Notes under the pieces: generated by a model
Databases searched by the model: none
Seen by the model: the letters and a program-made list of their open reading frames with translations, nothing else
What the model was told of the DNA's origin: nothing
Shown here: one piece after another, positions 1 through 64,000 of the stretch
How the letters are laid out: each line of letters starts with the position of its first letter
Position numbering within the stretch: position 1 is the first letter of the stretch
Position numbers and translations under genes: made by a program
DNA from: Candidatus Saccharimonadia bacterium
GTDB taxonomy: Bacteria > Patescibacteriota > Saccharimonadia > UBA4664
DNA length: 64,000 nucleotides
Direction of reading: 5' to 3'
NCBI GenBank assembly: GCA_035544015.1
Contig: DATKIP010000093.1
Location: forward strand, 345,454 to 409,453

Positions 1-1
1 C

Positions 2-457
2 GAAAAGCCCGAAATAACACCGGTAAGCGCCCCGACTCCCAGCGGCAAAATAGGGGAGTTATCGGAAGAGGATTTAGCCCAAACCAAACAAGCCGTCACC
101 GCTGCAATGCGCCATATCAAAGCCTATTCAGGACCATCTCGAACTTGGTTCGCCTATCAAGGATCGCTACAAGAGGGTTGCTATCGACTGTCGGACATTG
201 TGTCAAAACTGCCCATAAGCCCACAGGCAGCCAAATTACTCGTAGACATTCTGCTCCGGCTCGATCGCAAACTCATGACCGGCGGGGTTGATGATTCCGA
301 TGGTACCGTCGGCTCGTTCATAGAAGACACGGTTATCGTGCTGAAGCATTTTGTCTACCTAGACCCCAATTGTAAATCAACATTATACCGCCTGACCTAC
401 CGTCCCACCTGCTTTGATTGGGAGGTCCCTCTGGTGGAACTGCTAAACGAGCGATGA
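2..457 (+). CDS. hypothetical protein, C-terminal part (5' end outside window)
   Basis: The reading frame is open from the window edge (no stop between positions 2 and 106 in the frame of the 107..457 ORF). No family recognised. Confidence 0.35.
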   Translation, partial: EKPEITPVSAPTPSGKIGELSEEDLAQTKQAVTAAMRHIKAYSGPSRTWFAYQGSLQEGCYRLSDIVSKLPISPQAAKLLVDILLRLDRKLMTGGVDDSDGTVGSFIEDTVIVLKHFVYLDPNCKSTLYRLTYRPTCFDWEVPLVELLNER

Positions 458-605
458 GGCTCGGCTGACTCCACTCCTGCCCTCATACTGGCCCATCCGG
501 CACGCGGGATCGAAAGAGAGCAGGAGTACTTCCGCGACGTCTAACCGCAACAGGCACCCCGGGTCGGCCCACCCGCCGACCCGGGAGCACCGCCCTTATT
601 CAAAA

Positions 606-640
606 AACAACCCACAAGCCATGGGTTGTTTTTATTTTTG
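606..640. terminator. bidirectional rho-independent terminator
   Basis: Stem caaccca/tgggttg with a loop, flanked by an A-run upstream and a T-run downstream. Lies between the convergent + ORF (ends 457) and the minus-strand tRNA (ends 657). Confidence 0.6.
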
Positions 641-656
641 AGCCAAAATAATACCT

Positions 657-733
657 TGGTAGTCCCGAGGGGATTCGAACCCCTGATCTCCTCCGTGAGA
701 GGGAGGCATCCTAGGCCGCTAGACGACGGGACC
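657..733 (-). tRNA. tRNA-Glu (anticodon CTC), 77 nt with encoded CCA
   Basis: Reverse complement reads GGTCCCGTCGTCTAGCGGCCTAGGATGCCTCCCTCTCACGGAGGAGATCAGGGGTTCGAATCCCCTCGGGACTACCA. It has a 7-bp acceptor stem (one G-U), anticodon stem CCTCC/GGAGG, loop CTCTCAC with U33 and A37, T-loop GGTTCGAATCC, and discriminator A plus CCA. Confidence 0.85.
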
Positions 734-831
734 ACATAAAAGACCGTATGAATATAGCAGGAAACAAGCGTTTTGTCCACCTCGACACCGGCCGAGCAGA
801 GTCTCGACACTCGGACGCTCCCAGTACATAT

Positions 832-904
832 TATCAACGGAATCCGAGGAAAACGGAGATGGATCCTGCTTACAAATACATAAAATCCTCGGATTCCGTT
901 GATA
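832..904. repeat. palindromic repeat element copy 1 (19-bp perfect inverted arms tatcAACGGAATCCGAGGA / TCCTCGGATTCCGTTgata around a 35-nt loop)
   Basis: Seen directly in sequence. The same arm core recurs at 35322..35393. Confidence 0.6.
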
Positions 905-1040
905 ATAGGGAACAGACGCAACCCCCGGGACGAGCCCCAGCCCCACCCAGCGCACACCCACCCCCTGCGCTTGCGAGCCCGGCCCCGAGCGGGCATAATT
1001 AACCACAAGCATAATTGTGTGTTGATGCGCGTATGAACCC

Positions 1041-2831
1041 ATGACCGACCAGCGAACCCGCAGCCTAACCATCCTCGCCCGACTCCAAGCCGCCCTCGGA
1101 GCCGGTATAGCCGTGATTGTGTTTGGGCTCTACGGCCTCGTGCCCAACCTCCTCACCGACACCACCCTTTCGCTTACCGCCGCCATTTTGGGCGCGTTTG
1201 CCGCCGTTTATTTCGGCACGTTGCACCAAATTTTCAAATTCAGCAAACTCGCCCTATCCACGCTGGCACTGAGCATCATCACCGGCATGAATCTCGTACT
1301 CGTCATTACCTCCACCGGCGGGCTCGACTCACCGTTTTACGCCTTCTGGATTCTAGCCATCGTGGTAGCCGGAATCTTTGGCGTCGTCGAGATCATTTTG
1401 GTCGGCAGCCTCACGGTAGGGTACTACGCCTACGAAATTTTCCACGGCGGGCTCCACTCCCAGTACCTCACCGACCACCTCATCGAATTTGGCCTCACGC
1501 TCGCCGCCGCCGGCCTCGCGCAATGGGTGCACATCCGCACCCGCAACGCCGCCGTCGCCACCAGCAAAATCGCCAAGCTCTCCGGCCAGCTCAGCACCGA
1601 GCAAATCAAAGCCGACGCCATCGTTTCGAGCATTGGTGAGGGCGTAATGGTAGTCGACAGCCTACGCCGCATCCAAGTCTTCAACAAAGCCGCCCAAAAC
1701 CTGTCCGGCTGGGACGAATCCAGCGCCCAAAACATCGACTACAATCTGGTATTGCAGCTGCGCACCACCGACGATCAACCCCTCAACGACCTCAACGACC
1801 CGTTCAACGAAGCTTGGCGCAAACAAGCCGAAATCGTCCACGACAATCTCACCACCACCACGCGCAGCGGGCACAAAATTCAACTCAGCCTCTCGATTTC
1901 ACCGCTCTTCGACGACCATGGCGCGCCCAGCGGCGCCATCGCCCTCTTCCGCGACATCAGCAAAGAAAAAGAAGTCGAACGCCAAAAAGACGAGTTTGTG
2001 AGCACCGCCAGCCACGAAATGCGCACCCCCGTAGCCGCTATCGAAGGCTACATTTCGCTCGCCATGAACGCTAATGTAGCCACCGTCGATGACCGTGCCA
2101 AAAAATACCTCGGCAAAGCCCACGACACCATCCAGCATCTCGGCGAGCTCTTCCGCGACCTGCTCAGCGTCACCAAGGCCGAGGAAGGCCAGCTCGGCGG
2201 CCACATCGACGCCATCAACCTTGGCGAGCTCGTCCAAAGCACCGTCGACGACATGCAATTTACCATCCAAAAGAAAAACCTCACCCTGGTATACCAAATC
2301 GGCGGCCAATCCGGCAAAGCCATTGCCCCGCTCTACTACGTAGCCGCCAACCCCGAGCGCCTGCGCGAAGTACTCATGAACCTCATCGACAACGCCGGCA
2401 AATTCACTACCGAGGGCGGCATCAAGGTCACCCTCGAAGGCAACGAAAAAGAGGCCACGGTGGGAATCAGCGACACCGGCGTCGGCATCGCCCCCGAAGA
2501 CATCGGCCACCTGTTCCAAAAATTTTACCGCATCGACAACTCTGCCACCCGCACCATCGGCGGCACCGGCCTCGGTCTCTATCTCTGCCGCCGCGTCATT
2601 GAGCTCTTCAACGGCCGCATCTGGGTAGAATCCAAGGTAGGGGAGGGGAGCACGTTCCGCTTCACCCTGCCACGGCTCACCGACGCTGAAATCACCAAAA
2701 TTAAGCTGGCGGCCACCGCCACCACGCCCGGAGTCACCACCCCGGGCGTTGATTCCATTGCCGCACCCGCCGCCATACCAGCCCCAGCCGCGCATCCCGC
2801 CAGCTCAACCAGCAATCGGCGAATACGTTGA
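1041..2831 (+). CDS. membrane sensor histidine kinase (multi-TM N-terminus, PAS, HisKA, HATPase_c)
   Basis: Hydrophobic N-terminal ~160 aa. H-box SHEMRTPVAAIEGY, N-box LIDNAGKFT, G-boxes DTGVGI and GGTGLGL. C-terminal Pro/Ala-rich tail. Confidence 0.85.
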   Translation: MTDQRTRSLTILARLQAALGAGIAVIVFGLYGLVPNLLTDTTLSLTAAILGAFAAVYFGTLHQIFKFSKLALSTLALSIITGMNLVLVITSTGGLDSPFYAFWILAIVVAGIFGVVEIILVGSLTVGYYAYEIFHGGLHSQYLTDHLIEFGLTLAAAGLAQWVHIRTRNAAVATSKIAKLSGQLSTEQIKADAIVSSIGEGVMVVDSLRRIQVFNKAAQNLSGWDESSAQNIDYNLVLQLRTTDDQPLNDLNDPFNEAWRKQAEIVHDNLTTTTRSGHKIQLSLSISPLFDDHGAPSGAIALFRDISKEKEVERQKDEFVSTASHEMRTPVAAIEGYISLAMNANVATVDDRAKKYLGKAHDTIQHLGELFRDLLSVTKAEEGQLGGHIDAINLGELVQSTVDDMQFTIQKKNLTLVYQIGGQSGKAIAPLYYVAANPERLREVLMNLIDNAGKFTTEGGIKVTLEGNEKEATVGISDTGVGIAPEDIGHLFQKFYRIDNSATRTIGGTGLGLYLCRRVIELFNGRIWVESKVGEGSTFRFTLPRLTDAEITKIKLAATATTPGVTTPGVDSIAAPAAIPAPAAHPASSTSNRRIR

Positions 2832-2888
2832 TCCCGATTGGACCAACCCCCTTGCCAAGCATAAGACGAATAGTCTAGACTAGATACA

Positions 2889-3263
2889 ATGGCAAAAATC
2901 CTGTTAGTCGAAGATGATGTCAACCTTCGTGAGATATATTCGGCCCGGTTTGCGGCCGAGTCATATGAGGTGATCACAGCCTCCGACGGCGAAGAAGCTC
3001 TCGCTACCTCGGTGCGCGAACGGCCCGACCTCATCGTGCTCGACGTCATGATGCCCAAAATATCCGGCTTTGACGTTCTCGACATCATTCGCTCCACCCC
3101 CGAAACCAAAGACACCAAAGTCATCATGATGACCGCCCTCAGCCAAGAAACCGACCGCCAGCGCGGCGAAGCCCTGGGCGCCAACAAATACCTGATCAAA
3201 TCTCAGGTGACCCTCGAAGATGTAGTTAATTCGGTAAGAGAAATTCTCGGCGCCGCCAAGTAA
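2889..3263 (+). CDS. single-domain (REC-only, CheY-like) response regulator
   Basis: LLVEDD...DLIVLDVMMPKISGFDVL...KYLIKS receiver motifs and no output domain. Directly downstream of the HK. Paralogous to 42733..43125 and 52208..52615. Confidence 0.85.
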   Translation: MAKILLVEDDVNLREIYSARFAAESYEVITASDGEEALATSVRERPDLIVLDVMMPKISGFDVLDIIRSTPETKDTKVIMMTALSQETDRQRGEALGANKYLIKSQVTLEDVVNSVREILGAAK

Positions 3264-3272
3264 GGAGCGTCC

Positions 3273-3974
3273 ATGAGCCATACGGTTGCAGTTGGCGAAT
3301 TTGAGGGACCGCTCGGCGTGCTACTCGATCTGGTCGAGCGCAACCAACTCGAAGTCTCGCGCATCTCAGTCGGACGCATCACTACCAATTATCTCGAACA
3401 CGTCCACCAATTAGCCAATGTCGGTCCCGAAGAACTCAGTGAATTCCTCCAACTCGGCGCCCGCCTGCTCTACATCAAGAGCCTGGCCCTCCTTCCGCAA
3501 ACAGATTCCGACGAACAAACCCGCGAGCTCCAACAACTAAGCTTGGAGCTCGATGAATACCGCCGCTTCCAAGCCGCCGCCAAACTCCTGGCCTCACGCG
3601 GCTCACAGCGCACCTGGCAGCGGCCGGCCAGCCCCCGCCGGTCCGGCGCCGATCAGCCGCTGCCAGCACTCAGCCTCGATCAACTCGCCGAAGCCTTTAG
3701 CCGGGCGCTCAAATTCGCCCCGGCCGTACCCCGCCACACCGCACTCCAACCCCACTTGAGCCTCGAAACCGTCACGGCCAAGCTCCACCGAAAACTGCCC
3801 GCCGGCTTCGATCTTCATACTATCATCGAAGGCTGCCGCGACCGGCTCGAAGTCGTCGTCACGTTTCTCGCCCTCCTGGAGCTCATTCGCAACGGCGCCG
3901 CCTACGTCATCCAGGCCGGCCAATTCGATCCCATCCGCGTCGAAGCCGCCTCTGCAAAGGTCGCTCATGAGTAA
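3273..3974 (+). CDS. scpA: segregation and condensation protein A
   Basis: ScpA-like length and sequence. Overlaps scpB start by 8 nt (operon). Confidence 0.75.
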   Translation: MSHTVAVGEFEGPLGVLLDLVERNQLEVSRISVGRITTNYLEHVHQLANVGPEELSEFLQLGARLLYIKSLALLPQTDSDEQTRELQQLSLELDEYRRFQAAAKLLASRGSQRTWQRPASPRRSGADQPLPALSLDQLAEAFSRALKFAPAVPRHTALQPHLSLETVTAKLHRKLPAGFDLHTIIEGCRDRLEVVVTFLALLELIRNGAAYVIQAGQFDPIRVEAASAKVAHE

Positions 3975-4482
3975 CCTCAACCTTGATGCGCTCATCGAAG
4001 CCGTGCTTTTTAGCACCCATGAGCCCCTCACGATGGCCCAGCTCGCCACCATAACTGGCGCCGACACCGACGCCATCCCCGGCGCGCTGGAAAGCCTCAA
4101 AGGCCGGCTTACGGGCGGCATCCGGCTGGCTCATTCCGGCGACACCTTCCGCCTCGTCACCGCCCCCGAAGCCGCACCAGTCATCCAGGCGTTTCTCGAT
4201 GACACGCAGCGCCAAGACCTCACCCGGCCGGCACTCGAAACCCTGGCAATCGTCGCCTACCGCGGACCCATCACCAAATCCCACATCGAGCACATCCGCG
4301 GCGTGGCCTCCGAAAGCATGCTGCGCAACCTCGTAGCGCGCGGCCTCGTAGCCGAAGCCGGCCGCAGCCCCGAGCCAGGCCGGCCGCAGCTCTACGCCGT
4401 CAGCCACACCTTCCTGCAGCATTTTGGTCTCACCAGCACCACCGACCTCCCGCCACTTCCCGCCGAAGAGCCGGCCGCGTGA
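3967..4482 (+). CDS. scpB: segregation and condensation protein B
   Basis: ScpB winged-helix family, ~170 aa, in scpA-scpB order. Confidence 0.75.
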   Translation: MSNLNLDALIEAVLFSTHEPLTMAQLATITGADTDAIPGALESLKGRLTGGIRLAHSGDTFRLVTAPEAAPVIQAFLDDTQRQDLTRPALETLAIVAYRGPITKSHIEHIRGVASESMLRNLVARGLVAEAGRSPEPGRPQLYAVSHTFLQHFGLTSTTDLPPLPAEEPAA

Positions 4483-5165
4483 GAGTTAACCAGTTTGTGG
4501 CCGCCGGCTCTGGTCTCTCGCGCCGCGCCGCCGATACCGCCATCGCCGCCGGACGCGTACTCGTAAACGGGGAGGCCGCCGGCTTGGGACAGCCCATAGC
4601 CCTCGCCGACACCGTTACGCTCGACGGCACCCCGCTCACACTCCCCGCCAATCACACCTACATCATGCTCAATAAACCCGCCGGATACGTATCCAGCCGC
4701 GTTCGCCAGGGCTCAGGTCCCACCCTCTACGACCTACTCCCCGCCACCCACCATCACCTGCGCATCGCCGGCCGGCTCGACCGCGACTCCAGCGGACTCA
4801 TCATACTCACCGATGACGGCGCCTACATCCAGCAACTCACCCATCCCGGCGCCGGCAAATCCAAGCACTATGAACTCAAACTCGCCCGACCCCTCGCCGC
4901 CCCCGACGCCGCTGCTCTCGAACGCGGCGTCATGCTCGGCGACGGTCTCAGCCGAGTCAAAATCCTCAACCACCGCGGCCGGCACGTCACCGTCTCGCTC
5001 AGTGAAGGCCGCAATCGCCAACTCCGCCGCACCTTCGGGGCCCTCGGCTACACGGTCGAGCGGCTCCACCGCACCAAACTCGGGCCATTTGACCTACACG
5101 ACCTCCCTCCGGGAAAATGGATCAAGACCGATCATGCCGATCACTTCGAGGAACCACACCCATGA
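4479..5165 (+). CDS. rluB: rRNA pseudouridine synthase (RsuA/RluB family)
   Basis: N-terminal S4 domain (RVNQFVAAGSGLSRR...). Catalytic motif GRLDRDSSGLIILTDDG. Start overlaps the scpB stop. Confidence 0.8.
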   Translation: MRVNQFVAAGSGLSRRAADTAIAAGRVLVNGEAAGLGQPIALADTVTLDGTPLTLPANHTYIMLNKPAGYVSSRVRQGSGPTLYDLLPATHHHLRIAGRLDRDSSGLIILTDDGAYIQQLTHPGAGKSKHYELKLARPLAAPDAAALERGVMLGDGLSRVKILNHRGRHVTVSLSEGRNRQLRRTFGALGYTVERLHRTKLGPFDLHDLPPGKWIKTDHADHFEEPHP

Positions 5166-6082
5166 AATCCATCACTCTCGCCCTCATGCTAGCCCTACAG
5201 GCCACCGGGCTCTGGAGCCACCTCTCCGCCCCCAGCCGTGCCCACCTTGCCGCCAAGGCCTCCGGTGTCACGGCGCCAGCGACACTGCCCATCACACCGC
5301 CCCCGGCGCCGCTCGTGCCCCTGCCGGTTCGCGGTCCCGCCGGCGCCGAGCCCCATCTGGGCGTCGCCTCGGCCTTTGCCATTGACCGCGACACCGCCAC
5401 CGTCCTGTACGCCCAGAATAGCGGCGCCCACCGGCCCATCGCTAGCGTCACCAAGCTCATTACCGCTCTCGTGATTCTCTCGCGCCATGATCCCACCGAG
5501 ACCATCACTCTCCCCAAACTACCCGATTATCCCCCCGAAGCCGAAACTATTGGCCTTGTTTCCGGCGACACCTTCACGCTCCAGCAAATCCTCGAAGCCG
5601 CCCTGGTGCCCTCGGCCAACGACGCCGCCGACGCCATGGCCATCTGGGACGCCGGCTCCGTAGCCAAATTCACCACCCGCATGAACGCCAAAATGGCCGA
5701 ATGGGGGATCAGCGACACCCATTTCGCCAGCGCCAGTGGCCTCCAAGACTCCGGCAACTACGCCTCCGCCGCGGCGCTCGCCAAAATGGCCGGCTTAGCT
5801 CTGCACAACCCCACCATCGTCAGCATCATCAACAACCCCAACATGACCATCGCGAGCCGCCAAGGCCGCACCTACACCGCCGCTTCCACCAACGAACTCT
5901 TGGATTCTGGTGGGTTTTATGGTATAAAGACGGGGTACACGCTAGCCGCCGGCGAATGCTTCGTCGGCCTTACTCGTATTAAGGGTCATGAAATCATCAC
6001 GGTGGTACTCGGCTCGGATGATCGCTTCGGCTCTACTGTCATACTAACCAATTGGATTGCACGAACTTGGCAATGGCTCTAA
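5162..6082 (+). CDS. D-alanyl-D-alanine carboxypeptidase (S11, PBP5-like)
   Basis: Signal peptide MKSITLALMLALQA. SxxK (SVTKL), SxN (SAND) and KTG (KTGYT) motifs. Start ATG 5162 chosen within the longer 5117 ORF. Confidence 0.75.
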   Translation: MKSITLALMLALQATGLWSHLSAPSRAHLAAKASGVTAPATLPITPPPAPLVPLPVRGPAGAEPHLGVASAFAIDRDTATVLYAQNSGAHRPIASVTKLITALVILSRHDPTETITLPKLPDYPPEAETIGLVSGDTFTLQQILEAALVPSANDAADAMAIWDAGSVAKFTTRMNAKMAEWGISDTHFASASGLQDSGNYASAAALAKMAGLALHNPTIVSIINNPNMTIASRQGRTYTAASTNELLDSGGFYGIKTGYTLAAGECFVGLTRIKGHEIITVVLGSDDRFGSTVILTNWIARTWQWL

Positions 6083-6233
6083 CTCCGAACATTTTACGTG
6101 GCTTACGCCTTCCCGATAGGCTCGGTGTTTTTAGCTCATATATGGTATCAGACCAATCTCATATATGGTATAAATTCGCCTATGCATACAAAGGGGTAGT
6201 ATTCTCCACCGATGCCACCCTGAGAGGCAGCCT

Positions 6234-7616
6234 ATGAGCACCCCCCTCGTCGCCATCGTCGGCCGGCCCAACGTCGGCAAATCCAGCCTGTTCAACCGGC
6301 TCATCGGCACCCGACGCGCCATCACCCACGACACGCCCGGCACCACCCGCGACGCCAATTACGGTCAGATAGCGTGGCGTGGCAAACATTTCACACTCGT
6401 CGACACCGCGGGCCTATCCAAAGGCGCCGGCGATATTGAGCTCCAAGCCCAAGACCAGATCCGCCAAATGGCCAAGGCCGCCAGCGTCATCGTCGTGGTC
6501 GTCGACGCCGCCACCATGATCACCGCCGACGACCAAACCGCCGCGCGCCTAGCGCTCAAATCCGGCAAACCAGTCATCCTGGCCCTCGGCAAGGTCGACA
6601 CGGCCGCCGGCGCCGAGCTCGAAGCCTGGCGCCGTCTGGGCATCCCCACCGTCATCGGCGTGTCGGCCATCCATGGCCGCGGCACCGGCGACCTGCTCGA
6701 CGCCATCACCGAGCTCATCACCGACGCCCCCGAGCCCGACGCCGCCGCGCCCCTCAAGCTCGCGCTCGTCGGCCGGCCCAACGTCGGCAAATCCAGCCTG
6801 CTCAACGCCCTCATCGGCAAGCAAAAAGCCGTCGTATCCGCCACCCCCGGCACCACCCGCGACGTCGCCTCCGAAATCATCAAATACAAAGGCCGCGAAA
6901 TCGAGCTGCTCGACACCGCCGGCATCCGCCGCCGCGGCCGGATCGAAAAGGGGATTGAGAAATTCAGCGCCCTGCGCACCCTCAACGCCATCCACGAAGC
7001 CGATGTTTGCGTGCTCGTGATGGACGGCATCGAAGGCCAAGTCGCCGGCGACCTCAATCTCGCCGGGCAAATCCTCGACGCCGGCAAAGGCCTCATCATC
7101 GCCATGAACAAATGGGACGCCGTACCCGACAAAGACGACAAAACCCAAGACCGCCTCACCGTGCTCCTGCGCAACGAATTCCAATTCGCCTGGTGGGCAC
7201 CGCTCGTTTACACCTCGGCCACCCATGGCCTACACGTGAACCAGCTCATGGAGCTGGCCGTCCAGATCGACGAACGCCGCCGCACCGAGGTCCCCACCGG
7301 CCCCTTCAACCGCCTCATTGAAAAGCTCGTCACCAAGCAGCCGCCGTCCGGCCTCAAAGGCCGCCTGCCCAAAATCAACTATGGCACCCAAACCGGTGCC
7401 CAACCACCCACCTTCACCTTCTTCACTACCTACCCCGATCTCATTCATTTCGGTTATCGCCGCTATCTCGAAAACAACATCCGCACCGAGTGGGACTTCG
7501 GCGGCACCCCCATCCGCCTCGAATTCCGCCACAAGCACGGCGACGACATCCGTCGCGGCGGCGGTAGCGGGAAGAGCAAGGGCTTTAAAGTCGAAAAACT
7601 CAGGAAAACTCCGTGA
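6234..7616 (+). CDS. der: ribosome-associated GTPase Der/EngA (tandem GTPase domains plus KH-like C-terminus)
   Basis: Two G1 motifs GRPNVGKSSL, two DTAG G3 motifs and NKxD motifs. Confidence 0.9.
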   Translation: MSTPLVAIVGRPNVGKSSLFNRLIGTRRAITHDTPGTTRDANYGQIAWRGKHFTLVDTAGLSKGAGDIELQAQDQIRQMAKAASVIVVVVDAATMITADDQTAARLALKSGKPVILALGKVDTAAGAELEAWRRLGIPTVIGVSAIHGRGTGDLLDAITELITDAPEPDAAAPLKLALVGRPNVGKSSLLNALIGKQKAVVSATPGTTRDVASEIIKYKGREIELLDTAGIRRRGRIEKGIEKFSALRTLNAIHEADVCVLVMDGIEGQVAGDLNLAGQILDAGKGLIIAMNKWDAVPDKDDKTQDRLTVLLRNEFQFAWWAPLVYTSATHGLHVNQLMELAVQIDERRRTEVPTGPFNRLIEKLVTKQPPSGLKGRLPKINYGTQTGAQPPTFTFFTTYPDLIHFGYRRYLENNIRTEWDFGGTPIRLEFRHKHGDDIRRGGGSGKSKGFKVEKLRKTP

Positions 7617-8242
7617 AACTCATCATCGGTCTCGGCAACATTGGCAAACGTTACGCCCACACCCGCCACAACCTCGGCTTCATGGTCACAGACGAGCTCG
7701 CCAAAAAGCTCCAATCTACCCAGATCCACGAATTCAACTCTTCACTAATCGGCAAAATCAGCCCGCCCTCCGTCACCCCCCAGTGGCGCCAAGAGCCCAA
7801 ACTCCAAGCCGAAGTAGCCGAATTTACCCTTGCCGAAGACAAAATCATCCTGGCCAAGCCTCAGACCATGATGAACCTCTCCGGCGAAGCCGTGCAGCGC
7901 CTGATGCAAAAATACCGCGCCCGCCCCGCCGATGTCTGGGTGATCTTCGACGACCTCGACGTCCCCTTTGGCCGCCTGCGCATCCGCACCGCCGGCACCT
8001 CCGGCAGCGGCCACCAGGGCGTAAACTCCATCATGAGCCACATCGGCGCCGACTTCGTGCGCGTCAAAGTCGGCATCAGTCTCAACGACCGCACCACCGA
8101 ACCCAGCGAGGTGTATGTGCTCAAACCCTTCACACCCGATGAGCAAGCCAAATTACCCATACTTATCACCACCGCCGCTAGCGTTGTCGCCGATCAATTA
8201 GACCACCCCACAGCCCCCGACACCACCTTCGACCTCGTGTAA
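7613..8242 (+). CDS. pth: peptidyl-tRNA hydrolase
   Basis: MKLIIGLGNIGKRYAHTRHNLGF signature. Overlapping start with der stop. Confidence 0.85.
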   Translation: MKLIIGLGNIGKRYAHTRHNLGFMVTDELAKKLQSTQIHEFNSSLIGKISPPSVTPQWRQEPKLQAEVAEFTLAEDKIILAKPQTMMNLSGEAVQRLMQKYRARPADVWVIFDDLDVPFGRLRIRTAGTSGSGHQGVNSIMSHIGADFVRVKVGISLNDRTTEPSEVYVLKPFTPDEQAKLPILITTAASVVADQLDHPTAPDTTFDLV

Positions 8243-8371
8243 AAAGGAAGCTGTACCGCGCCACTCCAACCTCGCTAGACAACCCCGCCATCAATCGCCA
8301 CAATAAAACAACGTCCCAAAGCCAAAAAGCGCACCTACACATCCCCACCCTCACACCCACTTGGAGCCCTC

Positions 8372-8860
8372 ATGCGAGCCCAAACCACCCGACGCCGCAG
8401 GCACCGCATAATAGCACTCGCAGTGCTACTCGGCTTCCTCAGCCTCGTCAGCCCCGGTGTCACCCACCTCCTGCCACCACGAACCGGCCAAGAAGAGGGT
8501 GGCAACAGCCAGCAATTCAAGCTCGTGGCCATGTGGCGACTGCCAGGTGGCGCCAAAGACATCCAATGGAGCGCGTCCCCCGATGGCGATCATGGCGGCG
8601 GCGCCGACCCCCAGGCCGACCGCAGCCAGGTCAAGAACCAATGGGAGCAGCCAGTCACTGCCCACGAGGGGCAGACGATTTCGTTCACCGTTTTTGCCCA
8701 TCCTGGAGCCAATAGCCGAGCCCACTTCATCTGGTGTTTGATCTTTCGAATACACCAATCACTCGGGGAAACCATCGAGGAACAAGTAAACGAAAACGAC
8801 ACCCGATGGCAACGAGTAGGACCTATCGTAAGCCTCCATTGCCATTGGATTGTGCTCTAG
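8372..8860 (+). CDS. small Cys-containing secreted/anchored protein, divergent outlying member of the 10-22 kb family
   Basis: Same N-terminal logic (MRAQTTRRRRHRIIALAVLLGFLSLV: basic stretch plus one hydrophobic helix). C-terminal Cys-hydrophobic motifs (WCLIFRI, HCHWIVL). Weak; could be non-coding. Confidence 0.3.
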   Translation: MRAQTTRRRRHRIIALAVLLGFLSLVSPGVTHLLPPRTGQEEGGNSQQFKLVAMWRLPGGAKDIQWSASPDGDHGGGADPQADRSQVKNQWEQPVTAHEGQTISFTVFAHPGANSRAHFIWCLIFRIHQSLGETIEEQVNENDTRWQRVGPIVSLHCHWIVL

Positions 8861-8939
8861 ACGGTCTGCTACAACAGCGCTGAGGCCGGGACGCCTTCGC
8901 ACCTGGGACGGCACCCAACATCGTGCCGTCCCAGGTGTC

Positions 8940-10100
8940 CTACCGCCGCGCCAGCACCCTCATTTCCGCCGGCCGCCCCAATACCTCGATCCCCGTCACT
9001 CGCCGTCGCACCACAAAACCCGGTTGCGACTTCAGTGCCCAATCCAGCACCCCCACCTCACTCGTGAGCACCACCACCAAACCGCCCGGGCGCACCACCC
9101 GTACCGCCTCGGCCAGCATCCCCCCGTACAACGCCGGCAAATCCTCAGGGCGACCAATTTGCTTTCCCCAAGGCAAATTTGTCACCAATTTATCCACCGA
9201 CGCGTCTTCCAGCGGCAGCTTGCGTGCATCCATGCGTTCAATGCGCACCGGTTTGTGGCGCGGGCCAAAATTAGCCACCGCCGCTTTTACCGCTCCTACG
9301 TCAATATCACCACCCAGCAGCAAACCATGCCGCCCCGCCAAAGCCCGCTCAAGCAATATTGTCCCCGTGCCGCACAACGGGTCCAAAAACACGTCATCGT
9401 CAGCCGGTTCGCTCAGCCGCACCATGGCTGCCGCAATCGTCGGCCGCAAGGCTGCCGCCCGCTCCACCGCCCGGCCGCCCCGAGCACGATTCACACCGCT
9501 CGTCAGACGCAAGCTCACGGTAAGGTTGCGACCAACCTGGTGCAGCCACACCTCAAACGGCGCTTCCCCTGCATTCAGCCGCCAACCCGGACGCGCCCGG
9601 CCCACCCCAGCCTCCGCCGCCCGCTGCAAATCCACCCGCCGATACCCGCGCCAAGCCGCATCATCCGCCTGCGCTACCACCCGAAACACCACTCGCGCCG
9701 GCGTCGGCCGGCCGGCCAGGTGGCCCTGCGCGCGCAGTGCCGACTCCCACACCTCAGGCCGCCCCAGCGCCGCCGTCACCGCCTTCAAATCCACCGTTTT
9801 GCCGCTCAACGGTATCGTTTCCACCACTACAAACACGTCCTCAACCAACCGTAGTCCCAGCAACCCAGCCGGATCACTCGTCTGCACCCACACCAGCTCA
9901 CTACCCCGCGCGCGGCCCGTCGCCACCGGCGCCAAACCCAAACGAGCCGCCATTTCCTCAACGACCAAAACCCTCAAACCCGGAAACATCGATACCAGAA
10001 GTTTCATACGCCTATCGTACATGAATTCACCACCAGACCCGATGCCAATTCGCAAAAAGCCTTTGCTATCGTAAAATTGTTTTGTCTCACGCCCTGCCAA
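8940..10100 (-). CDS. THUMP-domain RNA (guanine-N2) methyltransferase (RlmL/Trm14-like)
   Basis: SAM motif I LDPLCGTGTILLE and motif IV VTNLPWG. N-terminal THUMP-like region. Confidence 0.7.
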   Translation of the reverse strand: MAGRETKQFYDSKGFLRIGIGSGGEFMYDRRMKLLVSMFPGLRVLVVEEMAARLGLAPVATGRARGSELVWVQTSDPAGLLGLRLVEDVFVVVETIPLSGKTVDLKAVTAALGRPEVWESALRAQGHLAGRPTPARVVFRVVAQADDAAWRGYRRVDLQRAAEAGVGRARPGWRLNAGEAPFEVWLHQVGRNLTVSLRLTSGVNRARGGRAVERAAALRPTIAAAMVRLSEPADDDVFLDPLCGTGTILLERALAGRHGLLLGGDIDVGAVKAAVANFGPRHKPVRIERMDARKLPLEDASVDKLVTNLPWGKQIGRPEDLPALYGGMLAEAVRVVRPGGLVVVLTSEVGVLDWALKSQPGFVVRRRVTGIEVLGRPAEMRVLARR

Positions 10101-10127
10101 CCCGCCTACGCTCGAGGAAGAGGTTAC

Positions 10128-10694
10128 GTGTCAGCCATCCAGGCCGGACGCCGCACACCCTGGCGACTTATCGCCCTCGCGGCAGCCGGTGCAGCCCTCC
10201 TTGCGGTTGCCACCCATGGCACTCCCGCCAGCGCACCCCACACCGGATCCGCGGCCAAGCCAAACAGCGTCGCCACTCCCGAGATCACCGGCCACCGCCC
10301 GCCGCCGGCGCCCCAGGCCGCCACAACCACCCCACCCCGCCGCCCCGACCAACGCCTGTTTAGCGTGTCCGTCTGGTGGATCAATGCCCACGACGCAGGC
10401 GTACAGAGCCAAATAAGCGTCGGCGGCAATGCCTATAACGCCCCCATAACCCCGCACCCAGGCCCACACGGCATCGCCTACTTCACCGTCGCAGCCGCCT
10501 TTGAAGAGACGATTGATGTAATCACTAGCCGCACGTCGCGCTACGGCATCGTCGGCACCCTCAACTGCAGCATCACCGATCAGCGCGGCGAGATCATCGA
10601 CCTGCAGTGGGTCGACGACGGACGACAGGGACTAGCCCGGTGTCAAAAGCTGGTAGGCTGGGGCCCCAACCCCAATCGACGCATCAAGGGCTAG
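10128..10694 (+). CDS. small secreted Cys-pair protein, family member A
   Basis: GTG start with RBS gaggaag. Basic N-terminus, hydrophobic helix, P/T/A linker, then a domain with NCSITD...ARCQKL cysteines. Paralogy to the other members supports coding. Confidence 0.5.
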   Translation: MSAIQAGRRTPWRLIALAAAGAALLAVATHGTPASAPHTGSAAKPNSVATPEITGHRPPPAPQAATTTPPRRPDQRLFSVSVWWINAHDAGVQSQISVGGNAYNAPITPHPGPHGIAYFTVAAAFEETIDVITSRTSRYGIVGTLNCSITDQRGEIIDLQWVDDGRQGLARCQKLVGWGPNPNRRIKG

Positions 10695-10747
10695 ACCGGC
10701 ACGGCCGAGATATATTCCGCGAAACCCATCGCCTTCGCCGGAAAAAC

Positions 10748-10783
10748 CACCCAGGACGGCCCACCGCCGAGCCGTCCTGGGTG
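10748..10783 (+). terminator. GC-rich hairpin CCAGGACGGCCCACCGCCG-N-GCCGTCCTGG (terminator-like, family-conserved)
   Basis: Perfect inverted repeat directly after member A. Near-identical copies at 11498 and 19804. Confidence 0.5.
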
Positions 10784-10811
10784 TACCACCTTACAACCAA
10801 AATTATTCCAA

Positions 10812-10862
10812 TACGCTACACTAAACATTGTCTCGGCCCAAGCCGCGTTCTTGCACATCCCA
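10812..10862 (+). promoter_or_regulatory. conserved ~50-bp upstream element (TACACTAAACAttGTCTCGGCCCAAGCCGCGTTCTTGCACATCCCAAGCC), putative promoter/5'UTR of member B
   Basis: Near-identical copy at 11557..11610 upstream of member C. Contains a -10-like TACACT followed by GTCTCGG. Confidence 0.45.
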
Positions 10863-10892
10863 AGCCTCTTGTCGTCGTTAAGGAGAAGCGCA

Positions 10893-11453
10893 ATGGGTGG
10901 CACCCAAACCCCAACTCGCCGCCGAAACAGCGCCGCAGCAGTATTCGTAGTGGGCGCGTTGCTCATCGGCATCGGAGCCCTCACGGGCAACCTCACCCCT
11001 ACGAATCGGCCCAGCCCGCACGCCACACCGTCGGCCGTCATCGACGCCGAGCCAAGACCAAGCTTCCAGCCAGGGCCACGTGACCGCAGAAGCCACCTCT
11101 ACGACCTGGAGGTTTATCGAGTTAACGCTCCGACTGATATCGCCATCACCTACACGATAGGCGCAGTACTGCATCTAGTCTCACCGAGCGATCAGGCCCG
11201 TGAAACCACCGGAAACATCTGGAAACGACGCGTCACCGCCCGCAACGACGAGACGATTCTGCTAAGAGCTGTCCCGGTCACCCGCGGCGCCCACGTGCCC
11301 ACGCACATGCAGTGCAAAATCTGGCTCATCGTGGTGCGCGGAAAAGGCGAGGTACGTGGTTTTGTCGCAGAGGATCCACCACATAAAGCCACGGTAAACG
11401 CCAACCAGTCGGTGAGTTGCTCGACTCCCGTCGCAGGCCCGTACCCCGACTAA
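10893..11453 (+). CDS. small secreted Cys-pair protein, family member B
   Basis: RBS aaggaga then ATG. N-terminus MGGTQTPTRRRNSAAAVFVVGALLIGIG. Close paralog of C (YDLEVYRVNAP, RETTGNIWKRR, QCKIW...SCST). Confidence 0.65.
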   Translation: MGGTQTPTRRRNSAAAVFVVGALLIGIGALTGNLTPTNRPSPHATPSAVIDAEPRPSFQPGPRDRRSHLYDLEVYRVNAPTDIAITYTIGAVLHLVSPSDQARETTGNIWKRRVTARNDETILLRAVPVTRGAHVPTHMQCKIWLIVVRGKGEVRGFVAEDPPHKATVNANQSVSCSTPVAGPYPD

Positions 11454-11497
11454 TCACCGAGACGTCCACGCCGGCGAGGCCAAGCCCCGCCGAAACC

Positions 11498-11533
11498 ACC
11501 CAGGACGGCCCACCGCCGCGCCGTCCTGGGTGG
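11498..11533 (+). terminator. family hairpin CCAGGACGGCCCACCGCCGCGCCGTCCTGG
   Basis: Perfect inverted repeat after member B. Confidence 0.5.
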
Positions 11534-11639
11534 CCCACCCGCACCAAACCGCCGCAATACGTTACACTAAACAATGTCTCGGCCCAAGCCGCGTTCTTGC
11601 ACATCCCAAGCCATTTCTCACCACGAGGAGACCCCACCT

Positions 11640-12140
11640 ATGGGCAACACTCAGACCCCAACACGCCGAAAATTTGGCGGACTACTGCTCACAGCCGGCC
11701 TGTTGCTTGGCGCCGTGGTAATCACCAGCAACCACCCCATCGGTCAGCCTGAACCATCCGCCACCCCGACCGCCGTCATTGATGCCGCCCCCGGCCCGGA
11801 CGACAACCAGGTATACACCTACGACCTCGAGGTTTTGCGCGTTCACGCACCGTCTGGAATTTCCATTTCCTACTCCATCGGCGCCATACCGTACGTGGTC
11901 CCGGCGAAAGCCCAGAAGCGCGAAACCACCGGAAACCTCTGGAAACGACGGATAACGGTCATCAACAACGAACTCGTCGTCTTAACTGCCGCGCCCAATG
12001 CGCGGGGCGCCCATATCCCTACACACTTGCAGTGCCGAATCAAAGCCGTTATGAGCGCCCATGCCACCTTCCCTCTCTCCGAGGATCCGCCAGGTAGAGC
12101 TACCACAAACGCCAGCGAAACGGTGAGTTGTTCGATCTAG
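11640..12140 (+). CDS. small secreted Cys-pair protein, family member C
   Basis: RBS aggag then ATG. N-terminus MGNTQTPTRRKFGGLLLTAGLLLGAVV. Paralog of B (YDLEVLRVHAP, RETTGNLWKRR, QCRIK...SCSI). Confidence 0.65.
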   Translation: MGNTQTPTRRKFGGLLLTAGLLLGAVVITSNHPIGQPEPSATPTAVIDAAPGPDDNQVYTYDLEVLRVHAPSGISISYSIGAIPYVVPAKAQKRETTGNLWKRRITVINNELVVLTAAPNARGAHIPTHLQCRIKAVMSAHATFPLSEDPPGRATTNASETVSCSI

Positions 12141-12161
12141 CAATCGCGACGGCGCCGAGAC

Positions 12162-12195
12162 ACCGCCGGGGATGGCGCAACGACGCCCCATCCCC
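12162..12195 (+). terminator. hairpin CCGGGGATGG-loop-CCATCCCCGG after member C
   Basis: 10-bp perfect stem. Confidence 0.45.
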
Positions 12196-12224
12196 GGCGC
12201 CGAACCCGAACATAAATCCAACAA

Positions 12225-12290
12225 AATAAAGACCCGAGACTCATTCGCGCAGTGGGTGGTCACCGCACGAAAAAGCTCGGGTCTTTATTA
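12225..12290. repeat. long inverted repeat AATAAAGACCCGAG...CTCGGGTCTTTATT (14-bp perfect arms, ~37-nt loop)
   Basis: Seen in sequence. Borders a ~270-bp low-GC island (12290..12560) upstream of dprA. Confidence 0.5.
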
Positions 12291-12503
12291 CACCCTTCAA
12301 CCTCACCTCGGGGGCGTTTTATGCGAAACGCGTATAGCGTAACGGGTGTGAAGGGACTAATCCGCCTGCAGTGAATAGCTAAAGGAGGGTGCATTTAGAT
12401 ATTCTTACAGGCGAATTAGTGGTATGTTGAGGTGGTTCTTGCCTACGCATTGCAGGCATAACTAAGATGCTAACACACTTTACGGATTCTGTCAACAATA
12501 ATT

Positions 12504-13352
12504 ATGCAAATCTCTAACATTTCTCACAACTCAAACTCGTTTCCAGATATACTCAGGCAAATTACCGAACCGCCCAGAAGCATAAACGTTTTAGGAACTT
12601 TGCCCAAAGACTCCATGGTAGCGGTCGTCGGCACGCGCCGGCCCACCGCTTACGGCGAACGCGTCACCTACCAAATAGCAGGGGAGTTGGCCAAGGCCGG
12701 CGCCGTCATCGTGAGCGGCCTAGCGATCGGCGTGGATTCCATCGCTCACCGCGCCGCCCTCGATGCCGGCGGCCGCACCGTGGCCGTACTAGCTCACGGT
12801 CTCGACCGCATCTACCCGCCCCGCCACCGCGGCCTGGCCAAAGAGATTCTCGCCTCCGGCGGTGCGCTGGTTTCTGAGTACGACATTGGCACCCCGGCCC
12901 ACAAACACCACTTCGTGGAGCGCAACCGCCTCATCGCCGGCCTGTGCGCCGCCACCATCGTGACCGAAGCCGCCACCAAAAGCGGCTCGCTCATCACCGC
13001 CCACCGCGCCGCCAAATACAACCGGCTCGTGATGGCCGTGCCCGGCAACATCACCTCCGTCTACTCAGCCGGCCCCAACAATCTGATCCGCACCAATATT
13101 GCCACCCCCATCACTTCCACGGCCGATGCCATCGTAGCGCTGGGCTTCCACGCCCGCGAGGCTGTGCCCGTGTCGGCCCAAAGCCCCGACGAAGCCAAAA
13201 TCCTCGAGCTCCTCGAAGGCGGCGCCAGCAATAGCGAAGACCTCATCGCCGGCGGCAATTTCAGCGCCGCCCAATTTGCCAACATCATCAGCCTCATGGA
13301 AATCACCGGCAAGGTCCGCAACCTCGGCGCCGGACAATGGGTGGTGCGGTAA
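12504..13352 (+). CDS. dprA: DNA processing protein A (DNA-uptake/recombination mediator)
   Basis: DprA Rossmann-like core (VAVVGTRRPTAYGERVT...SGLAIGVDSIAHRAAL...GGRTVAVLAHGLD). Confidence 0.85.
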   Translation: MQISNISHNSNSFPDILRQITEPPRSINVLGTLPKDSMVAVVGTRRPTAYGERVTYQIAGELAKAGAVIVSGLAIGVDSIAHRAALDAGGRTVAVLAHGLDRIYPPRHRGLAKEILASGGALVSEYDIGTPAHKHHFVERNRLIAGLCAATIVTEAATKSGSLITAHRAAKYNRLVMAVPGNITSVYSAGPNNLIRTNIATPITSTADAIVALGFHAREAVPVSAQSPDEAKILELLEGGASNSEDLIAGGNFSAAQFANIISLMEITGKVRNLGAGQWVVR

Positions 13353-13427
13353 GCATTTGGCTGTCCGCTCCCGCATGATTTACACTGGTACCCGTCTCGT
13401 TGTTTCCCGTCCAAGAGAGCAGGATGC

Positions 13428-13988
13428 ATGGCCACCAAGACCACCAGCACGCCCAGCCGAGCGAGAGGGCGGGTCCGCGCCGTCCTACTGTCTTTGATCC
13501 TCCTCGCTGGCGTCATCACGCTGGGTTCGCAAGTCACCATTAGCAAGAATCCCGCCCTGCCCAGCGAGAGCCCGCAGCCGGCCCAAACGACCTGTGTTCC
13601 GCCGCCGGGAGCCAAGACCTGCAAACCCGATCCCAAGCTCTATGTCGTCCTGGTGAAATGGAGCGGCCTCGACGGTAAACCCGAGGGGCCGGACATCAAG
13701 GTCGCGCCCGAACCACTCGTAGCCGACTCCGCCCCGGTCATCGACGCAGGACGCTGGGTAGCCATCACGACGGCCAATCCCACTGCCGCCAGCAAATTTG
13801 CGGTCACGGTCGGAGTGAGCGCGAAGAAGACTCCGCGAAAGATCGAGCAGGCCCAGACCAGCTGCCGTGTTTTTCCATTCACCGGAACCCAAATCACACT
13901 CCGCGCAGCCGAGGCCAGCATCGCCGGAAGTGACCCGATCACCACTGGCACAGGCAGTGATGTAACTCGCTGCCTGGTACCCCGGTAA
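13428..13988 (+). CDS. small secreted four-Cys protein, family member D (D/E/F subfamily)
   Basis: N-terminus basic plus LLSLILLAGVITL. Cys pair TTCVPPPGAKTCKP plus C-terminal SCRVF...RCLVPR. Shares LYVVLVKWSG / VAPEPL / WVAITTANP blocks with E and F. Confidence 0.6.
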   Translation: MATKTTSTPSRARGRVRAVLLSLILLAGVITLGSQVTISKNPALPSESPQPAQTTCVPPPGAKTCKPDPKLYVVLVKWSGLDGKPEGPDIKVAPEPLVADSAPVIDAGRWVAITTANPTAASKFAVTVGVSAKKTPRKIEQAQTSCRVFPFTGTQITLRAAEASIAGSDPITTGTGSDVTRCLVPR

Positions 13989-14011
13989 TCCGCAGGTACG
14001 AGACGCTCTGC

Positions 14012-14042
14012 CCGGAGGAACGGCCACGAACCGTTCCTCCGG
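14012..14042 (+). terminator. family hairpin CCGGAGGAACGGCCACGAACCGTTCCTCCGG
   Basis: Perfect inverted repeat after D, followed by the conserved GGCACCACC. Confidence 0.5.
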
Positions 14043-14155
14043 GGCACCACCAACTATTCGCTAGCCATAAACCAATCCTTGGCACTACAATAATTTCGTC
14101 TCGTGTCGCTCAGGAAAGCTCGTTCACATCCACGACCCAAGGGAGCTCCCACTCC

Positions 14156-14752
14156 ATGCCCAACGAGCAGCAAACACGCGGGATCAGCGCCGCAGGAGCT
14201 GCTGTCTTCGTCATCGGCCTCATCGCCATAGTAGGCCTAGCCGGTAACAACGATTCCGACAGCCGCCCGTCATCCTGTGGCCAGAAGCCAATAACCCATT
14301 CCGGAATTCCCGGAGCCCGCTTCACGAAGTTCGACTGCCTCCCGGGAGCTACCGCGCTCCCGGCTGTCACCCGGGCCCAGCGCGACCAAGAACTATACCT
14401 GGTCCTAGCCGGCTGGAAGGGCACCTCCAACGCCACCATCGGAGTCGTCCCTCCGCCCCTCGCCTCCACGGACTCGCTCTTCCAGGTCAGTGGCAATGAG
14501 GGCCTATGGTTTGGCCTGACCACCGCCAACACCAACCCTGCCATCAAGAATAGTAAGGGGAAGCCGGTGAAAGTCAGGGTGGTCATCCAAGCCAACCTCA
14601 GGGTAGGCAGCCGTTTGACCTGCGCCATCTATCGCATAACGAACTTCGACACACCCGGAAATGTTGCCAGTCAACACCGGCTGGAGCACAAAGAGTTCCA
14701 CCCCGACCGGCCTCTACGCAACCCGACCTTGGAATGCAGCATTCCCCTCTAG
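14156..14752 (+). CDS. small secreted four-Cys protein, family member E
   Basis: RBS aagggag. LYLVLAGWKG, VVPPPL, WFGLTTANT blocks. Cysteines SSCG...FDCLPG and TCAIYRITN...ECSIPL. Confidence 0.6.
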   Translation: MPNEQQTRGISAAGAAVFVIGLIAIVGLAGNNDSDSRPSSCGQKPITHSGIPGARFTKFDCLPGATALPAVTRAQRDQELYLVLAGWKGTSNATIGVVPPPLASTDSLFQVSGNEGLWFGLTTANTNPAIKNSKGKPVKVRVVIQANLRVGSRLTCAIYRITNFDTPGNVASQHRLEHKEFHPDRPLRNPTLECSIPL

Positions 14753-14779
14753 CACCAGCGGCACGAGACACCCGCACCA

Positions 14780-14814
14780 CCCGAGAACGGCGCCCTCCAG
14801 CGTCGTTCTCGGGG
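14780..14814 (+). terminator. family hairpin CCCGAGAACGGCGCC...CGTCGTTCTCGGGG
   Basis: Inverted repeat after E. 3' flank conserved with the F copy. Confidence 0.5.
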
Positions 14815-14860
14815 CACCACCCACCTAGGCGCTCCTTCACCCCAATCGGAAGGATCCATC

Positions 14861-15502
14861 GTGTCGAGAAGCCGAACAGCAGCGAAAGCACGCCTTCTTG
14901 TGATGGCGCTGATCGGAGCCAGTCTGGTCATCGGCACCACCCAAGTTGGCCGGATGCTTCCCGGCAGCAATGCGGACGCCTGCCCCGTCGCCACCCCCAA
15001 TCCCGCCGACAGCGGCGTGGTGGTAGTCGGAGCCAACGACTGCATCCCCCGGATGCCGCCAGTCCCCAAATCCATCAGAGACCGAGAGCTCTTCGTGGTC
15101 GTGGCTGGCTGGAGCAATCTCTTCGGGGTTCCCTACGAGACCGGCGTCAGCATCAATGTATCGCCGCCACCGCTCGGAATGACCGAACGCACCATTCGCC
15201 TGCCGCAACCTACAGGACACTGGTACGGCGTCACCATCGGCGCCCAACCCGGCGACATACCAGATTTCAAAGACAACAACTACCGGGTCCTCATGGGAGT
15301 GGGGGCTTCAGACGCCACCCACAAACACCACCCCAACTCCGGCCTGGCCTGCGGCATCTATCGCCTCACCACACCCGATGCACCCGAAAACAGCATCGTG
15401 CGAGCAAATTTTCTCAGCGGAGAAATCTCCACTCCCGCAGAAGAGGCCCCCCCCGATTATTCATTGCCGGTATCCCAACCGCAAGTAACGCCAGCGGCCT
15501 GA
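14861..15502 (+). CDS. small secreted four-Cys protein, family member F
   Basis: RBS ggaagga. LFVVVAGWSN, VSPPPL, WYGVTIGAQ blocks. Cysteines ADACP...NDCIP and ACGIYRLTT. Confidence 0.6.
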   Translation: MSRSRTAAKARLLVMALIGASLVIGTTQVGRMLPGSNADACPVATPNPADSGVVVVGANDCIPRMPPVPKSIRDRELFVVVAGWSNLFGVPYETGVSINVSPPPLGMTERTIRLPQPTGHWYGVTIGAQPGDIPDFKDNNYRVLMGVGASDATHKHHPNSGLACGIYRLTTPDAPENSIVRANFLSGEISTPAEEAPPDYSLPVSQPQVTPAA

Positions 15503-15521
15503 GCACGAGACGCCCGCACCA

Positions 15522-15558
15522 CCCGGGAACGGCGCCACACAGCGGTGCCGTTCCCGGG
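15522..15558 (+). terminator. family hairpin CCCGGGAACGGCGCC...GGTGCCGTTCCCGGG
   Basis: Inverted repeat after F. Confidence 0.5.
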
Positions 15559-15602
15559 GCACCACCGCTTGAACCCGCGCCCATACCTGCTACAATATCA
15601 AA

Positions 15603-16559
15603 ATGAAGTTTTGGCAACAGCTACCGCAGCCGTTCTTTGTGCTAGCCCCCATGGACGACGTCACCGACGTGGTTTTTCGGCAGCTCATAGCCGAAATCGC
15701 GCCACCAGACGTCTTCATGACCGAATTCGTCTCGGTGGACGGCCTCCAATCAGCCGGCCGCACCGTCACGCTCGAACGCCTGCGCATCGCCCCCGGCAGC
15801 GCCAGCAACCTCGTGGCCCAAATCTGGGGCAACGACCCCGAGCGCTTCTACCGTTCCGCCCAAGACATCGCCGCGCTGGGCTTCGCCGGCATCGACATCA
15901 ACATGGGCTGCCCCGAGAAGGGGATTGTAGCCCGCGGCTGCGGTGGCGGCCTCATCGGCCACCCCGACGCCGCGGCCGACATCATCGCCGCCACCAAGGC
16001 CGGCGCGCCCCATCTGCCCGTCAGCGTCAAGACTCGCCTCGGCCTCGGCCAACCCATCACCGAAGACTGGGCTGGCTTCCTGCTCGGCCAAGACCTTGCC
16101 GCCCTCACCATCCACGGCCGGACCGTGCGCGAAATGAGCAAAGTCCCGGCGCACTGGGACGAAATCGCCAAAGTAGTGCGCCTACGCAACCAACTGGCCG
16201 TGCCCACCAAGATCATCGGCAACGGCGACATCGAAAGCCGCGCCCACGGCCTGCAATTGGCCTCAGACACCGGCGTCGACGGCCTCATGATCGGCCGTGG
16301 CATCTTCCACGACCCCTTCATCTTCGACCCCGCCCAGGCCACCGCTGACCCCCAAAAACGCCTCGCCATCCTCCTCCGCCACGTCGAGCTCTACGAGCAG
16401 TGGGGGAGTACCAAGTCGTTCCAAACCCTGAAGAAATTCTTCAAAATCTATGCCAACTCCTGGCCCGGCGCCGCCGAACTGCGCGCCGAACTCATGGAGA
16501 CTTCCATGCCAGCGCAGACACGAGGCATTATTGCCGCACATTTAGGAAAAATCCAGTAG
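15603..16559 (+). CDS. dus: tRNA-dihydrouridine synthase
   Basis: Dus/TIM-barrel motifs FVLAPMDDVTDVVFR and GIDINMGCPEK. Confidence 0.85.
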   Translation: MKFWQQLPQPFFVLAPMDDVTDVVFRQLIAEIAPPDVFMTEFVSVDGLQSAGRTVTLERLRIAPGSASNLVAQIWGNDPERFYRSAQDIAALGFAGIDINMGCPEKGIVARGCGGGLIGHPDAAADIIAATKAGAPHLPVSVKTRLGLGQPITEDWAGFLLGQDLAALTIHGRTVREMSKVPAHWDEIAKVVRLRNQLAVPTKIIGNGDIESRAHGLQLASDTGVDGLMIGRGIFHDPFIFDPAQATADPQKRLAILLRHVELYEQWGSTKSFQTLKKFFKIYANSWPGAAELRAELMETSMPAQTRGIIAAHLGKIQ

Positions 16560-16580
16560 AATAATTCACGTCTCGTACAG
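16548..16580 (+). promoter_or_regulatory. putative promoter of member G (TAGAATAAT -10-like box followed by CACGTCTCGTACA); overlaps the last codons of dus
   Basis: Motif shared with the upstream regions of H, E and N. Confidence 0.4.
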
Positions 16581-16628
16581 CCTGAGACGTCCTTCCCATC
16601 CCAACGGTTGCCCCAGGAGGCAAACAAA

Positions 16629-17213
16629 ATGAGCCGCACCGCCCAGCGCGGAGTGATTGCCCGGATCGGTGGCCTCTTGTTCACAGTCGTGGCGCTCTTA
16701 GCCGGCACTGTAGCGATCATGAGCTCGACCGGCACCAAGACCTGCAAGTCCGCACCGGCCCCCGCTCCAGCCGTCCAGTTGGCAGCCCAAACCGCCGCGG
16801 CCCCCGAGAGCACCCGGTACGTCTTCTTGGCCCAATGGACTCGCTTCCAGCCCAACGAAGTCAACATTCTCTACACCGACTACCTGGAAGATGGCCACCC
16901 GCGCAAGCAGATCGTCCTCGACACTGACAAGGGCCCCAGCAGCTGGAAGACCGTGATCACCGCGCCAAACGGCAGCAAGCCCACGCTCGAGATCACGCCG
17001 CCCCCCTGGGCCTGCAACGATGTCCATGGGCTCACCAAAGGCGCCTCTGTGAGCTGTGTCGTTTACCTGGTCAGCACCAGCAAGCCGGAAGACAGCATGA
17101 TCCCGTCCAACGTCCAGGCCCGTGCCACCAACACGACCGGACAAAGCGCAATTTGCAAGGACTTCACCGCCGGGAAGCGGAAGCACGCCTCAGAACTCGA
17201 TCCCGAGCACTAG
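16629..17213 (+). CDS. small secreted Cys-containing protein, family member G
   Basis: RBS aggagg, spacer 8 nt, ATG. MSRTAQRGVIARIGGLLFTVVALLAG...TGTKTCKSAP. C-terminal WACND...SCVVYLVS...ICKDF. Confidence 0.6.
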   Translation: MSRTAQRGVIARIGGLLFTVVALLAGTVAIMSSTGTKTCKSAPAPAPAVQLAAQTAAAPESTRYVFLAQWTRFQPNEVNILYTDYLEDGHPRKQIVLDTDKGPSSWKTVITAPNGSKPTLEITPPPWACNDVHGLTKGASVSCVVYLVSTSKPEDSMIPSNVQARATNTTGQSAICKDFTAGKRKHASELDPEH

Positions 17214-17261
17214 CCGGGCACCGCGTACATCCGAGACTGTCCCGCCGAGGCACAGCACCCC

Positions 17262-17300
17262 GGCACGGGGGCCGCAATGGCGCAAAACAGCGCCATCGCG
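17262..17300 (+). terminator. hairpin GGCCGCAATGGCGC-loop-GCGCCATCGCGGCC after member G
   Basis: Near-perfect 14-bp inverted repeat. Sibling copy at 18508. Confidence 0.5.
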
Positions 17301-17407
17301 GCCCCCCGCACCATCGTCCCAACCCCAGCACCCGTCCGTCGCTCTAGCAGCCCTTTCACAACCACGGCCACGCAAAGCCCCATCAGCCACCCAGCGAGCG
17401 TCAGATC

Positions 17408-17725
17408 GTGCTCCGATTGGCCTGGCGGCAAGCCCCCGACGGCGTCACCATCCGCTACCGGATCGGCCACCAGCGCGAAATCACCATAACCGACGGCCGG
17501 CACGAACACGAAGGGCTTGAGTTTCCCGTCCCCGCCGAAATCGGCGACGAGATCAAGCTTTCTATCACGCCGGTCTTCGAAAACGAATTCACCCCCACGA
17601 ACGTGCGCTGCTTCATCTACCAGATCAAGTTCGGCCGACGCATCGAGGGGCACGTGGATCCGCCACACGGCTATACCCCCGACGCGCTTGAATCTGCCCA
17701 CTGCAAGTGGGTAGTCACGCCCTAG
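17408..17725 (+). pseudogene. N-terminally truncated remnant of the small Cys-pair family (domain only, no anchor or signal)
   Basis: Carries the family C-terminal hallmarks (RCFIYQIKF...HCKWVVTP). The upstream region is occupied by the G hairpin. A P/T/A linker-like stretch is present in another frame (17277 ORF), implying frameshift or deletion decay. Confidence 0.35.
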
Positions 17726-17823
17726 CCGGTTCGGGGACGGCGGCATCACCGTCGTCCCCGAACCCCCAAATCTATTGAAATCCGCGCCGTCCCGAGGCCA
17801 AACCTCAAAAACCCTTTTAAGCA

Positions 17824-17858
17824 AAAATCCAGTAGAATAATTCACGTCTCGTACAACG
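17824..17858 (+). promoter_or_regulatory. putative promoter of member H (TAGAATAAT...CACGTCTCGTACA), part of a ~130-bp duplicated block
   Basis: Near-identical to 16548..16580 including AAAAATCCAGTAG, which is the terminal KIQ-stop of dus at the G locus. Confidence 0.4.
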
Positions 17859-17903
17859 TGAGGCTTCTTTCCATCCCAACTTTTGCCCCAGGAGGCAGAC
17901 AAC

Positions 17904-18461
17904 ATGACTCGCACCGCCCGGCGCGGAGTGATTGCTCGGATCGGTGGCCCCGTGGTCACGGTCTCAATACTAGCGATCGGAGCCATAGTGATCGCCAACT
18001 CAACCGGCACCAAGACCTGCAAGTCCGCACCGGGCCCCGCTACTCCGGCCACCACCAAGCCCGCATCGGCCTCCAGCGACTGCTCCACCCCACCCGGCTC
18101 CCAGACCACCGCTCTTCGGCATGTCCACACGTACTACGGCACCTCCACAAAAACCGGCTACGCTATGGGCGCCCAGTACCAAGTCGGGCCGATTAGCGGC
18201 AATATACTCCCGTTCTCTCGCGGCAAGCGCGAAGCCAGCTGGACCGGCCTACTCACCGCCTTCGAAGGCGACCCACTCACAATCGACATCACCGGGGTCG
18301 GCGACGCTAACCCGACAGCCAAAGTCGCGTGCGCCTTCTACCGCATCACCGACCCGGCCAATCTCAGGGCCAACGCCGTACCTGCCAACCTCGTCGGAGT
18401 ACCCCAGTCCGGCACGGGCCCAAAGGGCCACGCCCACTGCGAAATAATCTCCGGCGAGTAG
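17904..18461 (+). CDS. small secreted four-Cys protein, family member H
   Basis: RBS ggagg then ATG. MTRTARRGVIARIGGPVVTV...TGTKTCKSAP (N-terminus near-identical to G). CST...ACAFYRITD...HCEIISGE. Confidence 0.6.
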   Translation: MTRTARRGVIARIGGPVVTVSILAIGAIVIANSTGTKTCKSAPGPATPATTKPASASSDCSTPPGSQTTALRHVHTYYGTSTKTGYAMGAQYQVGPISGNILPFSRGKREASWTGLLTAFEGDPLTIDITGVGDANPTAKVACAFYRITDPANLRANAVPANLVGVPQSGTGPKGHAHCEIISGE

Positions 18462-18507
18462 TCCCTCACGCCACCCGAGACACCCCGCCGAGGCACAACG
18501 CCCCGGC

Positions 18508-18545
18508 GCAGAGGCCGCAATGGCGCAGCGTTGCGCCATTGCGGC
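18508..18545 (+). terminator. hairpin GGCCGCAATGGCGCAGCGTTGCGCCATTGCGGCC after member H
   Basis: Perfect 15-bp palindrome. Confidence 0.55.
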
Positions 18546-18652
18546 CCACCCGCACCCTGCATTGATATTAAAAATCCGACATTATGCCGTAAAATTAAGT
18601 CGTCTCGCGTCCAGCCCCGCAGCACCCCACAATCCACCACCGGAGGACTTCT

Positions 18653-19135
18653 GTGCTCACTCGTACCCCCACCAGGCCTCGATCAGGCAAGAGATCCAAG
18701 GCCGTGTGGGCGATTATTGCCATAGGGCTCCTGATCCTCGGACTCCAAGCCCTCTCCGCACCCAGCAATCGATCCGCACCCCACAGCGGCGCCACCCCTA
18801 CCACTACCCAAACCGCCGAAGTCATCGAACTCGGCGGCAACTGGAACAGCGTAGATGGTGACGTCAAGATCACCATCACCACCAACGGCCATGCGATCCC
18901 CTTGCCAGAAACCTTCCCCGGCAACCTCTACGACTGGAACCAACCACACGTGGTCGCTCCAGGCGACGAGGTGGTACTCAACATCAGGCCGGTCAACCCG
19001 CAAGACAAGCACTATACGATGTATTGCAAAATCTTCGGTCCGAACGGAATCCCGGTCGACGAACAGCCCGGCATCCACGACGACCATATCAACGACGGGG
19101 TCACCTGCTACTACCCGTTGCGGCCCAAGCCCTAG
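18653..19135 (+). CDS. small secreted Cys-pair protein, family member I
   Basis: RBS ggagga then GTG. Basic N-terminus plus AVWAIIAIGLLILGL. YCKIFGPNG...TCYYPL. Confidence 0.55.
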   Translation: MLTRTPTRPRSGKRSKAVWAIIAIGLLILGLQALSAPSNRSAPHSGATPTTTQTAEVIELGGNWNSVDGDVKITITTNGHAIPLPETFPGNLYDWNQPHVVAPGDEVVLNIRPVNPQDKHYTMYCKIFGPNGIPVDEQPGIHDDHINDGVTCYYPLRPKP

Positions 19136-19162
19136 CTGCCTTCACGAGGCGTGAGACGCCGG

Positions 19163-19197
19163 CCCCAGGATGGCACACCGAAGTGTCATCTTGGGGC
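19163..19197 (+). terminator. hairpin CCCCAGGATGG-loop-TCATCTTGGGG after member I (G-U containing stem as RNA)
   Basis: Seen in sequence. Confidence 0.35.
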
Positions 19198-19243
19198 ACG
19201 CCAGCATGAAACCCTCCACCCTTGATGCCCGAGGAGAACATCC

Positions 19244-19774
19244 GTGCGTACCACCGCTCAGCGCGCCCCCAGTAGGCTGCGCCAAACGCTGCTTGTCATC
19301 CTTGCCGGCGCGCTAGCGATCGGCATCGGAACCAACTTGCCAACCAGCCAATCCGCCACACCCCCAGCCGCACGACCCACCCGGCACCTCTCGGTCGTGC
19401 CGCAGCCCACAGTCAGCACCGAGCCCAGTGCCATCACGAGCGCACCGGTCGCCACGGGGCCCGAAGAGCGATGGTTCCATCTGCAAGGCCACTGGGACCT
19501 GCCGGCCAAGCCCGGCAAACCCCACGTTCGGGTTGTCATTACCGTCATCGTCTTGGGCTCCGCTCCCGACCCAACCCCCTCCGAGGACCCCTTCGGTAAC
19601 TTCGATAGTTGGGTATCCACCCCGGGCCCCGGCGTAATGCTTCGCATTGCCCCCAAAACGCCCGAGCCCCGCACCCCAAAGATGAGCTGCAGCATCCATG
19701 ACGAACATGACCTGCCCATCGGCATCGTCTACCCGGTGGATCGCACGGGCGGAGCGTTGTGCGTGGCCCGGTAA
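19244..19774 (+). CDS. small secreted Cys-pair protein, family member J
   Basis: RBS gaggag then GTG. RLRQTLLVILAGALAIGIG. Long P/T/A linker. SCSIHDEHD...LCVAR. Confidence 0.55.
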   Translation: MRTTAQRAPSRLRQTLLVILAGALAIGIGTNLPTSQSATPPAARPTRHLSVVPQPTVSTEPSAITSAPVATGPEERWFHLQGHWDLPAKPGKPHVRVVITVIVLGSAPDPTPSEDPFGNFDSWVSTPGPGVMLRIAPKTPEPRTPKMSCSIHDEHDLPIGIVYPVDRTGGALCVAR

Positions 19775-19803
19775 ATCGAGCTGAGCTCCACGAGGCACCA
19801 TAG

Positions 19804-19835
19804 CCCAGGACGGCCCACCGCCGGGCCGTCCTGGG
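19804..19835 (+). terminator. family hairpin CCAGGACGGCCCACCGCCGGGCCGTCCTGG
   Basis: Third copy of the A/B-type hairpin. Confidence 0.5.
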
Positions 19836-19897
19836 CTCTTGCCCAACCCGCTCCACGCTTGCATCCTCCACCTCCACCAGATACGGTAGGGAATACC

Positions 19898-20053
19898 ATG
19901 AAGAAAGCTGTCGTACTCATAATCGGCGTTCTGGTATATCTTTGGTTTCTCCAAGCAGCCCAAGACGTGGCCGCCAGCCAGCTCACCGAGCTCCAATACT
20001 TATACACAAGCTCAGGCGCTCAAGCCGCCGCCATTTCAAATCCCAACAGATAG
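19898..20053 (+). CDS. 51-aa small hydrophobic/secreted peptide (MKKAVVLIIGVLVYLWFLQAAQDVAAS...)
   Basis: RBS gggaa then ATG. Signal- or TM-like N-terminus. Codon usage is markedly lower GC3 than neighbouring genes. Followed by an AT-rich region carrying TGGTATAAT. Confidence 0.3.
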   Translation: MKKAVVLIIGVLVYLWFLQAAQDVAASQLTELQYLYTSSGAQAAAISNPNR

Positions 20054-20107
20054 CTCATCTACCCACCACTATTTCGTCAAAACACGCAGGGTAAATTTAT
20101 TATGCTC

Positions 20108-20120
20108 GTGGTATAATCAG
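20108..20120 (+). promoter_or_regulatory. extended -10 promoter TGGTATAAT upstream of member K (followed by CGGCTCGTAC)
   Basis: Consensus TGnTATAAT seen in sequence. Confidence 0.4.
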
Positions 20121-20273
20121 CCACTTTCGGCTCGTACAAATCTAGCGTCATCCCCAAGTTAATGGCCCTGCAACCACAATTATTGGCGTGTCAAAACCAC
20201 AGAGTTCCGATACAATGGTTCCCGGCTTGCGTGGCAAGCCCCGTCCCATACCCACCGCAGGAGGGATTGTGCA

Positions 20274-20771
20274 GTGGTTTTGACCGGGCAACGTCCATCA
20301 ACCCGACGACGAGGCATGCGCAGCGTAGTCACGACCGTGCTCATCGTTGCAGCCGTTCTGTGGGGACTGCCTAGGCTCAACCCCGACACGCAGACCTGCT
20401 CCGCCGTGGCACAAACCAGCTCCCAACCTCAAGGCGACTGCTCCACCGGACCCAAAATCCGATTCCGGCTCTCGTGGTCCGAAGCACCCGAAGGCCTGGT
20501 CGTCGAGTACTACGCCGACGGCCACGGCCTGGGCCCAACGCACCCCGACACTGCATACGACGAATGGGACGTCACGCTGCCGGGAACCGTCGGGTTCATT
20601 AGCCTCAGCGCCCCCAGAGGCTCCTACATCGGCTTCTTGAAGTGCCGGCTTTCAAACCCCGACACCAACGAGCAATACGACGCCGCCGAGTACTTCCCCG
20701 TGGATGGACCCCTACAGCAGCTGCCGAGCGGAAAATGGGGCATTGAATGCCACACGCCGGGCATAGCCTAA
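20274..20771 (+). CDS. small secreted four-Cys protein, family member K
   Basis: RBS ggaggg then GTG. VVTTVLIVAAVLWGL. TQTCS...GDCSTG and KCRLSNPDT...ECHTPG. Confidence 0.55.
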   Translation: MVLTGQRPSTRRRGMRSVVTTVLIVAAVLWGLPRLNPDTQTCSAVAQTSSQPQGDCSTGPKIRFRLSWSEAPEGLVVEYYADGHGLGPTHPDTAYDEWDVTLPGTVGFISLSAPRGSYIGFLKCRLSNPDTNEQYDAAEYFPVDGPLQQLPSGKWGIECHTPGIA

Positions 20772-20901
20772 CACCGGGTGAACCTCCATTCGCCTGATCA
20801 CTCCGGGATGGCCCAATGTCGCGCTATCCCGGAAGGTCCTAGAATTATCATTCTCATCTGCGCTAAAATCATGTGGTCCGCTGTTCGCCCGTCGAAAGGT
20901 A

Positions 20902-21399
20902 GTGTTCGTGACAACCACCCAGCGGCACCGGCCAAAAGCCCGGGGTAGCGGCAGGGTACTCCTGGCGATAGCCGGCCTCATCGCTGCCGTTATTGTCATC
21001 CCGTTCCCAGCCAAAACCCACCCCAACCCCGTCACTACGCCATCGGTAACCCCAGCCGGTCCCCGGGCAGTCGAATTCAAATTCGACGCCACCCTCACCG
21101 GACTGGCCCATACCGAGATCGAAACCGAGGTTGGTGGAGCCGCACAGCCGCATCCCAATATCATCACTCCCACCTGGGAGACCACTCGGCCAGGCACCGA
21201 GTACCAGTCGGCCGAGATGACGATCACGCCCCGGGAAACCACCAACCGGTCGCGCGTAACCGGCGTCAGAACCATCTGCCAAATCTTCGTGCGCATCCTC
21301 CCGAACGGCGCGTTCGAAGGCCAGGCCTACGTGCCCGGGTTTAGTGTGAATGAACAGATCACGTGCCGAGCACATCCACCCTACGCGCTAACCGGGTAG
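20902..21399 (+). CDS. small secreted Cys-pair protein, family member L
   Basis: GTG start (20902 or 20908), RBS gaaagg. VLLAIAGLIAAVIVI. ICQIFVRIL...TCRAHPP. Only 6 bp upstream of M (operon). Confidence 0.55.
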   Translation: MFVTTTQRHRPKARGSGRVLLAIAGLIAAVIVIPFPAKTHPNPVTTPSVTPAGPRAVEFKFDATLTGLAHTEIETEVGGAAQPHPNIITPTWETTRPGTEYQSAEMTITPRETTNRSRVTGVRTICQIFVRILPNGAFEGQAYVPGFSVNEQITCRAHPPYALTG

Positions 21400-21405
21400 G
21401 GCATC

Positions 21406-21933
21406 ATGCTCCGCACCCGCAGTCGCATCGCACCCGCAGTCCTCGCGCTCGCTGCTCTTGCTAGCTTTGCTTGGTTGGCCGCCGTGCCACATCCGCCGGC
21501 CAACCATGATGCCACCATCGTCATCTACTACCCAACCCCAGCCCAGGCCGACGCCGTACCGGCACCCCGACCGCCGACCACGATCGACGACGATCACGTC
21601 CGCTACTGGGCGGTGATCGAATGGGAGCGTTCTGCCGGCGTATCAATCGCCTACCTGATCGGACCAGTAGCGCCAGCCCCCACTACCGACAAACGGCCGG
21701 ATGGGGTCGAAAAAATTCTCATTACGGCACCTCGCGACAGCCTCATTCAGGTACATGTAGTGCCTCACCGGCTGCCTCGTGGAAACAGCTACGCCAGCCA
21801 ATGCGCCGTGTATCTCGTCACCCAGCTCGCACCGCTGGAAGACAACGAAAAGATACCGAACATGCGGGCCCACGACGTCACCACCCCCGGCAAAACCGGC
21901 ATCACCTGCACGCTCACAGCCACCGGCGTGTAG
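21406..21933 (+). CDS. small secreted Cys-pair protein, family member M
   Basis: ATG start. APAVLALAALASFAWLAAV. QCAVYLVT...TCTLTATGV. Confidence 0.55.
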   Translation: MLRTRSRIAPAVLALAALASFAWLAAVPHPPANHDATIVIYYPTPAQADAVPAPRPPTTIDDDHVRYWAVIEWERSAGVSIAYLIGPVAPAPTTDKRPDGVEKILITAPRDSLIQVHVVPHRLPRGNSYASQCAVYLVTQLAPLEDNEKIPNMRAHDVTTPGKTGITCTLTATGV

Positions 21934-21951
21934 CAATTGCCCGCCTCACAC

Positions 21952-21985
21952 CCCCAAGACGGCCCACTGTCGTGCCGTCTTGGGG
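21952..21985 (+). terminator. family hairpin CCCCAAGACGGCCCACTGTCGTGCCGTCTTGGGG
   Basis: Perfect inverted repeat. Sibling at 22552. Confidence 0.5.
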
Positions 21986-22069
21986 CCCTCCATCGCACTA
22001 ATACCACCACATGCGTTACAATAATCGGCGTCTCGTAAACCCAACCCGACCCGCAAAGGATGGCGCAAC

Positions 22070-22531
22070 GTGATCACCGGAACGAGAAGGAGGGGCCGGC
22101 TCCTCCTCGTCGTCCTAGCAGTCATCGGCCTCCTAGCCGGTGTAGCCGAGGGAATGGGGGCCTTCAGCCAGCAACGCACCCTCGTGCTCGTTGCCCAATG
22201 GACCAATACCCCAGGGGGCGTAGAGATCGATGCCGCAGCCAATGGCATTAAGCTGGACCCGACAGATCCCAGCTACACCACCGGTACCCCCCTCGACGCC
22301 GCTACAGGCTTCCGCAGGATCACCGTAACGGCCGCTTTCGCCCACATCATTGTCGGTAACGTCATACCCGCAATACGAATCGATAGCAGGGTCCGCTGCG
22401 CCGTCTTCGACCCCCAGATCAAAGCGCCACTTTTTTCAGATACTGTCACCGGACGAACCGGTGCCCAGGCTACCTGCTACTACAACGAGACGGTACGGCC
22501 AACACCGGCACCACCCACACCGACGAGATAA
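22070..22531 (+). CDS. small secreted Cys-pair protein, family member N
   Basis: GTG start. RRRGRLLLVVLAVIGLLAGVAEG. RCAVFDPQI...TCYYNETV. Upstream TACAATAAT...CGTCTCGTAA motif at 22013..22036. Confidence 0.55.
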   Translation: MITGTRRRGRLLLVVLAVIGLLAGVAEGMGAFSQQRTLVLVAQWTNTPGGVEIDAAANGIKLDPTDPSYTTGTPLDAATGFRRITVTAAFAHIIVGNVIPAIRIDSRVRCAVFDPQIKAPLFSDTVTGRTGAQATCYYNETVRPTPAPPTPTR

Positions 22532-22551
22532 CTCGCCGGCCACAACCACCC

Positions 22552-22583
22552 CCAAGACGGCCCACTGCGGCGCCGTCTTGGGC
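22552..22583 (+). terminator. family hairpin CCCAAGACGGCCCACTGCGGCGCCGTCTTGGG
   Basis: Perfect inverted repeat after N. Confidence 0.5.
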
Positions 22584-22656
22584 TCACCCCGCTCGCATAC
22601 AAAAAGACCCCGCCGCACCGAAGCGCTTGGGGGTCTTTTTGATCAGCCGGTAGCAA

Positions 22657-23265
22657 TTACCAGCTGTGGCGGGCGAGCCAGTGGCTGTAGGCGCTAGCCC
22701 AGGAGCCGAACCGGCCTACTGCGTAGGCGTTAGCCCAGCGCAGCTGCGTGACCGGGTTGGTCAGGTAGTCCGAACCAAACGGTGCCATTTTACTAGCAGG
22801 CATGGCCTGGCCGAGGCCGTACGCACCCGAGCCAGCGTAGTTGCTCTTGGTTACACCCCAACCACTCTCGTGGTCGATGATGTAGTCGACATAGCCAAAA
22901 TCTCGTTCGGCGATGCCGGCGGCTCGCATCCAGTCGGCGTGACTGCCAGCAATCTGGATCGTCACCACCGGGCGAGCTACTACCCGCTTGGCCGCAGCCT
23001 TGGCTTTCTCGGCCGCCAATTTGGCAGCCGCCTCAGCCTGGGCCTGAGCCGCGTGCAGGGGAGCGAGCACTTCGGCATCGTAGTCGGGCTTTTTAGGGCC
23101 GACTATCTCAACCGCCGAAGCAGTGTTGGTATTAAGTTTCACCTCGTAGACTCCAACGGCGCTGTCCGAAGACGTTGCCGTGGCGGCCACATCACTTAAG
23201 AAAGGAATGTGCACCTGAGAAGCTAGCAGCACCAGAGATGCCGCGAACTGCAAGATGTTACGCAT
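22657..23265 (-). CDS. secreted transglycosylase-like / lysozyme-like cell-wall hydrolase domain protein
   Basis: Signal peptide MRNILQFAASLVLLASQVHI. Ala/Lys-rich helical linker. C-terminal DYIIDHESGWGVTKSNYAGSGAYGLGQAMP...LRWANAYAVGRFGSWASAYSHW, resembling the transglycosylase-like (Rpf/SLT-type) fold. Confidence 0.5.
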   Translation of the reverse strand: MRNILQFAASLVLLASQVHIPFLSDVAATATSSDSAVGVYEVKLNTNTASAVEIVGPKKPDYDAEVLAPLHAAQAQAEAAAKLAAEKAKAAAKRVVARPVVTIQIAGSHADWMRAAGIAERDFGYVDYIIDHESGWGVTKSNYAGSGAYGLGQAMPASKMAPFGSDYLTNPVTQLRWANAYAVGRFGSWASAYSHWLARHSW

Positions 23266-23315
23266 GGGAGGGTCACCGAAGCAACCTCTTAGCCCTTTCG
23301 TTAATGGGTGTCACA

Positions 23316-23345
23316 AAAAATGACCCCGCAAAAGGGTCGTTTTGA
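23316..23345. terminator. orphan bidirectional hairpin-plus-T-tract (GACCCCGCAAAAGGGTC-GTTTT)
   Basis: Stem gaccc/gggtc flanked by A and T runs. No convergent gene ends here on either strand. Confidence 0.35.
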
Positions 23346-23595
23346 GTGAACGCGACGTAGTATATACCAATTACCTATTTTTGTCAATAGCATAAGCGGG
23401 TTAATCGGATAACTCCCGCCCCAACGAACCCGCGCCCTCGAGCATTCGAAGTCTAAAACTTAGACAAAATCTGCTCATCTACGCTCAAACTATCCCTCAA
23501 ATTCTAAACTTTAGACCACCCTCTACCCACATCCACCCGAAGGGGGAGTCAAAAATAACCCAAAGCAACCCGACAAAAAATGTTACAATATCCTT

Positions 23596-23958
23596 ATGCT
23601 TCTTGTGGCCTTTGTGCAGTGGTGGTACGGGCCCGGCTGGCGCGACGCCGCCGGCCGTTTGTTGGCGCGTATTCACGATACCTATCTGTTGTTTTCGGTT
23701 CCAAGCCTGCTCACTACCATGTTTGCCCCGTGGCGGCGCATTATTTCGTCACCCGGCCGCAGCATCGGCGACCGTGCCCGGGCCACACTCGACAACCTCA
23801 TTTCGCGGGTCGTCGGCTTCATCGTGCGACTCATCGCCCTTATCGCCGCCGGCGTCATCATCACGCTCTACCTCGTACTGGGCGGAATCCTCCTGCTCGT
23901 GTGGCCGGTGGCGCCGCTGCTGGGCCCCATCCTGATCGTAGGAGGATTAATCTTTTGA
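23596..23958 (+). CDS. small integral membrane protein (120 aa, Trp-rich, 3 predicted TM segments)
   Basis: MLLVAFVQWWYGPGW...LIALIAAGVIITLYLVLGGILLLVWPVAPLLGPILIVGGLIF. Its stop overlaps the TTG start of the downstream Clp-like gene. Confidence 0.5.
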   Translation: MLLVAFVQWWYGPGWRDAAGRLLARIHDTYLLFSVPSLLTTMFAPWRRIISSPGRSIGDRARATLDNLISRVVGFIVRLIALIAAGVIITLYLVLGGILLLVWPVAPLLGPILIVGGLIF

Positions 23959-26363
23959 GCCGGTACACCTTTAATGCCGGGGCCCTGCGCATCACCAAAG
24001 CCCGCACCGCCCGCCTCATACCCGGCACGCTCAAAACCCTGCTCGGCGCCGTCGCCGGGCTCAGCCTCATCTCCGGTGTCGTCCTGATAATCCTGGGCCA
24101 CAACCCCGGACTGAGCCTCACGGGCGTGGCAGTGGCGCTCATCACGACGCTCATCTGGATTCGCCGCGACCTCGACCAATTGCCAGCCGCTGCCGTCGGC
24201 TCCACCACCCAGCTCGAGGCTTTGCTGCCCCTCGAGCTGGCCTCGCATTACCGCGAGCCATTTACTGCCGCCGGATTGTGGCAAGCCCTGGGCGCCGGCT
24301 GGGAGACGCGTTTCATCTGTGTTCGCTTTGGCCTCGATCTCAACCTAATCGCTCAAATCCTCGCCCAAAGCAGCCTCGACCCCGACCAGCTCTGGAGCAC
24401 GGCCGAACAAACCAGCACCGAACTGGGCCTTCCCACGCTCGAAGCCGGCACCATCCTCACCGCCCTGTTTGCCGTCAGCCCCGAGCTCACGGGTTACCTC
24501 ACCAAGATCAAACTCACCCCAGCCGATCTGGCCGAAGGCGCCCGCTGGGTCCATCGCGTCGACGAACTCAGCCATATCAAACGGCCTATTTACGGCGGCA
24601 TCGCGCGCGACTGGGCTTCGGGCTTCACGCCCCAGCTGTCGCGCTTTGGCACCAACATTAGCCTCGAGGTCGAATCCGCCGCCGGCAACCTCGCCACCCA
24701 AGAGCGCACCGACCAGCTCGACGACCTGGTGACCGGCCTCAACAGTGCCTCGGGCAGCGTCGTGCTCATCGGCGAGCCCGGCGTCGGCAAAAGCGCCCTA
24801 CTGCTAGGCCTCGCCGAGCGCCTGCTCCAGGGCCGTGCCAGCCGCAGCTTGGCCCATTACCAGATCTACTCGCTCAGTGCCTCCACCATCCTCTCCAGCT
24901 CCGAGCGCAGCGGCGACATCGAGCGCATCGTGATGACCCTGCTATCCGAAGCCGGCCACGCCGGGAACATCATCATCGCCCTCGACGAAGCCCAGCTGTT
25001 TTTCGGCCAGGGCACCGGCGCCGTCAACCTCAGCCAAGTGTTGCTGCCGCTCCTCCAATCACGCAGCTTCAAGCTCGTGCTCGCGCTCACCCCCGGCGAC
25101 TGGCAGCGGCTCAAAGCCACCAACACCGCCATGGCCAGCCTGCTCACCCCGCTCGTGCTCGCCGAGCCCGGCCAAGCCAATGTTGTGCGCCAGCTCGCCG
25201 ACCGCGCGCTGTATCTGGAAAAAGGCCAACTCCTCACCACCTATTCGGCGCTCGTCGAGGCCTACCGGCTGTCCGGCCGCTACCTCCAAGACGAAGCCTA
25301 CCCCGGCAAAGCCCTCAAGCTCCTCGAGGCCGCCTTCAACCACCCCGATGGCTCGTTCATATCCGAAATATCCGTTGAGCAAGCCATAGAAAGCCAGTTT
25401 GGCGTCAAAGTCCAAACCGCCACCTCGGCCGAATCCGACGTCTTGCTCCACCTCGAAGACAAAATTCACGAGCGCATGATCAACCAAACCCGCGCCGTCA
25501 GCGTGGTCGCCAACGCCCTGCGCCGCGCCCGCGCCGGCGTCGCCAACCCCAAGCGACCCATCGGCAGCTTCTTGTTCCTCGGCCCCACCGGCGTCGGTAA
25601 AACCGAGCTCGCCCGCAGCATTGCCGCGCTCTATTTCGGTAACGAGTCCAACATCATCCGCCTCGACATGTCCGAGTACCAACAGATCGCCGACGTCGAC
25701 CGCATCCTCATGTCGGCCGCCGAAAACCCCTCCGGCCTCCTCCCGCGCGTCCGCCAAACCCCATTTAGCGTCGTGCTGTTCGACGAAATCGAAAAAGCCC
25801 ACCCCAATATCCTCAACCTCCTCCTCCAACTCCTCGACGAGGGCAACCTCACCGACACCACCAGTCATCCCGCGTCATTTAAAGACGCGATCATTATCGC
25901 CACCTCCAACGCCGGGGCCGAAGAAATTCGCCAGCGCATCGAAGCCGGGCAAGCCCTCGAAACCTTCGAACAAGAGTTCACCAATAGCCTCATCGATTCC
26001 GGCGCTTTCCGGCCTGAGCTTCTCAACCGCTTTGACGAAATCGTGCTGTTCAGGCCTCTCAACCAGGCTGAGCTCGCCCAAGTCGTGCGCCTCATGATCA
26101 CCGAGGTCAACAAAACCCTCGCCAACCAAAAAATCATCGTCGCCCTCACCGACGCCGCCGCGGCCGAGCTCGTCGTGGCCGGCTACGACCCCCGCCTCGG
26201 CGCCCGCCCGATGCGCCGCATGGTGACTCGCCGCGTCGAAGACACCGTCGCCGCCATGATCCTGCGCGGCGAGGCTCGCCCCGGCGACACCATCACCCTC
26301 GATGCCGGCCAGCTCGGCGGCGGCAGCGAACCAACCCCAGTTGATCCGCCGCTTGAAGTTTAG
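23955..26363 (+). CDS. ClpB/ClpC-family double-AAA+ ATPase with N-terminal transmembrane segments replacing the canonical Clp N-domain
   Basis: RBS aggagg 9 nt before TTG 23955. The long 23580 ORF extension is Arg-rich junk from another frame. TM helices (LLGAVAGLSLISGVVLIIL, LTGVAVALITTLIWI). D1 Walker A VVLIGEPGVGKSALLLGLAERL. D2 Walker A FLFLGPTGVGKTELARSIA. Sensor-2 RPELLNRFDEIVLFRPL. TSNAG motif. Confidence 0.8.
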   Translation: MSRYTFNAGALRITKARTARLIPGTLKTLLGAVAGLSLISGVVLIILGHNPGLSLTGVAVALITTLIWIRRDLDQLPAAAVGSTTQLEALLPLELASHYREPFTAAGLWQALGAGWETRFICVRFGLDLNLIAQILAQSSLDPDQLWSTAEQTSTELGLPTLEAGTILTALFAVSPELTGYLTKIKLTPADLAEGARWVHRVDELSHIKRPIYGGIARDWASGFTPQLSRFGTNISLEVESAAGNLATQERTDQLDDLVTGLNSASGSVVLIGEPGVGKSALLLGLAERLLQGRASRSLAHYQIYSLSASTILSSSERSGDIERIVMTLLSEAGHAGNIIIALDEAQLFFGQGTGAVNLSQVLLPLLQSRSFKLVLALTPGDWQRLKATNTAMASLLTPLVLAEPGQANVVRQLADRALYLEKGQLLTTYSALVEAYRLSGRYLQDEAYPGKALKLLEAAFNHPDGSFISEISVEQAIESQFGVKVQTATSAESDVLLHLEDKIHERMINQTRAVSVVANALRRARAGVANPKRPIGSFLFLGPTGVGKTELARSIAALYFGNESNIIRLDMSEYQQIADVDRILMSAAENPSGLLPRVRQTPFSVVLFDEIEKAHPNILNLLLQLLDEGNLTDTTSHPASFKDAIIIATSNAGAEEIRQRIEAGQALETFEQEFTNSLIDSGAFRPELLNRFDEIVLFRPLNQAELAQVVRLMITEVNKTLANQKIIVALTDAAAAELVVAGYDPRLGARPMRRMVTRRVEDTVAAMILRGEARPGDTITLDAGQLGGGSEPTPVDPPLEV

Positions 26364-26434
26364 GTAGAAATATTATATAATACCTCCGTCCCCAAAAACC
26401 CGCCCATTTCGAGACGAGAGCAGGTCACAAAGCC

Positions 26435-26782
26435 ATGACTACCGCCAGTAAGGCTCCTGAAATCGCCCCCGAAGTCGCAGAAGCCCTGCGCCGAGCTCAC
26501 GACGCGCGCAACGAGGTCGTATTGGCGCGCGACCAGCTCGACGGTCTCAGGCAGAGCCCCCTCCCTTGGGAGTTCGAAGCCGGGCTCAAGCGTCTGGAAG
26601 CGGCAGAGGCGAAGCTCTACGAATCGCTCTGCCAACTCTTGTCGCTCTCCCTGGCGCTCTTGCCTCCGGAGGCGATCTTCGCGCTCTTCGGCGGACTCAA
26701 CGCCGAACCTCCCAGCGCCGAAGCGCTCACCAACCTCGTGGCAAGCTGCCAGCGGCAATCCCGCGCCCAGCCAGCCAGGTGA
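26435..26782 (+). CDS. hypothetical protein (115 aa, helical, Ala/Leu/Glu-rich)
   Basis: ORF with a hairpin or terminator downstream (26853..26877). No family recognised. Confidence 0.3.
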   Translation: MTTASKAPEIAPEVAEALRRAHDARNEVVLARDQLDGLRQSPLPWEFEAGLKRLEAAEAKLYESLCQLLSLSLALLPPEAIFALFGGLNAEPPSAEALTNLVASCQRQSRAQPAR

Positions 26783-26911
26783 CGCTGCATCCCAGCGCGG
26801 CCACAGCGGCCGCGCTGGGTTCCACCACCCTGCTCTCCGAATATACCCCAGCATAAGGCTGGGCTTTTTTATATCACCATGCACTAGGCCGAGTTAAGAC
26901 CCGACAAACAA

Positions 26912-26936
26912 AAACTCCCCAAAAGGGGAGCATTCT
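26912..26936 (-). terminator. rho-independent terminator of the DEAD-box helicase gene (CTCCCCTTTTGGGGAG plus T-run on minus strand)
   Basis: Seen in sequence immediately 3' of the minus-strand CDS end at 26960. Confidence 0.6.
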
Positions 26937-26959
26937 TACGCGCTAGCTAAAAGCGAACC

Positions 26960-28216
<1,257 letters not shown>

Positions 28217-28455
28217 AGGGACTCCTAAAATTTACTGATAAACTGCCTCGCAAATCTGCAGTTCCAGTAAATAGGTCCGCGGGTTCACGATCAACAATTA
28301 GGCGTACTGTAGCATAGTTCCAAGATTTTGTCGAGGACGAGCCTCGCCACCTGTAATTCCTCACTTGACGCCCCTGGCACCGAGCTGTTACCGTCAGTCT
28401 CCTAAGTGCACCGCCCCAGACCATAAAGCACAAGAACTGTGATACGTTATTCACC

Positions 28456-30762
28456 ATGAGCAAAAACCTCGTCATCGTAGAGAGCCCCGCGAAGGGCAAA
28501 ACCATCGCCGGCTTCCTGGGCAAAGATTACCAGGTTGAGGCTTCGTACGGCCATATTCGTGACTTACCCAAATCTGGCATGTCTATCGACATTGAGCACG
28601 GCTTCGAGCCCACCTACGAAATCAGCCCCGACAAGAAAAAGCGCGTAAACGAGCTCAAAAAGCTCGCCAAAACCGCCGACGCCGTCTGGCTGGCCTCCGA
28701 TGAAGACCGCGAAGGGGAGGCCATCAGCTGGCACCTCTGCCTGGCGCTGGGACTCGACCCCAAAACCACCAAGCGGATTGTGTTTCACGAAATCACCAAG
28801 CCTGCCATCGAACGCGCCATCGCCAGCCCCCGCACCGTCGACCAACACCTCGTAGACGCCCAACAAGCCCGCCGCGTGCTCGACCGGCTCGTGGGCTACG
28901 AACTCTCGCCGGTACTGTGGAAAAAAGTGCAGGGCGGCTTGAGCGCCGGCCGCGTACAGAGCGTGGCCGTCCGCCTCATCGTCGAACGCGAACGCGAAAT
29001 CGAAAACTTCACCTCGGGATTTAGCTACAAAATCACCGCCCAATTCGACGCCGCCGGCGCCGGCTTCAAAGCCGAGCTTCCCGCGCGCTTCAAGACCGAC
29101 ACCGAAGCCAAAAAATTCCTCGAAGACGTCGCCACTGCCTCATTTAGCGTCGCCAGCCTCGAAACCAAGCCCGGCGAGCGCAAACCCGCCGCACCGTTCA
29201 CCACCTCCACGCTCCAGCAAGAAGCCAGCCGCAAGCTCGGCTTCTCGGTAAAACAAACCATGGTGCTCGCCCAACGCCTCTACGAATCCGGCAAAATTAC
29301 CTATATGCGTACCGATTCTGTGCACCTCTCCGACCAAGCCATCGACGGCGCCGCCAGCATGATCAAGCAAAAATTCGGCGACAAGTATTACAAAAAACGC
29401 CAGTACACCACCAAATCCGCCGGCGCCCAAGAAGCCCACGAGGCCATTCGGCCCTCAGATTTCACCCGCGACACCGTCACCGGCGAATCCGGCGAAATAC
29501 GCCTGTACGAACTCATCTGGAAGCGCACCGTGGCCTCCCAAATGGCCGACGCCGTACTCGAACGCACCACGGTGGGCGTTGCCACCTCTACCCGCCCCGA
29601 AAATCTCGTTGCCAAGGGCGAAATCATCAAATTCGATGGCTTCCTCAAGCTCTATCTCGCCCAAGACACCGACGAAGAAGCCGAGGAAGAGGGAATATTG
29701 CCCCCGCTCACCGTCGGCCAAACCGTCGTCCTCGACACCATGCAGGCCGTGCAAGTTTACGACCGCCCCAAGCCCCGCTACACCGAGGCCAGCCTGGTTA
29801 AAAACCTCGAAGAAATGGGCATCGGCCGCCCATCCACCTACGCCCCCACCATCTCCACCATCCAAGACCGCGAATACATCATCAAAGGCGACCTCGAAGG
29901 CAAAGAGCGCCCAGTGAAGCGCTTCGAGCTCAAAGCCGGCACGGTCACCGAAGCCAACACGGTCGAGACCTACGGCGCCGACCGCAACAAGCTGTTTCCC
30001 ACCTCTATCGGCATGCTTGTATCCGATTTCCTCGTAAAACACTTTCCCAAAGTGGTCGACTACGACTTCACCCGCAAGGTCGAGGAAGAATTCGACGAAA
30101 TCGCCGACGGCAAGCAAACCTGGAACAAAATGATCGCCGAATTCTACGAAGGCTTCCACCCCACCATCCTCGCCGCCGACTCCATCAGCCGCCAGGAAGC
30201 CGCCGGCGCCCGCGAGCTCGGCGCCGATCCGAAATCCGGCAAACCGATCATCGCCCGCCTCGGCCGCTACGGACCCATGCTGCAGCTCGGCTCGGCCGAA
30301 GACGAAGAAAAGCCCAAATTCGCCCCCCTGCCCACCGGCCGCCGCATCGACGACGTTACGCTCGAAGAGGCCCTGGAGCTCTTCAAGCTACCCCGCGTGC
30401 TCGGCCAAACCGCCGACGGCGCCGATATCGCCGTAAACTTCGGCCGCTTCGGCCCGTACGCCAAATGGGGAAGCAATTACGTCTCCATCAAGCCCGACGA
30501 CCCCTTCACCATTACGCTCGAACGCGCCCGCGAGCTCATCACCGAAAAAGCCGCCACCGACGCCGCCAAGCGCATCAAGAACTTTGACGACAGCCCCATC
30601 GTGATTCTCAACGGTCGCTTCGGCCCCTACATCACCGACGGCAAGAAAAACGCCAAAATCCCCAAGGGCACCGAACCAGCCGAAATTACCCTTGATGAAG
30701 CCAAAAAACTCCTAGCCGACGCTCCCGCCAAATCAAAACGCCGTCGCATCGTCAAATCTTAA
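28456..30762 (+). CDS. topA: DNA topoisomerase I
   Basis: TOPRIM N-terminus LVIVESPAKGKTIAGFLG...SYGHIRDLP. Active-site Tyr region. 768 aa with a Lys-rich C-terminal tail. Confidence 0.9.
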   Translation: MSKNLVIVESPAKGKTIAGFLGKDYQVEASYGHIRDLPKSGMSIDIEHGFEPTYEISPDKKKRVNELKKLAKTADAVWLASDEDREGEAISWHLCLALGLDPKTTKRIVFHEITKPAIERAIASPRTVDQHLVDAQQARRVLDRLVGYELSPVLWKKVQGGLSAGRVQSVAVRLIVEREREIENFTSGFSYKITAQFDAAGAGFKAELPARFKTDTEAKKFLEDVATASFSVASLETKPGERKPAAPFTTSTLQQEASRKLGFSVKQTMVLAQRLYESGKITYMRTDSVHLSDQAIDGAASMIKQKFGDKYYKKRQYTTKSAGAQEAHEAIRPSDFTRDTVTGESGEIRLYELIWKRTVASQMADAVLERTTVGVATSTRPENLVAKGEIIKFDGFLKLYLAQDTDEEAEEEGILPPLTVGQTVVLDTMQAVQVYDRPKPRYTEASLVKNLEEMGIGRPSTYAPTISTIQDREYIIKGDLEGKERPVKRFELKAGTVTEANTVETYGADRNKLFPTSIGMLVSDFLVKHFPKVVDYDFTRKVEEEFDEIADGKQTWNKMIAEFYEGFHPTILAADSISRQEAAGARELGADPKSGKPIIARLGRYGPMLQLGSAEDEEKPKFAPLPTGRRIDDVTLEEALELFKLPRVLGQTADGADIAVNFGRFGPYAKWGSNYVSIKPDDPFTITLERARELITEKAATDAAKRIKNFDDSPIVILNGRFGPYITDGKKNAKIPKGTEPAEITLDEAKKLLADAPAKSKRRRIVKS

Positions 30763-30833
30763 TCTTGTAATAAATCCCAAGGCTCGTTACGATAATTGTC
30801 TAATATCACAACGTAGCCTCGTCTACTAGTACT

Positions 30834-33320
30834 ATGGCCAAGTCTAAACCCAAACCCCGCAAGTCACCCCGCGGCCTCTTTTACGAGGCGCTTCCGGTTG
30901 CTCAACCATCGCAACTCGGCCTTAGCGACGCCGGGCAACAACTCCGCGACGCCCTCCAAACTCTCGGCGAGCTATGGCAGACCCTGCGCGAACAATCCGG
31001 CCCCGTCTCACGCGCCTGGTCGGCCTGGCTGATCCGCACCGGCCTCGCCACCTCCGCAACCCTCGGCCAATGGGCCCGCGCCGGAATAGTCGCCACCCGC
31101 TATGCCGGCGACGCCACCCGCACCTACGCCCCGGCCGCCGTCGCCGACGCCGGCGTATTTGCCGGCCGCGTGCGCCGGCGCCTAGGGGATCGGCGCGCTC
31201 GCGCCCTGTATCTGTCGCTAGCCGCCGGCGCCCTGTTTGGCCTGGTGGCCGTCACCGCCGTCACTGCCACCAACACCCTGCGTTCCTACGCCCAAGACAT
31301 TTCCAGCCCCGGCGCCCTGCTCGACAAAAAGAAAACCGGCATCACCATTCTCGATCGCAACAACCAAGTCTTGTATCAAGGCTACGGCGCCCAATCCAAC
31401 ACCCCCGTGCAGCTCGGCGACATCCCTCCCACGCTCAAAAATGCCACCCTAGCAGCTGAAGACCCCAGTTTTTACGAACACCCCGGCTTTTCCTGGCGAG
31501 GCACCATTCGCGCCGCCGTCACCGACCTCACTCACCAAAACCGCGCCGAAGGCGGCTCCACGCTCACCCAGCAACTCATCAAGAACGCTCTGCTCACCTC
31601 CGACAAGAAATTCCAGCGCAAGTACCAAGAGTTGCTGCTAGCCATGGAGCTCGAGCAGCGCTACTCCAAAGATGACATCCTCTTGATGTACCTCAACGAC
31701 ACCTACTACGGCCAGGGTTCATCGGGGGTCGAAGCCGCCAGCCAGACCTACTTTCACAAGCCCGTCAGCCAACTCACGCTCGGCGAATCAGCGCTGCTAG
31801 CCGGCCTGCCGCTCGGCCCTTCGCGCCTCGACCCCAATGTCAACCTCGACGCCGCCCTCGGCCGGCGCGATTATGTGCTCACCCGCCTGGCCGAGCTGGG
31901 CAAAATCACCCCTGCCGAGGCCACCGCTGCCAAAGCCCAGCCTCTCGCCCTCGCCGATTCACCCGGCGCCAGCCCCAATGCCCTGATCGTCTACGCCAAG
32001 CCTATTATTATCCGCGCCCCCCATTTTGTGTTTTACGTGCTCGACCAACTCCGGTCCAAATACGGCTCAGACGCCGTCGAAAATGGCGGTCTCACCGTCC
32101 ACACCACGCTCGACCTCACCAAGCAAGATTTAGCCCAACAAACCATCCAAACCCAAATCAGCAAGCTAGGCTCGCACCACGTCACCAACGGCGGACTCAT
32201 CTCGATCGAGCCGTCCACCGGCAACATCGTCGCCATGGTTGGCAGCGTCGACTACAACGCACCCGGATTTGGCAACGTCAACGTGACGCTCTCCCAGCTC
32301 CAACCTGGCTCCAGCTTCAAGCCCATCGCCTACGCCACTGCCTTCAAAAAAGGCTACACCGGCGCCACCCATGTCGACGACACGCCCATGTCGGTCCCCA
32401 ACGGCGATGGCACACTCTACGTACCCCAAAACTACGACCTCAAATTCCGCGGCTCCGTGTCACTGCGCCAAGCCTTGGCCAATTCACTCAACATCCCAGC
32501 CATTAAAGTGCTGCAATTTGCCGGCATCCACGACACCATCCAAACCGCTCACGACATGGGCATCACCACCCTGCAAGACGAATCGCGTTTTGGCCTCGCC
32601 CTCGTACTCGGAGGCGGGGAAGTGCGCCCCCTCGACATGGCTACTGTTTACGCCACCTTTGCCAACAACGGCACCAAAGTTGAACCGCGAGCCATCCTAA
32701 AAGTCCAAAATCGTTACGGCCAAGACATCACCAAACCAGCCAACACCACTCCCCAAGCGGTCCTCGATCCCCGCATCGCCTATATGATCACCAACATTCT
32801 CTCCGACAACCCCGCCCGCACCCCCGAATTCGGCCCCAACTCACCACTCAAACTCAGCCGCCCCACCGCCGCCAAAACCGGTACCACCAATGACTTCCGC
32901 GACAACTGGACCGTCGGCTACACGCCCCAGCTCGCCACCGCCGTATGGGTGGGCAACAACGACCACACGCCGATGAACAATGTCGACGGCATCACCGGCG
33001 CCGCCCCCATTTGGGGCACCTTCATGGAAGCCGCCCTGGCCGACCAACCCGTCGTCGACTTCAGCATTCCCGCCGGCATCGGCACGGCCAAGGTCTGCGC
33101 CGCCGACGGGGGGCTTGCCAACCCCTGGGACGCCGGCTACACCGAGATATTCATGACCTCAGCCATGCCCACCAAACCCTGCGCCAGCCGAGCTCCACAG
33201 GTCGACATACCGCCGACCCCAGCCAGTCCCACCGCACCCACGATTCCGCTCCTCACGTTGCCCAATCTTCCCCCTATAATCCTGCCCCACACCAAGCCAT
33301 TCTTGAACCCCTTTCAATAG
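30834..33320 (+). CDS. bifunctional penicillin-binding protein 1A (glycosyltransferase plus transpeptidase)
   Basis: N-terminal TM. GT51 motifs [12 protein letters not shown] and [20 protein letters not shown]. TPase motifs SSFKP, SLN and KTGTT. Pro-rich C-terminal tail. Confidence 0.85.
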
Positions 33321-33417
33321 CACCCCGCGCCTAAACTATTGACAAAATAGAGTATATGTAGTAAAGTGTATCGATTCGCTCATAACCCGAGCGATTGAGA
33401 AGGAGATTACTACTATT

Positions 33418-34104
33418 ATGATCACCATGAATCAAACCTCGGCTCGCCGCCTCACCCAGGCCGGCGTCGCCATGGGTACCCTCGCGGTACTGGGCGTTGG
33501 CCTGGCCGGCGCCTGCCACCCCCAGGGCGTCATCACCAAAGATGTCCAAAACCTCACCACTGGTTCTGCCCTGTCCAAAGCCGATACCCTCGGTACCGCC
33601 GTTATGGCTCGCCCCGGCGACACGCTCGTCTACACCGTTAGCATCTCAAACCTGGCTACCGGCAACCAAGACCAGCTCATCAACACTGCCATCACCGACG
33701 CTTTGCCGGCCGGCCTCACGCTCGTGAAGACCGACTCGTACAACGTTGGTACCATCCAGATGAAGCAAACCGCCAAGCGCACCATTACCGTCAAGGTCAG
33801 CGCCACCACGGCCGGTGCCATCAAAAACACCGCTTGCTTCACCGGCGACTCGGTCGACCACAAGGTACCCCAAAGGGGTTGTGACGTAGCCTACGTGAAC
33901 GTCGTGGTTCCGACCCCGACCCCCACGCCTACGCACACGCCCGACCCCACGCCCACCCCGACCCCGGGCGTTACGCTCGGCACCAGCACCGTGGCTCCGG
34001 CCATCCTGCCGGTAACCGGTGCGGGCGACGCCAGCGCCATCATCGGCCTCACGGCCATGATCGGCACGGCTACGGCTTACATCAAGTCGCGCCGCCGCAA
34101 GTAA
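33418..34104 (+). CDS. LPXTG cell-wall-anchored surface protein with DUF11-like repeat domain and PT-rich linker
   Basis: Signal peptide. Domain PGDTLVYTVSISNLATG...DALPAGLTLV. (PT)n linker. Sorting signal LPVTG, then a hydrophobic segment, then KSRRRK. Confidence 0.7.
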   Translation: MITMNQTSARRLTQAGVAMGTLAVLGVGLAGACHPQGVITKDVQNLTTGSALSKADTLGTAVMARPGDTLVYTVSISNLATGNQDQLINTAITDALPAGLTLVKTDSYNVGTIQMKQTAKRTITVKVSATTAGAIKNTACFTGDSVDHKVPQRGCDVAYVNVVVPTPTPTPTHTPDPTPTPTPGVTLGTSTVAPAILPVTGAGDASAIIGLTAMIGTATAYIKSRRRK

Positions 34105-34121
34105 ACCCAAACCGAGCCTCG

Positions 34122-34152
34122 GCTCAGCCAAAAAGACCCTCGCCATGAGGGT
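34122..34152. terminator. bidirectional terminator AAAAAGACCCTC-GCCA-TGAGGGTCTTTTT
   Basis: Perfect hairpin with flanking A and T runs, directly after the LPXTG gene. Confidence 0.65.
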
Positions 34153-34174
34153 CTTTTTGAGTTGTCGAGCTATA

Positions 34175-35290
34175 ATGAGCACCATGCAAGACCTCATCCG
34201 CCAACTCGAAGCCCTCGCAAGCAGCATCCGCGAGGCCACCACCAAACTCGGCCTCGACGCCGATCGCCGCCGCGTGGCCGAGCTCCAAGCCCAAGCCACC
34301 GCGCCGGACTTCTGGAGCGATTCGCAGGCCGCCGGCGCCGTCAGCAAACAGCTCGCGGAGCTCGAGCGTCACGTGGCCTCCTGGGACAACCTTCAAACCG
34401 ACGCCAACGAGGCCCTCGAGCTCGCACACCTCGAGGTCGGCGGCACCGACGAAGCCGCTCAGGCGCAAGTCCGCGAACTCTACGACCACACCCAGGCCGA
34501 ATTCGACCGCCGCCAATTCGAGCTCAAACTCTCCGGCCCGCACGACCGCTCCTCAGCCATTGTCGAAATCCACGCCGGCACCGGCGGCACCGACGCTCAA
34601 GATTGGGCCCAGATGCTCCAACGCATGTACTTGCGCTACGCCGAACGCGCCGGTTTCAGCGCCGAAGTCGACTCCACCTCGCACGGCGAAGAAGCCGGCA
34701 TCAAAAGCACCACCTTCGAGATCAACGGCCCCTATGCCTATGGCAAGCTCAAAGGCGAAGCCGGCGTGCATCGCCTGGTGCGCCTGAGCCCCTTCAACTC
34801 CGACAACCTGCGCCAAACCTCGTTCGCGCTCGTCGAGGTCCTGCCCCAGATCGCAGCCGGCCCCGAGCTCGAAATCGACCCCGACGACCTCCGCATCGAT
34901 GTCTACCGCTCCGGCGGCCACGGCGGCCAATCCGTCAACACCACCGACTCCGCCGTGCGCATTACGCACCTCCCCTCCGGCCTCGTGGTCGCCATCCAAA
35001 ACGAACGCTCCCAGCTCCAAAACAAAGAAAAAGCCATGGCCATCCTCAAATCCCGCCTGGCCACCCTCATGGAAGCCCAAGCCAAGGCCAGTCTCACCGA
35101 GCTGCGCGCCAGCGACAAATCGGCCGAGTGGGGGAGCCAGATCCGCAACTACGTCCTCCACCCCTACACCAAGGTCAAAGATGTCCGCACCGGTGCCGAA
35201 ACCAACCAGGCTCAAGACGTGCTTGACGGCGACCTTGATCTATTTATCGAAGCCTATCTAAACTCCCAAATCGGCGCCGACAGAGCCTAG
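34175..35290 (+). CDS. prfB: peptide chain release factor 2 (no programmed +1 frameshift)
   Basis: SPF motif (RLSPFNS) and GGQ motif (GGHGGQSVNTT). The ORF is continuous through the region homologous to the E. coli frameshift site. Confidence 0.85.
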   Translation: MSTMQDLIRQLEALASSIREATTKLGLDADRRRVAELQAQATAPDFWSDSQAAGAVSKQLAELERHVASWDNLQTDANEALELAHLEVGGTDEAAQAQVRELYDHTQAEFDRRQFELKLSGPHDRSSAIVEIHAGTGGTDAQDWAQMLQRMYLRYAERAGFSAEVDSTSHGEEAGIKSTTFEINGPYAYGKLKGEAGVHRLVRLSPFNSDNLRQTSFALVEVLPQIAAGPELEIDPDDLRIDVYRSGGHGGQSVNTTDSAVRITHLPSGLVVAIQNERSQLQNKEKAMAILKSRLATLMEAQAKASLTELRASDKSAEWGSQIRNYVLHPYTKVKDVRTGAETNQAQDVLDGDLDLFIEAYLNSQIGADRA

Positions 35291-35321
35291 CCCATGACCG
35301 CGGAGTTGACCCACCCAGTAC

Positions 35322-35393
35322 GTATAACGGAATCCGAGGAATTGACCCATTAGCGAGGGAGAATCTCGCCCCATTCCTCGGATTCCGTTATAC
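35322..35393. repeat. palindromic repeat element copy 2 (21-bp perfect arms GTATAACGGAATCCGAGGAAT / ATTCCTCGGATTCCGTTATAC around a 30-nt loop)
   Basis: Shares the arm core AACGGAATCCGAGGA with copy 1 at 832..904. Intergenic between prfB and ftsE. Confidence 0.6.
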
Positions 35394-35453
35394 CCGCTAC
35401 AAATGGGCACACCGCACCACCAGAGCCAGCCCCATATGCTACACTAAGGTCAA

Positions 35454-36146
35454 ATGATTCTCTTCGACCGAGTCACTAAAGTGTACCCGAACCAGATGGT
35501 CGCGCTCAGCGGCCTGAATTTGCACATTCAGCCCAAAGAATTCGTGACCATTGTGGGATCGAGCGGGGCAGGGAAGTCCACGCTCATCAAGCTCCTCACG
35601 CGCGAGGAAGTCCACAGCTCAGGCAAAATCATTGTCGGCGGCCTCGATTACGACACCATCACCGCCCGCGACGTGCCGCTGGTGCGCCGCCGCATCGGTG
35701 TGGTATTCCAAGACTTCAAACTCCTGCCCGGCCGCCGCGTCGGCGAAAACGTCGCCTTCGCGCTCGAAGTCTCCGGTGCCCGCGGCCGCGAAATCAAGCG
35801 CGCCGTGCCCAAAATGCTCACCCTCGTCGGCCTCAGCCCCAAGGAAAACAGCTTCCCCACGGAGCTTTCCGGCGGCGAGCGCCAACGCGTCGCTATCGCC
35901 CGCGCCCTCATCCGCCAGCCCAAAATCCTCATCGCCGACGAGCCCACCGGCAATCTCGATCCCAAAAACGCCTGGGAAATCATCGAGCTCCTGCTCAAAA
36001 TCAACCGTTTCGGCACCACTGTCGTGCTCACCACGCACAACAAAGAAATCGTCAACGCCCTCAAGCGCCGCGTGATCACCATCAACCGCGGGCGCATCAT
36101 CAAAGACGAAGAGCAGGGCCGCTACACCTTGGAGGGCGGCAAATGA
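35454..36146 (+). CDS. ftsE: cell division ATP-binding protein FtsE
   Basis: Walker A GSSGAGKST. ABC signature LSGGERQRVAIARAL. Walker B ILIADEPTGNLD. Confidence 0.85.
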   Translation: MILFDRVTKVYPNQMVALSGLNLHIQPKEFVTIVGSSGAGKSTLIKLLTREEVHSSGKIIVGGLDYDTITARDVPLVRRRIGVVFQDFKLLPGRRVGENVAFALEVSGARGREIKRAVPKMLTLVGLSPKENSFPTELSGGERQRVAIARALIRQPKILIADEPTGNLDPKNAWEIIELLLKINRFGTTVVLTTHNKEIVNALKRRVITINRGRIIKDEEQGRYTLEGGK

Positions 36147-37060
36147 TACTTCAACTATGGCGGGTCATGCACGCCGGCCTGCGCAATTTCATCCGCAACG
36201 CCTGGCTATCCACCGCCGCCACCGCCGTGATGACCATCACGCTGTCGATCATCGTGCTGTCGTTTATTTCCAACTCGGCCCTCACCAGCACCATTAAAGG
36301 TGTCACTGACAAAATCGACGTCTCGGTCTACCTCAACGACACCATCACGCCCGCGCAGCGCAACACCTTCCAAGCCGCACTGAAAAACAACCCTAACGTC
36401 GACGCCATCCACTACACGTCCAAAGCCGACGCCGTAGCGCTGTACAAGGCCCAACACGCCAACGACCCCAGCCTGCTCAGGGCCCTCGATGTCGCCGGCA
36501 ACGCCCTCCCGGCCTCATTCCAGGTGAAAGCCAAAGACCCCAAGAAAATCGACAGCATCATCGCCGTCACCAACCAACCCGACTACAAGCCTCTGCTCGA
36601 CCCCGACAAAGGCACCACCTACTCTGGCAAGGACAAATCCACCATCGACCGCATCGTTTCGGTGTCAAACTTCTTCAAATCCACCGGCCTCTACGCCAGC
36701 ATTATCTTCGTGATCATCTCCACGCTCATCATCTTCAACACCATCCGCATGGCCATCTTTACCCGCAAAGAAGAAATCGAGATCATGAAGCTCGTCGGCG
36801 CCACCAAATGGTTTATTCGCGGACCATTCCTGTTCGAAGCCGCCCTCTACGGCATCGTCGCCGCCGTCATCGCCGCCAGCCTGTCCTACGCGCTCTTGCT
36901 CGGCGCCGGGCCCAAGCTCTCTGGGTACATCGACGTCAAATCCACCATTGAGTTCTTCCGTAGCTACCCCGCCTTCGTCATCATCGGCGAGCTCGTGATC
37001 GGCATATTCATCGGCGCATTCTCCTCGCTACTCGCCATGAGCCGGTACCTGAAGCTATGA
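36143..37060 (+). CDS. ftsX: cell division permease-like protein FtsX
   Basis: Overlapping start with ftsE. N-terminal TM, large extracellular loop, three C-terminal TM segments. Confidence 0.8.
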   Translation: MILQLWRVMHAGLRNFIRNAWLSTAATAVMTITLSIIVLSFISNSALTSTIKGVTDKIDVSVYLNDTITPAQRNTFQAALKNNPNVDAIHYTSKADAVALYKAQHANDPSLLRALDVAGNALPASFQVKAKDPKKIDSIIAVTNQPDYKPLLDPDKGTTYSGKDKSTIDRIVSVSNFFKSTGLYASIIFVIISTLIIFNTIRMAIFTRKEEIEIMKLVGATKWFIRGPFLFEAALYGIVAAVIAASLSYALLLGAGPKLSGYIDVKSTIEFFRSYPAFVIIGELVIGIFIGAFSSLLAMSRYLKL

Positions 37061-37833
37061 ATAACACACCACCATATTTCAGCATTATCATGCCCACATA
37101 CAACCGAGCCAAGCTGCTCAAACGTGCGATCGACTCGGCCCTAAACCAAACCTTCGCCGACTTTGAGCTAATCGTGGTTGACGATGGATCTACCGATAAT
37201 ACAGGTGAAGTCCTAGCCCGCATAGCCGACCAACGCCTTCAGATCATCAAGCAACCCAATGCCGGACCGGCCGCCGCTCGCAACACCGCCCTAGAGTCGG
37301 CCAAAGGTACATTTATTGCCTACCTCGATTCAGATAACACCTTCCATCCAGATTTCTTAAAAGTCCTAGCCGATGAATTAACAGAGCCTTTTGTAGCAGC
37401 CTATACCGGTCAAAATCTATTCCTGGTCGACGGCAATTTAGACGAACCGCACGTAATCGGGCGCAAAACCCGCAGCCTACCCTTCAACCCGGCAGCCTTT
37501 CAAAATGGCAATTATATCGACATTGGTTGTTTTGTCCATCGCGCCGACATTATAAAAATCGTGGGGACATTCGACCCCTCTCAGCCATGGGCCGAAGACT
37601 GGGATTTGATCGCGCGGATAGCTATCCAATATCCTTTTTACATTAAGCATATCGACCAGGTTCTCTGCGATTATTACGCTTATCTGCCCGAAGCACTACC
37701 TACCATGACAAACCAATCAAAGGCTTGGGCCGTTAATATCAAACGCGCTTTTGGGGTTGGGCCGACAGAGGCCCGCGACAAAAAATTGGCCGAGCACATC
37801 ACAACGCTGGTCCGTAAGCGCTACCCTCGCTGA
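37057..37833 (+). CDS. family-2 glycosyltransferase
   Basis: FSIIMPTYNRAKLL...DFELIVVDDGSTDNT...YLDSDN (GT2 DxD motifs). Confidence 0.7.
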   Translation: MNNTPPYFSIIMPTYNRAKLLKRAIDSALNQTFADFELIVVDDGSTDNTGEVLARIADQRLQIIKQPNAGPAAARNTALESAKGTFIAYLDSDNTFHPDFLKVLADELTEPFVAAYTGQNLFLVDGNLDEPHVIGRKTRSLPFNPAAFQNGNYIDIGCFVHRADIIKIVGTFDPSQPWAEDWDLIARIAIQYPFYIKHIDQVLCDYYAYLPEALPTMTNQSKAWAVNIKRAFGVGPTEARDKKLAEHITTLVRKRYPR

Positions 37834-37907
37834 ATTTTGAGTTAAATTCTCAAGTTTGAGCCTCGATCTCTCCATAATTTAGTAATTACGTCAAGAGCAC
37901 AACCAGT

Positions 37908-39101
37908 TTGACAGATAGGGCTACCGAGGCTACTATTGGGGTACCTTGGAGGGGCCAGACCATTCGTTTCTACCGCGACCCAAAACCAAAAATCAATCAG
38001 GCGTGCATCGCTCTCGTAAGCCTGGTTGCGATGGTATTCTCGAGCGCTGGGCCGGCATTCGCGGACAGCTTCGACGATCAGATCGCCGCCCTCAAGCAGC
38101 AAATGAGCGGACAGGCCCAACAGGCCGCTAGTCTCCACACCCAGGCCAACGACTACCGCTCCAAAGTGGCCGAACTCCAGGCCCAATCCGCCGCGCTCCA
38201 GACGCAAATCAACCTCAATCAAGCGCTCTTCAACAAAGTCACCGCCAACATTGCCGAGAACGAAGCCAAACTCGCCGAGCAAAAGACTGTGCTCGCCGCC
38301 AACCTCAAGTCGATGTACCTCGACAGCAACGTCACGCCCATCGAGATGCTCGCTTCGAGCCACAACATCTCGGAGTTTCTCGATCAGCAGCAATATCAGG
38401 ACCGTATCAAAACCAAAATTCAATCCGCCATGGCCGACATCCAAACCCTCCAGCAGCAGCTCCAAGGCCAGCGCGAGCAGGTGGCGTCCATCCTTTCCGG
38501 CCAAAAACTGCAACAGCAACAGCTCATCGCCTCTCGAAACGAGATCAACCAGCTCCTCGCACTCGCTCAGCAGAATGCCGGCGCCGCCGATCAGCAAGTC
38601 AAAGACTCAAACACCAAGATTGCCAGCCTCAAATCCCAGCAAGCCGCCATTTTGGCCGCTTCATCCCGCAGTTTCAACGGCTCCATCCCGGGCGCATCGG
38701 GCGGCTCGGGCGGTGCCTGTGACAACGGCCACGGCAACGGCGGCTACCCCATGCTCTGGTGCAACGCCGCCCAAGATTACCCCGGCTACGGCGGACCCTG
38801 GGGCTACAACCGCGAATGCGTGTCCTGGGCTGGCTGGCGGCGTCAGCAAATGGGCCACCCGGTCTACGCCTGGGGCAACGCCAATCAATGGGACGACGGC
38901 GCCCGAAACGCCGGTTACCGCGTCGACAGCTCTCCCGAAGTCGGCGCCGTAGCCCAAACCGACGCCGGCTACTTCGGCCACGTCACGGTCGTGGAGGCGA
39001 TTCAGGGCAGCAACGTCATCGTCAGCGAGATGAACTACGACGGCGACGGCCACTTCCGGTATGGCAGCTACCCGGCGACGTACTTCAAATATATTCACTA
39101 G
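37908..39101 (+). CDS. PcsB-like secreted peptidoglycan hydrolase (N-terminal coiled-coil plus C-terminal CHAP domain)
   Basis: Signal-like segment ALVSLVAMVFSSAGPAFA. ~220 aa Gln/Ala/Leu-rich heptad region. CHAP motifs CDNGHGNGG...NAAQ(D)YP...GHVTVVEA. Located downstream of ftsEX. Exact start uncertain. Confidence 0.65.
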   Translation: MTDRATEATIGVPWRGQTIRFYRDPKPKINQACIALVSLVAMVFSSAGPAFADSFDDQIAALKQQMSGQAQQAASLHTQANDYRSKVAELQAQSAALQTQINLNQALFNKVTANIAENEAKLAEQKTVLAANLKSMYLDSNVTPIEMLASSHNISEFLDQQQYQDRIKTKIQSAMADIQTLQQQLQGQREQVASILSGQKLQQQQLIASRNEINQLLALAQQNAGAADQQVKDSNTKIASLKSQQAAILAASSRSFNGSIPGASGGSGGACDNGHGNGGYPMLWCNAAQDYPGYGGPWGYNRECVSWAGWRRQQMGHPVYAWGNANQWDDGARNAGYRVDSSPEVGAVAQTDAGYFGHVTVVEAIQGSNVIVSEMNYDGDGHFRYGSYPATYFKYIH

Positions 39102-39109
39102 AAAGGCCC

Positions 39110-40288
39110 GTGGTTTTGAAAAAAGTCCAACTCAACCCGCTCATTTTAGCGGCCATCATTATCGCGGTGGCCGGCAGCTCATTTTACGCCGGCGATGCTT
39201 CCGGCAGCCTAGTTTCGCTACCATTTCTCAAACCCGTTCACAAAGCCGATTTCTCCAGTCTCAACGACATTTATGCCCTTATGCAGCGCAATTTTGACGG
39301 TCAAATCGACAATCAAAAAGCCGTCGACGGCGCCAAAGCCGGTCTGGTGGCGGCCGGCGGCGACCCCTATACCGTCTTCCTCGACGCCAAATCCGCCAAA
39401 GAATTATCCGACGACCTCACCGGCAAACTCTCGGGCATCGGCGCCGAAATCGGCATCAAGAACAACATCCTCACCATCATCGCTCCCATCGCCGACACCC
39501 CCGCCGCCGCTGCCGGACTCAAGAGCGGCGACCTCATCGCCAAAATCAACAACGAAGATACCTCGGGCATGACCGTCGACACCGCCGTTTCCAAGATCCG
39601 CGGCGACGCCGGCACGAAAGTGACGCTCAAAATCGTCCGCACCGGCACTCCCCAGGCGTTTGACGTCACCATCACGCGCGCCAACATCACCGTGCCAAGC
39701 GTGAAATCCAGCCTCAAAAACGGCAATGTCGCCTACATCAACATCACCCGCTTCAGCCCCGACACCGCCGACCTCGTCGACAAGGCCGCCACCGACCTCA
39801 AGGCCCAAGGCGCCACTCGCGTCGTCCTCGACCTGCGCAACGACCCGGGCGGCTATCTCGACGCCGGCGTATCGGTCGCCAGCCAATTCCTCGATACCGG
39901 CAAAACCGTCGTCTCCGAACGCACCGGCGGCAAAACCACCAACACGCTCACGGCCTCGAGCGGCGGCAAGTTCAAGGGCCTGCCCACCATCGTGCTCATC
40001 AACGCCGGCTCCGCCAGTGCCTCCGAGATCGTCGCCGGCGCCCTCCACGACAACAAAGCCGCTCAACTCGTGGGCGAAAAGAGCTTCGGCAAAGGCAGCG
40101 TGCAAGAAATCAAAGACCTGCCCGACGGCGCCCAGCTCAAAGTCACCGTGGCGCACTGGTACACTCCCGCCGGCGTCAACATCAACAAAGAGGGGATTAA
40201 GCCCGACGTCGAGGCCGCCCTCACCCCCGACGACTTCAACGCCGGCCGCGACCCTCAGCTCGACAAAGCCCTCGAATTACTGAAATAA
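39110..40288 (+). CDS. ctpA: carboxyl-terminal processing protease (S41) with PDZ domain
   Basis: GTG start with RBS gaaagg; the 38759 ORF is over-extended. PDZ region GIGAEIGIKNNILTIIAP...GLKSGDLIAKIN. Catalytic region LINAGSASASEIVAGAL...EKSFGKGSVQ. Confidence 0.8.
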   Translation: MVLKKVQLNPLILAAIIIAVAGSSFYAGDASGSLVSLPFLKPVHKADFSSLNDIYALMQRNFDGQIDNQKAVDGAKAGLVAAGGDPYTVFLDAKSAKELSDDLTGKLSGIGAEIGIKNNILTIIAPIADTPAAAAGLKSGDLIAKINNEDTSGMTVDTAVSKIRGDAGTKVTLKIVRTGTPQAFDVTITRANITVPSVKSSLKNGNVAYINITRFSPDTADLVDKAATDLKAQGATRVVLDLRNDPGGYLDAGVSVASQFLDTGKTVVSERTGGKTTNTLTASSGGKFKGLPTIVLINAGSASASEIVAGALHDNKAAQLVGEKSFGKGSVQEIKDLPDGAQLKVTVAHWYTPAGVNINKEGIKPDVEAALTPDDFNAGRDPQLDKALELLK

Positions 40289-40304
40289 CCGGAGGCGCCC
40301 GCCC

Positions 40305-40976
40305 GTGACTGCCAGTCGCATCGCCGTTCTCGATTTTGACAGCACCCTGTTTGACGTAAACAGCTTCGTAACAGCCCTCTCGCAAGCCGTAGAAGCCGAG
40401 TTTGGCATCGATGCCCAGGCGTTCGCCGCTCAAATCAACCAACATTACGTTCGTGACGAAACCGGCGAAGGCATCGGCTACGACGTGCAGGCACATCTGC
40501 GCCAACACGGTCACGACCCAGCCGACCAAACCGTCCAGGACCGCCTCGTTCACCGCATACTCGCGATCCACCACCTCCGGACCGGCGAACCCGACTTGAT
40601 GTTCCCCGACGCCCGGAGGTTCGTGCAGCGCCTCATAGCCGACCCCCACACCAAGACGGCCATCCTTACGGTCAACCTCGAGTTTGGCTTTTGGTTCAAG
40701 CAGCGCCTCTGCAGCCCGCAGCTAGACGCCATCTCCGCCCGCGTTATCGCCACCAATAAGGGCCTGATGCTTGCCGGCGAATGGGCAACCGCGATCACCT
40801 ACGATCACCATCCCTACGACACCGCTCTCGTCGTCGACGACTCTCCGGCCCAGATAGAAGCCGTGCCGTCCCGACCCAGCATTCGCCGCGTCCAGATCGT
40901 GCGCCCCGGTCACCGTTATCCCCAAACCACCGATCCCTCGATCGAAATCGTCCGCACCCTCGACGATGTCCAATAG
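40305..40976 (+). CDS. HAD-superfamily hydrolase
   Basis: Motif I IAVLDFDSTLFD (DxDxT). Confidence 0.55.
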   Translation: MTASRIAVLDFDSTLFDVNSFVTALSQAVEAEFGIDAQAFAAQINQHYVRDETGEGIGYDVQAHLRQHGHDPADQTVQDRLVHRILAIHHLRTGEPDLMFPDARRFVQRLIADPHTKTAILTVNLEFGFWFKQRLCSPQLDAISARVIATNKGLMLAGEWATAITYDHHPYDTALVVDDSPAQIEAVPSRPSIRRVQIVRPGHRYPQTTDPSIEIVRTLDDVQ

Positions 40977-41086
40977 CCATCTACCAACCAGAGCATAAAA
41001 ATTTTGCTTGCCCTCGCCCGCAGTCTCAGGTATTATCTGAACCAATTGGTGTTACCGATGAAACGAGTGTGTTGGAAAGGAGACGT

Positions 41087-42736
41087 GTGGCGAAAGGAAG
41101 CCAGACAAAATTTATTTTTGTAACAGGGGGAGTACTTTCCGGACTCGGAAAGGGCATTACCGCAGCTTCGATCGGCACCATCCTCAAAGCTCGCGGTTTT
41201 TCTGTTAATATCCAAAAATGTGACCCTTACCTCAATACCGATGCCGGCACCATGAACCCCGCCGAGCACGGCGAGGTCTTCGTCACCAAAGACGGCGCCG
41301 AAACCGATCTCGACCTCGGCCACTACGAGCGCTTCTTGGATGAAGAACTCGGCCGCTCCAGCTCGCTCATGAATGGCCGCATCTACGCCAACGTCCTCGC
41401 CGACGAGCGCGCCGGCAAATACCTCGGCAAAACCGTCCAAATCATCCCGCATGTCACCGGCGAAATCGTCAAGCGCATCCTCGAAGCGGGGGAGGGCTTC
41501 GACTTCCACATCGTCGAGATCGGCGGCACCGTTGGCGATATCGAATCGCTGGCATTTCTCGAAGGCATCCGCCAACTCCGCCGCAAAGTCGGCCACCAAA
41601 ACACGCTGTATGTGCACGTAGTCTACCTGCCGTATCTCGAAGCCTCGCACGAAATCAAAACCAAGCCGGCCCAAAATACCGTCCGCGATCTGCGCGAAGC
41701 CGGCATCCAGCCGGATGTCATCGTGGCCCGCGCCGAAAAACCCGTCAGCCAAAATGTACTCCACAAGCTTAGCCTCTTCTGCGACGTCGATGAAGCCGGC
41801 ATTGTGCCTATGCAGACGGTAAAAACCGTCTACGAAGTACCGCTATTGCTCGAGCAAGCCGGCATCGGCAATTACATCACTACTCAGCTCGGCCTGAGCA
41901 ACCGCCGTGTCAAACTCGCCGACTGGCAGCGCCTCGTCGACCTCATCAAGCACCCCGACCACCGCAAGCTCAAAATCGGCGTCGTGGCCAAGTACATGGA
42001 AAACGAAGATACCTACCTCTGCGTCTTCGAGGCCATCAAAGCCGCCGGTTGGGCCAACCGCATCCAGCCCGAAATCTGCTGGATCGACTCCGAACAAATT
42101 GTCGACAATTCATCATTGCTGGAGGGCTACGACGGTCTGGTCGTTCCCGGCGGGTTTGGTAGCCGCGGCGTGGAAGGCAAAATTGCCGCCGCCAATTATG
42201 CCATCGAGCACAACATCCCGTACCTGGGTCTCTGCTACGGCCTCCACATGGCCGTCATCGCCCTGGCCCGACGCGCCGGCCTCACCGGCGCCAACACCAC
42301 TGAAGTCGACGCCCAGACACCCCACCCCGTTATCGACATCATGGCCGACCAAAAAGACATCACCAACAAGGGCGGCACCATGCGGCTGGGCAATTACCCC
42401 TGCGTCATCACCAAGGGCACCAAAACCGCCGCTGCTTACAACCAAAAAGAAGTTCTGGAGCGCCATCGTCACCGCTACGAGGTCAACAATGATTACCGCG
42501 AACAGCTCACCGCGGCCGGCCTGGTGATCGCCGGCCTGTCGCCCGATAAACGCCTCGTCGAGATTATCGAGATCGCCCAACATCCCTACTTCGTCGCCAG
42601 CCAATTCCATCCCGAATTCAAGTCGCGTCCCAACCGCCCGCACCCGCTCTTCGACGGCTTCATCAAAGCCGCCGGTCGCCAGCATGAGCAGCATGGTACT
42701 CATGCCGAGGCAAAACGTAGTATAGTTGAGTTATGA
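41087..42736 (+). CDS. pyrG: CTP synthase
   Basis: GTG start with RBS ggaaaggag; the 40781 ORF is over-extended. KFIFVTGGVLSGLGKGITAASIG. C-terminal GATase LGLCYGLHM with catalytic Cys. Confidence 0.9.
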   Translation: MAKGSQTKFIFVTGGVLSGLGKGITAASIGTILKARGFSVNIQKCDPYLNTDAGTMNPAEHGEVFVTKDGAETDLDLGHYERFLDEELGRSSSLMNGRIYANVLADERAGKYLGKTVQIIPHVTGEIVKRILEAGEGFDFHIVEIGGTVGDIESLAFLEGIRQLRRKVGHQNTLYVHVVYLPYLEASHEIKTKPAQNTVRDLREAGIQPDVIVARAEKPVSQNVLHKLSLFCDVDEAGIVPMQTVKTVYEVPLLLEQAGIGNYITTQLGLSNRRVKLADWQRLVDLIKHPDHRKLKIGVVAKYMENEDTYLCVFEAIKAAGWANRIQPEICWIDSEQIVDNSSLLEGYDGLVVPGGFGSRGVEGKIAAANYAIEHNIPYLGLCYGLHMAVIALARRAGLTGANTTEVDAQTPHPVIDIMADQKDITNKGGTMRLGNYPCVITKGTKTAAAYNQKEVLERHRHRYEVNNDYREQLTAAGLVIAGLSPDKRLVEIIEIAQHPYFVASQFHPEFKSRPNRPHPLFDGFIKAAGRQHEQHGTHAEAKRSIVEL

Positions 42737-43125
42737 AAGAGAGCAAGAAGCCGCGCATTCTCCTCGTCGAAGACGATCTTGCTCTCGCCACGGCCTATCA
42801 GGTCCGCATGGAAGCCGAAGGCTTTGACGTTCATCACTGCCCCGATGGTGAAGCCGCCATGCAAGAAGCATTGGAATACCACCCCGATCTCATCTTGCTC
42901 GACATCATGATGCCCAAGATCTCCGGTTTCGATGTCCTTGACATCATCCGCAACACCAGGGAAACCGCCCACACCAAAATCATCATCCTCACGGCTCTAT
43001 CGCAGCCTTCCGATCGCCAACGCGCCAAAGATCTGGGTGCCGATGAATTCCTCGTGAAGTCCCAAGCCGTCATCGCTGACGTCATGAAACGCATCCGATT
43101 TCATCTCGGCATCAAAGAAACCTAA
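42733..43125 (+). CDS. single-domain (REC-only) response regulator, translationally coupled to pyrG (ATGA overlap)
   Basis: ILLVEDD...DLILLDIMMPKISGFDVLDIIR...EFLVKS. Paralog of 2889 and 52208. Confidence 0.8.
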   Translation: MKESKKPRILLVEDDLALATAYQVRMEAEGFDVHHCPDGEAAMQEALEYHPDLILLDIMMPKISGFDVLDIIRNTRETAHTKIIILTALSQPSDRQRAKDLGADEFLVKSQAVIADVMKRIRFHLGIKET

Positions 43126-43135
43126 AAACTACGAG

Positions 43136-43708
43136 CTAGAAGCCAACCGAGCCGCGCAGTTTAGCCACAAACCGCTTTATTTGCGGGTCCATGGTATCGG
43201 CGTCCGCTCCCAAAACTTCCTCAAAGCTCCGCCATGCCCAGCCGCGAAACTCGCGGGGATCCGGCATCATCGGCATATCTTCCGATCCATCCACAACATA
43301 CCACAAGCTAACATCTACATGCCCGTGAGCACCGCGGGTCTGATTAGCCGTCACAAACAACGGCACCGACGCGATCACCGCCGCTTTGGCCGCCGCCAAA
43401 CCCAGCTCCTCGATCAGCTCGCGCGCCGCGGTAGCCGCCGGGTCTTCACCGCGCTCAACATGCCCACCCGCCGGCAACCATAGGCCCGACTTGCGATGGT
43501 CAAACAGCAGCACCGTTTGCCGCCGCCGATCCACCAACACCACATAAGCCACCAGATGAGGGCTCGGCTCATCGGGCTGATCGCCACGATACAGCTCAGC
43601 ATCCGACCGAATCCACGCCCGCACCTCGGTCAACACCCGCTTCTCATCATCGTCATAAGGCACGATACTACGCAGCAATTCTAAAAGCTTAGTTCGGCTT
43701 TTGTTCAT
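43136..43708 (-). CDS. NUDIX hydrolase
   Basis: Nudix box GGHVERGEDPAATAARELIEELG. Confidence 0.7.
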   Translation of the reverse strand: MNKSRTKLLELLRSIVPYDDDEKRVLTEVRAWIRSDAELYRGDQPDEPSPHLVAYVVLVDRRRQTVLLFDHRKSGLWLPAGGHVERGEDPAATAARELIEELGLAAAKAAVIASVPLFVTANQTRGAHGHVDVSLWYVVDGSEDMPMMPDPREFRGWAWRSFEEVLGADADTMDPQIKRFVAKLRGSVGF

Positions 43709-43791
43709 ATTTCAATAATACCCGACCCAGTCCACCTATGGCAAGCAAAAACCGCCCGAAGGCGGATTTTCTCAATCAAAATTGCGAGCGA

Positions 43792-44073
43792 CTAATTGTC
43801 CGAAACGACCGAAACAATCGTGCGGCGGACCTTGGTACCGGTGAATTTCTGCACTTTCTTCACCGAAAACTTCACAATGCCATCGGTGAGTGCAAACAAC
43901 GTGTGGTCATTACCCACGCCCACACCCACGCCGGCCTCCATGCGAGTACCACGCTGGCGCACCAGCACCCCGCCGGAGCGCACAAACTGATCACCAAAGA
44001 GCTTTACGCCGAGACGCTTAGCCTGACTATCGCGGCCAGTCTTGACTGAACCACCAGCTTTTGTATGTGACAT
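43792..44073 (-). CDS. rpmA: 50S ribosomal protein L27
   Basis: [27 protein letters not shown]...[10 protein letters not shown]...[16 protein letters not shown]. No rplU adjacent. Confidence 0.85.
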
Positions 44074-45207
44074 TTAGTTCTTCCTCAGTAACAATAATTG
44101 CCGTCCGACCACTTGATCGTCCCGCGCGTAGAGCAGGGGAGTGCGGACATGCTCAAAACCCTTCAGAGTGTAGCCTAAATCAGGTAATTCGTCAACCAAT
44201 CCCAGATACTGCCAGCGACGGCCATCCCGCCACGCCGGCGCACACAGGCTCACCTCAGCTCCCGCCGGCAATTGCGCCGCAAAATTGCGCAAACTCATGC
44301 GGTACAATTCCCGCAGTTCAGCCCGCATCCGGTCGAGCTCCGCCGGCCCTGGCAGCCGCATCAGGTTGGGCCCCAGGTAGCCCTCGCTCACCACGGCACA
44401 CCCGGGCGGCAGCCGCACCAAGCGGGCGTCAGCCTCGGCCGCACTCCAAGCCGGCAGGGGAGTCGACACCTGCTCGGCCAGCCAAGCAAGATTCGCGCTG
44501 GTCGCCGTCACCATCTCCGCCGCCAGATCCGAACCCGCCACCACCCGCCCCGCCAGCAGCGCCTCCTGCAGCACCACTCCCGTACCGCAAAACGGATCGC
44601 ACACCACCTCGGCTCGCACCGTATTCACGAGCACCTGCGCCAATTTCGGCGGCAGCATGCCTACGGTAGCACTCCGGGCCGGCCGGCCGTAGTCGCGCTT
44701 GGAGTACCAGTCGATATCCTGCACCCCCACCGTACGCGCCACGATCATTTCATGCTCGGCCACCACCACGAGCAGCTCAAAACCATCCTCGATCACGCGG
44801 TTGTGGCGCAACTCCGCCGCCGATACCGCCAGCCCCTTCGCCGGCTGCACCAACCGCACCGATCCGCGCTCACGCAGCCGCTTCTTCAATTCCAGCCCCG
44901 CCGCCGTCAGCGACCGTGCCGTCTCGCGCCCACCGTAGCAGCTGATGGCAAACGGCGTCTTCGTGGCGCGCATCGGCAGCGCCTCGAAATCCACCGGCAA
45001 CTCCCGCAACGGCTTCACCGCACCCCGGTACAATACCTCGCCCAGCTTCAACACCCCACCCAGCTGGTCCACGGGCACCATTTCACCCACCAAGGCAACC
45101 TGCCGTCCAAACGGTCGCACCCCCTGCGCACCCAACACAGATTCTAGCTCCACCAAGCCAAGTTCCGGCTGACGACCCAAAATTGCCACGAAATTAAGTA
45201 ATGACAT
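44074..45207 (-). CDS. THUMP-domain RNA methyltransferase (second paralog)
   Basis: Motif I CDPFCGTGVVLQEA. Abuts rpmA on the same strand (44073/44074). Confidence 0.65.
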   Translation of the reverse strand: MSLLNFVAILGRQPELGLVELESVLGAQGVRPFGRQVALVGEMVPVDQLGGVLKLGEVLYRGAVKPLRELPVDFEALPMRATKTPFAISCYGGRETARSLTAAGLELKKRLRERGSVRLVQPAKGLAVSAAELRHNRVIEDGFELLVVVAEHEMIVARTVGVQDIDWYSKRDYGRPARSATVGMLPPKLAQVLVNTVRAEVVCDPFCGTGVVLQEALLAGRVVAGSDLAAEMVTATSANLAWLAEQVSTPLPAWSAAEADARLVRLPPGCAVVSEGYLGPNLMRLPGPAELDRMRAELRELYRMSLRNFAAQLPAGAEVSLCAPAWRDGRRWQYLGLVDELPDLGYTLKGFEHVRTPLLYARDDQVVGRQLLLLRKN

Positions 45208-45220
45208 AATTGTATAATTA

Positions 45221-45250
45221 TAGCAATTTGACTAACAACACGCAAATATC
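45221..45250 (+). promoter_or_regulatory. sigma-70-like promoter TTGACT-N18-CATAAT
   Basis: Seen in sequence in the AT-rich region tataattatagcaatTTGACTaacaacacgcaaatatccCATAAT. Confidence 0.35.
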
Positions 45251-45257
45251 CCATAAT

Positions 45258-45365
45258 AGAGCCATGAGATGCGCAGCCACCATCCGGGCGGTCCCCATCG
45301 GACCCTTCGCGGTCACCGCGCCTCTTAGCACGACCTGAGCCACCCCACGCGGGCGGCTCTTTTGC
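45258..45365 (+). ncRNA. candidate ~100-nt small RNA or structured leader, bounded by the promoter above and a hairpin-plus-T-tract (GAGCCACC...GGCGGCTC TTTTGCTCGTT)
   Basis: GC-rich and probably structured. No ORF. A terminator on the + strand with no + strand CDS upstream. Family not identified. Confidence 0.25.
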
Positions 45366-45368
45366 TCG

Positions 45369-45881
45369 TTGACATGCCCCCAACCCGAGGGAGAACTCGT
45401 GGCAATTGTAGCAAACTACCGCCATCCACCCACCCACCGGCCCACCGGCCGACCACCACGGTGCACCCTCGGAAGCGGCCGATCTCGCTCCAGCCGGCAC
45501 CACGGCGCCAGCGGCACCTACAGGCGCGGGCCCCGGAACCCCAGCGAGCGCATGGTAGACCGATGGCTCAGCGAGGCAGACATCGAGCCCCAGTACGAGC
45601 CCCACGAGCTCGAGACGGGGCTCACCGGCCGCGGGATGAGCATCCTCCGGCCCGATTTCTACCTGCCCGATCAGGGCATCTACATCGAGGTCACCCTCGC
45701 GCGCCGCTGCCTGCACCTCAAGCAGGCCAAGGTGCGCGCAGCAGCCAGCCTCAACCAGGTAGCAATCCTGCTCATCACCCGCGATGAGCTCGAGGCCCTG
45801 CACTCCCGCCACTACAGCATCCGCGATTTCATCAAGGATGGGATCGCCGACCACGCCATGGAGCTCAAGCTAGCCGCCTAG
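45369..45881 (+). CDS. hypothetical protein (possible start at the internal ATG near 45552)
   Basis: ORF only. The N-terminal part is Arg/Pro-rich and likely not translated. The C-terminal ~110 aa look protein-like (RPDFYLPDQGIYIEVTLARR). Confidence 0.3.
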   Translation: MTCPQPEGELVAIVANYRHPPTHRPTGRPPRCTLGSGRSRSSRHHGASGTYRRGPRNPSERMVDRWLSEADIEPQYEPHELETGLTGRGMSILRPDFYLPDQGIYIEVTLARRCLHLKQAKVRAAASLNQVAILLITRDELEALHSRHYSIRDFIKDGIADHAMELKLAA

Positions 45882-45984
45882 CACCACCAAGGGGGAACAC
45901 GATGCACACTGCGACGCCGTCCCGCCACACGGTCGGAGCCAACGCCGTCTAAGGGGGTGATCAGAGTCTCCCGCTGCCCCGGGT

Positions 45985-46030
45985 AATGGGCAGTCCGCCG
46001 CCGGGCCCTCGTCTCACGCCGAGACGAGGG
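45985..46030. terminator. strong hairpin GCCCTCGTCTC-ACGCC-GAGACGAGGGC
   Basis: 11-bp perfect stem upstream of xseA. Confidence 0.4.
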
Positions 46031-46067
46031 CCCGCGCGCCAACCCATCCGTACGCTATAATCCAATC

Positions 46068-47249
46068 ATGACCCCCCAAACCATCACCGTCAGCGAATTC
46101 CTCGCCATCATCAACGAAACCCTGAATTTTGCCTACCCCGAGGTAATAATCGAAGGCGAGGTATCGAGCTTTAAGGTCAACCAGGGCAAATTCATCTTTT
46201 TCGACCTCAAAGACGACACCAACACCCTCGGCTGCTTCATGATGATTCACCAGCTCAAGCTGCCCATCGAAGATGGCATGAAGATTCGCGTCACCGGCTC
46301 GCCCAAAGTTACCAAATATTCCAAATTTAGCCTGACTGTCCGCGAAATCGAACTAGCCGGAGAAGGGGAGCTGCGCCGGGCCATGCAGCTGCTCAAGAAA
46401 AAACTCGAGACCGAAGGCCTGTTCGACCCCAGCCGCAAACGACCCATTCCCAAATTCCCCGTGCGCCTGGGGCTCATTACCTCCGGCGCCTCCGCCGCCT
46501 ACGCCGACTTCATCAAAATTCTGGGCTCCCGATGGGGTGGGGTAGAGGTATTGCTGGCCGATGTCAGCGTTCAGGGCGTAGCGGCTCCCGACCAAATTTT
46601 GGGCGCACTCGATTACTTCAACCACCTCAGCCCGCCCGCCGACGTACTGGTACTCATTCGCGGCGGCGGTTCGCTCGAAGACCTCATGGCCTTCTCGACC
46701 GAACCCGTCGCCCGCGCCGTGGCCGCCAGCCGCACCCCCACGGTCGTCGGCGTCGGCCACGAAGTCGACTTCTCGCTCGCCGACTACGCCGCCGACCTAC
46801 GCGCCGCCACGCCCACCGACGCCGCGCGCCTTGTGGTGCCCGACCGCACCGAAATCACCGCCCACATTACGCACTTGGCCGGCCGCCAAAGCGCCGCCGT
46901 GAGTGCGCTCATCGCCGGCTACCACCGCCGCACCGACGGCGCGCTCGGCCGGCTCGAAGCCGCCTTGCGCTACCCGCGCGAACATTTGGCCGCGCTACGC
47001 CAGGCCCTCGAGCGAGGCCTCGAGCACGTGCTCACCGAGCGCCACACGCGCGTCACGAGCCTCACCCGCCTCCTGCAAAGTCTCGACCCCAAAGCCGTGC
47101 TGGGCCGCGGCTACGCCATCGTGCGCAGCCCACAGCGCATCGTGCGCCGCGCCGCCGACGCCGGGCCCGGCACTCCGCTCATGATACAATTGGCCGAGGA
47201 AACTATCGCCGCGGAGGTAACGCAAGCCAGTGACAACCAAACCATTTGA
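46068..47249 (+). CDS. xseA: exodeoxyribonuclease VII large subunit
   Basis: N-terminal OB fold (TVSEFLAIINETL...IEGEVSSFKVNQGKFIFFDLKD). Catalytic core GGGSLEDL. A TATAAT sits only ~10 nt upstream of the ATG. Confidence 0.85.
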   Translation: MTPQTITVSEFLAIINETLNFAYPEVIIEGEVSSFKVNQGKFIFFDLKDDTNTLGCFMMIHQLKLPIEDGMKIRVTGSPKVTKYSKFSLTVREIELAGEGELRRAMQLLKKKLETEGLFDPSRKRPIPKFPVRLGLITSGASAAYADFIKILGSRWGGVEVLLADVSVQGVAAPDQILGALDYFNHLSPPADVLVLIRGGGSLEDLMAFSTEPVARAVAASRTPTVVGVGHEVDFSLADYAADLRAATPTDAARLVVPDRTEITAHITHLAGRQSAAVSALIAGYHRRTDGALGRLEAALRYPREHLAALRQALERGLEHVLTERHTRVTSLTRLLQSLDPKAVLGRGYAIVRSPQRIVRRAADAGPGTPLMIQLAEETIAAEVTQASDNQTI

Positions 47250-47523
47250 ATTCGAAAAATCCCTCGGTGAGCTCGAGGAAATCACCGCCTGGTTCGAATC
47301 GAGCGACGTCGACCTCGATGCCGGCCTCGCCAAATTCGAGCGCGGCATGGAGCTCGCCGGCGAGCTCAAAACCCACCTCACCACCATCGAGAACCGGGTC
47401 GAAAAAATCCGCCAGCGCTTTAGCGCTCCCGCGGCCGGCCCCGCCGCCACACCCACCGACACCACTACGGCACCCGAACCCGCCGACGACCAAGGTGACC
47501 AAACCGGCCTCTTCGGGGCCTAG
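47230..47523 (+). CDS. xseB: exodeoxyribonuclease VII small subunit
   Basis: FEKSLGELEEITAWFESSDVDLDAGLAKFERGMELAGELK. Overlaps the xseA end. Confidence 0.8.
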   Translation: MTTKPFEFEKSLGELEEITAWFESSDVDLDAGLAKFERGMELAGELKTHLTTIENRVEKIRQRFSAPAAGPAATPTDTTTAPEPADDQGDQTGLFGA

Positions 47524-47537
47524 AGCTACCGGCAGCC

Positions 47538-48047
47538 GTGGAAGCCATCGCTCTCATAGCCCTCGCCATCGTTTTGCCCTTTGGCATTGGTGCCGTACTG
47601 GGTGCGCCCTACGTCCCCATTTTGCACCGCGATAGCCGGCGACTACTCGAGATCGCCAACCTCAAGCCCGGCCAAACCCTCATCGATCTGGGCTCCGGCG
47701 ACGGCCGCCTTTTGCGCGCCGCCGCCGCGCGGGGCATTCGCTGCATCGGCTACGAGATCAATCCGTACCTGGTGCTCATCTCGCGCCTCGTGTGTTGGCG
47801 TTATCGAAAGCTTGTCACCATCCACACCGCCGACATCTGGCACGTCAAACTCCCGCCCGCCGACGTCATCTACATCTTCATCCTCGACAAGTACATGGCC
47901 CGGCTCCATGAAAAATTCCGCACCGAAATCACCGCACCCACCAGGGTCATCTCATACGTCTTTCAACTCCCCGGACAAACCCCCATCCACGAGACGCACA
48001 ACACCTACGTCTATCAGTACGGCGCGCCCGTCGCCACCTTGAAATAA
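47538..48047 (+). CDS. small class-I SAM-dependent methyltransferase with N-terminal TM helix
   Basis: Motif I LIDLGSGDGRLL. Acidic motif IGYEINPY. Confidence 0.5.
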   Translation: MEAIALIALAIVLPFGIGAVLGAPYVPILHRDSRRLLEIANLKPGQTLIDLGSGDGRLLRAAAARGIRCIGYEINPYLVLISRLVCWRYRKLVTIHTADIWHVKLPPADVIYIFILDKYMARLHEKFRTEITAPTRVISYVFQLPGQTPIHETHNTYVYQYGAPVATLK

Positions 48048-48078
48048 CCCACCTATCGCTGTAGCATAAGCATTAATT

Positions 48079-48780
48079 ATGGATACTCAGACACTCATGC
48101 CCGACAGTTCCGGGCCCTTCAACACTGCCCCCGGCAGGGGAGGCAGTGGACGCCCGGCGGGCATTCTCATTATTCTGGTTCTGTTGCTCGGCCTCGGCAC
48201 CGTCGGGTTCGGAGTACTCACGCTCACATTCTCGAGCAAAGCCGCCACCGCTACCAAAACCCTCGAGGCGCAAAAAGCCGCGGCCGCAGCCAAAGCCCGT
48301 GATGAGCAGAAAAAAACCGACCAGGCCGATTTCACCAAACAAAACGAATCACCCTTTCGCTCGTACACCGCCCCCGAACCCTTTGGCGCCTTTGTAATCA
48401 ACTTCCCCAAAACCTGGACCAGCACCGTCGACGAAGAAAACACCGGCACCCAAGTAAAGCTCATCGTAAACCCCGACTTCGTTCGGCGCAAAAACGGTCA
48501 AGACGACAAAATCGCCGCCAAAGTAATATTTCTCGACCAGCCCAAAGATAAGTACCTGGCCCAGTACGCCAGCCTCTTCAAGAAAGGCACTCTCAAACAA
48601 AGTAGTACGGAGGTCTCCGGCCAGCCCGCTATCAACATCGTCGGCCAATTCGGCGATCTCAAAACCGTTCGCTTAGTCGTAGTACCCATTCGCGACAAAG
48701 TCTTACTCTTTAGCACCGAAAACGATCAATTGAGCACCGAATTTAATCAAATTATCAGCCAAGCCAAGATCAATCCCTAG
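48079..48780 (+). CDS. hypothetical membrane-anchored/secreted protein
   Basis: N-terminal TM GILIILVLLLGLGTVGFGVLTL followed by a Lys/Ala/Glu-rich helical region. Confidence 0.45.
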   Translation: MDTQTLMPDSSGPFNTAPGRGGSGRPAGILIILVLLLGLGTVGFGVLTLTFSSKAATATKTLEAQKAAAAAKARDEQKKTDQADFTKQNESPFRSYTAPEPFGAFVINFPKTWTSTVDEENTGTQVKLIVNPDFVRRKNGQDDKIAAKVIFLDQPKDKYLAQYASLFKKGTLKQSSTEVSGQPAINIVGQFGDLKTVRLVVVPIRDKVLLFSTENDQLSTEFNQIISQAKINP

Positions 48781-48824
48781 CGCCCGGCACCATCCGTCTC
48801 ATGCTTGAGTGATACAAGAACAAG

Positions 48825-51800
48825 GTGCTACCGTTAGAACCAGAAAGGCGGAGCCAACTTCTCGTGCCACACTCCAAATCAGCGCCCATCACTTTAGCGC
48901 CCATGCCCACCGAGGTCCATGAGCTCTTGGCCGCCGCCACTTCGGCCAAAACCCCCAGTGGGTTCCTGCAGCAAGCCTGCAAAATCCTCAGCCGCACCCT
49001 CCAGGCACCGGTCTGCGGCTTCATTGCGGCGGTCGGCGACGGGCATCACACGATCGCCGAGCAAACGCTGCCCATGGCTGCCCGCGGGCTCCTGCGCTAC
49101 CCCGGCGACCTGTCGGCCGAAACCTTGCGTACCTGGCCGGGAACCGACCAATCCGCCGTCGCCACCGCCGCGGGAGGCCGGCCTCAACACCACATCCTCA
49201 ACTGGCGCGAAGAATACCTAGGCGGCATCATCATCTGGACCGACACCGAGCTCTCCACCGAAAACCAAACCAACCTTCAACATCTCATCAACACCATCGC
49301 CGCCGGCATCAAAACCCTCCTGCTCGAGCAATCCAACAAAAACAGCCTAGCCGAAGCCATCACCCTCCAGCGCATCACTCAGGTCATCACCGGTTCGCTC
49401 GATTTCGACAAAGTCTCGTCGACCCTCTTGCAACAGGCCCGCAAATTCTTTCGCGTCGACGCCGTAGCGCTCGCCTTGGCCAGCCCCGGCGGCCGAGAAT
49501 ACTACGTCGACCAGACCGTAGGACTTTCCCCCGAACTCGTCGCCCACATGCGCGCCTCCAAAGATTCTCCCTTCATCAAGCGACTCATGAAGGCCGACAG
49601 CCCCATCCAGCTCGACAACCTCGAAACTGCCCCGCTTACCCACAACCCCGAGTTGGCCCGGCGCGAGGGCCTGCGCTCAGCCTTGCTAGCGCCTATCTTT
49701 ACCGGCGGCCGGCTGGTGGGCGCGCTCAGCCTCATCTCCAAAACCCCCCGCACCTTCACCTACGCCGAGATTCGCTTCGCCCAAAGTCTGGCCGAGCACA
49801 CCGGCATCGCTATCGCCAACGCCAATCTCCATGCCGGCTTGCGCAAAGCCACGGGCGAAATCGAACAAACCCGCAATCTCATGCGCGACGGCTTGCTCGT
49901 CTTCGACCTTGACCACAAGATGCACTACTACAACGCCGCCGCCGGCAGCACCCTGGGACTAGGACCCGAGCATCTCATGAAACACCTCCCCCTCCGCGCC
50001 CTCAAACGCATTCCGGGCCTCAAAATCGACACCGTCCGGCTCGAAGCCGCTATCGAGCAAGCCCTGCAGGGCCACATCGGCCGCACCCAGTTCTCACTCG
50101 ACGAACACGGCGATACCCGTTACTTCGAAGCCGTCTACTCGCCCTACCGCGACAGCAAAGGCATTCGCATCGGGGCGCTCATGAGCATCCGCGACGTCAG
50201 CTCGCTCTACCTCGAAAAAGAAAAATTGCAAGCCATCCAAAACGGCATCTCGGACGGACTGATTTTGGTCGGCGAGCAAGGCGAAACCATCGAGTGCAAC
50301 CAAGAATGGCTACGACTCTTCAATATCACCGACAACCCGATCGGCCGGCCGTTCTTCGAGCAAATCGCCGCCCGCAAAAACTTCACCTGCGATCACGATC
50401 CCCTCGAAGTGATCAAAAACGTCCTCCGCGGCAAACGCATCACCTGCTACGGGCATGATCTCCAATCCGGCCGTCACGTTCAAATCTCGGTCAATCCCAT
50501 CACCCTCGGCGGCCGCGTCACCGGCGCCGTCGCCACCGCTCGCGACATTACCTCGCTCATCGAAAAAACCGTCGAGGCCAATGAAATGGCAGCCAAAGCC
50601 CACCGTCACCTCCGCGAGCTTTCGCAACTCGCCGAGTTATCGGGCATCGTCGGCTTCAATGTCGCCAACATCTACCAAAAATATCTCGCCAAAACCGCCA
50701 ACTTACTCGAATCGTCTTCAGTGTCGCTCTATCTGTACAACCCCAGCAAACAGCTGCTCGTCCAAGACCAAGCCGTCAGTCCCGACCCCAGTGACACCCT
50801 CACGCTCGAGCTCAACTCACCACACCTAGCTGCCCGAGCCTTCACCAGCCGCCAACCCGTCACTCTTACGGGCCAAAGCGGGGGATTGCACCGCATCGCC
50901 CTGCCCATCACCCACCACTCCAAGACCCTGGGCGTGCTCATCGCCGGCCGCGCCGGCCGCGCCTACGGCGAACACGAAGCCAAATTGTTGCGCATGGTAG
51001 CCACCCGCCTCGCCGTGCTCGTCGAAAACGCCGCGCTCTACCACGACGTCAATGCTCGACGCGAACGCTGGGAAGCCGTATTCCGCTTCACCGAGGAGGG
51101 GATCGTGATTTTCGACCGCAGCGGCACCATCGTCGGGTTCAACCCCGCCTGCACCCAGATCACCCAATACCACCCCGCCGAAGCCATCGGCAAGCCGTTT
51201 AGCAAGGTCATCAAAAACGTCAGCCCCGACACCATCAGCGGCACCAATGTCGGCCCCATCGAGCGCGTGCTCGAAGAAGGCGTCACCATCGCCAAAAGCG
51301 AACAACTCATCGAAAACCGCGGCGGCACCCGCGTCTGGACCGAGATCAGCTACTCGCCGATCTTCGACGACGCCGGCCGAGTCACCTCCGGCATCGCCAT
51401 TATCCGCAACACCACCAAAGACCGCGAAGTCGAAGAGATCAAATCCGACTTCATTTCGATCGTGTCCCACGAACTCCGCACCCCGCTCACCGCGATCAAA
51501 GGCTTTCTCTCCATGACCCTCAAGCACGATTTTGGCGAGCTCAGCGACAAACAGTTTCACTATCTCAGCCGCGTCTACCAATCAAACCAACGCATGATCG
51601 ACCTCGTCGAAGATCTCATGGATGCCACCTACATCGAATCAGGCAAAATTACCCTCAACATCGCCCCTGTCGCCCTCGACAGTGTCATCGCGAGCGTCGT
51701 CTCCGAGGTGGCCGCCAAAGGTGCCGCCAGCCACATCATGATCAATGTCCGCCGCCGCCAACGCCTGCCGCTAGTGCTCGCCGACGAGACCAGGCTCCAT

Positions 51801-52139
51801 CAAATCATCCTCAACCTCGTCGACAACGCCATCAAATACTCAATGCCAGGCACCGAGGTCCAAATAAACTTCCGCATCCAGGGCGACGAGCTCATCACCA
51901 CCGTAGCCGATCACGGCGTAGGCATTGGCAAGTCCCAGATCGACCGCCTGTTCACCAAATTCGGCCGCATTTTCAATCCCCTGAGCGTCCAAGCCGGCGG
52001 CACCGGCCTCGGCCTCTACATCGTCAAAAACCTCATCGAGTCACACGACGGCCGCATTTGGGTCACGAGTATCGAGGGCAAAGGCAGCCGATTTAACTTC
52101 AGTTTGCCCATTGCCAAGCAATTACCGCTCATAGAGTAA
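48825..52139 (+). CDS. multi-sensor hybrid-type histidine kinase (GAF plus multiple PAS, HisKA, HATPase_c), cytoplasmic
   Basis: H-box SHELRTPLTAIKGF. N-box LVDNAIKYS. G-boxes DHGVGI and GGTGLGLYIVK. Upstream GAF- and PAS-like repeats. Confidence 0.85.
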   Translation: MLPLEPERRSQLLVPHSKSAPITLAPMPTEVHELLAAATSAKTPSGFLQQACKILSRTLQAPVCGFIAAVGDGHHTIAEQTLPMAARGLLRYPGDLSAETLRTWPGTDQSAVATAAGGRPQHHILNWREEYLGGIIIWTDTELSTENQTNLQHLINTIAAGIKTLLLEQSNKNSLAEAITLQRITQVITGSLDFDKVSSTLLQQARKFFRVDAVALALASPGGREYYVDQTVGLSPELVAHMRASKDSPFIKRLMKADSPIQLDNLETAPLTHNPELARREGLRSALLAPIFTGGRLVGALSLISKTPRTFTYAEIRFAQSLAEHTGIAIANANLHAGLRKATGEIEQTRNLMRDGLLVFDLDHKMHYYNAAAGSTLGLGPEHLMKHLPLRALKRIPGLKIDTVRLEAAIEQALQGHIGRTQFSLDEHGDTRYFEAVYSPYRDSKGIRIGALMSIRDVSSLYLEKEKLQAIQNGISDGLILVGEQGETIECNQEWLRLFNITDNPIGRPFFEQIAARKNFTCDHDPLEVIKNVLRGKRITCYGHDLQSGRHVQISVNPITLGGRVTGAVATARDITSLIEKTVEANEMAAKAHRHLRELSQLAELSGIVGFNVANIYQKYLAKTANLLESSSVSLYLYNPSKQLLVQDQAVSPDPSDTLTLELNSPHLAARAFTSRQPVTLTGQSGGLHRIALPITHHSKTLGVLIAGRAGRAYGEHEAKLLRMVATRLAVLVENAALYHDVNARRERWEAVFRFTEEGIVIFDRSGTIVGFNPACTQITQYHPAEAIGKPFSKVIKNVSPDTISGTNVGPIERVLEEGVTIAKSEQLIENRGGTRVWTEISYSPIFDDAGRVTSGIAIIRNTTKDREVEEIKSDFISIVSHELRTPLTAIKGFLSMTLKHDFGELSDKQFHYLSRVYQSNQRMIDLVEDLMDATYIESGKITLNIAPVALDSVIASVVSEVAAKGAASHIMINVRRRQRLPLVLADETRLHQIILNLVDNAIKYSMPGTEVQINFRIQGDELITTVADHGVGIGKSQIDRLFTKFGRIFNPLSVQAGGTGLGLYIVKNLIESHDGRIWVTSIEGKGSRFNFSLPIAKQLPLIE

Positions 52140-52207
52140 TATTTTGATCCCCAGGGGTGGTTGCCATCTGGGATTATCTGTTAAACTAGGGGAAGAGGAG
52201 TTAGGGT

Positions 52208-52615
52208 ATGGCAAAAATTTTACTGGTCGAAGACGACACCATCTTGGTCGAGATGTACCAAGCCAAATTTGAACTTGAAGGCCACAGCGTCAAAGTAGCC
52301 ACCAACGGCGAAGAATGCCTAGCCGTACTCAAAGAATTCCAACCCGAACTCATTTTGCTCGACATCCTCATGCCCAAGCTCAATGGCTTCCATGTGCTCA
52401 AAGAGATCAAGAAGCAACCCGACCTGCGCCAAATTCCAGTCATTTTGCTCACCAACTTGGGCCAAGCCGAAGTCGACATGAACCAAGAGCTCGCCAAAGC
52501 TTTAGGGGTCAACGATTACCTCATCAAGAGCCACCACACGCCCGACGAAGTCGTCCAAAAAGCCGTGAAAGTGCTCGGCGCGACTGGACACAAAGCCGCC
52601 GCCAGCGACAAATAG
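52208..52615 (+). CDS. single-domain (REC-only) response regulator
   Basis: MAKILLVEDD...ELILLDILMPKLNGFHVL...DYLIKS. Follows the HK. Confidence 0.85.
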   Translation: MAKILLVEDDTILVEMYQAKFELEGHSVKVATNGEECLAVLKEFQPELILLDILMPKLNGFHVLKEIKKQPDLRQIPVILLTNLGQAEVDMNQELAKALGVNDYLIKSHHTPDEVVQKAVKVLGATGHKAAASDK

Positions 52616-52619
52616 GGGC

Positions 52620-53066
52620 GTGGACGCCGTTGATCCGCGCCTCGATGCCATCTGCAACAGCCTGTATCGGGTGGCTGTCAAAGCCGTCATCATCCGCGAC
52701 CACAAAATTCTGCTTGTCAAAGAGCGCGACGATGAGTGGTGGAGCCTACCGGGCGGCGGCATTGACCACGGCGAAACCCCGGCCGAGGCCCTCATCCGCG
52801 AACTAGCCGAAGAGCTCGGCCTCGCCCCCGCCGACATCAAAACCGACGGCCGCGTCATCCTGGCCACCGCCGGCGCCGTTGTGGGCGGCATCCCCAAAGC
52901 TAATTTGTTTTATCGCGTCAACGTTGCCATCGAGCACATCCACCCCAGCACGGCCGATGTCGAAAAATCCGGCTGGTTTACGGCCACCGAACTCGCCACG
53001 CTTTACCTCAGTCCGTCAGCCGGCGACGTCAACAGCCATCTTGTTGGCCTTCTGACCGAAGCCTAA
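52620..53066 (+). CDS. NUDIX hydrolase
   Basis: Nudix box GGGIDHGETPAEALIRELAEELG. Confidence 0.7.
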   Translation: MDAVDPRLDAICNSLYRVAVKAVIIRDHKILLVKERDDEWWSLPGGGIDHGETPAEALIRELAEELGLAPADIKTDGRVILATAGAVVGGIPKANLFYRVNVAIEHIHPSTADVEKSGWFTATELATLYLSPSAGDVNSHLVGLLTEA

Positions 53067-53233
53067 CCACAGACGACGCTCAAATGCGCCCAGGAAGCGC
53101 CGGACACCGGCTTGTTCCGCGAACTCATCCTTATTTGCAAAATCCGTACCCGTCGTCTTGTCTGGCGCTTCACGGCGCCGGTGTCCAGCGCTTCCTGAGG
53201 CGTTTCCGGAGCAACACGACCTATAATGACTTT

Positions 53234-53989
53234 ATGCCCAGCAAACCCGCCTACCAAACCCAAGGCATCGTCATCGGCCGCACCAACTTTGGCGAAGCCG
53301 ATAGAGTAGTGCGGTTCCTCACCGCAGGCTACGGCAAAGTCAGCGCCGTGGCCAAAGGCGTACGCAAGATCAAATCGCGCTCCGGCGGCCATCTCGAGCT
53401 CTTCGGTGAGGTCAATCTCATGCTCATCGCCGGCCGCAATCTCGACACCGTCACCAGCGCACGCCTCCTATGGTATCCCCACGATTTTGTCAGCCACTAC
53501 GACCGGCTCGAGCTAGCCTTCATCATCGCCCGCACCGTCGACCGTCTCACCGAGCCAGGGCAGCCCACCCCCGGCCTCTACGAGCTCACGCGCGAGGCCC
53601 TAGGCGCCCTCGATGACGGCCCCAGCGATATCGTGCTCATTGAGCTCTGGTTCAAGCTCCGCCTGCTCGATGTGCTCGGCTACCGCCCAGAGCTGGGCGC
53701 CTGCATTATCTGCGGTCAACAATCCGCCGAGACCACCTACGCCTTCAGCACCGAACGCGGCGGCATCGTCTGCCACGCCGACAGCAACCCGCTAGACACC
53801 CCCATGAGCACCGAGCAAATCAAATTTTGGCGCTTGCTTTCCGACTACCCTTACCAAACCATAGCGCACATCGCCGATGCGCCCGCCCTCGCAACCGCTA
53901 CGTTGAGTCTTTGTAATACATTTTACGAACACCATCTCAGCTATTCATTCCTCGCAACATCAACTTTTGACAAAAACGATAAAAAATGA
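53234..53989 (+). CDS. recO: DNA repair protein RecO
   Basis: N-terminal OB fold QGIVIGRTNFGEADRVVRFLT. Zinc motif CIICGQQ...CHAD. ATG 53234 chosen within the longer ORF. Confidence 0.8.
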   Translation: MPSKPAYQTQGIVIGRTNFGEADRVVRFLTAGYGKVSAVAKGVRKIKSRSGGHLELFGEVNLMLIAGRNLDTVTSARLLWYPHDFVSHYDRLELAFIIARTVDRLTEPGQPTPGLYELTREALGALDDGPSDIVLIELWFKLRLLDVLGYRPELGACIICGQQSAETTYAFSTERGGIVCHADSNPLDTPMSTEQIKFWRLLSDYPYQTIAHIADAPALATATLSLCNTFYEHHLSYSFLATSTFDKNDKK

Positions 53990-54015
53990 CAACGTATTAA
54001 AGCTTAATCAGCAAA

Positions 54016-54489
54016 TTGGAACCCCGCAACTCGTGGAGGCACGCCATGTCCATCGGCACCCCCATCGCCGTCACCCTCGAGCCCGTAACCGGGCCGAACG
54101 GAGAACTCACCGGCGGACTCCTCCGTCTGCCCGACGGTACCGTGTACTACATCACGGGAGCCGAACCGGTCGACCGGCACGACAAGCCCAACGACACGCC
54201 CTACGTCTACCTGTACCGGAGCGAGGATGGGTCGTGCTGGAGGATCCACCCATCGGATGGCGCCACCGTGCGCGTCGTACCGTACAAGTTCCACTCTATG
54301 CACCACTTGGACGCCGCGGCCATCGAGGCGCTCGCCATCGGCGTGCACTACCCACCGGAGTGCACAGTGCTCAAACTGGCAGGAGCAGCGTTCATCGCCC
54401 CTCGGCGCTGGACGCCCGAGACCCTGGCCGCCGCCGCTCAGCAGGCGTGGCCCGACGCGTGGGCGGAATTCGCCCCGACCACCAGCTGA
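54016..54489 (+). CDS. hypothetical protein
   Basis: ORF with protein-like composition. No family recognised. The start may be the MSIGTP ATG at 54046. Confidence 0.3.
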   Translation: MEPRNSWRHAMSIGTPIAVTLEPVTGPNGELTGGLLRLPDGTVYYITGAEPVDRHDKPNDTPYVYLYRSEDGSCWRIHPSDGATVRVVPYKFHSMHHLDAAAIEALAIGVHYPPECTVLKLAGAAFIAPRRWTPETLAAAAQQAWPDAWAEFAPTTS

Positions 54490-54612
54490 CCAAGCACCAC
54501 CCCGGACCCAGCGCCCCGCGCTGGGTCCGGGCCGACCCCAGTCTTCAACCCACTTGAAGCCTGAGGCCGGGATGCTACAATAACGCCCATAATCCTCATC
54601 GAAAGCCACCCC

Positions 54613-54915
54613 ATGACCTCCCAATCCGAACTCAGCTGGACCCTCGCCGACTACCAGCATGCCCACATCGACCCACCGGAGCGCATTATCAGCCACCCCG
54701 AGCGCACCGAAGGCCAGATGATGACCGACGACGAAATCGAAGAGTTTATCAAACACTCCATCGCCACCTGCCGTATCCTGCTCGACAAGCGCTCACCGCG
54801 CTACGAGCAAGTAGTCGGAAACTACGTCGCCGATCTCACGTATCTGCTAAGCCTTGGCCGAATCAGTGATGACGACTATAATGAGCTCACCGAACCCGAT
54901 AATCTCAGATTTTAG
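54613..54915 (+). CDS. hypothetical small acidic protein (100 aa)
   Basis: ORF. No family recognised. Confidence 0.3.
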   Translation: MTSQSELSWTLADYQHAHIDPPERIISHPERTEGQMMTDDEIEEFIKHSIATCRILLDKRSPRYEQVVGNYVADLTYLLSLGRISDDDYNELTEPDNLRF

Positions 54916-54924
54916 GTAGTTTCT

Positions 54925-56319
54925 ATGGCCACATCTCACCCCACCCCTTCGCTCGAAACCATCGTCGCGCTCGCCAAGCGGCGCGGTTTTATTTTTCAAG
55001 GCTCCGATATTTACGGGGGGCTGGCCGGCACCTGGGACTACGGCCCCTACGGCACGCTGCTCAAAAACAACCTCAAGACCCTCTGGTGGAGCCATTTCGT
55101 CACCGAGCGCGAAGACATGTACGGCCTCGATAGCGCCATCCTCATGAACCCCCGCGTGTGGGAGGCCAGCGGCCATACCGGCGCCGGCTTTGCCGATGCG
55201 CTCGTGGAAGACCTGGGGACCAACAAACGTTACCGCGCCGACCACCTGCTCGAAGATGCCGGCGTCGAAGACGTTGCCGAGCTCACCATGGCGCAAATGA
55301 GCCTCAAAATCCGCGAGCTCGGCCTCAAAAGCCCCGAGGGCAACGAGCTCAGCGAAGCCCGCACCTTCAACCTCATGTTTTCCACCCAAGCCGGCCCCGT
55401 CGACGACACCTCCGCCAAGGTTTACCTGCGCCCCGAAACCGCCCAGGGCATGTTCGTGAATTTCAAAAACGTTCTCGATTCCATCCACCCCAAATTACCC
55501 TTTGGCATAGCCCAAATCGGCAAAAACTTCCGCAATGAAATCACCCCCCGTGATTTCATTTTCCGCGTGCGCGAGCTTGAGATTATGGAGTTTGAATACT
55601 TCGTGCGGGAGGGGGACTGGGAAAAAATCTTCGACGAGCTCCACCAGCTCACCCTCGCCTGGTACGAGCGCATCGGCCTACCGGCATCCGCCATCCATGA
55701 GCTCGACGTCCCCGCCGCCGACCGCGCGCATTACTCCAAGAAAACCATCGATTTTGAATACGAATTCCCGATCGGCACCAAAGAAATCGGCGGCCTGGCC
55801 TACCGCACCGATTTCGACCTCACCAACCACATGAAGCACTCCGGCGTCGACCTCACGTATTTGGATTCAGCCACCGGCGAGCGCTTCGTGCCCCACGTCA
55901 TCGAGCCCACCTTTGGCCTCGACCGCAACGTGCTAGCCGTACTCACCGCCGCCTATCGCGAGGAGGCGGTAGGGGAGGGGGACACCCGCGTCGTGCTGGG
56001 GCTCAAGCCCGCCCTCGCCCCGATCAAGATCGCCGTCAGCCCGCTCCTGCGCAACAAACCCGAGCTCATGGACAAAGCCCGCGAGGTCTTCAAAACCCTC
56101 AAAGCTAGGTACGGCAGCGTCATGTTCGACGACAACGGCAACATCGGCAAACGCTACCGCCGCCAAGACGAAATCGGCACCCCCCTGTGCGTCGTCATCG
56201 ACTTCGACACCCTCTCAGACCACACCGTCACCGTCCGCCATCGCGACACCATGGAGCAAACCCGCGTCAAAATTGCCGATTTGCCCACCAAACTCGATAA
56301 CCAATTGGAGGCGTTTTAA
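54925..56319 (+). CDS. glyQS: glycine--tRNA ligase, single-chain (alpha2) type
   Basis: RRGFIFQGSDIYGGLAGTWDYGPYG. Class II motifs. C-terminal anticodon-binding domain. Confidence 0.9.
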   Translation: MATSHPTPSLETIVALAKRRGFIFQGSDIYGGLAGTWDYGPYGTLLKNNLKTLWWSHFVTEREDMYGLDSAILMNPRVWEASGHTGAGFADALVEDLGTNKRYRADHLLEDAGVEDVAELTMAQMSLKIRELGLKSPEGNELSEARTFNLMFSTQAGPVDDTSAKVYLRPETAQGMFVNFKNVLDSIHPKLPFGIAQIGKNFRNEITPRDFIFRVRELEIMEFEYFVREGDWEKIFDELHQLTLAWYERIGLPASAIHELDVPAADRAHYSKKTIDFEYEFPIGTKEIGGLAYRTDFDLTNHMKHSGVDLTYLDSATGERFVPHVIEPTFGLDRNVLAVLTAAYREEAVGEGDTRVVLGLKPALAPIKIAVSPLLRNKPELMDKAREVFKTLKARYGSVMFDDNGNIGKRYRRQDEIGTPLCVVIDFDTLSDHTVTVRHRDTMEQTRVKIADLPTKLDNQLEAF

Positions 56320-56323
56320 GATT

Positions 56324-57319
56324 ATGGCTGCTGTCACGGGCCCTAAAGTCGTCGTCATCGGTGCCGGTACCGGCACGTTCACCATTCTCACTGCACTCAA
56401 ATATTACGCTCGCGACATCACCGCCATCGTCAACATGTCCGACGATGGCGGCTCCACCGGCATTCTGCGCGATGAACTCGGCGCCCTGCCGCCCGGCGAC
56501 GTCCGCCAGTGCCTCGTGGCACTGAGCGAATCCGATCAAAAACTCCGCGATCTTTTCAACTATCGCTTCGACGAGGGCACCTTCGGCGGCCACTCGTTTG
56601 GCAATATCTTCCTCAGTGCCCTCGAAAAAACCACTGGCAGCTTCGCCGACGCGGTCAAAACCGCTGGCGAAATCCTCAACATCTCGGGGCACGTCGTGCC
56701 GGTCACCCTGTCGAACGTCAAGCTTGTGCTCACCAAGGCTAGTGGGGAAGTCGTAAAAGGAGAGTACCAAATCGTGGGGCACGATTTCGACAGCAACCGG
56801 CCCCAGCTTTCGCTCGAGCCCAACGCCCAGCTCAACCCCGAGGCCAAAACCGCCATTGAGGCCGCCGACATCGTCGTAATCGCCCCCGGCAACCTCTACA
56901 CCTCGCTCGCACCCACGCTTATCGTCAGCGGCATGAGCGAGGCTCTGGCCAAAACTCGCGCCAAACTCGTCTATATCTCGAATCTCGTCACCAAACCCGG
57001 CCAAACCGATGGCTTCAAAGTCGACGATTACGTCCGCGAGATCGAGCGTTTTATCGGCTCCAAAACCGTCGACTATGTCATTTACAACAGCCACAAACCC
57101 AGCGACGAATTGCTCCGCCGCTACGCCAAAGCCGGCGAGTTTGCGGTCGAATTCGACCCCGAAGCCTTCAAGAAACACCACGCCCAGGCCATCGGCGAAG
57201 ACCTCGTATCGGCCGCCATACCACAGCTCAAACCCTCCGAGCAGCTCATCCCGCGCACGCTCATTCGCCATGATTCCGACAAAGTCGCCCGGCTCATAAT
57301 GCGAGTCTACTTTAGCTAA
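56324..57319 (+). CDS. YvcK/CofD-family protein (gluconeogenesis factor / UPF0052)
   Basis: KVVVIGAGTGTFTILTALK...ITAIVNMSDDGGSTGILR. Confidence 0.7.
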   Translation: MAAVTGPKVVVIGAGTGTFTILTALKYYARDITAIVNMSDDGGSTGILRDELGALPPGDVRQCLVALSESDQKLRDLFNYRFDEGTFGGHSFGNIFLSALEKTTGSFADAVKTAGEILNISGHVVPVTLSNVKLVLTKASGEVVKGEYQIVGHDFDSNRPQLSLEPNAQLNPEAKTAIEAADIVVIAPGNLYTSLAPTLIVSGMSEALAKTRAKLVYISNLVTKPGQTDGFKVDDYVREIERFIGSKTVDYVIYNSHKPSDELLRRYAKAGEFAVEFDPEAFKKHHAQAIGEDLVSAAIPQLKPSEQLIPRTLIRHDSDKVARLIMRVYFS

Positions 57320-58161
57320 TGAAACCCACCACCGCTGTCATCATGGCCGCCGGGCTCGGCACCCGCATGCTGCCGGTCACTGCCGCCGTCCAGAAGGAAA
57401 TGCTGCCTATTCTCAACCGGCCGGTGATCGACTACACCGTAGCCGATCTGGTAGCTGCCGGCATCACCCGCATTCTCTTCATCACCCGCGCCGGCCAAAC
57501 CGGACTCAAAGACTACTACCAAGGCAACCCGCCCTACATCGCCGCCCTCAAGCGACTTGGCAAAACCGAAGTCGCCAAAAGCCTGGCCGCCATCCATGCC
57601 CAAGCGCGGTTTGAATTCATCGAGCAGTCCGAAGACGCCGGCTACGGTACCGCCGTCCCGCTCATCACCGCGCTCCCACACCTCGATCCCTCCGAGACCA
57701 TCATCTACTGCAGCGGGGATGATTTCGTCTGGCGCGCCGATGCCAAGTCCGAAATGACCGATTTCGTCACCGCCTATACCGCCGGCGATGCCGAGGGCGC
57801 GCTCATGGTCACTACCGTCCCCGCCTCCGAGCTCACTCGCTACGGCGTCCTGGCCACCAACGAGCAGGGGAGCCGGCACTACCTCACGAGCATTGCCGAC
57901 CAACCTCAACCCAGCCAAGCCCCGTCGCGTCAAGCCAATATCTCCAAATACATCCTGACGCCCCAGCTCCAACGCTACGCCACCGCCACCACACCCAACC
58001 CCAACGGCGAGCTCTCCATTACCGACGCCTTAACGAGCGCTGCCACCACACACAAAATCCTCGTCCACCCCATCAGCGGCACGTATCTCGACACCGGTAC
58101 GCCCGCCGCGTGGCTTGGGGCCAACCGCATCGTCGCAGACAGCGTGCTTACCAAAAGCTAA
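57319..58161 (+). CDS. UTP--glucose-1-phosphate uridylyltransferase-like nucleotidyltransferase
   Basis: AVIMAAGLGTRMLPVTAAVQKEMLPI (GalU N-terminal signature). Confidence 0.6.
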   Translation: MKPTTAVIMAAGLGTRMLPVTAAVQKEMLPILNRPVIDYTVADLVAAGITRILFITRAGQTGLKDYYQGNPPYIAALKRLGKTEVAKSLAAIHAQARFEFIEQSEDAGYGTAVPLITALPHLDPSETIIYCSGDDFVWRADAKSEMTDFVTAYTAGDAEGALMVTTVPASELTRYGVLATNEQGSRHYLTSIADQPQPSQAPSRQANISKYILTPQLQRYATATTPNPNGELSITDALTSAATTHKILVHPISGTYLDTGTPAAWLGANRIVADSVLTKS

Positions 58162-58257
58162 TTTGGCCAAGCGCCTATTTACATTGAGAAAAAAATGTTA
58201 TAGTATTATAATCAAATTGAGACGAAACAGGCCCAAACATAAATATTGCCGTAGCTA

Positions 58258-58286
58258 TTGACGCGACATATTATATGTTTTATAAT
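58258..58286 (+). promoter_or_regulatory. near-consensus sigma-70 promoter TTGACG-N17-TATAAT
   Basis: ttgacgcgacatattatatgttttataat, ~10 nt before the 58295 start. Confidence 0.5.
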
Positions 58287-58294
58287 TTCAGACG

Positions 58295-59329
58295 ATGACA
58301 AATTCCGTTACCACCAAATCGAATATCACCTACGATTACAAATCGGCCGTTGAGCAAATCCTCAAGGAACTCCGGCGCGACCGTGACCGGCAAATCATTG
58401 CCCGCCGGTTTGGCTTTGGTTTGGCGCGCCGCCAAACGCTCGAGAAAATCGGCAGCGACTTCGAGATCACCCGCGAACGCGTCCGCCAGATCGAGAAAGC
58501 CGCCATTGCCAAAATGCGCACCAGCGACGCCGCCGAAATCGCCACGGGTAGCGAACTCTTGCGCGCCATCACCGCCGATCAGGGCGGAATCGTGCCCACC
58601 GCCGACGTTGCCGAAATGCTCGGCGCCCCCGAAACCGACGTACCATATCTCGTTTTTCTAGCCCTCCTGTCGCCCAGCGTTGACCTCATCGAAGACAACG
58701 ACGATACCCGTCAAGCCGCCGGCCTCGCCGGTATCTATTCGCCGTCGCAAGTCAACCAGTTGCTCACCGAAATCGCCAAAACCGTCAAAGACCACGCCAA
58801 ACCGATCACGCTTGCCAAGCTCAAGATCAAACTCCCTTCCGAGCTCGATAGCCGCACCCTCGAGCAGCTCATGCGCATCTCCAAGCGCCTAGCCTACTTC
58901 GACGGCAAATGGGGCCTCATCACCTGGCCCGAGGTCAACCCCAAGAGCATCCGCGACAAAACCTACCTGGTGCTGTCGCGCCACGGCCGGCCGCTGCACT
59001 TCTCGGAGATCGCCAAGCACGTCCGCGGCCTCGGCGCCACCAAGCGCAACGTCACCATCCAAGCCGTGCACAACGAGCTCATCAAAGACGTCCGATTCAT
59101 TCTCATCGGCCGCGGTATTTACGCGCTCGCCGAATGGGGCTACACCCCCGGCACCGTCGCCGAAATCATCGCCAGCGTCTTGCGCGAAGAGCAGCCGCTC
59201 CACAAAGACGAAATCGTGCGCCGCGTCTTACTCAAACGCCAGGTCAAAACCACCACCATCATCCTCAACCTGCAAGAAAAAGACCAGTTCCAGCGCACCG
59301 CCAAAGCCACCTACAAGCTCAACGACTAG
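58295..59329 (+). CDS. sigma-70 region-4 (HTH) domain protein with C-terminal winged-helix-like domain
   Basis: LRRDRDRQIIARRFGFG...RQTLEKIGSDFEITRERVRQIEKAAIAKMR matches the sigma-70 region 4.2 HTH. No region 2 seen. Confidence 0.6.
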   Translation: MTNSVTTKSNITYDYKSAVEQILKELRRDRDRQIIARRFGFGLARRQTLEKIGSDFEITRERVRQIEKAAIAKMRTSDAAEIATGSELLRAITADQGGIVPTADVAEMLGAPETDVPYLVFLALLSPSVDLIEDNDDTRQAAGLAGIYSPSQVNQLLTEIAKTVKDHAKPITLAKLKIKLPSELDSRTLEQLMRISKRLAYFDGKWGLITWPEVNPKSIRDKTYLVLSRHGRPLHFSEIAKHVRGLGATKRNVTIQAVHNELIKDVRFILIGRGIYALAEWGYTPGTVAEIIASVLREEQPLHKDEIVRRVLLKRQVKTTTIILNLQEKDQFQRTAKATYKLND

Positions 59330-59359
59330 ACTAGTACCGACCGTCCCAGTGGCGTAAAC

Positions 59360-62203
59360 TTGGGGGGAGGGTACCTGCTAGGCATGAACATTTCTACACT
59401 CCTAAGCCCCATCACGGCCATTTTTCAGATTATCGGCCTGGTGCTGTTTCATTTCTACGGTTGGGTCGTGGTGGTCGCGATCCTGGGCTATCTGTTGCTG
59501 CAAAACCGCCGCAAAACCAAGTGGATCAACACCACCGAAAACATCCTCTTGCTCGTGGAGGTCCCCAAAGACAACGAGAAAAAAGAGCTCTCAGCCGAGC
59601 AGATGTTCGCCTCACTCCATGGCATTTTGCGCCCCAAATCCGAACTAACCCGTGAAGGCTCCGTCCAGGAGCATGTTTCGTTCGAGATCGTCGCCCGGCG
59701 CAACTCGATCCAATTCTATGTCTGGACCCCTCGCCATCTCAAAGATTTTGTCGAAAGCCAGATCTACGCCCAATATCCCACGGTGCAGATCAAAGAAGGC
59801 CCCCAAGACTACGCCGCGGCCGATATCGCCGGCCGTACCATCTACGGCACCGAGCTCGGCCTCACCAAAGATACCCATCTGCCCATCAAAACCTTCGCCT
59901 CATTCGAGGTCGACCCGCTGGCCGGCATCACGGGCGTGCTCGCCAAACTCGAGCAAACGGGGGAGGAGGTGTGGATTCAAATTCTAGCCCGCCCCGTCGA
60001 CGACGCCTGGCAAGATCAGGGCAAATCCTACGTCGAAAACGTCAAAGCCGGCGGGGCCAAGGGCGGCCTCGGCTCACTATTCAAAAATAGCCTCCTCGAG
60101 CTCCCGTCCTATATCGTCAGCAATTTCTTTGGCGCACTGTTTGCGCCCCCCAGCTCCAAAGAAAAAGCCGCTCCCGGCAAAGTCGAGCTCGGCACCGGCC
60201 AACAAGCCGTCATCAAGGCGGTCGAAGAAAAAATCACCAAGCTCGGCTACGAGGTCAAAATCCGCATCGCCTACCTTGGTCCCGACGACGCCTCGGCTCG
60301 CCAGCGCCTCCAGGCCATCGTGGGCGGCTTCAAGCAATTCAACACCACCAACCTCAACGGCTTCACCAACGCCAGGATGTACAACTCACCCGAGTTCATC
60401 GGCGATTACCAAGCCCGGCTGTTTTTCGACACCGGCTATATCCTCAACATCGAGGAACTCGCTTCGCTCTACCACTTGCCCCACAAATCCGTCGAGACGC
60501 CCAATATGGTCTGGACCACCGCCAAAACCAGCGAACCACCCTCAAACATCCCGGTCGAAGGCATTGGCGAAGCCGGCGATCTGAGCCTGTTTGGCCTCAC
60601 CAACTTCCGCGGCCGTCACCTCAAATTCGGCATCAAGCGCAAAGACCGCGGCCGGCACATGTACATCATTGGCCAAACCGGGGCAGGAAAGTCGTTTCTG
60701 CTACAGCTCCTCACGCTGTCCGACATCTACCACGACGTCGGCTTTGCCATCGTCGACCCGCACGGCGACTACGCCACCGACATCATGAAGTACATCCCCG
60801 AACACCGTCTCAACGACGTCATCTACCTCAACCCGGCCGACCGCGAATTTCCCATGGCCTTCAACCCCATGGAAATCACCGACCCCGCCATGAAAGACCA
60901 CATCAGCTCCGAACTCGTGGGTGTACTCAAGCGCATGTTTGAGAGCTGGGGACCACGGCTCGAATACATCTTGCGCTACACCATCCTGGCCCTCCTCGAC
61001 CACCCCGACTCCACCATGCTCGACATTCCCCGCATGCTCAATGAGAAAGACTTCCGCAAAGAAGTCATCCGCAGCGTCCAAGACCCGGTCGTGAAAAGCT
61101 TCTGGGTCACAGAATTTGCCTCCTGGAACGAAAAATTCGCCTCCGAAGCCGTCGCTCCGGTACTCAATAAGGTCGGCGCGTTCGTAGCCAACCCCCTCGT
61201 GCGCAACATCATCGGTCAAAAAAAGAGCGCCTTCAACATCCGGCAAATTATGGATGAAGGCAAAATCCTGCTCGTAAACCTCAGCCGCGGTCAGGTCGGT
61301 GAAGACAACGCCGCCATTCTGGGCGCGCTCATGGTCACCAAAATCCAGCTGGCCGCCATGTCCCGCGCCGACATGCCGCTCGAAGACCGCCGGCCGTTTT
61401 ACCTCTACGTCGATGAGTTCCAAAACTTCGCCACCGACTCGTTCGCCGTCATCCTCTCCGAGGCGCGCAAGTACGGCCTCAATCTCACCGTCGCCAACCA
61501 ATACGTGTCCCAAATGCCCGAGGTCGTGCGCGACGCCGTCTTCGGCAACGTCGGCACCATGGTGAGCTTCCGCATCGGTCCCAGCGACTCCACCGTGCTC
61601 GGCAAATACTTCGAGCCCGTCTTCGAAGCTATCGACCTCACCAAGCTCCACAACCAAAATATCTTCATCTCCATGATCATCGACGGCGAAAAAGCCCCAC
61701 CGTTTTCCGCCGCCACCCTGCGCATGCCCGATCCCGAAAACGACCTCACGCCCACCATCATCCAGATGACCCGCGACCGACTCGCCTCGGCGCGCGCCGT
61801 CGTGGAAGCCGACATCCGGACTCGTACCGCCGGGGGACACGACGAAGGCAACCGGGCTGTCGGCGCTCCCGATCAAAAACCGAACAAAGATCTTCTCAAC
61901 GCCCTCAAGAATCCCACCCCGCCACCCGGCAGCCCGCGGACAGGGGAGCAGGGGAGTGCGCGCCGAACCGAACCGCCACGCCACGACAACCGCGGCGGAA
62001 ACCGGCCCAGCGGTGGCGGAGGAGGCGGCGGGGGACTCAGCAGCCGACCCGTCAGCCAGGATGTCCCCTACCGTCCCGCCGAGCGACGCGAGCCGGCGAT
62101 CCACCAGGCCGCCGCGCCCATTACAGCCGCCCCACCCGCGCCGCCGCCCGCCCAGCCCCCCGCAGGCAGCCTGGAGCCCGGCCAACCCATCAATTTGCGC
62201 TAA
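59360..62203 (+). CDS. type IV secretion coupling-protein-like (VirD4/TraD/TrwB family) membrane ATPase with a long Gly/Pro-rich disordered C-terminal tail
   Basis: Two N-terminal TM helices. Walker A IIGQTGAGKSFLL followed by AIVDPHGDY (DPxGD as in coupling proteins). Walker B YLYVDEFQNF. ~150-aa low-complexity tail (GGGGGGG...PPAPPPAQPPAG). The likely start is ATG 59384. Confidence 0.6.
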   Translation: MGGGYLLGMNISTLLSPITAIFQIIGLVLFHFYGWVVVVAILGYLLLQNRRKTKWINTTENILLLVEVPKDNEKKELSAEQMFASLHGILRPKSELTREGSVQEHVSFEIVARRNSIQFYVWTPRHLKDFVESQIYAQYPTVQIKEGPQDYAAADIAGRTIYGTELGLTKDTHLPIKTFASFEVDPLAGITGVLAKLEQTGEEVWIQILARPVDDAWQDQGKSYVENVKAGGAKGGLGSLFKNSLLELPSYIVSNFFGALFAPPSSKEKAAPGKVELGTGQQAVIKAVEEKITKLGYEVKIRIAYLGPDDASARQRLQAIVGGFKQFNTTNLNGFTNARMYNSPEFIGDYQARLFFDTGYILNIEELASLYHLPHKSVETPNMVWTTAKTSEPPSNIPVEGIGEAGDLSLFGLTNFRGRHLKFGIKRKDRGRHMYIIGQTGAGKSFLLQLLTLSDIYHDVGFAIVDPHGDYATDIMKYIPEHRLNDVIYLNPADREFPMAFNPMEITDPAMKDHISSELVGVLKRMFESWGPRLEYILRYTILALLDHPDSTMLDIPRMLNEKDFRKEVIRSVQDPVVKSFWVTEFASWNEKFASEAVAPVLNKVGAFVANPLVRNIIGQKKSAFNIRQIMDEGKILLVNLSRGQVGEDNAAILGALMVTKIQLAAMSRADMPLEDRRPFYLYVDEFQNFATDSFAVILSEARKYGLNLTVANQYVSQMPEVVRDAVFGNVGTMVSFRIGPSDSTVLGKYFEPVFEAIDLTKLHNQNIFISMIIDGEKAPPFSAATLRMPDPENDLTPTIIQMTRDRLASARAVVEADIRTRTAGGHDEGNRAVGAPDQKPNKDLLNALKNPTPPPGSPRTGEQGSARRTEPPRHDNRGGNRPSGGGGGGGGLSSRPVSQDVPYRPAERREPAIHQAAAPITAAPPAPPPAQPPAGSLEPGQPINLR

Positions 62204-62562
62204 TCCACCACCCCACAAACCAGAACAGCCTAAGTCGCAAACGGGAAGGAGTTAGAGTCCCGCACAACCCTTCACCAGAAGATTTGACCGACACCAAGCC
62301 AAGAAACCGGTACTACGTGTCATCTTCAATCGAAATGAGATTACGTCGCACAATGTATATTTTACGGCGCGAACCAGCTAAAACGCCATTTTAGAGCAAA
62401 AATCACCGTCAAAATCAGATCTTCAATTTTTCAAACTTTTTGCGTTTTTCTACCCCCCAACGAAAGGGGAATCTTCTTTCGCTCTCACTCGTTTACCCCC
62501 GTGCAAAAACCACCCAAACAGGCACATACAAAAACCGAACTTAAACTAGGGGAGTGGAAACA

Positions 62563-63369
62563 TCATTTATAGTACGCTTTGCCCGCGATGCGCAGGTCAA
62601 TGTATTCCGCCGGAGTACGCTTCTGGGCCACCAGCAGCCGCTGCACCGCCTGCAGATCGGCCAGCTCCTCAGGTACCTCCCTCCCCGTATCAAACAACAA
62701 GCGATACCCCTTGTTCGTCGTCGCCGCCAGATCCAGCGTCGTATCCTTAATATCAAGCCGCGCTACCTGTATCCCCGTCGCCGCCAACGCCGGCACCACC
62801 TGCCCGGCAAACGCCACGAAGTGCGCCGACACCGCTTTTTGGCCCACCTGCACCGGCAAGTTGCTGCCGTCGTACACCACCGGGAAAGCCGGCGCACCGA
62901 CGACCGTACCAATCACCGTACCGTCACGATCGAGCACATAGGTCTGATTACCCGTACTCCAGCCGAGGCTTGGCTGCTTCAGCGTCGCCGTCACCACGAT
63001 CGTATGCAGCCAGCGCCGCCGCACCGACACACTCCGCAGCAACGGATCATCTTGTTGTAATTTTGACACGAAGGCCCCATCGTCAAACGTCAGCAGGTTC
63101 CCCCACTGCCACCTACTCGCCACCAGTTTGCGCACCTCAGATTCAATTTCAGCCTTGCGCACCGGCGCTTCCACCTTCACGACGGTCAGCGCAAACAACT
63201 GCCCTATCCCCCACCCGGCCGCGATCACTAGCCCCAGCAGCACCAGGAGTCGCCGCTGCAATGGGCCCAGCCCCGGCGGCTTCACTCCCCTCCTGCGCGA
63301 CGGCCGAGCCAACGGCGCCGCCCGGCCATACACCTGCCGCCCTGATACCCTCACCCGTCGCTCATTCAT
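62563..63369 (-). CDS. ftsQ: cell division protein FtsQ/DivIB (POTRA domain)
   Basis: Cytoplasmic basic N-terminus, single TM LLVLLGLVIAAGWGIG, extracellular POTRA-like region. Immediately downstream of murG, with the stop and start overlapping. Confidence 0.7.
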   Translation of the reverse strand: MNERRVRVSGRQVYGRAAPLARPSRRRGVKPPGLGPLQRRLLVLLGLVIAAGWGIGQLFALTVVKVEAPVRKAEIESEVRKLVASRWQWGNLLTFDDGAFVSKLQQDDPLLRSVSVRRRWLHTIVVTATLKQPSLGWSTGNQTYVLDRDGTVIGTVVGAPAFPVVYDGSNLPVQVGQKAVSAHFVAFAGQVVPALAATGIQVARLDIKDTTLDLAATTNKGYRLLFDTGREVPEELADLQAVQRLLVAQKRTPAEYIDLRIAGKAYYK

Positions 63370-64000
63370 GCCCGAGACTCCGTGTTCGGTTTTTGTTTGC
63401 TCGAGCCAACCTGCTGCCCCACCTGCAAAACCAACCGAGCCAAATCCGCCGCCGCCGTGGGCCGCGAAAACGCGCCGATCGCCGCCGACAGCCGCGTCTG
63501 CTCGGCTTCATCGCCCAAAATGTGATCAATCTCTGCCACCAAACCACCGGCCGTCAAGCGCGCCCCATCAAGCACTCGCACCGCCCCTTGCCGGCTCAAA
63601 ACCCGCGCATTCTCCACCTGGTGCCCCGCCATCTCATAATTCGGAATCAAAATCGTTGGCTTACCCAGCGCTGCCGAATCATTGATCGTATTTACCCCCG
63701 CTCGGCCGATCACGAGGTCTGCCGCCGCCAGCGCCAACCCCATATCTGCCATCAGAAAACCATAAGGATGATACCGGTCCATATGCGGCTCTTTGCGCCG
63801 CCGGCTCAATTCAAAATTAATCCGTCCAATTTCACCCTCGCCGGCTTGGTGAATAAGTTGGTACTTGGCCAGCAATTCCGGCAGAGCCGCCAGGACCACG
63901 TTGTTGATCTGCGCCGCTCCCTGCGAACCACCCGTCACCAGCACCACGGGCAACGATTCCGTCAATTTGAAGTGCGCGATGCCCTCCAGCCGGTGCACCC
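63366..64000 (-). CDS. murG: UDP-N-acetylglucosamine--N-acetylmuramyl-(pentapeptide) pyrophosphoryl-undecaprenol N-acetylglucosamine transferase, C-terminal half (N-terminus beyond window)
   Basis: VLVTGGSQGAAQIN...LIHQAGEGE (MurG C-terminal GT-B domain). Confidence 0.8.
   Translation of the reverse strand, partial: VHRLEGIAHFKLTESLPVVLVTGGSQGAAQINNVVLAALPELLAKYQLIHQAGEGEIGRINFELSRRRKEPHMDRYHPYGFLMADMGLALAAADLVIGRAGVNTINDSAALGKPTILIPNYEMAGHQVENARVLSRQGAVRVLDGARLTAGGLVAEIDHILGDEAEQTRLSAAIGAFSRPTAAADLARLVLQVGQQVGSSKQKPNTESRA

Follow-up and report, generated by a model that had tools for sequence, protein, structure and literature searches.

Results

An array of paralogs within a housekeeping backbone

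The window, a 64-kb stretch of DNA from a Saccharimonadia bacterium, carries 16 paralogous open reading frames (ORFs), all on the + strand and spanning 8372-22531. They constitute one family, with 15 full-length members and one truncated member, X, and occupy five intergenic slots of a housekeeping backbone. All 15 ORFs listed in the first-pass annotation were recovered where it had placed them and on the + strand; its total rises to 16, since X (17408-17725) had been overlooked.

8372-8860, +, member 'out', 162 aa, slot 1, flanked by pth and the methyltransferase gene
10128-10694, +, member A, 188 aa, slot 2, annotated as hypothetical protein VMT30_08340
10893-11453, +, member B, 186 aa, slot 2
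11640-12140, +, member C, 166 aa, slot 2, annotated as VMT30_08350
13428-13988, +, member D, 186 aa, slot 3, additional stalk Cys pair 56/65
14156-14752, +, member E, 198 aa, slot 3, additional stalk Cys pair 41/61
14861-15502, +, member F, 213 aa, slot 3, NCBI length also 213 aa
16629-17213, +, member G, 194 aa, slot 4
17408-17725, +, member X, 105 aa, N-terminally truncated, annotated as VMT30_08385
17904-18461, +, member H, 185 aa, slot 4
18653-19135, +, member I, 160 aa, slot 4
19244-19774, +, member J, 176 aa, slot 4
20274-20771, +, member K, 165 aa, slot 5, weakest member by sequence
20902-21399, +, member L, 165 aa, slot 5, ends 6 nt upstream of M
21406-21933, +, member M, 175 aa, slot 5
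22070-22531, +, member N, 153 aa, slot 5, shortest stalk

The slots are parted and bounded by the following genes.

8940-10100, -, UPF0020/THUMP-type methyltransferase gene (Pfam PF01170, 8e-32), parts slots 1 and 2
12504-13352, +, dprA (PF02481 on Logan contig), parts slots 2 and 3
15603-16559, +, dus (PF01207), parts slots 3 and 4
19898-20053, +, conserved 51-aa membrane-protein gene, parts slots 4 and 5
22657-23265, -, exported lytic-transglycosylase-like gene, distal array boundary

Four backbone genes are thus embedded, the methyltransferase and 51-aa genes adding to the dprA and dus noted earlier. Five relatives (Der 82-86% identical) share this backbone and lack the family at their locus around der. 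The methyltransferase gene is syntenic in relatives L004 and L007, dprA (72-81% identical) in L002, L004 and L007, and dus (72-80% identical) in four relatives, while the 51-aa gene lies between dus and the transglycosylase-like gene in L002 and L007 (tblastn, 53-59% identity). The transglycosylase-like protein is also syntenic (70-79% identical); it has no Pfam match at 1e-5 and is named for its E-S...GLGQ motif alone. With the backbone syntenic in five relatives and base composition uniform, the initial judgement that this is no foreign island holds.

Membership was measured with leave-one-out HMMs, in which 15 of the 16 members score above 200 self-shuffles: 39.4 bits for X, 30.6 for 'out', 24.2 for I, 21.2 for N, 19.1 for A, 14.9 for D, and 9.6 for J against 5.3 for its best shuffle. 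K is marginal, at 5.5 bits below the 11.9 of its own best shuffle; it shares the family architecture, has a Cys spacing of 35, and has a 'W..AP.G' motif in common with X. The family HMM finds no match in the 64-kb window beyond the members. Mean column identity across the alignment is 25%, bearing out the description of the family as strongly diversified, and A, L and N are joined to the others through the profile only. The proposed subfamilies B/C, D/E/F and G/H are confirmed: B and C match by BLASTP at 1e-42 (46-47% identity), and the likeness of G to H is confined to the first ~62 residues (54% identity over 62).

The ORFs show a coding signal: GC3 is raised in the called frame (0.65-0.82, vs 0.76-0.82 in the neighbours der, pth, dprA, dus and clpB) and GGAG-type Shine-Dalgarno sites lie 5-10 nt upstream of most copies. 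For F, a GTG start at 14861 recovers an Arg-rich N-terminus and transmembrane (TM) helix. X has the domain and both Cys; we found in it no TM helix, Shine-Dalgarno site or promoter motif, and it is a probable relic.

Promoter motifs and hairpins flank the genes

The pattern TAnA[AC]T-N4-10-GTCTC[GA] occurs nine times in the window, in every case upstream of a member and never elsewhere, against 0.22 occurrences expected, a comparison to be read in the knowledge that the pattern was built from the same sequences in which it was counted.

10072-10089, +, promoter/5'-UTR motif of A
10817-10835, +, promoter/5'-UTR motif of B, within repeat D4, 92% identical to the C copy
11563-11581, +, promoter/5'-UTR motif of C
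13381-13399, +, promoter/5'-UTR motif of D
14086-14103, +, promoter/5'-UTR motif of E, also found by a sigma-70 scan
16557-16575, +, promoter/5'-UTR motif of G, overlapping the dus stop codon; repeat D8, 88% identical to the H copy
17833-17851, +, promoter/5'-UTR motif of H
18590-18607, +, promoter/5'-UTR motif of I, also found by a sigma-70 scan
22017-22035, +, promoter/5'-UTR motif of N

GC-rich hairpins with dG of -20 to -36 kcal/mol follow 15 stop codons at 2-53 nt. Because they carry no U-tracts, termination is assumed, and we refer to them as putative terminators.

8901-8936, +, hairpin of 'out', 14 bp, dG -29.4
10748-10783, +, hairpin of A, repeat family D1
11496-11533, +, hairpin of B, D1, 94% identical to the A copy
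12164-12199, +, hairpin of C, D1
14012-14042, +, hairpin of D
14780-14813, +, hairpin of E, D1
15522-15558, +, hairpin of F, D1
17267-17306, +, hairpin of G, repeat D5
17728-17764, +, hairpin of X
18513-18546, +, hairpin of H, D5, 82% identical to the G copy
19158-19201, +, hairpin of I
19802-19837, +, hairpin of J, D1
20802-20833, +, hairpin of K
21952-21985, +, hairpin of M, D1
22551-22582, +, hairpin of N, D1

Each gene forms its own cassette, with a -10 box, the family-specific GTCTCG 4-7 nt further on, a Shine-Dalgarno site, the ORF and a GC-rich hairpin, and would be transcribed separately. L and M, which are probably co-transcribed, are the only paired genes. The common promoter element may co-regulate the copies.

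A stalked domain with a conserved cysteine pair

In 15 of 16 members, an Arg/Lys-rich N-terminus is followed by one TM helix of ~20 residues, a Pro/Ala/Thr-rich stalk and a domain of 105-142 aa. Ahead of the hydrophobic stretch, whose 19-residue Kyte-Doolittle mean is 1.7-2.6, stand 3-6 Arg/Lys residues (one in E), and reading all N-termini revealed no lipobox in any member; both observations match the signal anchor and stalk without lipobox described at first pass. The predicted topology is N-in/C-out, in which the short N-terminus would be cytoplasmic, the single signal-anchor helix would remain uncleaved, and a flexible stalk of ~20-50 residues would hold a 7-8-stranded β-sandwich outside the membrane.

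The members align with shared Cys positions, as had been anticipated. One Cys is invariant, and a second follows in 15 of 16 members at 24-38 residues, a narrower spacing than the 20-45 given initially; the claim of a second Cys near the C-terminus fails in F, which has Tyr there (TAT where E has TGC). The extra N-proximal Cys pair ascribed to D, E, F, H and K is present in all five, and G has one stalk Cys and one additional domain Cys. In 'out', the TM helix covers residues 13-31 and the pair is Cys122 and Cys157. Hydrophobic columns alternate in the alignment (7/9/11/13, 27/29/31, 83/85, 104/106/108 and 150/152). Conservation is limited to core positions that face inward, two Trp and the two Cys, which leaves the copies with different exposed surfaces.

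Predicted fold and resemblance to MmpS

AF2 models of two distant members, M and E, are confident and predict a β-sandwich of 7-8 strands. The M model has a TM helix at 11-25, a low-confidence stalk and seven strands over 64-171 (pLDDT about 90), of which strand 130-138 contains Cys133 and strand 166-171 contains Cys168; the E model has eight strands over residues 78-196 (pLDDT 75-92). The models thus place the invariant Cys, in a 'C-x-I/V' motif, in the penultimate strand and the second Cys in the last. From this placement, the conservation of both residues and the even Cys count in 15 of 16 members, we infer that the pair probably forms a disulfide, which would close a loop of 24-38 residues varying in length and sequence.

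Searches of Pfam, NCBIfam, PADLOC and PHROGs gave no match to a curated family, in agreement with the initial statement that no characterised family is recognisable; yet fold and architecture reproducibly resemble mycobacterial MmpS. Among ~350,000 chains the nearest specific solved fold is MmpS5, at rank 4 for both models with weak E-values (M to 9mvz_A, E 0.027, prob 0.90; E to 8em5_A, E 0.05, prob 1.00, target-normalised TM-score 0.65). Like MmpS (PF05423; represented in M. tuberculosis by MmpS4 and MmpS5, which serve MmpL RND transporters as accessory subunits), the array proteins are about 140-200 aa long and run from a single N-terminal TM helix through a linker to a β-sandwich at the C-terminus; in both, a conserved Cys of the penultimate strand precedes hydrophobic residues and another Cys lies close to the C-terminal end. 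The MmpS4 pair forms a disulfide that joins both sheets (bioRxiv 10.64898/2026.01.07.698164). Against this likeness, sequence and profile similarity is absent, the stalk here is longer and Pro/Thr-rich, and Cys spacing is variable (24-38) rather than fixed at 23 as in the MmpS chains compared. Furthermore, MmpS occurs once per transporter operon in mycolate actinobacteria, whereas here 16 hyperdiverged tandem copies occur in a CPR bacterium. Membership in MmpS was rejected, as no member reaches PF05423 even at E <= 1 and hhalign probabilities against authentic MmpS sequences are 1.2% (A1) and 0.3% (A2); the 'l-C-x-I' motif does line up with MmpS 'I-T-C-R-I' in hhalign.

Other fold matches are the Bacteroides vulgatus structural-genomics entries 2lrg (YP_001300941.1) and 3u6g (DUF4425), at 7-12% identity and E 0.01-0.04. 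Surface and adhesion proteins also contain generic Ig/FN3/GOLD-type β-sandwich modules, which the array domain resembles at superfold level only; the array proteins are single-domain instead of tandem modules and have their own family-specific Cys staple.

Distribution and diversification

An exhaustive HMM scan of 1.84e9 representative proteins returned the 16 self proteins and seven weak matches, and word-index protein searches returned self matches only. The seven are long, mostly repeat-rich proteins. A single match from a metagenome scan was rejected as spurious. Other database records are 100% identical and thus come from the same population. At the locus around der in the five relatives, covering up to 10 kb on each side, no family HMM match was found; in related genomes the gaps corresponding to the array's slots hold other variable exported proteins. 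The source is an uncultured soil-type, high-GC Saccharimonadia bacterium (CPR). By these searches of about 15 billion proteins, the family appears private to one population, in the sense of having no detectable homolog, given that fast-evolving small domains can escape HMM detection; the earlier label 'lineage-specific' agrees with this.

Among young duplicates, the ectodomain has diverged more than the flanks. Identity is 85-95% in promoter/5'-UTR windows (best B/C window 95%, G/H 85-90%) and 78-94% in the putative terminator hairpins, compared with ectodomain identities of about 55-75% for B/C and about 30-55% for G/H. For G/H, dS is 0.33 in the N-terminal part vs 0.80 in the ectodomain, where dN/dS is about 1.2 on an alignment that is unreliable at 35% identity. 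The overall dN/dS of B/C, about 0.37, indicates purifying selection. In most member pairs dS is saturated.

Discussion

We propose that the array encodes binding modules displayed at the cell surface, a set private to this genome and rapidly diversified; to this reading we assign a probability of roughly 0.5. Its cassettes would have multiplied by tandem duplication and spread to five neighbouring intergenic gaps. Mycoplasma Vlp/Vsa and the Borrelia paralogous families are multigene variable surface proteins of host-dependent bacteria. By analogy, the array may be likened to them as a set of tandem paralogs in a reduced-genome, host-dependent bacterium, with a conserved 5' regulatory and anchor module and a hypervariable exposed region. 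Unlike those families, the array proteins have no lipobox, no homopolymer or tandem-repeat switches occur in the array promoters or 5' coding regions, and neither invertible elements nor silent cassettes were found.

Alternatively, the proteins could be very distant MmpS homologs and, like MmpS4 and MmpS5, small accessory subunits whose TM helix and β-sandwich would dock on and stabilise a large membrane transporter or another envelope machine; they would then not be free surface receptors. The shared layout with its Cys pair, the retrieval of MmpS5 at the same rank by two independently modelled members, and the hhalign motif correspondence speak for this idea, which we consider unlikely in light of the negative Pfam and profile comparisons, the lack of an MmpL/RND gene in a scan of the window's eight largest ORFs, the poor fit of 16 unrelated surfaces to one conserved docking partner, and the absence of the family from the relatives' locus around der. 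An extracytoplasmic immunity or inhibitor array, in which the copies would each counter a different effector or hydrolase that a host or competitor aims at the envelope (such as actinobacterial Esx/LXG toxins or lysozyme-like enzymes, by analogy with orphan-immunity arrays), seems to us distinctly unlikely. Tandem paralogs that are small, exported, strongly diversified and each under its own promoter recall orphan-immunity islands, and membrane-anchored small disulfide-bonded β-proteins are a common format of lysozyme and effector inhibitors; both favour such a role. Actinobacterial hosts also use an Esx-secreted effector on Saccharibacteria (PMC13622651). Immunity islands, however, usually mix unrelated families and the array is a single one; genes for toxins, effectors or secretion are absent from it and from its immediate borders, the intervening genes all being conserved backbone; PADLOC gave no match, and fold comparison gave none to a known immunity or inhibitor protein.

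Type IV pili are described as central to saccharibacterial episymbiosis (PMC9894109, PMC11623550), and the charged leader, hydrophobic helix and β-domain superficially recall pilins or pseudopilins of host-attachment pili, as does the putatively disulfide-closed variable C-terminal loop, which resembles a 'D-region'. This reading is very improbable, being contradicted by the absence of the prepilin-peptidase motif (G|F/M-x-x-x-E) from every N-terminus and by a long low-confidence Pro/Thr stalk in place of a continuous α1 packed on the sheet. Least credible is that the ORFs have no function, either because they are open by chance in DNA rich in C and A or because the array consists of decaying pseudogenes. 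Strand bias does inflate open frames in several phases, producing many overlapping ORFs, X is truncated, and F has lost one conserved Cys; yet for the family as a whole this is contradicted by the GC3 signal, by correctly placed Shine-Dalgarno sites, promoter motifs and putative terminators, by a protein profile and core pattern that persist despite near-random DNA identity, and by confident folds and 15 copies with intact ORFs.

Binding, or interaction with a host, would be the role of the proposed surface modules; we suggest recognition of a host or partner because cultivated Saccharibacteria live as episymbionts. Actinobacterial hosts, for their part, respond to Saccharibacteria with an Esx effector and with the remodelling of surface proteins that are hypervariable (PMC13622651). 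The organism would show at its surface a repertoire of diversified binding modules, and the variable structures of a host or partner cell would be what these modules recognise or adhere to.

Family members and their anchors

The window carries 16 private plus-strand paralogs (out, A to N and X), signal-anchored proteins with a conserved Cys pair and, as predicted fold, a stalked β-sandwich. Their promoter-gene-hairpin cassettes are distributed over five slots in a backbone of conserved genes, and conservation among them is limited to the fold core and the flanking regulatory sequences. All 15 plus-strand ORFs of the first-pass annotation are present in the ORF call and are real members, but its count overlooked a sixteenth copy, X; the source MAG annotates the family as hypothetical proteins VMT30_08340 to VMT30_08410. 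Two features had gone unlisted:

17408-17725, + strand: copy X, with the domain and both Cys
19898-20053, + strand: 51-aa ORF (MKKAVVLIIGVLVYLWFLQ...), with one TM helix

Lacking a TM helix, a Shine-Dalgarno sequence and the promoter motif, copy X is probably a relic left by truncation. Membership is clearest at the level of profiles: when each protein is left out of the family HMM in turn, 15 of the 16 outscore 200 self-shuffles, with K marginal. Pairwise BLAST links are sparse (B-C, 1e-42; E-F, 4e-13; G-H, 2e-14, confined to the N-terminal 62 residues), and A, L and N are tied to the family via the profile only. The family HMM matched nothing in the window beyond the members. No decayed extra copies occupy the intergenic gaps, the J-K gap carrying the conserved 51-aa gene instead, and no RNA genes were found within the array.

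By hydropathy, each anchored member has 3-6 Arg/Lys (1 in E) before a hydrophobic helix of ~19-23 residues, which by the positive-inside rule would place the proteins N-in/C-out. As first described, there is no lipobox, taken as [LVI][ASTVI][GAS]C at the signal-peptide end, in the N-termini read; the first Cys after the helix occurs in the contexts TKTC, PSSC, ADAC, TQTC and QTTC, and a Cys before the domain is absent in nine members. Bacterial lipoproteins were ruled out on the absent lipobox. The linker that follows the helix is composed of 21% Pro, 15% Ala, 13% Thr and 9% Ser across the family.

Domain, cysteines and predicted fold

The C-terminal domains align with a mean column identity of 25%, and their well-occupied hydrophobic columns alternate (7/9/11/13, 27/29/31, 83/85, 104/106/108 and 150/152) in the pattern of inward-facing β-strand positions. 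The alignment bears out the conserved Cys pair in its first residue, which is invariant; the second Cys is kept in 15/16 members and replaced by Tyr (TAT) in F, and the two lie 24-38 residues apart instead of the 20-45 originally proposed. The 3' end of F also holds the array's only homopolymer of at least 7 nt, a C8 tract at 15447-15454 that sits just upstream of this Tyr codon and leaves the frame intact. Even Cys numbers are expected in oxidatively folded exported proteins, and the even counts (2 or 4) in 15 of the 16 members would reflect that bias; we infer that the Cys pair forms a disulfide.

AlphaFold2 models were built for M and for the distant member E from the 16-sequence alignment. 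In the M model, a TM helix (residues 11-25) and a low-confidence stalk precede seven strands (pLDDT ~90), with Cys133 in strand 130-138, Cys168 in strand 166-171 and a low-confidence loop between them. The E model has eight strands (pLDDT 75-92) and places an extra pair, Cys41/Cys61, in the stalk. According to the alignment and both models, the conserved Cys sit in the last two strands. Foldseek found no PDB match at E <= 0.001 for either model.

Genomic setting

In five relatives, Der is 82-86% identical to that of the window, and where their contigs reach far enough they share the backbone dac-der-pth-(methyltransferase, minus strand)-dprA-dus-(51-aa gene)-LT-like (minus strand)-clpB, in which LT-like denotes an exported lytic-transglycosylase-like protein. 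The copies occupy five gaps: out; A, B and C; D, E and F; G, X, H, I and J; and K, L, M and N. Between dus and the LT-like gene the gap measures ~190 nt in relative L003 versus 6.1 kb in the window. Elsewhere among the relatives, other exported proteins, named here by eye, fill these gaps: L002 (12584-15320) has an anchored protein of 393 aa, rich in Pro/Thr, and a glycosidase-like protein of 431 aa whose C-terminus carries dockerin-like repeats, and L007 (15794-17257) has a Pro-rich secreted protein and a sortase-like ORF. Judged from sequence, then, this backbone is a hotspot where variable surface genes accumulate; the array is no foreign island, in agreement with the first-pass annotation. 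The 51-aa ORF has counterparts 53-59% identical in L002 and L007, likewise placed between dus and the LT-like gene, and is, by prediction, a conserved small membrane protein.

Several other features of these loci deserve mention. Against the window's DprA, the dprA gene of L003 (8333-8578) aligns over residues 1-59 and 247-282 only, which suggests an internal deletion, so this competence gene may be a remnant there. The 927-aa ClpB-like ORF at 23580-26363 (+) has an implausible Arg/Pro-rich N-terminal extension; relatives align from ~24000 onward only, and a 120-aa ORF at 23596-23958 (+), which resembles a genuine multi-TM membrane protein, overlaps it in another frame, so the true clpB start is probably downstream. 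Farther on lie a 1104-aa multi-PAS/GAF sensor histidine kinase (48825-52139, +), an unusual sensory investment for a reduced CPR genome, and a 947-aa protein (59360-62203, +) whose coupling-protein domain of TrwB/VirD4 type and HerA-like ATPase domain (PF10412, PF01935) may point to type IV secretion or a conjugation-related system close to the window end.

The window has a GC content of ~0.61, and its plus strand is C- and A-rich over all 64 kb: every 2-kb bin has a GC skew of -0.11 to -0.30 and an AT skew of +0.04 to +0.21. Nearly all long ORFs lie on this strand. Its C/A-rich composition raises the number of spurious overlapping ORFs and is probably one source of the Pro/Thr/Ala richness of the linkers.

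Cassette structure and divergence of the paralogs

A GC-rich hairpin of 12-17 bp (dG -20 to -36 kcal/mol, U-tract absent) lies 2-53 nt past the stop codon in 15/16 genes, the only gene without its own being L, 6 nt from M. The hairpins include two sequence families (D1, n=8; D5, n=2), and of the 19 perfect hairpins in the window whose arms reach 10 bp or more, nine fall in the array. Because hairpins of this kind also stand after other genes, they seem to be the usual terminator form of the genome. At the opposite end of the cassettes, the motif TAnA[AC]T-N4-10-GTCTC[GA] occurs nine times when both strands of the window are counted together, always on the plus strand and always upstream of members, with the −10 box ending 41-71 nt before the start codons of A, B, C, D, E, G, H, I and N. 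Set against the nine seen, 300 second-order Markov simulations gave an expectation of 0.22 and a maximum of 3 for a pattern that was defined after the fact, and the exclusive placement upstream of members is the informative point. Each cassette would yield one transcript. The GTCTCG element lies within a short inverted repeat in G (16569-16591, ACGTCTC...GAGACGT) and H (17841-17862), not obvious in other members, that could form a stem-loop at the mRNA 5' end.

In the young pairs B/C and G/H, the regulatory and anchor modules are more conserved than the ectodomain. B and C are 95% identical in the best promoter window and 94% in the hairpin repeat, compared with ~55-75% in the coding region; for G and H the values are 85-90% over the promoter, 5'-UTR and first ~40 codons, 78-82% in the hairpin and 30-55% in the ectodomain. 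Nei-Gojobori estimates, suggestive only because of few codons, saturated dS and weak alignments, are dN 0.41 and dS 1.13 for B/C, dN 0.25 and dS 0.33 for the G/H N-terminus, and dN 0.98 and dS 0.80 for the G/H ectodomain. In G/H, the lower dS of the 5' module is a hint that the flanks have undergone recombination or gene conversion, not selection alone. The repeat spacing of 1243-1276 nt in the array indicates that the duplicated unit comprised two genes, one of G type and one of X/I type.

Distribution

When the family HMM was run exhaustively against 1.84 billion representatives clustered at 50% identity, drawn from ~15 billion proteins, it gave 23 matches, 16 of them the window's own. The seven others (P0015 and P0018-P0023) are long, mostly repeat-rich proteins whose scores are summed over 3-9 stretches, and they were rejected as homologs. 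Word-index searches of 90% clusters, added because orthologs at 50-90% identity could hide behind representatives, returned self only. The single match of a metagenome DNA scan (L082) is a chance 'ETTGNIWK' in an unrelated protein. The window sequence recurs unchanged in a 525-kb JGI contig and in a Logan contig, the latter at 100% identity, and therefore population variation is absent from the data; database proteins P0024 and P0025 were discarded as strain variants, their sole difference being V/M at a GTG start. By tblastn and HMM, no orthologous arrays were found in the five relatives' der loci (<=10 kb on each side). On these results, no homolog is detectable outside one population, and the lineage-specific character proposed at the outset is supported.

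Comparison with known classes

Membership of the MmpS proteins was a first idea, drawn from the 'C-x-I ... C' pattern. MmpS4/5 combine a TM helix with a C-terminal β-sandwich that has a conserved inter-sheet disulfide (bioRxiv 10.64898/2026.01.07.698164), and this family too has an N-terminal TM helix and a C-terminal β-sandwich, according to hydropathy and the M and E models. A weak fold resemblance is reproduced in both models, where an MmpS5 structure stands at Foldseek rank 4: 9mvz_A for M (E 0.027) and 8em5_A for E (E 0.05, prob 1.00, target-normalised TM-score 0.65). Pfam and hhalign ruled membership out. By hmmscan, 0/16 members match PF05423 (MmpS) at E <= 1, and hhalign against four deposited MmpS4/5 chains gave probabilities of 1.2% and 0.3% for two family alignments (A1 and A2), with only 7-11 columns around the Cys aligned. 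Neither the array neighbours nor the eight largest other ORFs of the window include an MmpL/RND gene that could form a pair. The family thus seems built like MmpS in architecture, with membership not demonstrable, and we give low probability to its being distant MmpS-type accessory subunits.

Similarly improbable is a role as extracytoplasmic immunity or inhibitor proteins; with respect to polymorphic-toxin immunity arrays and anti-phage defence systems, there is no PADLOC match at E <= 0.1, and the neighbours are housekeeping genes. The curated families of NCBIfam, PADLOC and PHROGs gave no match, and a PDB sequence-profile search with the family found nothing. Anchored by an N-terminal helix, the members might alternatively be pilin-like subunits, but both the prepilin motif and the pilin fold are absent. 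The class III motif of type IV pilins and pseudopilins (G|F/M-x-x-x-E) does not occur, no Gly-Phe/Met with Glu at +5 being present in 15 N-termini; the M and E models show a short TM helix, a low-confidence stalk and an all-β sandwich, with no long packed α1 helix; and their Foldseek matches include no pilins. Another alternative, that the array consists of non-functional ORFs, is very unlikely for the family as a whole. Third-position GC is 0.65-0.82 in the family versus 0.76-0.82 in der, pth, dprA, dus and clpB, and a GGAG-type ribosome-binding site lies upstream of most family ORFs.

Two known routes to surface variation were also considered and rejected. No simple-sequence repeat or invertible promoter of the kind that switches phase-variable surface families was found: TRF reported just 4 trivial tandem arrays, and the inverted repeats detected are the terminator hairpins. 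A diversity-generating retroelement is recognised by a template/variable repeat pair with adenine-specific mismatches and a nearby reverse transcriptase. No TR/VR-like direct repeat occurs in 8000-23500 besides paralog and terminator repeats, and between members there is no ORF other than backbone genes.

Interpretation and significance

CPR/Patescibacteria rely on host-cell attachment, and to our knowledge their surface recognition molecules are almost unknown, type IV pili excepted. We regard the array as small anchored, putatively disulfide-stapled β-sandwich proteins amplified as a variable surface family, whose members may be diversified extracellular binding modules at the epibiont-host interface. 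The observation of the first-pass annotation is confirmed and extended, with 16 copies and a corrected Cys spacing, and the interpretation offered there is supported in part. A role as binding modules fits the finding that hosts of Saccharibacteria remodel hypervariable surface proteins and deploy Esx effectors against them (PMC13622651), and the attachment of Saccharibacteria through type IV pili (PMC9894109, PMC11623550).

A genome under the 1-Mb scale devotes ~9 kb to 16 copies of a family without detectable homolog elsewhere. As a private family in a hotspot of variable exported proteins, the array is a tangible candidate for a determinant of host or partner specificity particular to this lineage. 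It also illustrates how a new family can arise and spread between housekeeping genes without mobile-element signatures, and its MmpS fold resemblance without sequence signal provides a test case for the reach of the anchored β-sandwich design beyond mycobacteria. Coming from one population of an uncultured organism, it is a hypothesis generator, not a demonstrated mechanism.

A bolder reading, which we consider unlikely at roughly one chance in eight, is that the array is an unprecedented repertoire for host recognition in an episymbiotic CPR bacterium. In this scenario the starting point would be a disulfide-stapled, MmpS-like β-sandwich, possibly acquired from the lineage of an actinobacterial host, that was converted to a surface receptor on a stalk and then amplified to 16 individually expressed cassettes, in which conserved promoter-anchor and terminator modules would let recombination or gene conversion shuffle the hypervariable ectodomains. 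If this is true, a tiny genome would maintain a private, fast-evolving 'surface code' that tracks variable host envelopes or evades host or phage recognition.

Follow-up and report, generated by a model that had tools for sequence, protein, structure and literature searches.

An orphan surface-protein family in a Candidatus Saccharimonadia genome, carried on duplicated cassettes with predicted pairing of mRNA ends

A 64 kb stretch of DNA (the window) from a metagenome-assembled genome (MAG) of Candidatus Saccharimonadia, in the candidate phyla radiation, holds an orphan gene family that has expanded in this lineage to 15 paralogs. The products are small proteins, each anchored in the membrane and carrying a beta-sandwich domain. 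In our best reading, to which we give a probability of roughly 0.55, these genes are autonomous, duplicated expression cassettes whose mRNAs would have both ends sequestered by predicted pairing. The analysis is wholly computational, and transcription starts and 3′ ends are inferred positions. A preliminary description of this DNA had reported a promoter-like box and subfamily-specific hairpins, and both are borne out (nine boxes, hairpins after 13 of 15 members, three classes). Two parts of its interpretation also stand, namely cassette duplication and the view that the hairpins are not the main terminators; REP-like dispersal is not supported, an operator role has become less likely, and neither of these two readings is favoured.

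The family and its duplicated flanks

Paralog A has an N-terminal basic stretch and one transmembrane (TM) helix, followed by a P/T-rich linker and a beta-sandwich domain with a Cys pair, and its sole relatives are the window's own paralogs. The C-terminal domain of paralog E is a beta-sandwich in an AlphaFold2 model (pLDDT 87.7). The family is found nowhere else among 1.8 billion representative proteins, no homologous cassettes were found in other genomes, and pairwise protein identity among the paralogs is only ~15–25%, with most coding DNA at ~50%.

The only non-family genes inside the cluster are dprA, dus and a 51-aa ORF. The backbone of housekeeping genes is conserved, and family copies sit in four of its intergenic regions; relatives lack family genes at all four syntenic sites. 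In relatives whose dus is 65–80% identical, dprA and dus are direct neighbours and family genes are missing nearby, so the copies fill four separate gaps in this backbone. The flanks of B/C, G/H and E/F are 80–98% identical, whereas the coding bodies fall to ~50%; between G and H, the N-terminal part and flanks are ~80–90% identical and the ectodomain ~50%. Flanks have thus been retained while ectodomain-coding parts diverged to near-random similarity. The last 13 nt of dus (aaaaatccagtag) recur ahead of the H promoter. Together, the shared flanks, this copied dus end and the relatives without family genes support the earlier proposal that whole cassettes were duplicated with their flanks.

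Table 1 Coordinates of family genes and associated elements in the window.
Feature	Position	Strand	Details
Paralog A	10128..10694	+	188 aa
Paralog B	10893..11453	+
Paralog C	11640..12140	+	closest to B
Paralog D	13428..13988	+
Paralog E	14156..14752	+
Paralog F	14861..15502	+	no own promoter box; behind E's hairpin
Paralog G	16629..17213	+
Gx	17408..17725	+	5′-truncated paralog remnant; no TM segment, no promoter box
Paralog H	17904..18461	+
Paralog I	18653..19135	+
Paralog J	19244..19774	+	no promoter box; behind I's hairpin
Paralog K	20316..20771	+	doubtful distant box; no strong hairpin
Paralog L	20902..21399	+	degenerate box TAAAAT-N6-GTCCGC
Paralog M	21406..21933	+	no promoter box
Paralog N	22070..22531	+
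A promoter	10072..10089	+	TAAAAT, N6, GTCTCA; predicted +1 at 10084
B promoter	10817..10836	+	TACACT, N7, GTCTCGG; predicted +1 at 10830
C promoter	11563..11582	+	TACACT, N7, GTCTCGG; predicted +1 at 11576
D promoter	13381..13400	+	TACACT, N7, GTCTCGT; predicted +1 at 13394
E promoter	14086..14104	+	TACAAT, N6, GTCTCGT; predicted +1 at 14098
G promoter	16557..16576	+	TAGAAT, N7, GTCTCGT; predicted +1 at 16570
H promoter	17833..17852	+	TAGAAT, N7, GTCTCGT; predicted +1 at 17846
I promoter	18590..18608	+	TAAAAT, N6, GTCTCGC; predicted +1 at 18602
N promoter	22017..22036	+	TACAAT, N7, GTCTCGT; predicted +1 at 22030
Leaderless dus start	15591..15605	+	TACAAT, N6, ATG; anchor for transcription start
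A 3′ box	10705..10711	+	ccGAGAT (GAGAU in RNA); 5 bp incl. one G-U pair
B 3′ box	11457..11463	+	CCGAGAC; 7 bp
C 3′ box	12154..12161	+	GCCGAGAC; 8 bp
D 3′ box	13998..14004	+	ACGAGAC; 7 bp, or 8 with position -1
E 3′ box	14757..14769	+	AGCGGCACGAGAC; 13 bp incl. one G-U pair
F 3′ box	15503..15511	+	GCACGAGAC; 9 bp with 5′ end of E
G 3′ box	17232..17237	+	CGAGAC; 6 bp
H 3′ box	18476..18481	+	CGAGAC; 6 bp
I 3′ box	19148..19157	+	GGCGTGAGAC; 10 bp incl. two G-U pairs
N 3′ box	22485..22492	+	ACGAGACG; 7 bp, or 8 with position -1
Hairpin after A	10748..10783	+	class 1
Hairpin after B	11496..11533	+	class 1
Hairpin after C	12164..12199	+	unique sequence
Hairpin after D	14009..14046	+	class 2, then GGCACCACC (14043)
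Hairpin after E	14780..14813	+	class 2, then GGCACCACC (14813)
Hairpin after F	15522..15558	+	class 2, then GGCACCACC (15558)
Hairpin after G	17267..17306	+	class 3, one A-C mismatch
Hairpin after Gx	17728..17764	+	unique sequence
Hairpin after H	18513..18546	+	class 3
Hairpin after I	19163..19196	+	unique sequence
Hairpin after J	19802..19837	+	class 1
Hairpin after M	21952..21985	+	class 1 variant (AAG/CTT); G-C to A-U, compensated
Hairpin after N	22551..22582	+	class 1 variant (AAG/CTT)
Canonical A-tract/U-tract terminator	12225..12289		ends A-B-C run
Canonical bidirectional A/U-tract terminator	22600..22641		ends G-to-N run

Promoter boxes and the predicted transcription start

The motif TA[N3]T-N5-8-GTCTC occurs nine times on the + strand of the 64 kb window and never on the - strand, and each copy immediately precedes a family gene (A, B, C, D, E, G, H, I and N); chance would give ~1.1 (dinucleotide shuffles: mean 1.1, maximum 6). 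A stricter form (GTCTCG, N6-7) is observed eight times, compared with 0.18 expected. Of the eight box-bearing members listed in the preliminary description, the quoted strings are present for B, C, D, E, G, H and N; A and I had been overlooked, and K is doubtful, because its box is degenerate (TATAAT at 20112–20117, an 11-nt spacer, GGCTCG) and lies 140–180 nt ahead of the start of K. The box is absent for F, J, Gx and M, the last of which starts 6 nt after the stop of L. The -10 box of G overlaps the dus stop codon.

The transcription start was placed by reference to dus, which looks leaderless: a -10-type box (mostly TGnTAyAAT) lies six nt ahead of its ATG in 9 of 10 relatives. TACAAT, TACACT and TATAAT -10 types likewise sit 6–8 nt before the ATG in leaderless dus, xseA, ftsE and topA. 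Since the leaderless arrangement places the start ~7 nt past the -10 box, the family mRNAs would begin at the G of GUCUCG.

Predicted pairing of the mRNA ends

A second box, (C)GAGAC, the reverse complement of the GUCUCG box, follows the stop codon and precedes the hairpin in B, C, D, E, F, G, H and I, where ~0.3 occurrences are expected from the rate of GAGAC in the window (35 per 64 kb). This 3′ box went unnoticed in the preliminary description and is new here. In N, it lies inside the ORF, ~40 nt ahead of the stop (within the last 45 nt), and an alternative, ACGAGAT, is found at 22523–22529; in K and L-M, the boxes are absent. Several 3′ boxes fall within the footprint of a terminating ribosome, a point that, like the missing boxes of K and L-M, speaks against end pairing. 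Judged from their distribution, the boxes belong to the gene and not to the spacer, because the run-opening genes A, D and G have the 5′ box with no GAGAC upstream, and the run-closing genes C and F have the 3′ box with no GTCTC following.

The bases predicted to open each mRNA match its post-stop box, which suggests that the two mRNA ends pair, in predicted 5′-end/3′-UTR helices of 5–13 bp. The box of F was scored against the 5′ end of E, which carries the promoter of the E-F unit. The helix lengths of E (13 bp) and I (10 bp) are each reached by 0 of 554 background windows, while the 5–7 bp helices of A, G, H, B and D do not stand out one by one, being matched by 5–30% of background windows. 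When full-length transcripts were folded with RNAfold, nt 1–5 or more paired with the 3′ box in all nine, with predicted pair probabilities of 0.87–1.0, whereas random 5′ 9-mers gave the same pairing in only 19 of 126 folds. Sliding the register lowers the share of paired cells from 82% to 20–55%. Loop closure over ~650 nt on a translated mRNA may nevertheless be kinetically unfavourable.

Helix position 7 varies among U-A, G-C and C-G pairs, and cognate extensions are longer than non-cognate ones (permuted partners, P=0.026; 0.039 with one representative per subfamily). A column shuffle is only suggestive, with 37 of 500 shuffles reaching the observed covariation score; the invariant 5-bp core carries zero covariation information, and the cassette instances are not independent because the paralogs share ancestry. 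These modest statistics, the descent of all copies from one family and the near-identical subfamily flanks could also mean that the shared flanks are passive leftovers of recent duplication or gene conversion with no function of their own, the complementarity being accidental and inherited from one ancestral cassette. We regard this as improbable: the boxes are kept despite the low protein and coding-DNA identity, and both are retained in at least four deep subfamilies amid otherwise unrelated UTR sequence. Moreover, the distance of the 3′ box from the stop varies (4–19 nt, and inside the ORF in N), the helices of E and I were extended independently, and the hairpin stems carry compensatory changes.

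We also considered the suggested operator role, in which a shared transcription factor would bind GTCTCG on the DNA, as a full site or a half-site, and co-regulate the family, with the downstream GAGAC as a second half-site (looping) or incidental. The box itself is conserved next to a variable discriminator, which separates it from the -10; it overlaps the predicted +1, a typical repressor position; and G and H have an inverted partner at 9-nt spacing (CGTCTC-N9-GAGACG and GTCTC-N9-GAGGC). This local partner downstream of the 5′ box could instead form an alternative 5′ hairpin in place of the long-range helix. A nearby partner exists only in G and H, however, and elsewhere lies 550–700 bp off, past the stop codon. 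The G-U pairs inside the helices of E and I and in the core of A allow pairing in sense RNA only, and the corresponding G-T ‘pairs’ in A, E, I and J are mismatches in a DNA palindrome. The extensions are gene-specific, and the cluster contains no regulator gene; a sigma-70-region-4/HARE-HTH protein is encoded at 58295–59329, >35 kb away. With the box at the predicted +1 and its reverse complement after the same genes' stop codon, 5′/3′ mRNA pairing fits better than a protein-binding site, and we consider the operator unlikely.

Hairpins and known systems

The stable GC inverted repeats (-24.7 to -38.8 kcal/mol) sit 15–55 nt past the stop codons, with no strong hairpin after K or L. Their class memberships are as first described, except that not every repeat is perfect (G is not) and that C, Gx and I have unique sequences. 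A U-tract, first noted as missing from several hairpins, follows none of them. U-tract-less terminators have been described in Actinobacteria. The hairpins might accordingly be genuine factor-independent terminators of the U-tract-less (‘I-shaped’) type reported for high-GC bacteria, with every gene strictly monocistronic, a reading in keeping with very stable stems close behind stop codons and a C-rich + strand of 60% GC. It is possible but doubtful. Because no TAnnnT box lies between the preceding hairpin and the start in F, J and Gx, these genes need read-through; F, without a promoter box and behind E's hairpin, is probably co-transcribed with E. Classical A/U-tract terminators come after the last hairpin of each run (Table 1), and a further one is found in the same genome at 34129–34159. 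As promoter-less genes lie behind hairpins and canonical terminators end the runs, the hairpins are probably leaky 3′ barriers and unlikely to be the main terminators, in agreement with the initial suggestion that several may not be classic ones.

REP/BIME extragenic palindromes and other 3′ stem–loops stabilise upstream mRNA, for example in E. coli malE-malF, and REPs are scattered across whole genomes, with hundreds of copies. Here too, GC-rich palindromes without U-tracts follow stops or lie between co-directional genes, and both types probably block 3′ exonucleases. Unlike REPs, the hairpins are confined, within the 73 kb examined, to a 12.5 kb cluster and fall into several unrelated sequence classes. 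The suggestion that they are REP-like was not supported, as neither the rest of the window nor 9 kb of extra flank (73 kb total) contains further copies of the class sequences, and the 58 metagenome matches to the class-1 arm include no hairpin.

Insertion at four intergenic sites that are empty in relatives, and a class-1 hairpin that is identical after A, B and J although their proteins are barely alignable, would be accounted for if GTCTCG...CGAGAC and the hairpins were DNA mobility sites, either recombination or transposition ends or integron-, MITE- or REP-like elements. We find this very unlikely. Pfam scans of the window's larger ORFs revealed no integrase, transposase or RAYT (REP-associated tyrosine transposase), gene calls for the extra 9 kb include no such enzyme, and no copies lie beyond the cluster (73 kb). 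Promoter and hairpin were copied as well, although they sit beyond the 5′ and the 3′ repeat, respectively; the G-U-type ‘pairs’ are strand-specific; and the G-to-H copy took dus coding sequence along, like ordinary segmental duplication. Integron gene cassettes are likewise small single-gene units, each followed by an inverted repeat, in a head-to-tail array, but the family cluster has no intI, its repeats are 30–40 nt near-perfect palindromes without attC core sites, most of its cassettes have their own promoter, and housekeeping genes are interspersed among the copies.

Conserved expression flanks are also seen in multigene families of variable surface proteins, such as the Mycoplasma variable lipoprotein genes. 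Both families consist of tandem paralogs for membrane-anchored surface proteins, which keep the promoter, 5′ region and signal-anchor region while their exposed domains differ strongly. They share no sequence or Pfam relationship, and no phase-variation device (homopolymer tract, invertible promoter or recombinase) was seen here.

For the predicted pairing, the closest comparisons are single mRNAs. In Bacillus subtilis, hbs mRNA forms a 14 bp 5′-UTR/3′-UTR helix upstream of a terminator hairpin, which protects against RNase attack (Braun, Durand and Condon 2017, PMC5737220) and is not kept in orthologs of close species (PMC7821165). The predicted helices here are intramolecular and of comparable size (5–13 bp), but would recur across a paralog family, in nine transcription units, unlike the single-gene hbs case, and would use the very first transcript nucleotides. 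Short intramolecular 5′/3′ pairing also occurs in Staphylococcus aureus RNAIII, whose 7-bp helix indicates that helices this short can exist, and in icaR mRNA, where the 3′ UTR pairs with the ribosome-binding site, masks the Shine-Dalgarno and triggers RNase III cleavage (reviewed in PMC7821165). The icaR interaction is repressive, whereas the Shine-Dalgarno lies outside the family helix and the role proposed here is protective.

In our model, most copies would act as autonomous cassettes that open with a sigma-70-type -10 box, with transcription starting at or beside the G of the conserved GUCUCG. A 45–65 nt leader with a Shine-Dalgarno sequence would precede the ORF, followed by the 3′ box (N)CGAGAC and, at the cassette end, the very stable GC hairpin. 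As a leaky barrier or processing stop, the hairpin would allow read-through into promoter-less F, J and Gx, leaving canonical terminators to finish the runs. The extreme 5′ end would pair with the 3′ box, the reverse complement of the mRNA's first bases, and the hairpin would cap the 3′ side, so that both mRNA ends may be shielded from end-dependent RNases.

Promoter box and predicted transcription start

The window has nine + strand copies of the motif TA[N3]T-N5-8-GTCTC and none on the - strand, against a shuffle mean of 1.1, and all nine matches lie immediately upstream of members of the small-protein paralog family (A-E, G-I and N). A stricter version of the promoter motif is found eight times in the window, with 0.18 expected. 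The preliminary description had placed this box upstream of eight family members; the strings it quoted are correct, while A and I were overlooked and for K the match is degenerate and lies far from the gene. No promoter box precedes F, J, Gx or M. The -10 hexamers upstream of the paralogs are nine TAnAnT boxes, as in a sigma-70-type promoter. In a consensus scan only A, E and I reach 9/12, with a weak -35, and the family boxes lack the extended -10 TGn that is present at dus.

In four other genes of the window, dus, xseA, ftsE and topA, the ATG follows a TAnAnT box by 6-8 nt (see table) and the genes appear to be leaderless; 9 of 10 relatives have a -10-type box, mostly TGnTAyAAT, 6 nt before the dus ATG. 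In leaderless genes +1 is nucleotide seven or eight counted from the end of the -10 box, which for the paralogs would place +1 on the G of GTCTCG or on the base just upstream. With that placement, the first six nucleotides of the paralog mRNA would be the conserved box. The discriminator between the -10 box and GTCTCG is not conserved among the paralogs. Across the window, the + strand count of GTCTC falls slightly short of that in shuffles (46 vs 62.6 +/- 7.3), and outside the paralog flanks the pentamer is scarcer than composition predicts.

Complementarity of the predicted mRNA ends

In B, C, D, E, F, G, H and I, the reverse complement of GTCTC, GAGAC, stands 4-19 nt past the stop codon and ahead of the hairpin; at the window rate of 35 per 64 kb, chance predicts about 0.3 for these short stretches. 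The corresponding 3′ box is GAGAT in A and CGAGGC in J, and in N it is ACGAGACG, located 40 nt upstream of the stop codon. In folds of naked RNA at equilibrium (RNAfold), the first 5-9 nt pair with the 3′ box in nine of nine full-length predicted transcripts, with pair probabilities of 0.87-1.0. When the first 9 nt were swapped for random 9-mers from the window, such pairing arose in 19 of 126 folds.

Aligned in register, 82% of cells pair, versus 20-55% in slid registers and 25% in a wrong register used as a negative control. Permuting the 3′ partners gave P=0.026, or P=0.039 with one representative per subfamily, for instances that all come from one genome and, being paralogous, are not independent. 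Helix position 7 contains three pair types, and a column-shuffle control (37/500) is suggestive only. G-U pairs inside the E and I helices and the A core would be functional in sense RNA only. Complementarity of the 5′ UTR to the 3′ UTR within the same transcript is above chance, a result that depends on the inferred transcription start.

Predicted end pairing and coordinates of features in and near the paralog cluster (window positions unless stated)
Feature	Position	5′ end or sequence	3′ box or arm	Remarks
B, C		GUCUCGG	CCGAGAC	helix 7-8 bp
D, N		GUCUCGU	ACGAGAC	helix 7-8 bp
E		GUCUCGUGUCGCU	AGCGGCACGAGAC	helix 13 bp
E 5′ end with F 3′ box		GUCUCGUGU	GCACGAGAC	helix 9 bp
I		GUCUCGCGUC	GGCGUGAGAC	helix 10 bp
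G, 5′ box with local partner	16569-16589	CGTCTC	GAGACG	9-nt spacer, gtacagcct
H, 5′ box with local partner	17845-17864	GTCTCgtacaacgtGAGGC		9-nt spacer
dus box	15591-15605	TGCTACAAT		dus starts 6 nt downstream
topA, apparent leaderless start	28440-28458			TAnAnT box before ATG
ftsE, apparent leaderless start	35435-35456			TAnAnT box before ATG
xseA, apparent leaderless start	46054-46070			TAnAnT box before ATG
U-tract terminator	12225-12289			canonical; ends A-C run
U-tract terminator	22600-22641			canonical; ends G-N run
Gx remnant	17214-17725			truncated at 5′ end
Gx hairpin	17728-17764			16 bp
Small single-TM ORF	19899-20053	MKKAVVLIIGVLVYLW...		51 aa, inside cluster; in closest relative (L002) at 12807-12961
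Non-family GC hairpin	8900-8937	CACCTGGGACGGCAC	GTGCCGTCCCAGGTG	no U-tract; between convergent genes; resembles class 1
Non-family GC hairpin	46002-46034	CGGGCCCTCGTCTC	GAGACGAGGGCCCG	no U-tract; loop acgcc; immediately before xseA promoter; includes GTCTC/GAGAC as local palindrome
Second repeat	825-900	CCCAGTAC(A/G)TAT..AACGGAATCCGAGGAA	TTCCTCGGATTCCGTT	~33-nt loop; upstream of histidine-kinase gene (1041)
Second repeat	35310-35393	as at 825-900	as at 825-900	between release-factor gene and ftsE
Sigma-70 region 4 + HARE-HTH gene	58295-59329			precedes 947-aa protein gene
947-aa protein	59360-62203			TrwB/VirD4-like coupling-protein and HerA-like ATPase domains
Ku and multidomain LigD	148-3899 of L140 (locus extending left of window)			non-homologous end joining; ~5-9 kb left of window

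The same boxes could bound a MITE-like intergenic element of the form CGAGAC...GTCTCG. A, D and G, the first genes of their runs, have a 5′ box with no GAGAC upstream, and C, E, F and I have a 3′ box with no GTCTC following, C and F closing their runs. Predicted helices formed within the gene are, for B, C, E and I, at least as long as those formed with a neighbour. The boxes therefore accompany the gene and not the spacer, which argues against such an element. A role of GTCTC/GAGAC as Type IIS restriction sites (BsmBI/BsmAI-like) on either side of the genes would leave the gene-specific extensions unexplained, and no restriction-modification gene was seen. The earlier suggestion that CGTCTCG is a shared operator is weaker than pairing of the RNA ends. 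For G and H, a 5′-terminal hairpin or operator-like palindrome is a possible alternative, judged from the local partners of their 5′ boxes.

We tentatively propose, at a probability of about 0.4, that this whole CPR paralog family has a modular 'closed-end' mRNA. The first 6-13 nt of every transcript would pair with a box lying after the stop codon and before a GC hairpin that does not terminate transcription; this box would co-evolve gene by gene, and the resulting panhandle would be carried along with its gene in a portable expression cassette.

Downstream hairpins and duplication of cassettes

Thirteen paralogs are followed by a GC-rich stem-loop (-24.7 to -38.8 kcal/mol) of the kind found in intrinsic terminators; none of the 13 has a U-tract 3′ of the stem, and a terminator scan detected none on the + strand. 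The preliminary description had noted the missing U-tract for several hairpins and had sorted them into three sequence classes (A, B and J with variant M and N; D, E and F; G and H), and both points stand. Its description of the repeats as perfect fails for the G hairpin, which has one mismatch, and the hairpins of C, Gx and I are unique in sequence. The stems of class 1 and those of class 2 contain compensatory changes. A, B and J share an identical class-1 hairpin despite barely alignable proteins, possibly through sequence-specific selection or conversion. No TAnnnT box separates the starts of F, J and Gx from the hairpin preceding each, so these genes must be reached by read-through. On this reasoning the hairpins would be barriers rather than terminators, with extra classical A/U-tract terminators ending the A-C and G-N runs.

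REP-like or BIME-like dispersal, raised earlier for the hairpin classes, is not supported within the DNA examined. Class sequences have no copies outside 10.7-22.6 kb, either in the remaining window sequence or in a further 9 kb of left flank, which yielded no elements, and no RAYT transposase was found among the larger window ORFs (Pfam). A search of metagenome contigs with the class-1 arm returned 58 matches, none with the 3′ arm and thus all chance matches, from a collection that evidently lacks the source genome. Rfam returned nothing in the paralog cluster at gathering and permissive thresholds. An integron cassette array was likewise rejected: such arrays have an adjacent intI tyrosine recombinase with attI and Pc, and there is no recombinase among the larger window ORFs (Pfam); attC sites are imperfect repeats of 57-141 bp with R''/R' GTTRRRY cores, whereas the repeats here are near-perfect palindromes of 30-40 nt with no GTTRRRY. 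More generally, Pfam scans of the larger ORFs found no integrase or transposase in the window.

Two GC hairpins lie outside the family (see table). A second, unrelated repeat forms a hairpin of 16-21 bp at two intergenic sites (four arm matches vs 0.09 expected); possible identities are a structured RNA and a small mobile repeat.

Duplication of whole cassettes, also claimed previously, is sound. In B/C, G/H and E/F the promoter, leader and 3′ flanks are 80-98% identical, as is the signal-anchor region of G/H, and the ectodomain-coding parts are near random at ~50% identity. The first 13 nt of the H cassette come from the 3′ end of dus, so G was copied together with its upstream flank by segmental duplication. 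Gx is a family remnant in which a stop codon breaks the linker region upstream; it lacks a TM segment as well as the promoter and 3′ boxes, and retains its own hairpin.

Genome setting and an orphan protein family

The window belongs to a metagenome-assembled genome annotated as Candidatus Saccharimonadia (CPR / Patescibacteria; locus tags VMT30_083xx-084xx). Its GC content of 60% is unusually high among Saccharimonadia, nearly all genes are on the + strand, and this strand is strongly C- and A-rich, with a very strong asymmetry across the whole window (GC skew ~-0.2, AT skew ~+0.15). Ku and LigD, encoded to the left of the window, are probably uncommon in a small CPR genome. A Logan contig, L001, matches the window at 100% identity and thus offers no allelic variation to exploit.

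We compared 80 dus-anchored loci fetched from other genomes. Among the closest relatives, whose dus is 65-80% identical, most have dus starting 20-90 nt after dprA, and the backbone of the closest, L002, runs MTase(-), dprA, dus, ..., a 50-aa TM ORF, followed by an Apf-like gene(-) and then a Clp ATPase. The paralogs fill four gaps in this backbone: A-C ahead of dprA, D-F in the dprA-dus interval, G to J downstream of dus, and K to N past the small TM ORF, whose retention in L002 makes it an ancestral backbone gene and not a family member. No family member was detectable in the 80 loci with the family HMM, and the promoter-motif matches there are chance ones located inside genes.

The 15 paralogous ORFs (105-213 aa, within 10.1-22.5 kb) share a layout in which a basic N-terminus precedes a single hydrophobic helix, then a Pro/Thr-rich linker and a domain of ~110 aa where one cysteine is invariant and another nearly so. 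The E domain is confidently modelled as a beta-sandwich (AlphaFold2, pLDDT 87.7, pTM 0.80), and Foldseek found no PDB match to the model at E<=0.001 (best E 0.029). A first guess that the proteins are MmpS-like gained no support from Pfam, which matched none of the 10 paralogs scanned (A-J). When 1.84 billion representative proteins were searched exhaustively with a profile, the matches at E<=1e-10 were 14 window paralogs and one 1,121-aa repeat protein; J alone among the paralogs fell short, and weaker matches were Ig-like repeat proteins. A word-indexed search with the family alignment gave self matches only. By the profile search, the family is an orphan confined to this locus.

Pairing between bacterial 5′ and 3′ UTRs is known for only a handful of single genes (hbs, RNAIII, icaR), and its generality is unsettled (PMC7821165). 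In hbs, a 14-bp helix between the UTRs shields the mRNA from RNase Y (PMC5737220); RNAIII has a 7-bp 5′/3′ helix, and icaR is a further precedent (PMC7821165). These are single genes, whereas the pairing predicted for the paralog cassettes would be family-wide, would involve the transcript's very first nucleotides, and would be a new variant of this type. If true, it would be the first family-wide, evolutionarily maintained 5′-end/3′-UTR panhandle in bacterial mRNAs. Nine transcription units with end pairing, each with gene-specific extensions, would then form a natural variant set for how end pairing and a 3′ hairpin set mRNA lifetime. It would also give a first glimpse of post-transcriptional control in Saccharimonadia, for which, to our knowledge, almost nothing is known of promoters, terminators or RNA decay. 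With conserved flanks and signal-anchor regions set against near-random ectodomains, inside a housekeeping backbone intact in relatives, this orphan surface-protein family is a candidate for host interaction or antigenic diversification in an epibiotic lineage.

Follow-up and report, generated by a model that had tools for sequence, protein, structure and literature searches.

We favour, with measured confidence, the view that members G and H of a small-protein gene family are a chimeric pair formed through recombination between non-allelic copies, and that the 13-mer AAAAATCCAGTAG present ahead of both genes marks the edge of a promoter module. The window, that is, the whole stretch of DNA analysed, comprises 64,000 nt of Candidatus Saccharimonadia bacterium (Patescibacteriota; UBA4664; assembly GCA_035544015.1, contig DATKIP010000093.1, positions 345,454-409,453 of the forward strand), a soil metagenome-assembled genome of the reduced Saccharibacteria type and not a pathogen; all coordinates are window positions, 1 being the first letter of the 64 kb stretch. 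The family consists of 16 small proteins, all private to this metagenome-assembled genome, each predicted to have an N-terminal membrane anchor joined to a disulfide-containing beta-sandwich outer domain. It has filled five intergenic gaps in a row within a housekeeping block that is otherwise conserved, the array having pth, a methyltransferase gene, dprA and dus as neighbours, and neither the array nor any family member is present in 161 related loci. A comparison of orthologous loci, as called for by the first-pass annotation, is informative on this point: in the relatives L058, L002 and L003 dus is followed directly by a small ORF and a conserved element (window counterpart 19848-20118), and the block from G to J is thus an insertion peculiar to this lineage, placed at the dus end. 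The features concerned are the following.

15603-16559, + strand: dus (tRNA-dihydrouridine synthase), an ORF of 318 aa (Pfam PF01207, E 5e-49), stop TAG at 16557-16559.
16541-16673, + strand: 5' module of G, 86-89% identical to 17817-17948 with one 1-nt indel.
Within it, + strand: an A-tract, then the predicted -10 box TAGAAT at 16557-16562 (family-wide promoter/leader alignment).
Within it, + strand: GTCTCG at 16570-16575, 5' hairpin at 16568-16590, then CATCCCAA (family alignment and hairpin fold).
Within it, + strand: AGGAGG ribosome-binding site at 16615-16620, ATG at 16629, and codons 1-15.
16547-16559, + strand: first copy of the 13-mer AAAAATCCAGTAG, exact match, read by dus as K-I-Q-stop.
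16629-17213, + strand: member G, 194 aa, NCBI protein VMT30_08380.
16674-16727 against 17949-18002, + strand: diverged membrane-helix patch of G and H, ~50% nucleotide identity, dS 0.84, dN 0.78.
16728-16766 against 18003-18041, + strand: STGTKTCKSAP patch, 97% identity, with an exact run of 31 nt.
16767-17230 (G) and 18042-18474 (H), + strand: variable core, in G running from the linker through the outer domain to 17 nt past the stop, unalignable as DNA.
17231-17320, + strand: 3' module of G, with CCGAGAC, a GC-rich hairpin at ~17267-17306, then CCGCACC.
17408-17725, + strand: member X, 105 aa, outer domain only, directly after the 3' module of G.
17817-17948, + strand: 5' module of H, with elements as in G, predicted -10 box TAGAAT at 17833-17838 and GTCTCG at 17846-17851.
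Remainder of this module, + strand: weaker hairpin at 17846-17864, AGGAGG at 17890-17895, ATG at 17904.
17823-17835, + strand: second copy of the 13-mer, exact match, in front of H and away from any dus.
17904-18461, + strand: member H, 185 aa, G-like architecture in its AlphaFold model, NCBI protein VMT30_08390.
18475-18565, + strand: 3' module of H, with CCGAGAC, then a hairpin at ~18513-18546 (fold -49 kcal/mol, z -5.7).

The duplication of about 130 bp reported by the first-pass annotation is real (127 nt, 89% identity, blastn E 6e-34, far beyond chance), and it proved longer and more structured than had been claimed. Collinear and evenly diverged copies, as a simple tandem duplication would leave, are not what was found; along the pair, segments of 86-89%, ~50%, 97%, random-level and 74-88% identity alternate. 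In the core of ~460 bp, identity slides between 5 and 55% per 20-nt window and is mostly 20-40%, which is the random level. The near-complete divergence that had been described after TGTKTCKSAP holds for this core, but the membrane-helix patch preceding that block is already down to ~50%, and a 3' module missing from the earlier description is again shared, at 74% identity overall and 82-88% in its core, the hairpin of G folding at -52 kcal/mol (z -4.2) as a strong terminator type. Codons 1-15 plus 33-46 have a dS of ~0.13 and a dN of 0.05, with 3 differences in ~25 synonymous sites; 76 of 88 positions are identical in the 5' non-coding part, and the flanks differ by about 13-14% at silent and non-coding sites. 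Silent sites are old in the membrane-helix patch too, given its dS. Sharp-edged tracts of high identity lie within diverged paralogs, and nearest relatives are discordant by segment, the 5' and 3' modules linking G with H and the outer domain linking G with M, both of which are the marks of interlocus gene conversion or chimeric paralogs.

At the protein level, G has an arginine-rich N-terminus, a membrane helix, STGTKTCKSAP, a proline/alanine linker and a beta-sandwich outer domain with conserved cysteines, its AlphaFold model reaching a pLDDT of ~90 over residues 60-130. The outer domain of G is nearest to that of M (blastp 5e-5, Smith-Waterman z 9.3), whereas G and H outer domains compare at E 0.1-0.3 and z 5.3-5.9, the level of any two family members. 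That of H is as close to F as to G and F2 and hence ambiguous; since its similarity to G equals that to F, the assignment to different subfamilies is firm only for G. Member X, preceded by an in-frame stop at ~17345, lacks the promoter box, the ribosome-binding site, the membrane helix and the linker; it is probably a relic truncated at its 5' end. The idea that the H-I pair came from the G-X pair by tandem duplication was considered and rejected, X and I having no specific similarity.

Upstream of the genes, the window has 8 instances of TAnAnT followed after 6-7 nt by GTCTCG, every one ahead of a family gene, against ~7 in 2 Mb of other loci. The -10 box, GTCTCG, CATCCCAA and the ribosome-binding site stand in register in C, D, E, F, G, H, I and N, and most of these eight carriers of the promoter/leader module lie far from dus. 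The promoter function of TAGAAT in G and H is predicted from consensus; the stop codon TAG of dus is the first half of the box of G. An A-rich stretch ending in AATCC, at most 30 nt upstream of the -10 box, is present in F, G/H and I (P ~0.005, post hoc). A CAnATGCGT-like motif before the box, found in C, D, E, I and N, is missing from G and H, an absence that would fit a foreign, dus-derived stretch at this place. AAAAATCCAGTAGAAT is an H-type promoter sequence, and AAAAATCCAG is the stretch regarded as a candidate promoter part. On the 3' side, (C/T)GAGAC just after the stop codon is the inverse complement of the post-promoter GTCTCG; promoter/leader and 3' motifs of this type accompany each copy of the family. 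No Rfam family was matched by leaders or terminators, and no further copy of any G or H segment was found elsewhere in the window.

The first copy of the 13-mer encodes K-I-Q-stop because the dus ORF terminates in GKIQ-TAG; re-inspection confirmed it in both places, one base away from the coordinates first given, and counted exactly 2 occurrences in the 64 kb window. Local and anchored alignments found no similarity above shuffled controls upstream of 16541/17817 (p > 0.39), so the shared tract takes in no more than ~19 nt of the dus ORF, of which three belong to the -10 box, and the similarity does not reach conserved dus coding sequence as that of a dus relic should. Orthologues of dus in other Saccharimonadia are 65-80% identical, with a variable protein tail: the relatives stop 3 to 17 residues past the conserved R-x-I/V-I/L/V motif, and their total length is 314-340 aa, a normal range that includes the 318 aa of the window's Dus. 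The closest relative, L001, has TCC AAA ATC CCG (K-I-P) near the same place, two codons offset, and its AAAATCC could be explained as native dus sequence; the match to the window's tail is 9/15 nt after the two-codon shift and may be due to chance, because the truly orthologous L001 and L058 tails have only ~28% of their nucleotides in common. Low GC3 in the last dus codons was dropped as a sign of a promoter-derived tail, the tails of relatives being equally low and variable.

We propose that two neighbouring family cassettes, G and H, recombined between non-allelic copies, and that they would therefore now share two young modules: at the 5' end TAGAAT, the GTCTCG leader with its hairpin, the ribosome-binding site, codons 1-15 and codons 33-46, and at the 3' end CCGAGAC with the terminator hairpin. 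The membrane-helix cores and outer domains would retain their old, family-level divergence. Such a state could be reached by interlocus gene conversion carrying the regulatory and signal modules from one copy to the other, or by duplication and a subsequent swap of the outer domain; with two copies only and no outgroup genome, both routes would fit. The common tract would begin 10-16 nt upstream of the -10 box, which at G places it within the last 3-6 dus codons. Because the tract begins inside the dus tail and the dus stop opens the -10 box, the 13-mer would be the promoter-proximal edge of the common module, a transcription signal that is by chance read as K-I-Q-stop in the dus frame. We lean modestly towards this stretch being cassette-borne, an original dus-coding role retaining appreciable though lesser plausibility, and the same data would fit dus reading into a cassette-borne promoter.

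The main competing explanation, which we find doubtful though still credible, is that the G unit was copied to H together with the last dus codons, the stretch before the -10 box being a fossil and the outer domain having been replaced later. The last 3-6 dus codons do fall within the shared tract, the motif seen before the -10 box of C, D, E, I and N is missing in G/H, the L001 tail carries AAAATCC at a nearby position, and the 5' hairpin, intact with 8 bp in G, is weaker in H (6 bp, two of them G-U), as for a decaying copy. However, TAG is part of the family -10 box, AATCC precedes this box also in F and I, away from the dus end, the dus similarity goes no further upstream of H, and the L001 match may be fortuitous. 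The first-pass annotation had read the second 13-mer as a molecular fossil of dus; given these points, with the similarity ending after ~19 nt and the Dus tail not conserved among relatives, this is not demonstrated and the 13-mer was probably mis-assigned. What survives of the accompanying proposal, that H arose by duplication of the G locus including the dus end, is a recently common 5' block overlapping dus codons, but not the dus origin of the 13-mer. Of the two causes of divergence then offered, recombination-mediated replacement of the outer domain fits the data. The other, accelerated divergence after simple duplication, does not.

That G was simply duplicated in tandem, its membrane helix and outer domain then diverging fast by point mutation under diversifying selection, is very improbable: the near-constant spacing of the copies (1275-1276 bp between their 5' ends, 1243 bp between their 3' ends) and the apparently fast-evolving, surface-exposed nature of the family would agree with it, but flanks only ~13% diverged enclose a middle of ~460 bp at random-level identity and unequal lengths. 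Recombination between paralogs is preferred over it because the conserved coding patches have a dS of ~0.13 and the outer domain of G is nearer M (z 9.3) than H (5.3). Equally hard to credit is an absence of recent exchange, with old paralogs whose promoter, leader, signal and terminator pieces are held by purifying selection. The conserved pieces are indeed functional elements (-10 box, leader hairpin, ribosome-binding site, N-terminal region and terminator); yet other members, under the same constraints, share short motifs only and never 86-97% identity over 130 nt, and the silent sites of the conserved coding patches are almost unchanged. The least credible explanation is an assembly artefact joining two strain variants of one locus in tandem, despite the allelic look of conserved flanks around a variable core and the metagenomic origin of the genome. 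The sequences upstream of the copies are unrelated (dus and the X terminator), a unique 500 bp segment with X separates them, they differ by ~12% with exact runs of at most 33 nt, and on either side independent Logan contigs of SRR8863102 match the window at 100% identity, ending exactly at 33-nt and 31-nt exact repeats, as a real repeat predicts.

A sister genome that would give the direction of transfer was not found in Dus scans of genome and metagenome contigs, in a 21-mer search or in exact-protein look-ups. The nearest Dus was 80% identical in the genome contig scan and 75% in the metagenome contig scan, with none closer; an exact 21-mer taken from the G/H block was absent from metagenome contigs; and the look-ups gave zero records for G and H, those for Dus and member I returning only contigs identical to the window. 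G and H are each a singleton among 5.8 billion protein clusters, a family profile run against 1.84 billion representatives recovered only the window's own 16 proteins plus repeat noise, and no recent donor of either outer domain was found in public data.

Mosaic paralogs produced by interlocus (ectopic) gene conversion are known in bacterial surface-protein families such as babA/babB of Helicobacter pylori and the vlp genes of Mycoplasma, in which the promoter and signal block is conserved and the outer regions after it vary. Likewise, G and H have a near-identical 5' regulatory and signal segment, to which they add a near-identical 3' segment, around a divergent exposed domain, with relationships discordant by gene part. 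Unlike those systems, the array has no sign of a programmed switch, each copy has its own promoter and terminator, just one chimeric pair was found, and the host is a soil metagenome-assembled genome. In the array, no homopolymer or simple-repeat tracts and no long inverted repeats flanking promoters were seen as signs of phase or antigenic variation; no invertase or silent-cassette archive was seen there either, the copies carrying promoter-like boxes and terminators. The overlap of the -10 box of G with the dus stop, the preceding stretch being the last dus codons, resembles promoters embedded in the 3' end of an upstream gene; unlike the usual case, the same promoter-bearing sequence recurs at H without the upstream gene, and this recurrence without dus is what invites the fossil reading.

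The family is predicted to resemble MmpS (PF05423) in being small, with one N-terminal membrane helix and an extracytoplasmic beta-sandwich of ~100 aa. In Foldseek, 8em5_A (MmpS5) was the best or near-best PDB match (target-normalised TM-score 0.69 for G and 0.59 for H). No PF05423 match was obtained at E up to 10 in hmmscan of 16/16 members, nor any MmpS match in a profile search of PDB sequences. MmpS5 is co-encoded with MmpL5 (PMC12122801). Among the window's large ORFs, which encode a ClpB-like ATPase, a PAS/GAF histidine kinase and a VirD4-like ATPase, there is no MmpL/RND transporter; unlike MmpS, the sixteen paralogs stand alone, each with its own promoter and with no operon partner.

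The case of G and H is tidy but ordinary gene-family evolution. A bolder idea, to which we give little weight, is that the array consists of modular cassettes bounded by GTCTCG and (C/T)GAGAC, serving either for pairing of the mRNA ends or as junctions for outer-domain exchange. Were the former true, these sequences would provide a shared control of stability or translation; were the latter true, outer domains would swap between constant promoter/signal and terminator modules, and G/H would be the first exchange caught of a cassette system in a symbiont needing surface variation. A simple-duplication version of the finding would merely record one small duplication event, whereas the recombination that we favour would bring outer domains into new combinations with regulatory and signal modules within a reduced genome of the Saccharibacteria. 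The pair also calls for caution, in that a promoter sequence overlapping a stop codon can pass for a relic of coding sequence. The 16-member orphan family, with its predicted MmpS-like fold, is a candidate source of variation at the surface or in host interaction for a lineage of episymbionts.

The 13-mer AAAAATCCAGTAG that closes dus, the tRNA-dihydrouridine synthase gene, has exactly two copies, 16547-16559 and 17823-17835, upstream of G and H, two adjacent members of a family of small surface proteins. The surrounding repeat is highly significant (89% identity over 127 nt, E 6e-34), and the duplicated block described in the first-pass annotation is thus confirmed, with coordinates one base off. 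The similarity between the two units is a mosaic that changes segment by segment.

Features of the region from dus to H, with the similarity of the G and H segments (both + strand)
dus ORF, 15603-16559: Pfam Dus, E 5e-49; C-terminus GKIQ-TAG
5' module, G 16541-16673 and H 17817-17948: 86-89%, one 1-nt indel
Membrane-helix core, G 16674-16727 and H 17949-18002: about 50%; dS 0.84, dN 0.78
STGTKTCKSAP patch, G 16728-16766 and H 18003-18041: 97%
Linker, outer domain and stop, G 16767-17230 and H 18042-18474: not alignable
3' module, G 17231-17320 and H 18475-18565: 74% overall, core 82-88%
X, 17408-17725, between the G and H units: family member with the outer domain only, annotated in public data as a 105-aa protein

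The 5' module comprises a TAGAAT box, GTCTCG, a 5' hairpin, CATCCCAA, AGGAGG, the ATG and codons 1-15, while the 3' module, absent from the first-pass account, carries CCGAGAC and a very stable hairpin (-52 kcal/mol in G and -49 in H; z -4.2 and -5.7). The conserved coding patches have a dS of about 0.13 and a dN of about 0.05, and upstream of 16541 and 17817 no alignment of G with H was better than that of shuffled sequence. Two independent Logan contigs from run SRR8863102 match window 11583-16576 and 18004-24790 at 100% identity and end exactly within exact repeats of 33 and 31 nt, which is the effect of a real repeat on a k-mer assembler. With contigs that end at exact repeats, and with copies that differ by about 12% and lie downstream of unrelated sequence, it is unlikely that strain variants were joined in tandem.

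A history in which H began as a young copy of G and then diverged predicts similar silent and non-coding divergence over the whole unit. The divergence is instead uneven: the flanks are about 13% diverged, but the middle is at random-level identity with a length difference, and silent sites are old even in the membrane-helix patch. Moreover, the outer domain of G is clearly nearer to that of member M (blastp 5e-5; z 9.3) than to that of H (E 0.1-0.3; z 5.3), the latter being about equally far from F, G and F2. The accelerated divergence of the exposed domain suggested earlier is therefore disfavoured, whereas a common origin of the shared blocks is upheld and the recombination-mediated replacement offered as its alternative fits the data. 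The mosaic is best explained if non-allelic copies recombined: the regulatory, signal and terminator modules may have passed by patchy gene conversion from one old paralog to another, or the outer domain may have been replaced after a duplication. Both stay in play because public data hold no recent donor for either outer domain. Member X, which lacks a promoter box, ribosome-binding site, membrane helix and linker, resembles a relic cut short at its 5' end and could be the mark of a recombination breakpoint. Just past the G 3' module and ahead of X (region 17321-17725), there is an in-frame stop at about 17345.

The housekeeping gene order is the same in four related loci (L001, L002, L003 and L058). 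In L058, L002 and L003, dus is followed almost directly by a small ORF and a conserved element (window 19848-20118), then by a terminator and the convergent gene (window 22591 onward). The small ORF (MKKAVVLIIGVLVYLWFLQ...) and the promoter-like element TGGTATAAT (window 19898-20118) are conserved in these three, where the element directly precedes the bidirectional terminator (window 22591-22680); in the window, the K-N cassettes occupy the space between the two. Because the three relatives run from dus to the small ORF almost directly and then to the terminator, G-J (16.56-19.85 kb) and K-N (20.12-22.59 kb) are lineage-specific insertions. Other members sit in the gaps pth/methyltransferase, methyltransferase/dprA and dprA/dus, and the family as a whole occupies five intergenic gaps in a row within a housekeeping block that related genomes conserve.

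TAnAnT followed 6-7 nt on by GTCTCG precedes eight members (C, D, E, F, G, H, I and N); the combination occurs 8 times in the window, each time ahead of a family gene, and about 7 times in 2 Mb of other loci. As the eight aligned members also share CATCCCAA and a ribosome-binding site, the TAGAAT of G, which opens with the dus stop codon, corresponds to the predicted -10 boxes of cassettes far from the end of dus. Across 16557-16631, dus and G are in one reading frame, and the sole stop between them is the TAG inside the -10 box. The placing of GTCTCG 6-8 nt past the -10 box in these eight cassettes (sites 10817-22035) has a chance probability of about 1e-19. Its inverse complement (C/T)GAGAC lies 4-19 nt past the stop codon in C, D, E, F, F2, G, H and I (11458-19158; about 1e-11), with a strong hairpin after it and, in most cases, a CACC-like run. 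The bases flanking the cores partly co-vary (GTCTCGG with CCGAGAC in C and D, CGTCTCGT with ACGAGACG in E, GTCTCGTG with CACGAGAC in F, CGTCTCGCG with CGTGAGACG in I), and the two elements could pair the mRNA ends or be inverted repeats bounding an intergenic terminator-promoter unit.

The 13-mer upstream of H had been taken for a fossil of dus. The last 3-6 codons of dus do fall within the shared tract, but a relic is not demonstrated, and the stretch probably belongs to a promoter: its TAG is part of the family -10 box, sequence like the preceding AAAAATCC is seen upstream of this box in F and I, and no further dus sequence is found upstream of H. F, G/H and I each have, no more than 30 nt ahead of the -10 box, an A-rich stretch whose last bases are AATCC (chance probability about 0.005, for a motif picked post hoc). 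In favour of true dus-derived sequence copied to H, G and H lack the CAnATGCGT-like motif that C, D, E, I and N have ahead of the -10 box, and the closest relative, L001, has TCC AAA ATC CCG two codons out of register. The latter is weak support because it matches at 9/15 nt, while the truly orthologous dus tails of L001 and L058 have only about 28% of nucleotides in common. The Dus tails of relatives end 3-17 residues past the conserved R-x-I/V-I/L/V motif in unrelated sequences, total lengths are 314-340 aa (318 in the window) and a low GC3 in the tail is common; the tail gives no polarity. We lean towards a cassette-borne promoter into which dus reads, regard descent from dus as a possible but less favoured origin, and leave the remaining weight to neither. 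A TACAAT box 7 nt ahead of the dus ATG (window 15569-15605) suggests that the dus transcript may be leaderless or nearly so.

By Dus similarity, the window belongs to Saccharimonadia (Patescibacteria), and NCBI lists the G and H proteins as VMT30_08380 and VMT30_08390 ("Candidatus Saccharimonadia bacterium" metagenome-assembled genome). Its G+C content is ~60%, with a very strong strand asymmetry throughout (GC skew about -0.2, AT skew about +0.15) and nearly all genes on the + strand. A VirD4/TraG-like coupling-protein ATPase of 947 aa (59360-62203; TrwB_AAD_bind, T4SS-DNA_transf) fits, as expected, the type IV-like machinery of Saccharibacteria.

The family comprises 16 ORFs within 8.3-22.5 kb (8372-22531) of one architecture: an arginine-rich N-terminus, a membrane helix, a proline-rich linker and a ~110-aa domain with one invariant cysteine and a nearly invariant C-terminal cysteine. 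An outer-domain profile searched against 1.84 billion representative proteins retrieved only the sixteen and a few repeat proteins, with no homologue; G and H each form a cluster of their own among 5.8 billion, and none of 161 related loci holds a member. AlphaFold predicts a beta-sandwich for both (pLDDT about 90 for G residues 60-130, 70-89 for H). The closest compact structure in the PDB is the MmpS5 periplasmic domain (8em5_A; TM-score 0.69 for G, 0.59 for H), a resemblance of predicted fold only, without family membership: no member matches PF05423, and the family has no MmpL-type neighbour. H and K share an 18/20-nt patch (GCGACTGCTCCACC..ACCC, coding for DCST; 18076-18095 and 20434-20453) at the equivalent linker position, immediately ahead of the outer domain's first strand; a similar DC motif is present in F and F2, and the patch may be a further small shared patch or a subfamily motif. 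The G/H event is an ordinary kind of gene-family evolution, and the more interesting by-product is the orphan family itself, with its shared 5' and 3' motifs.
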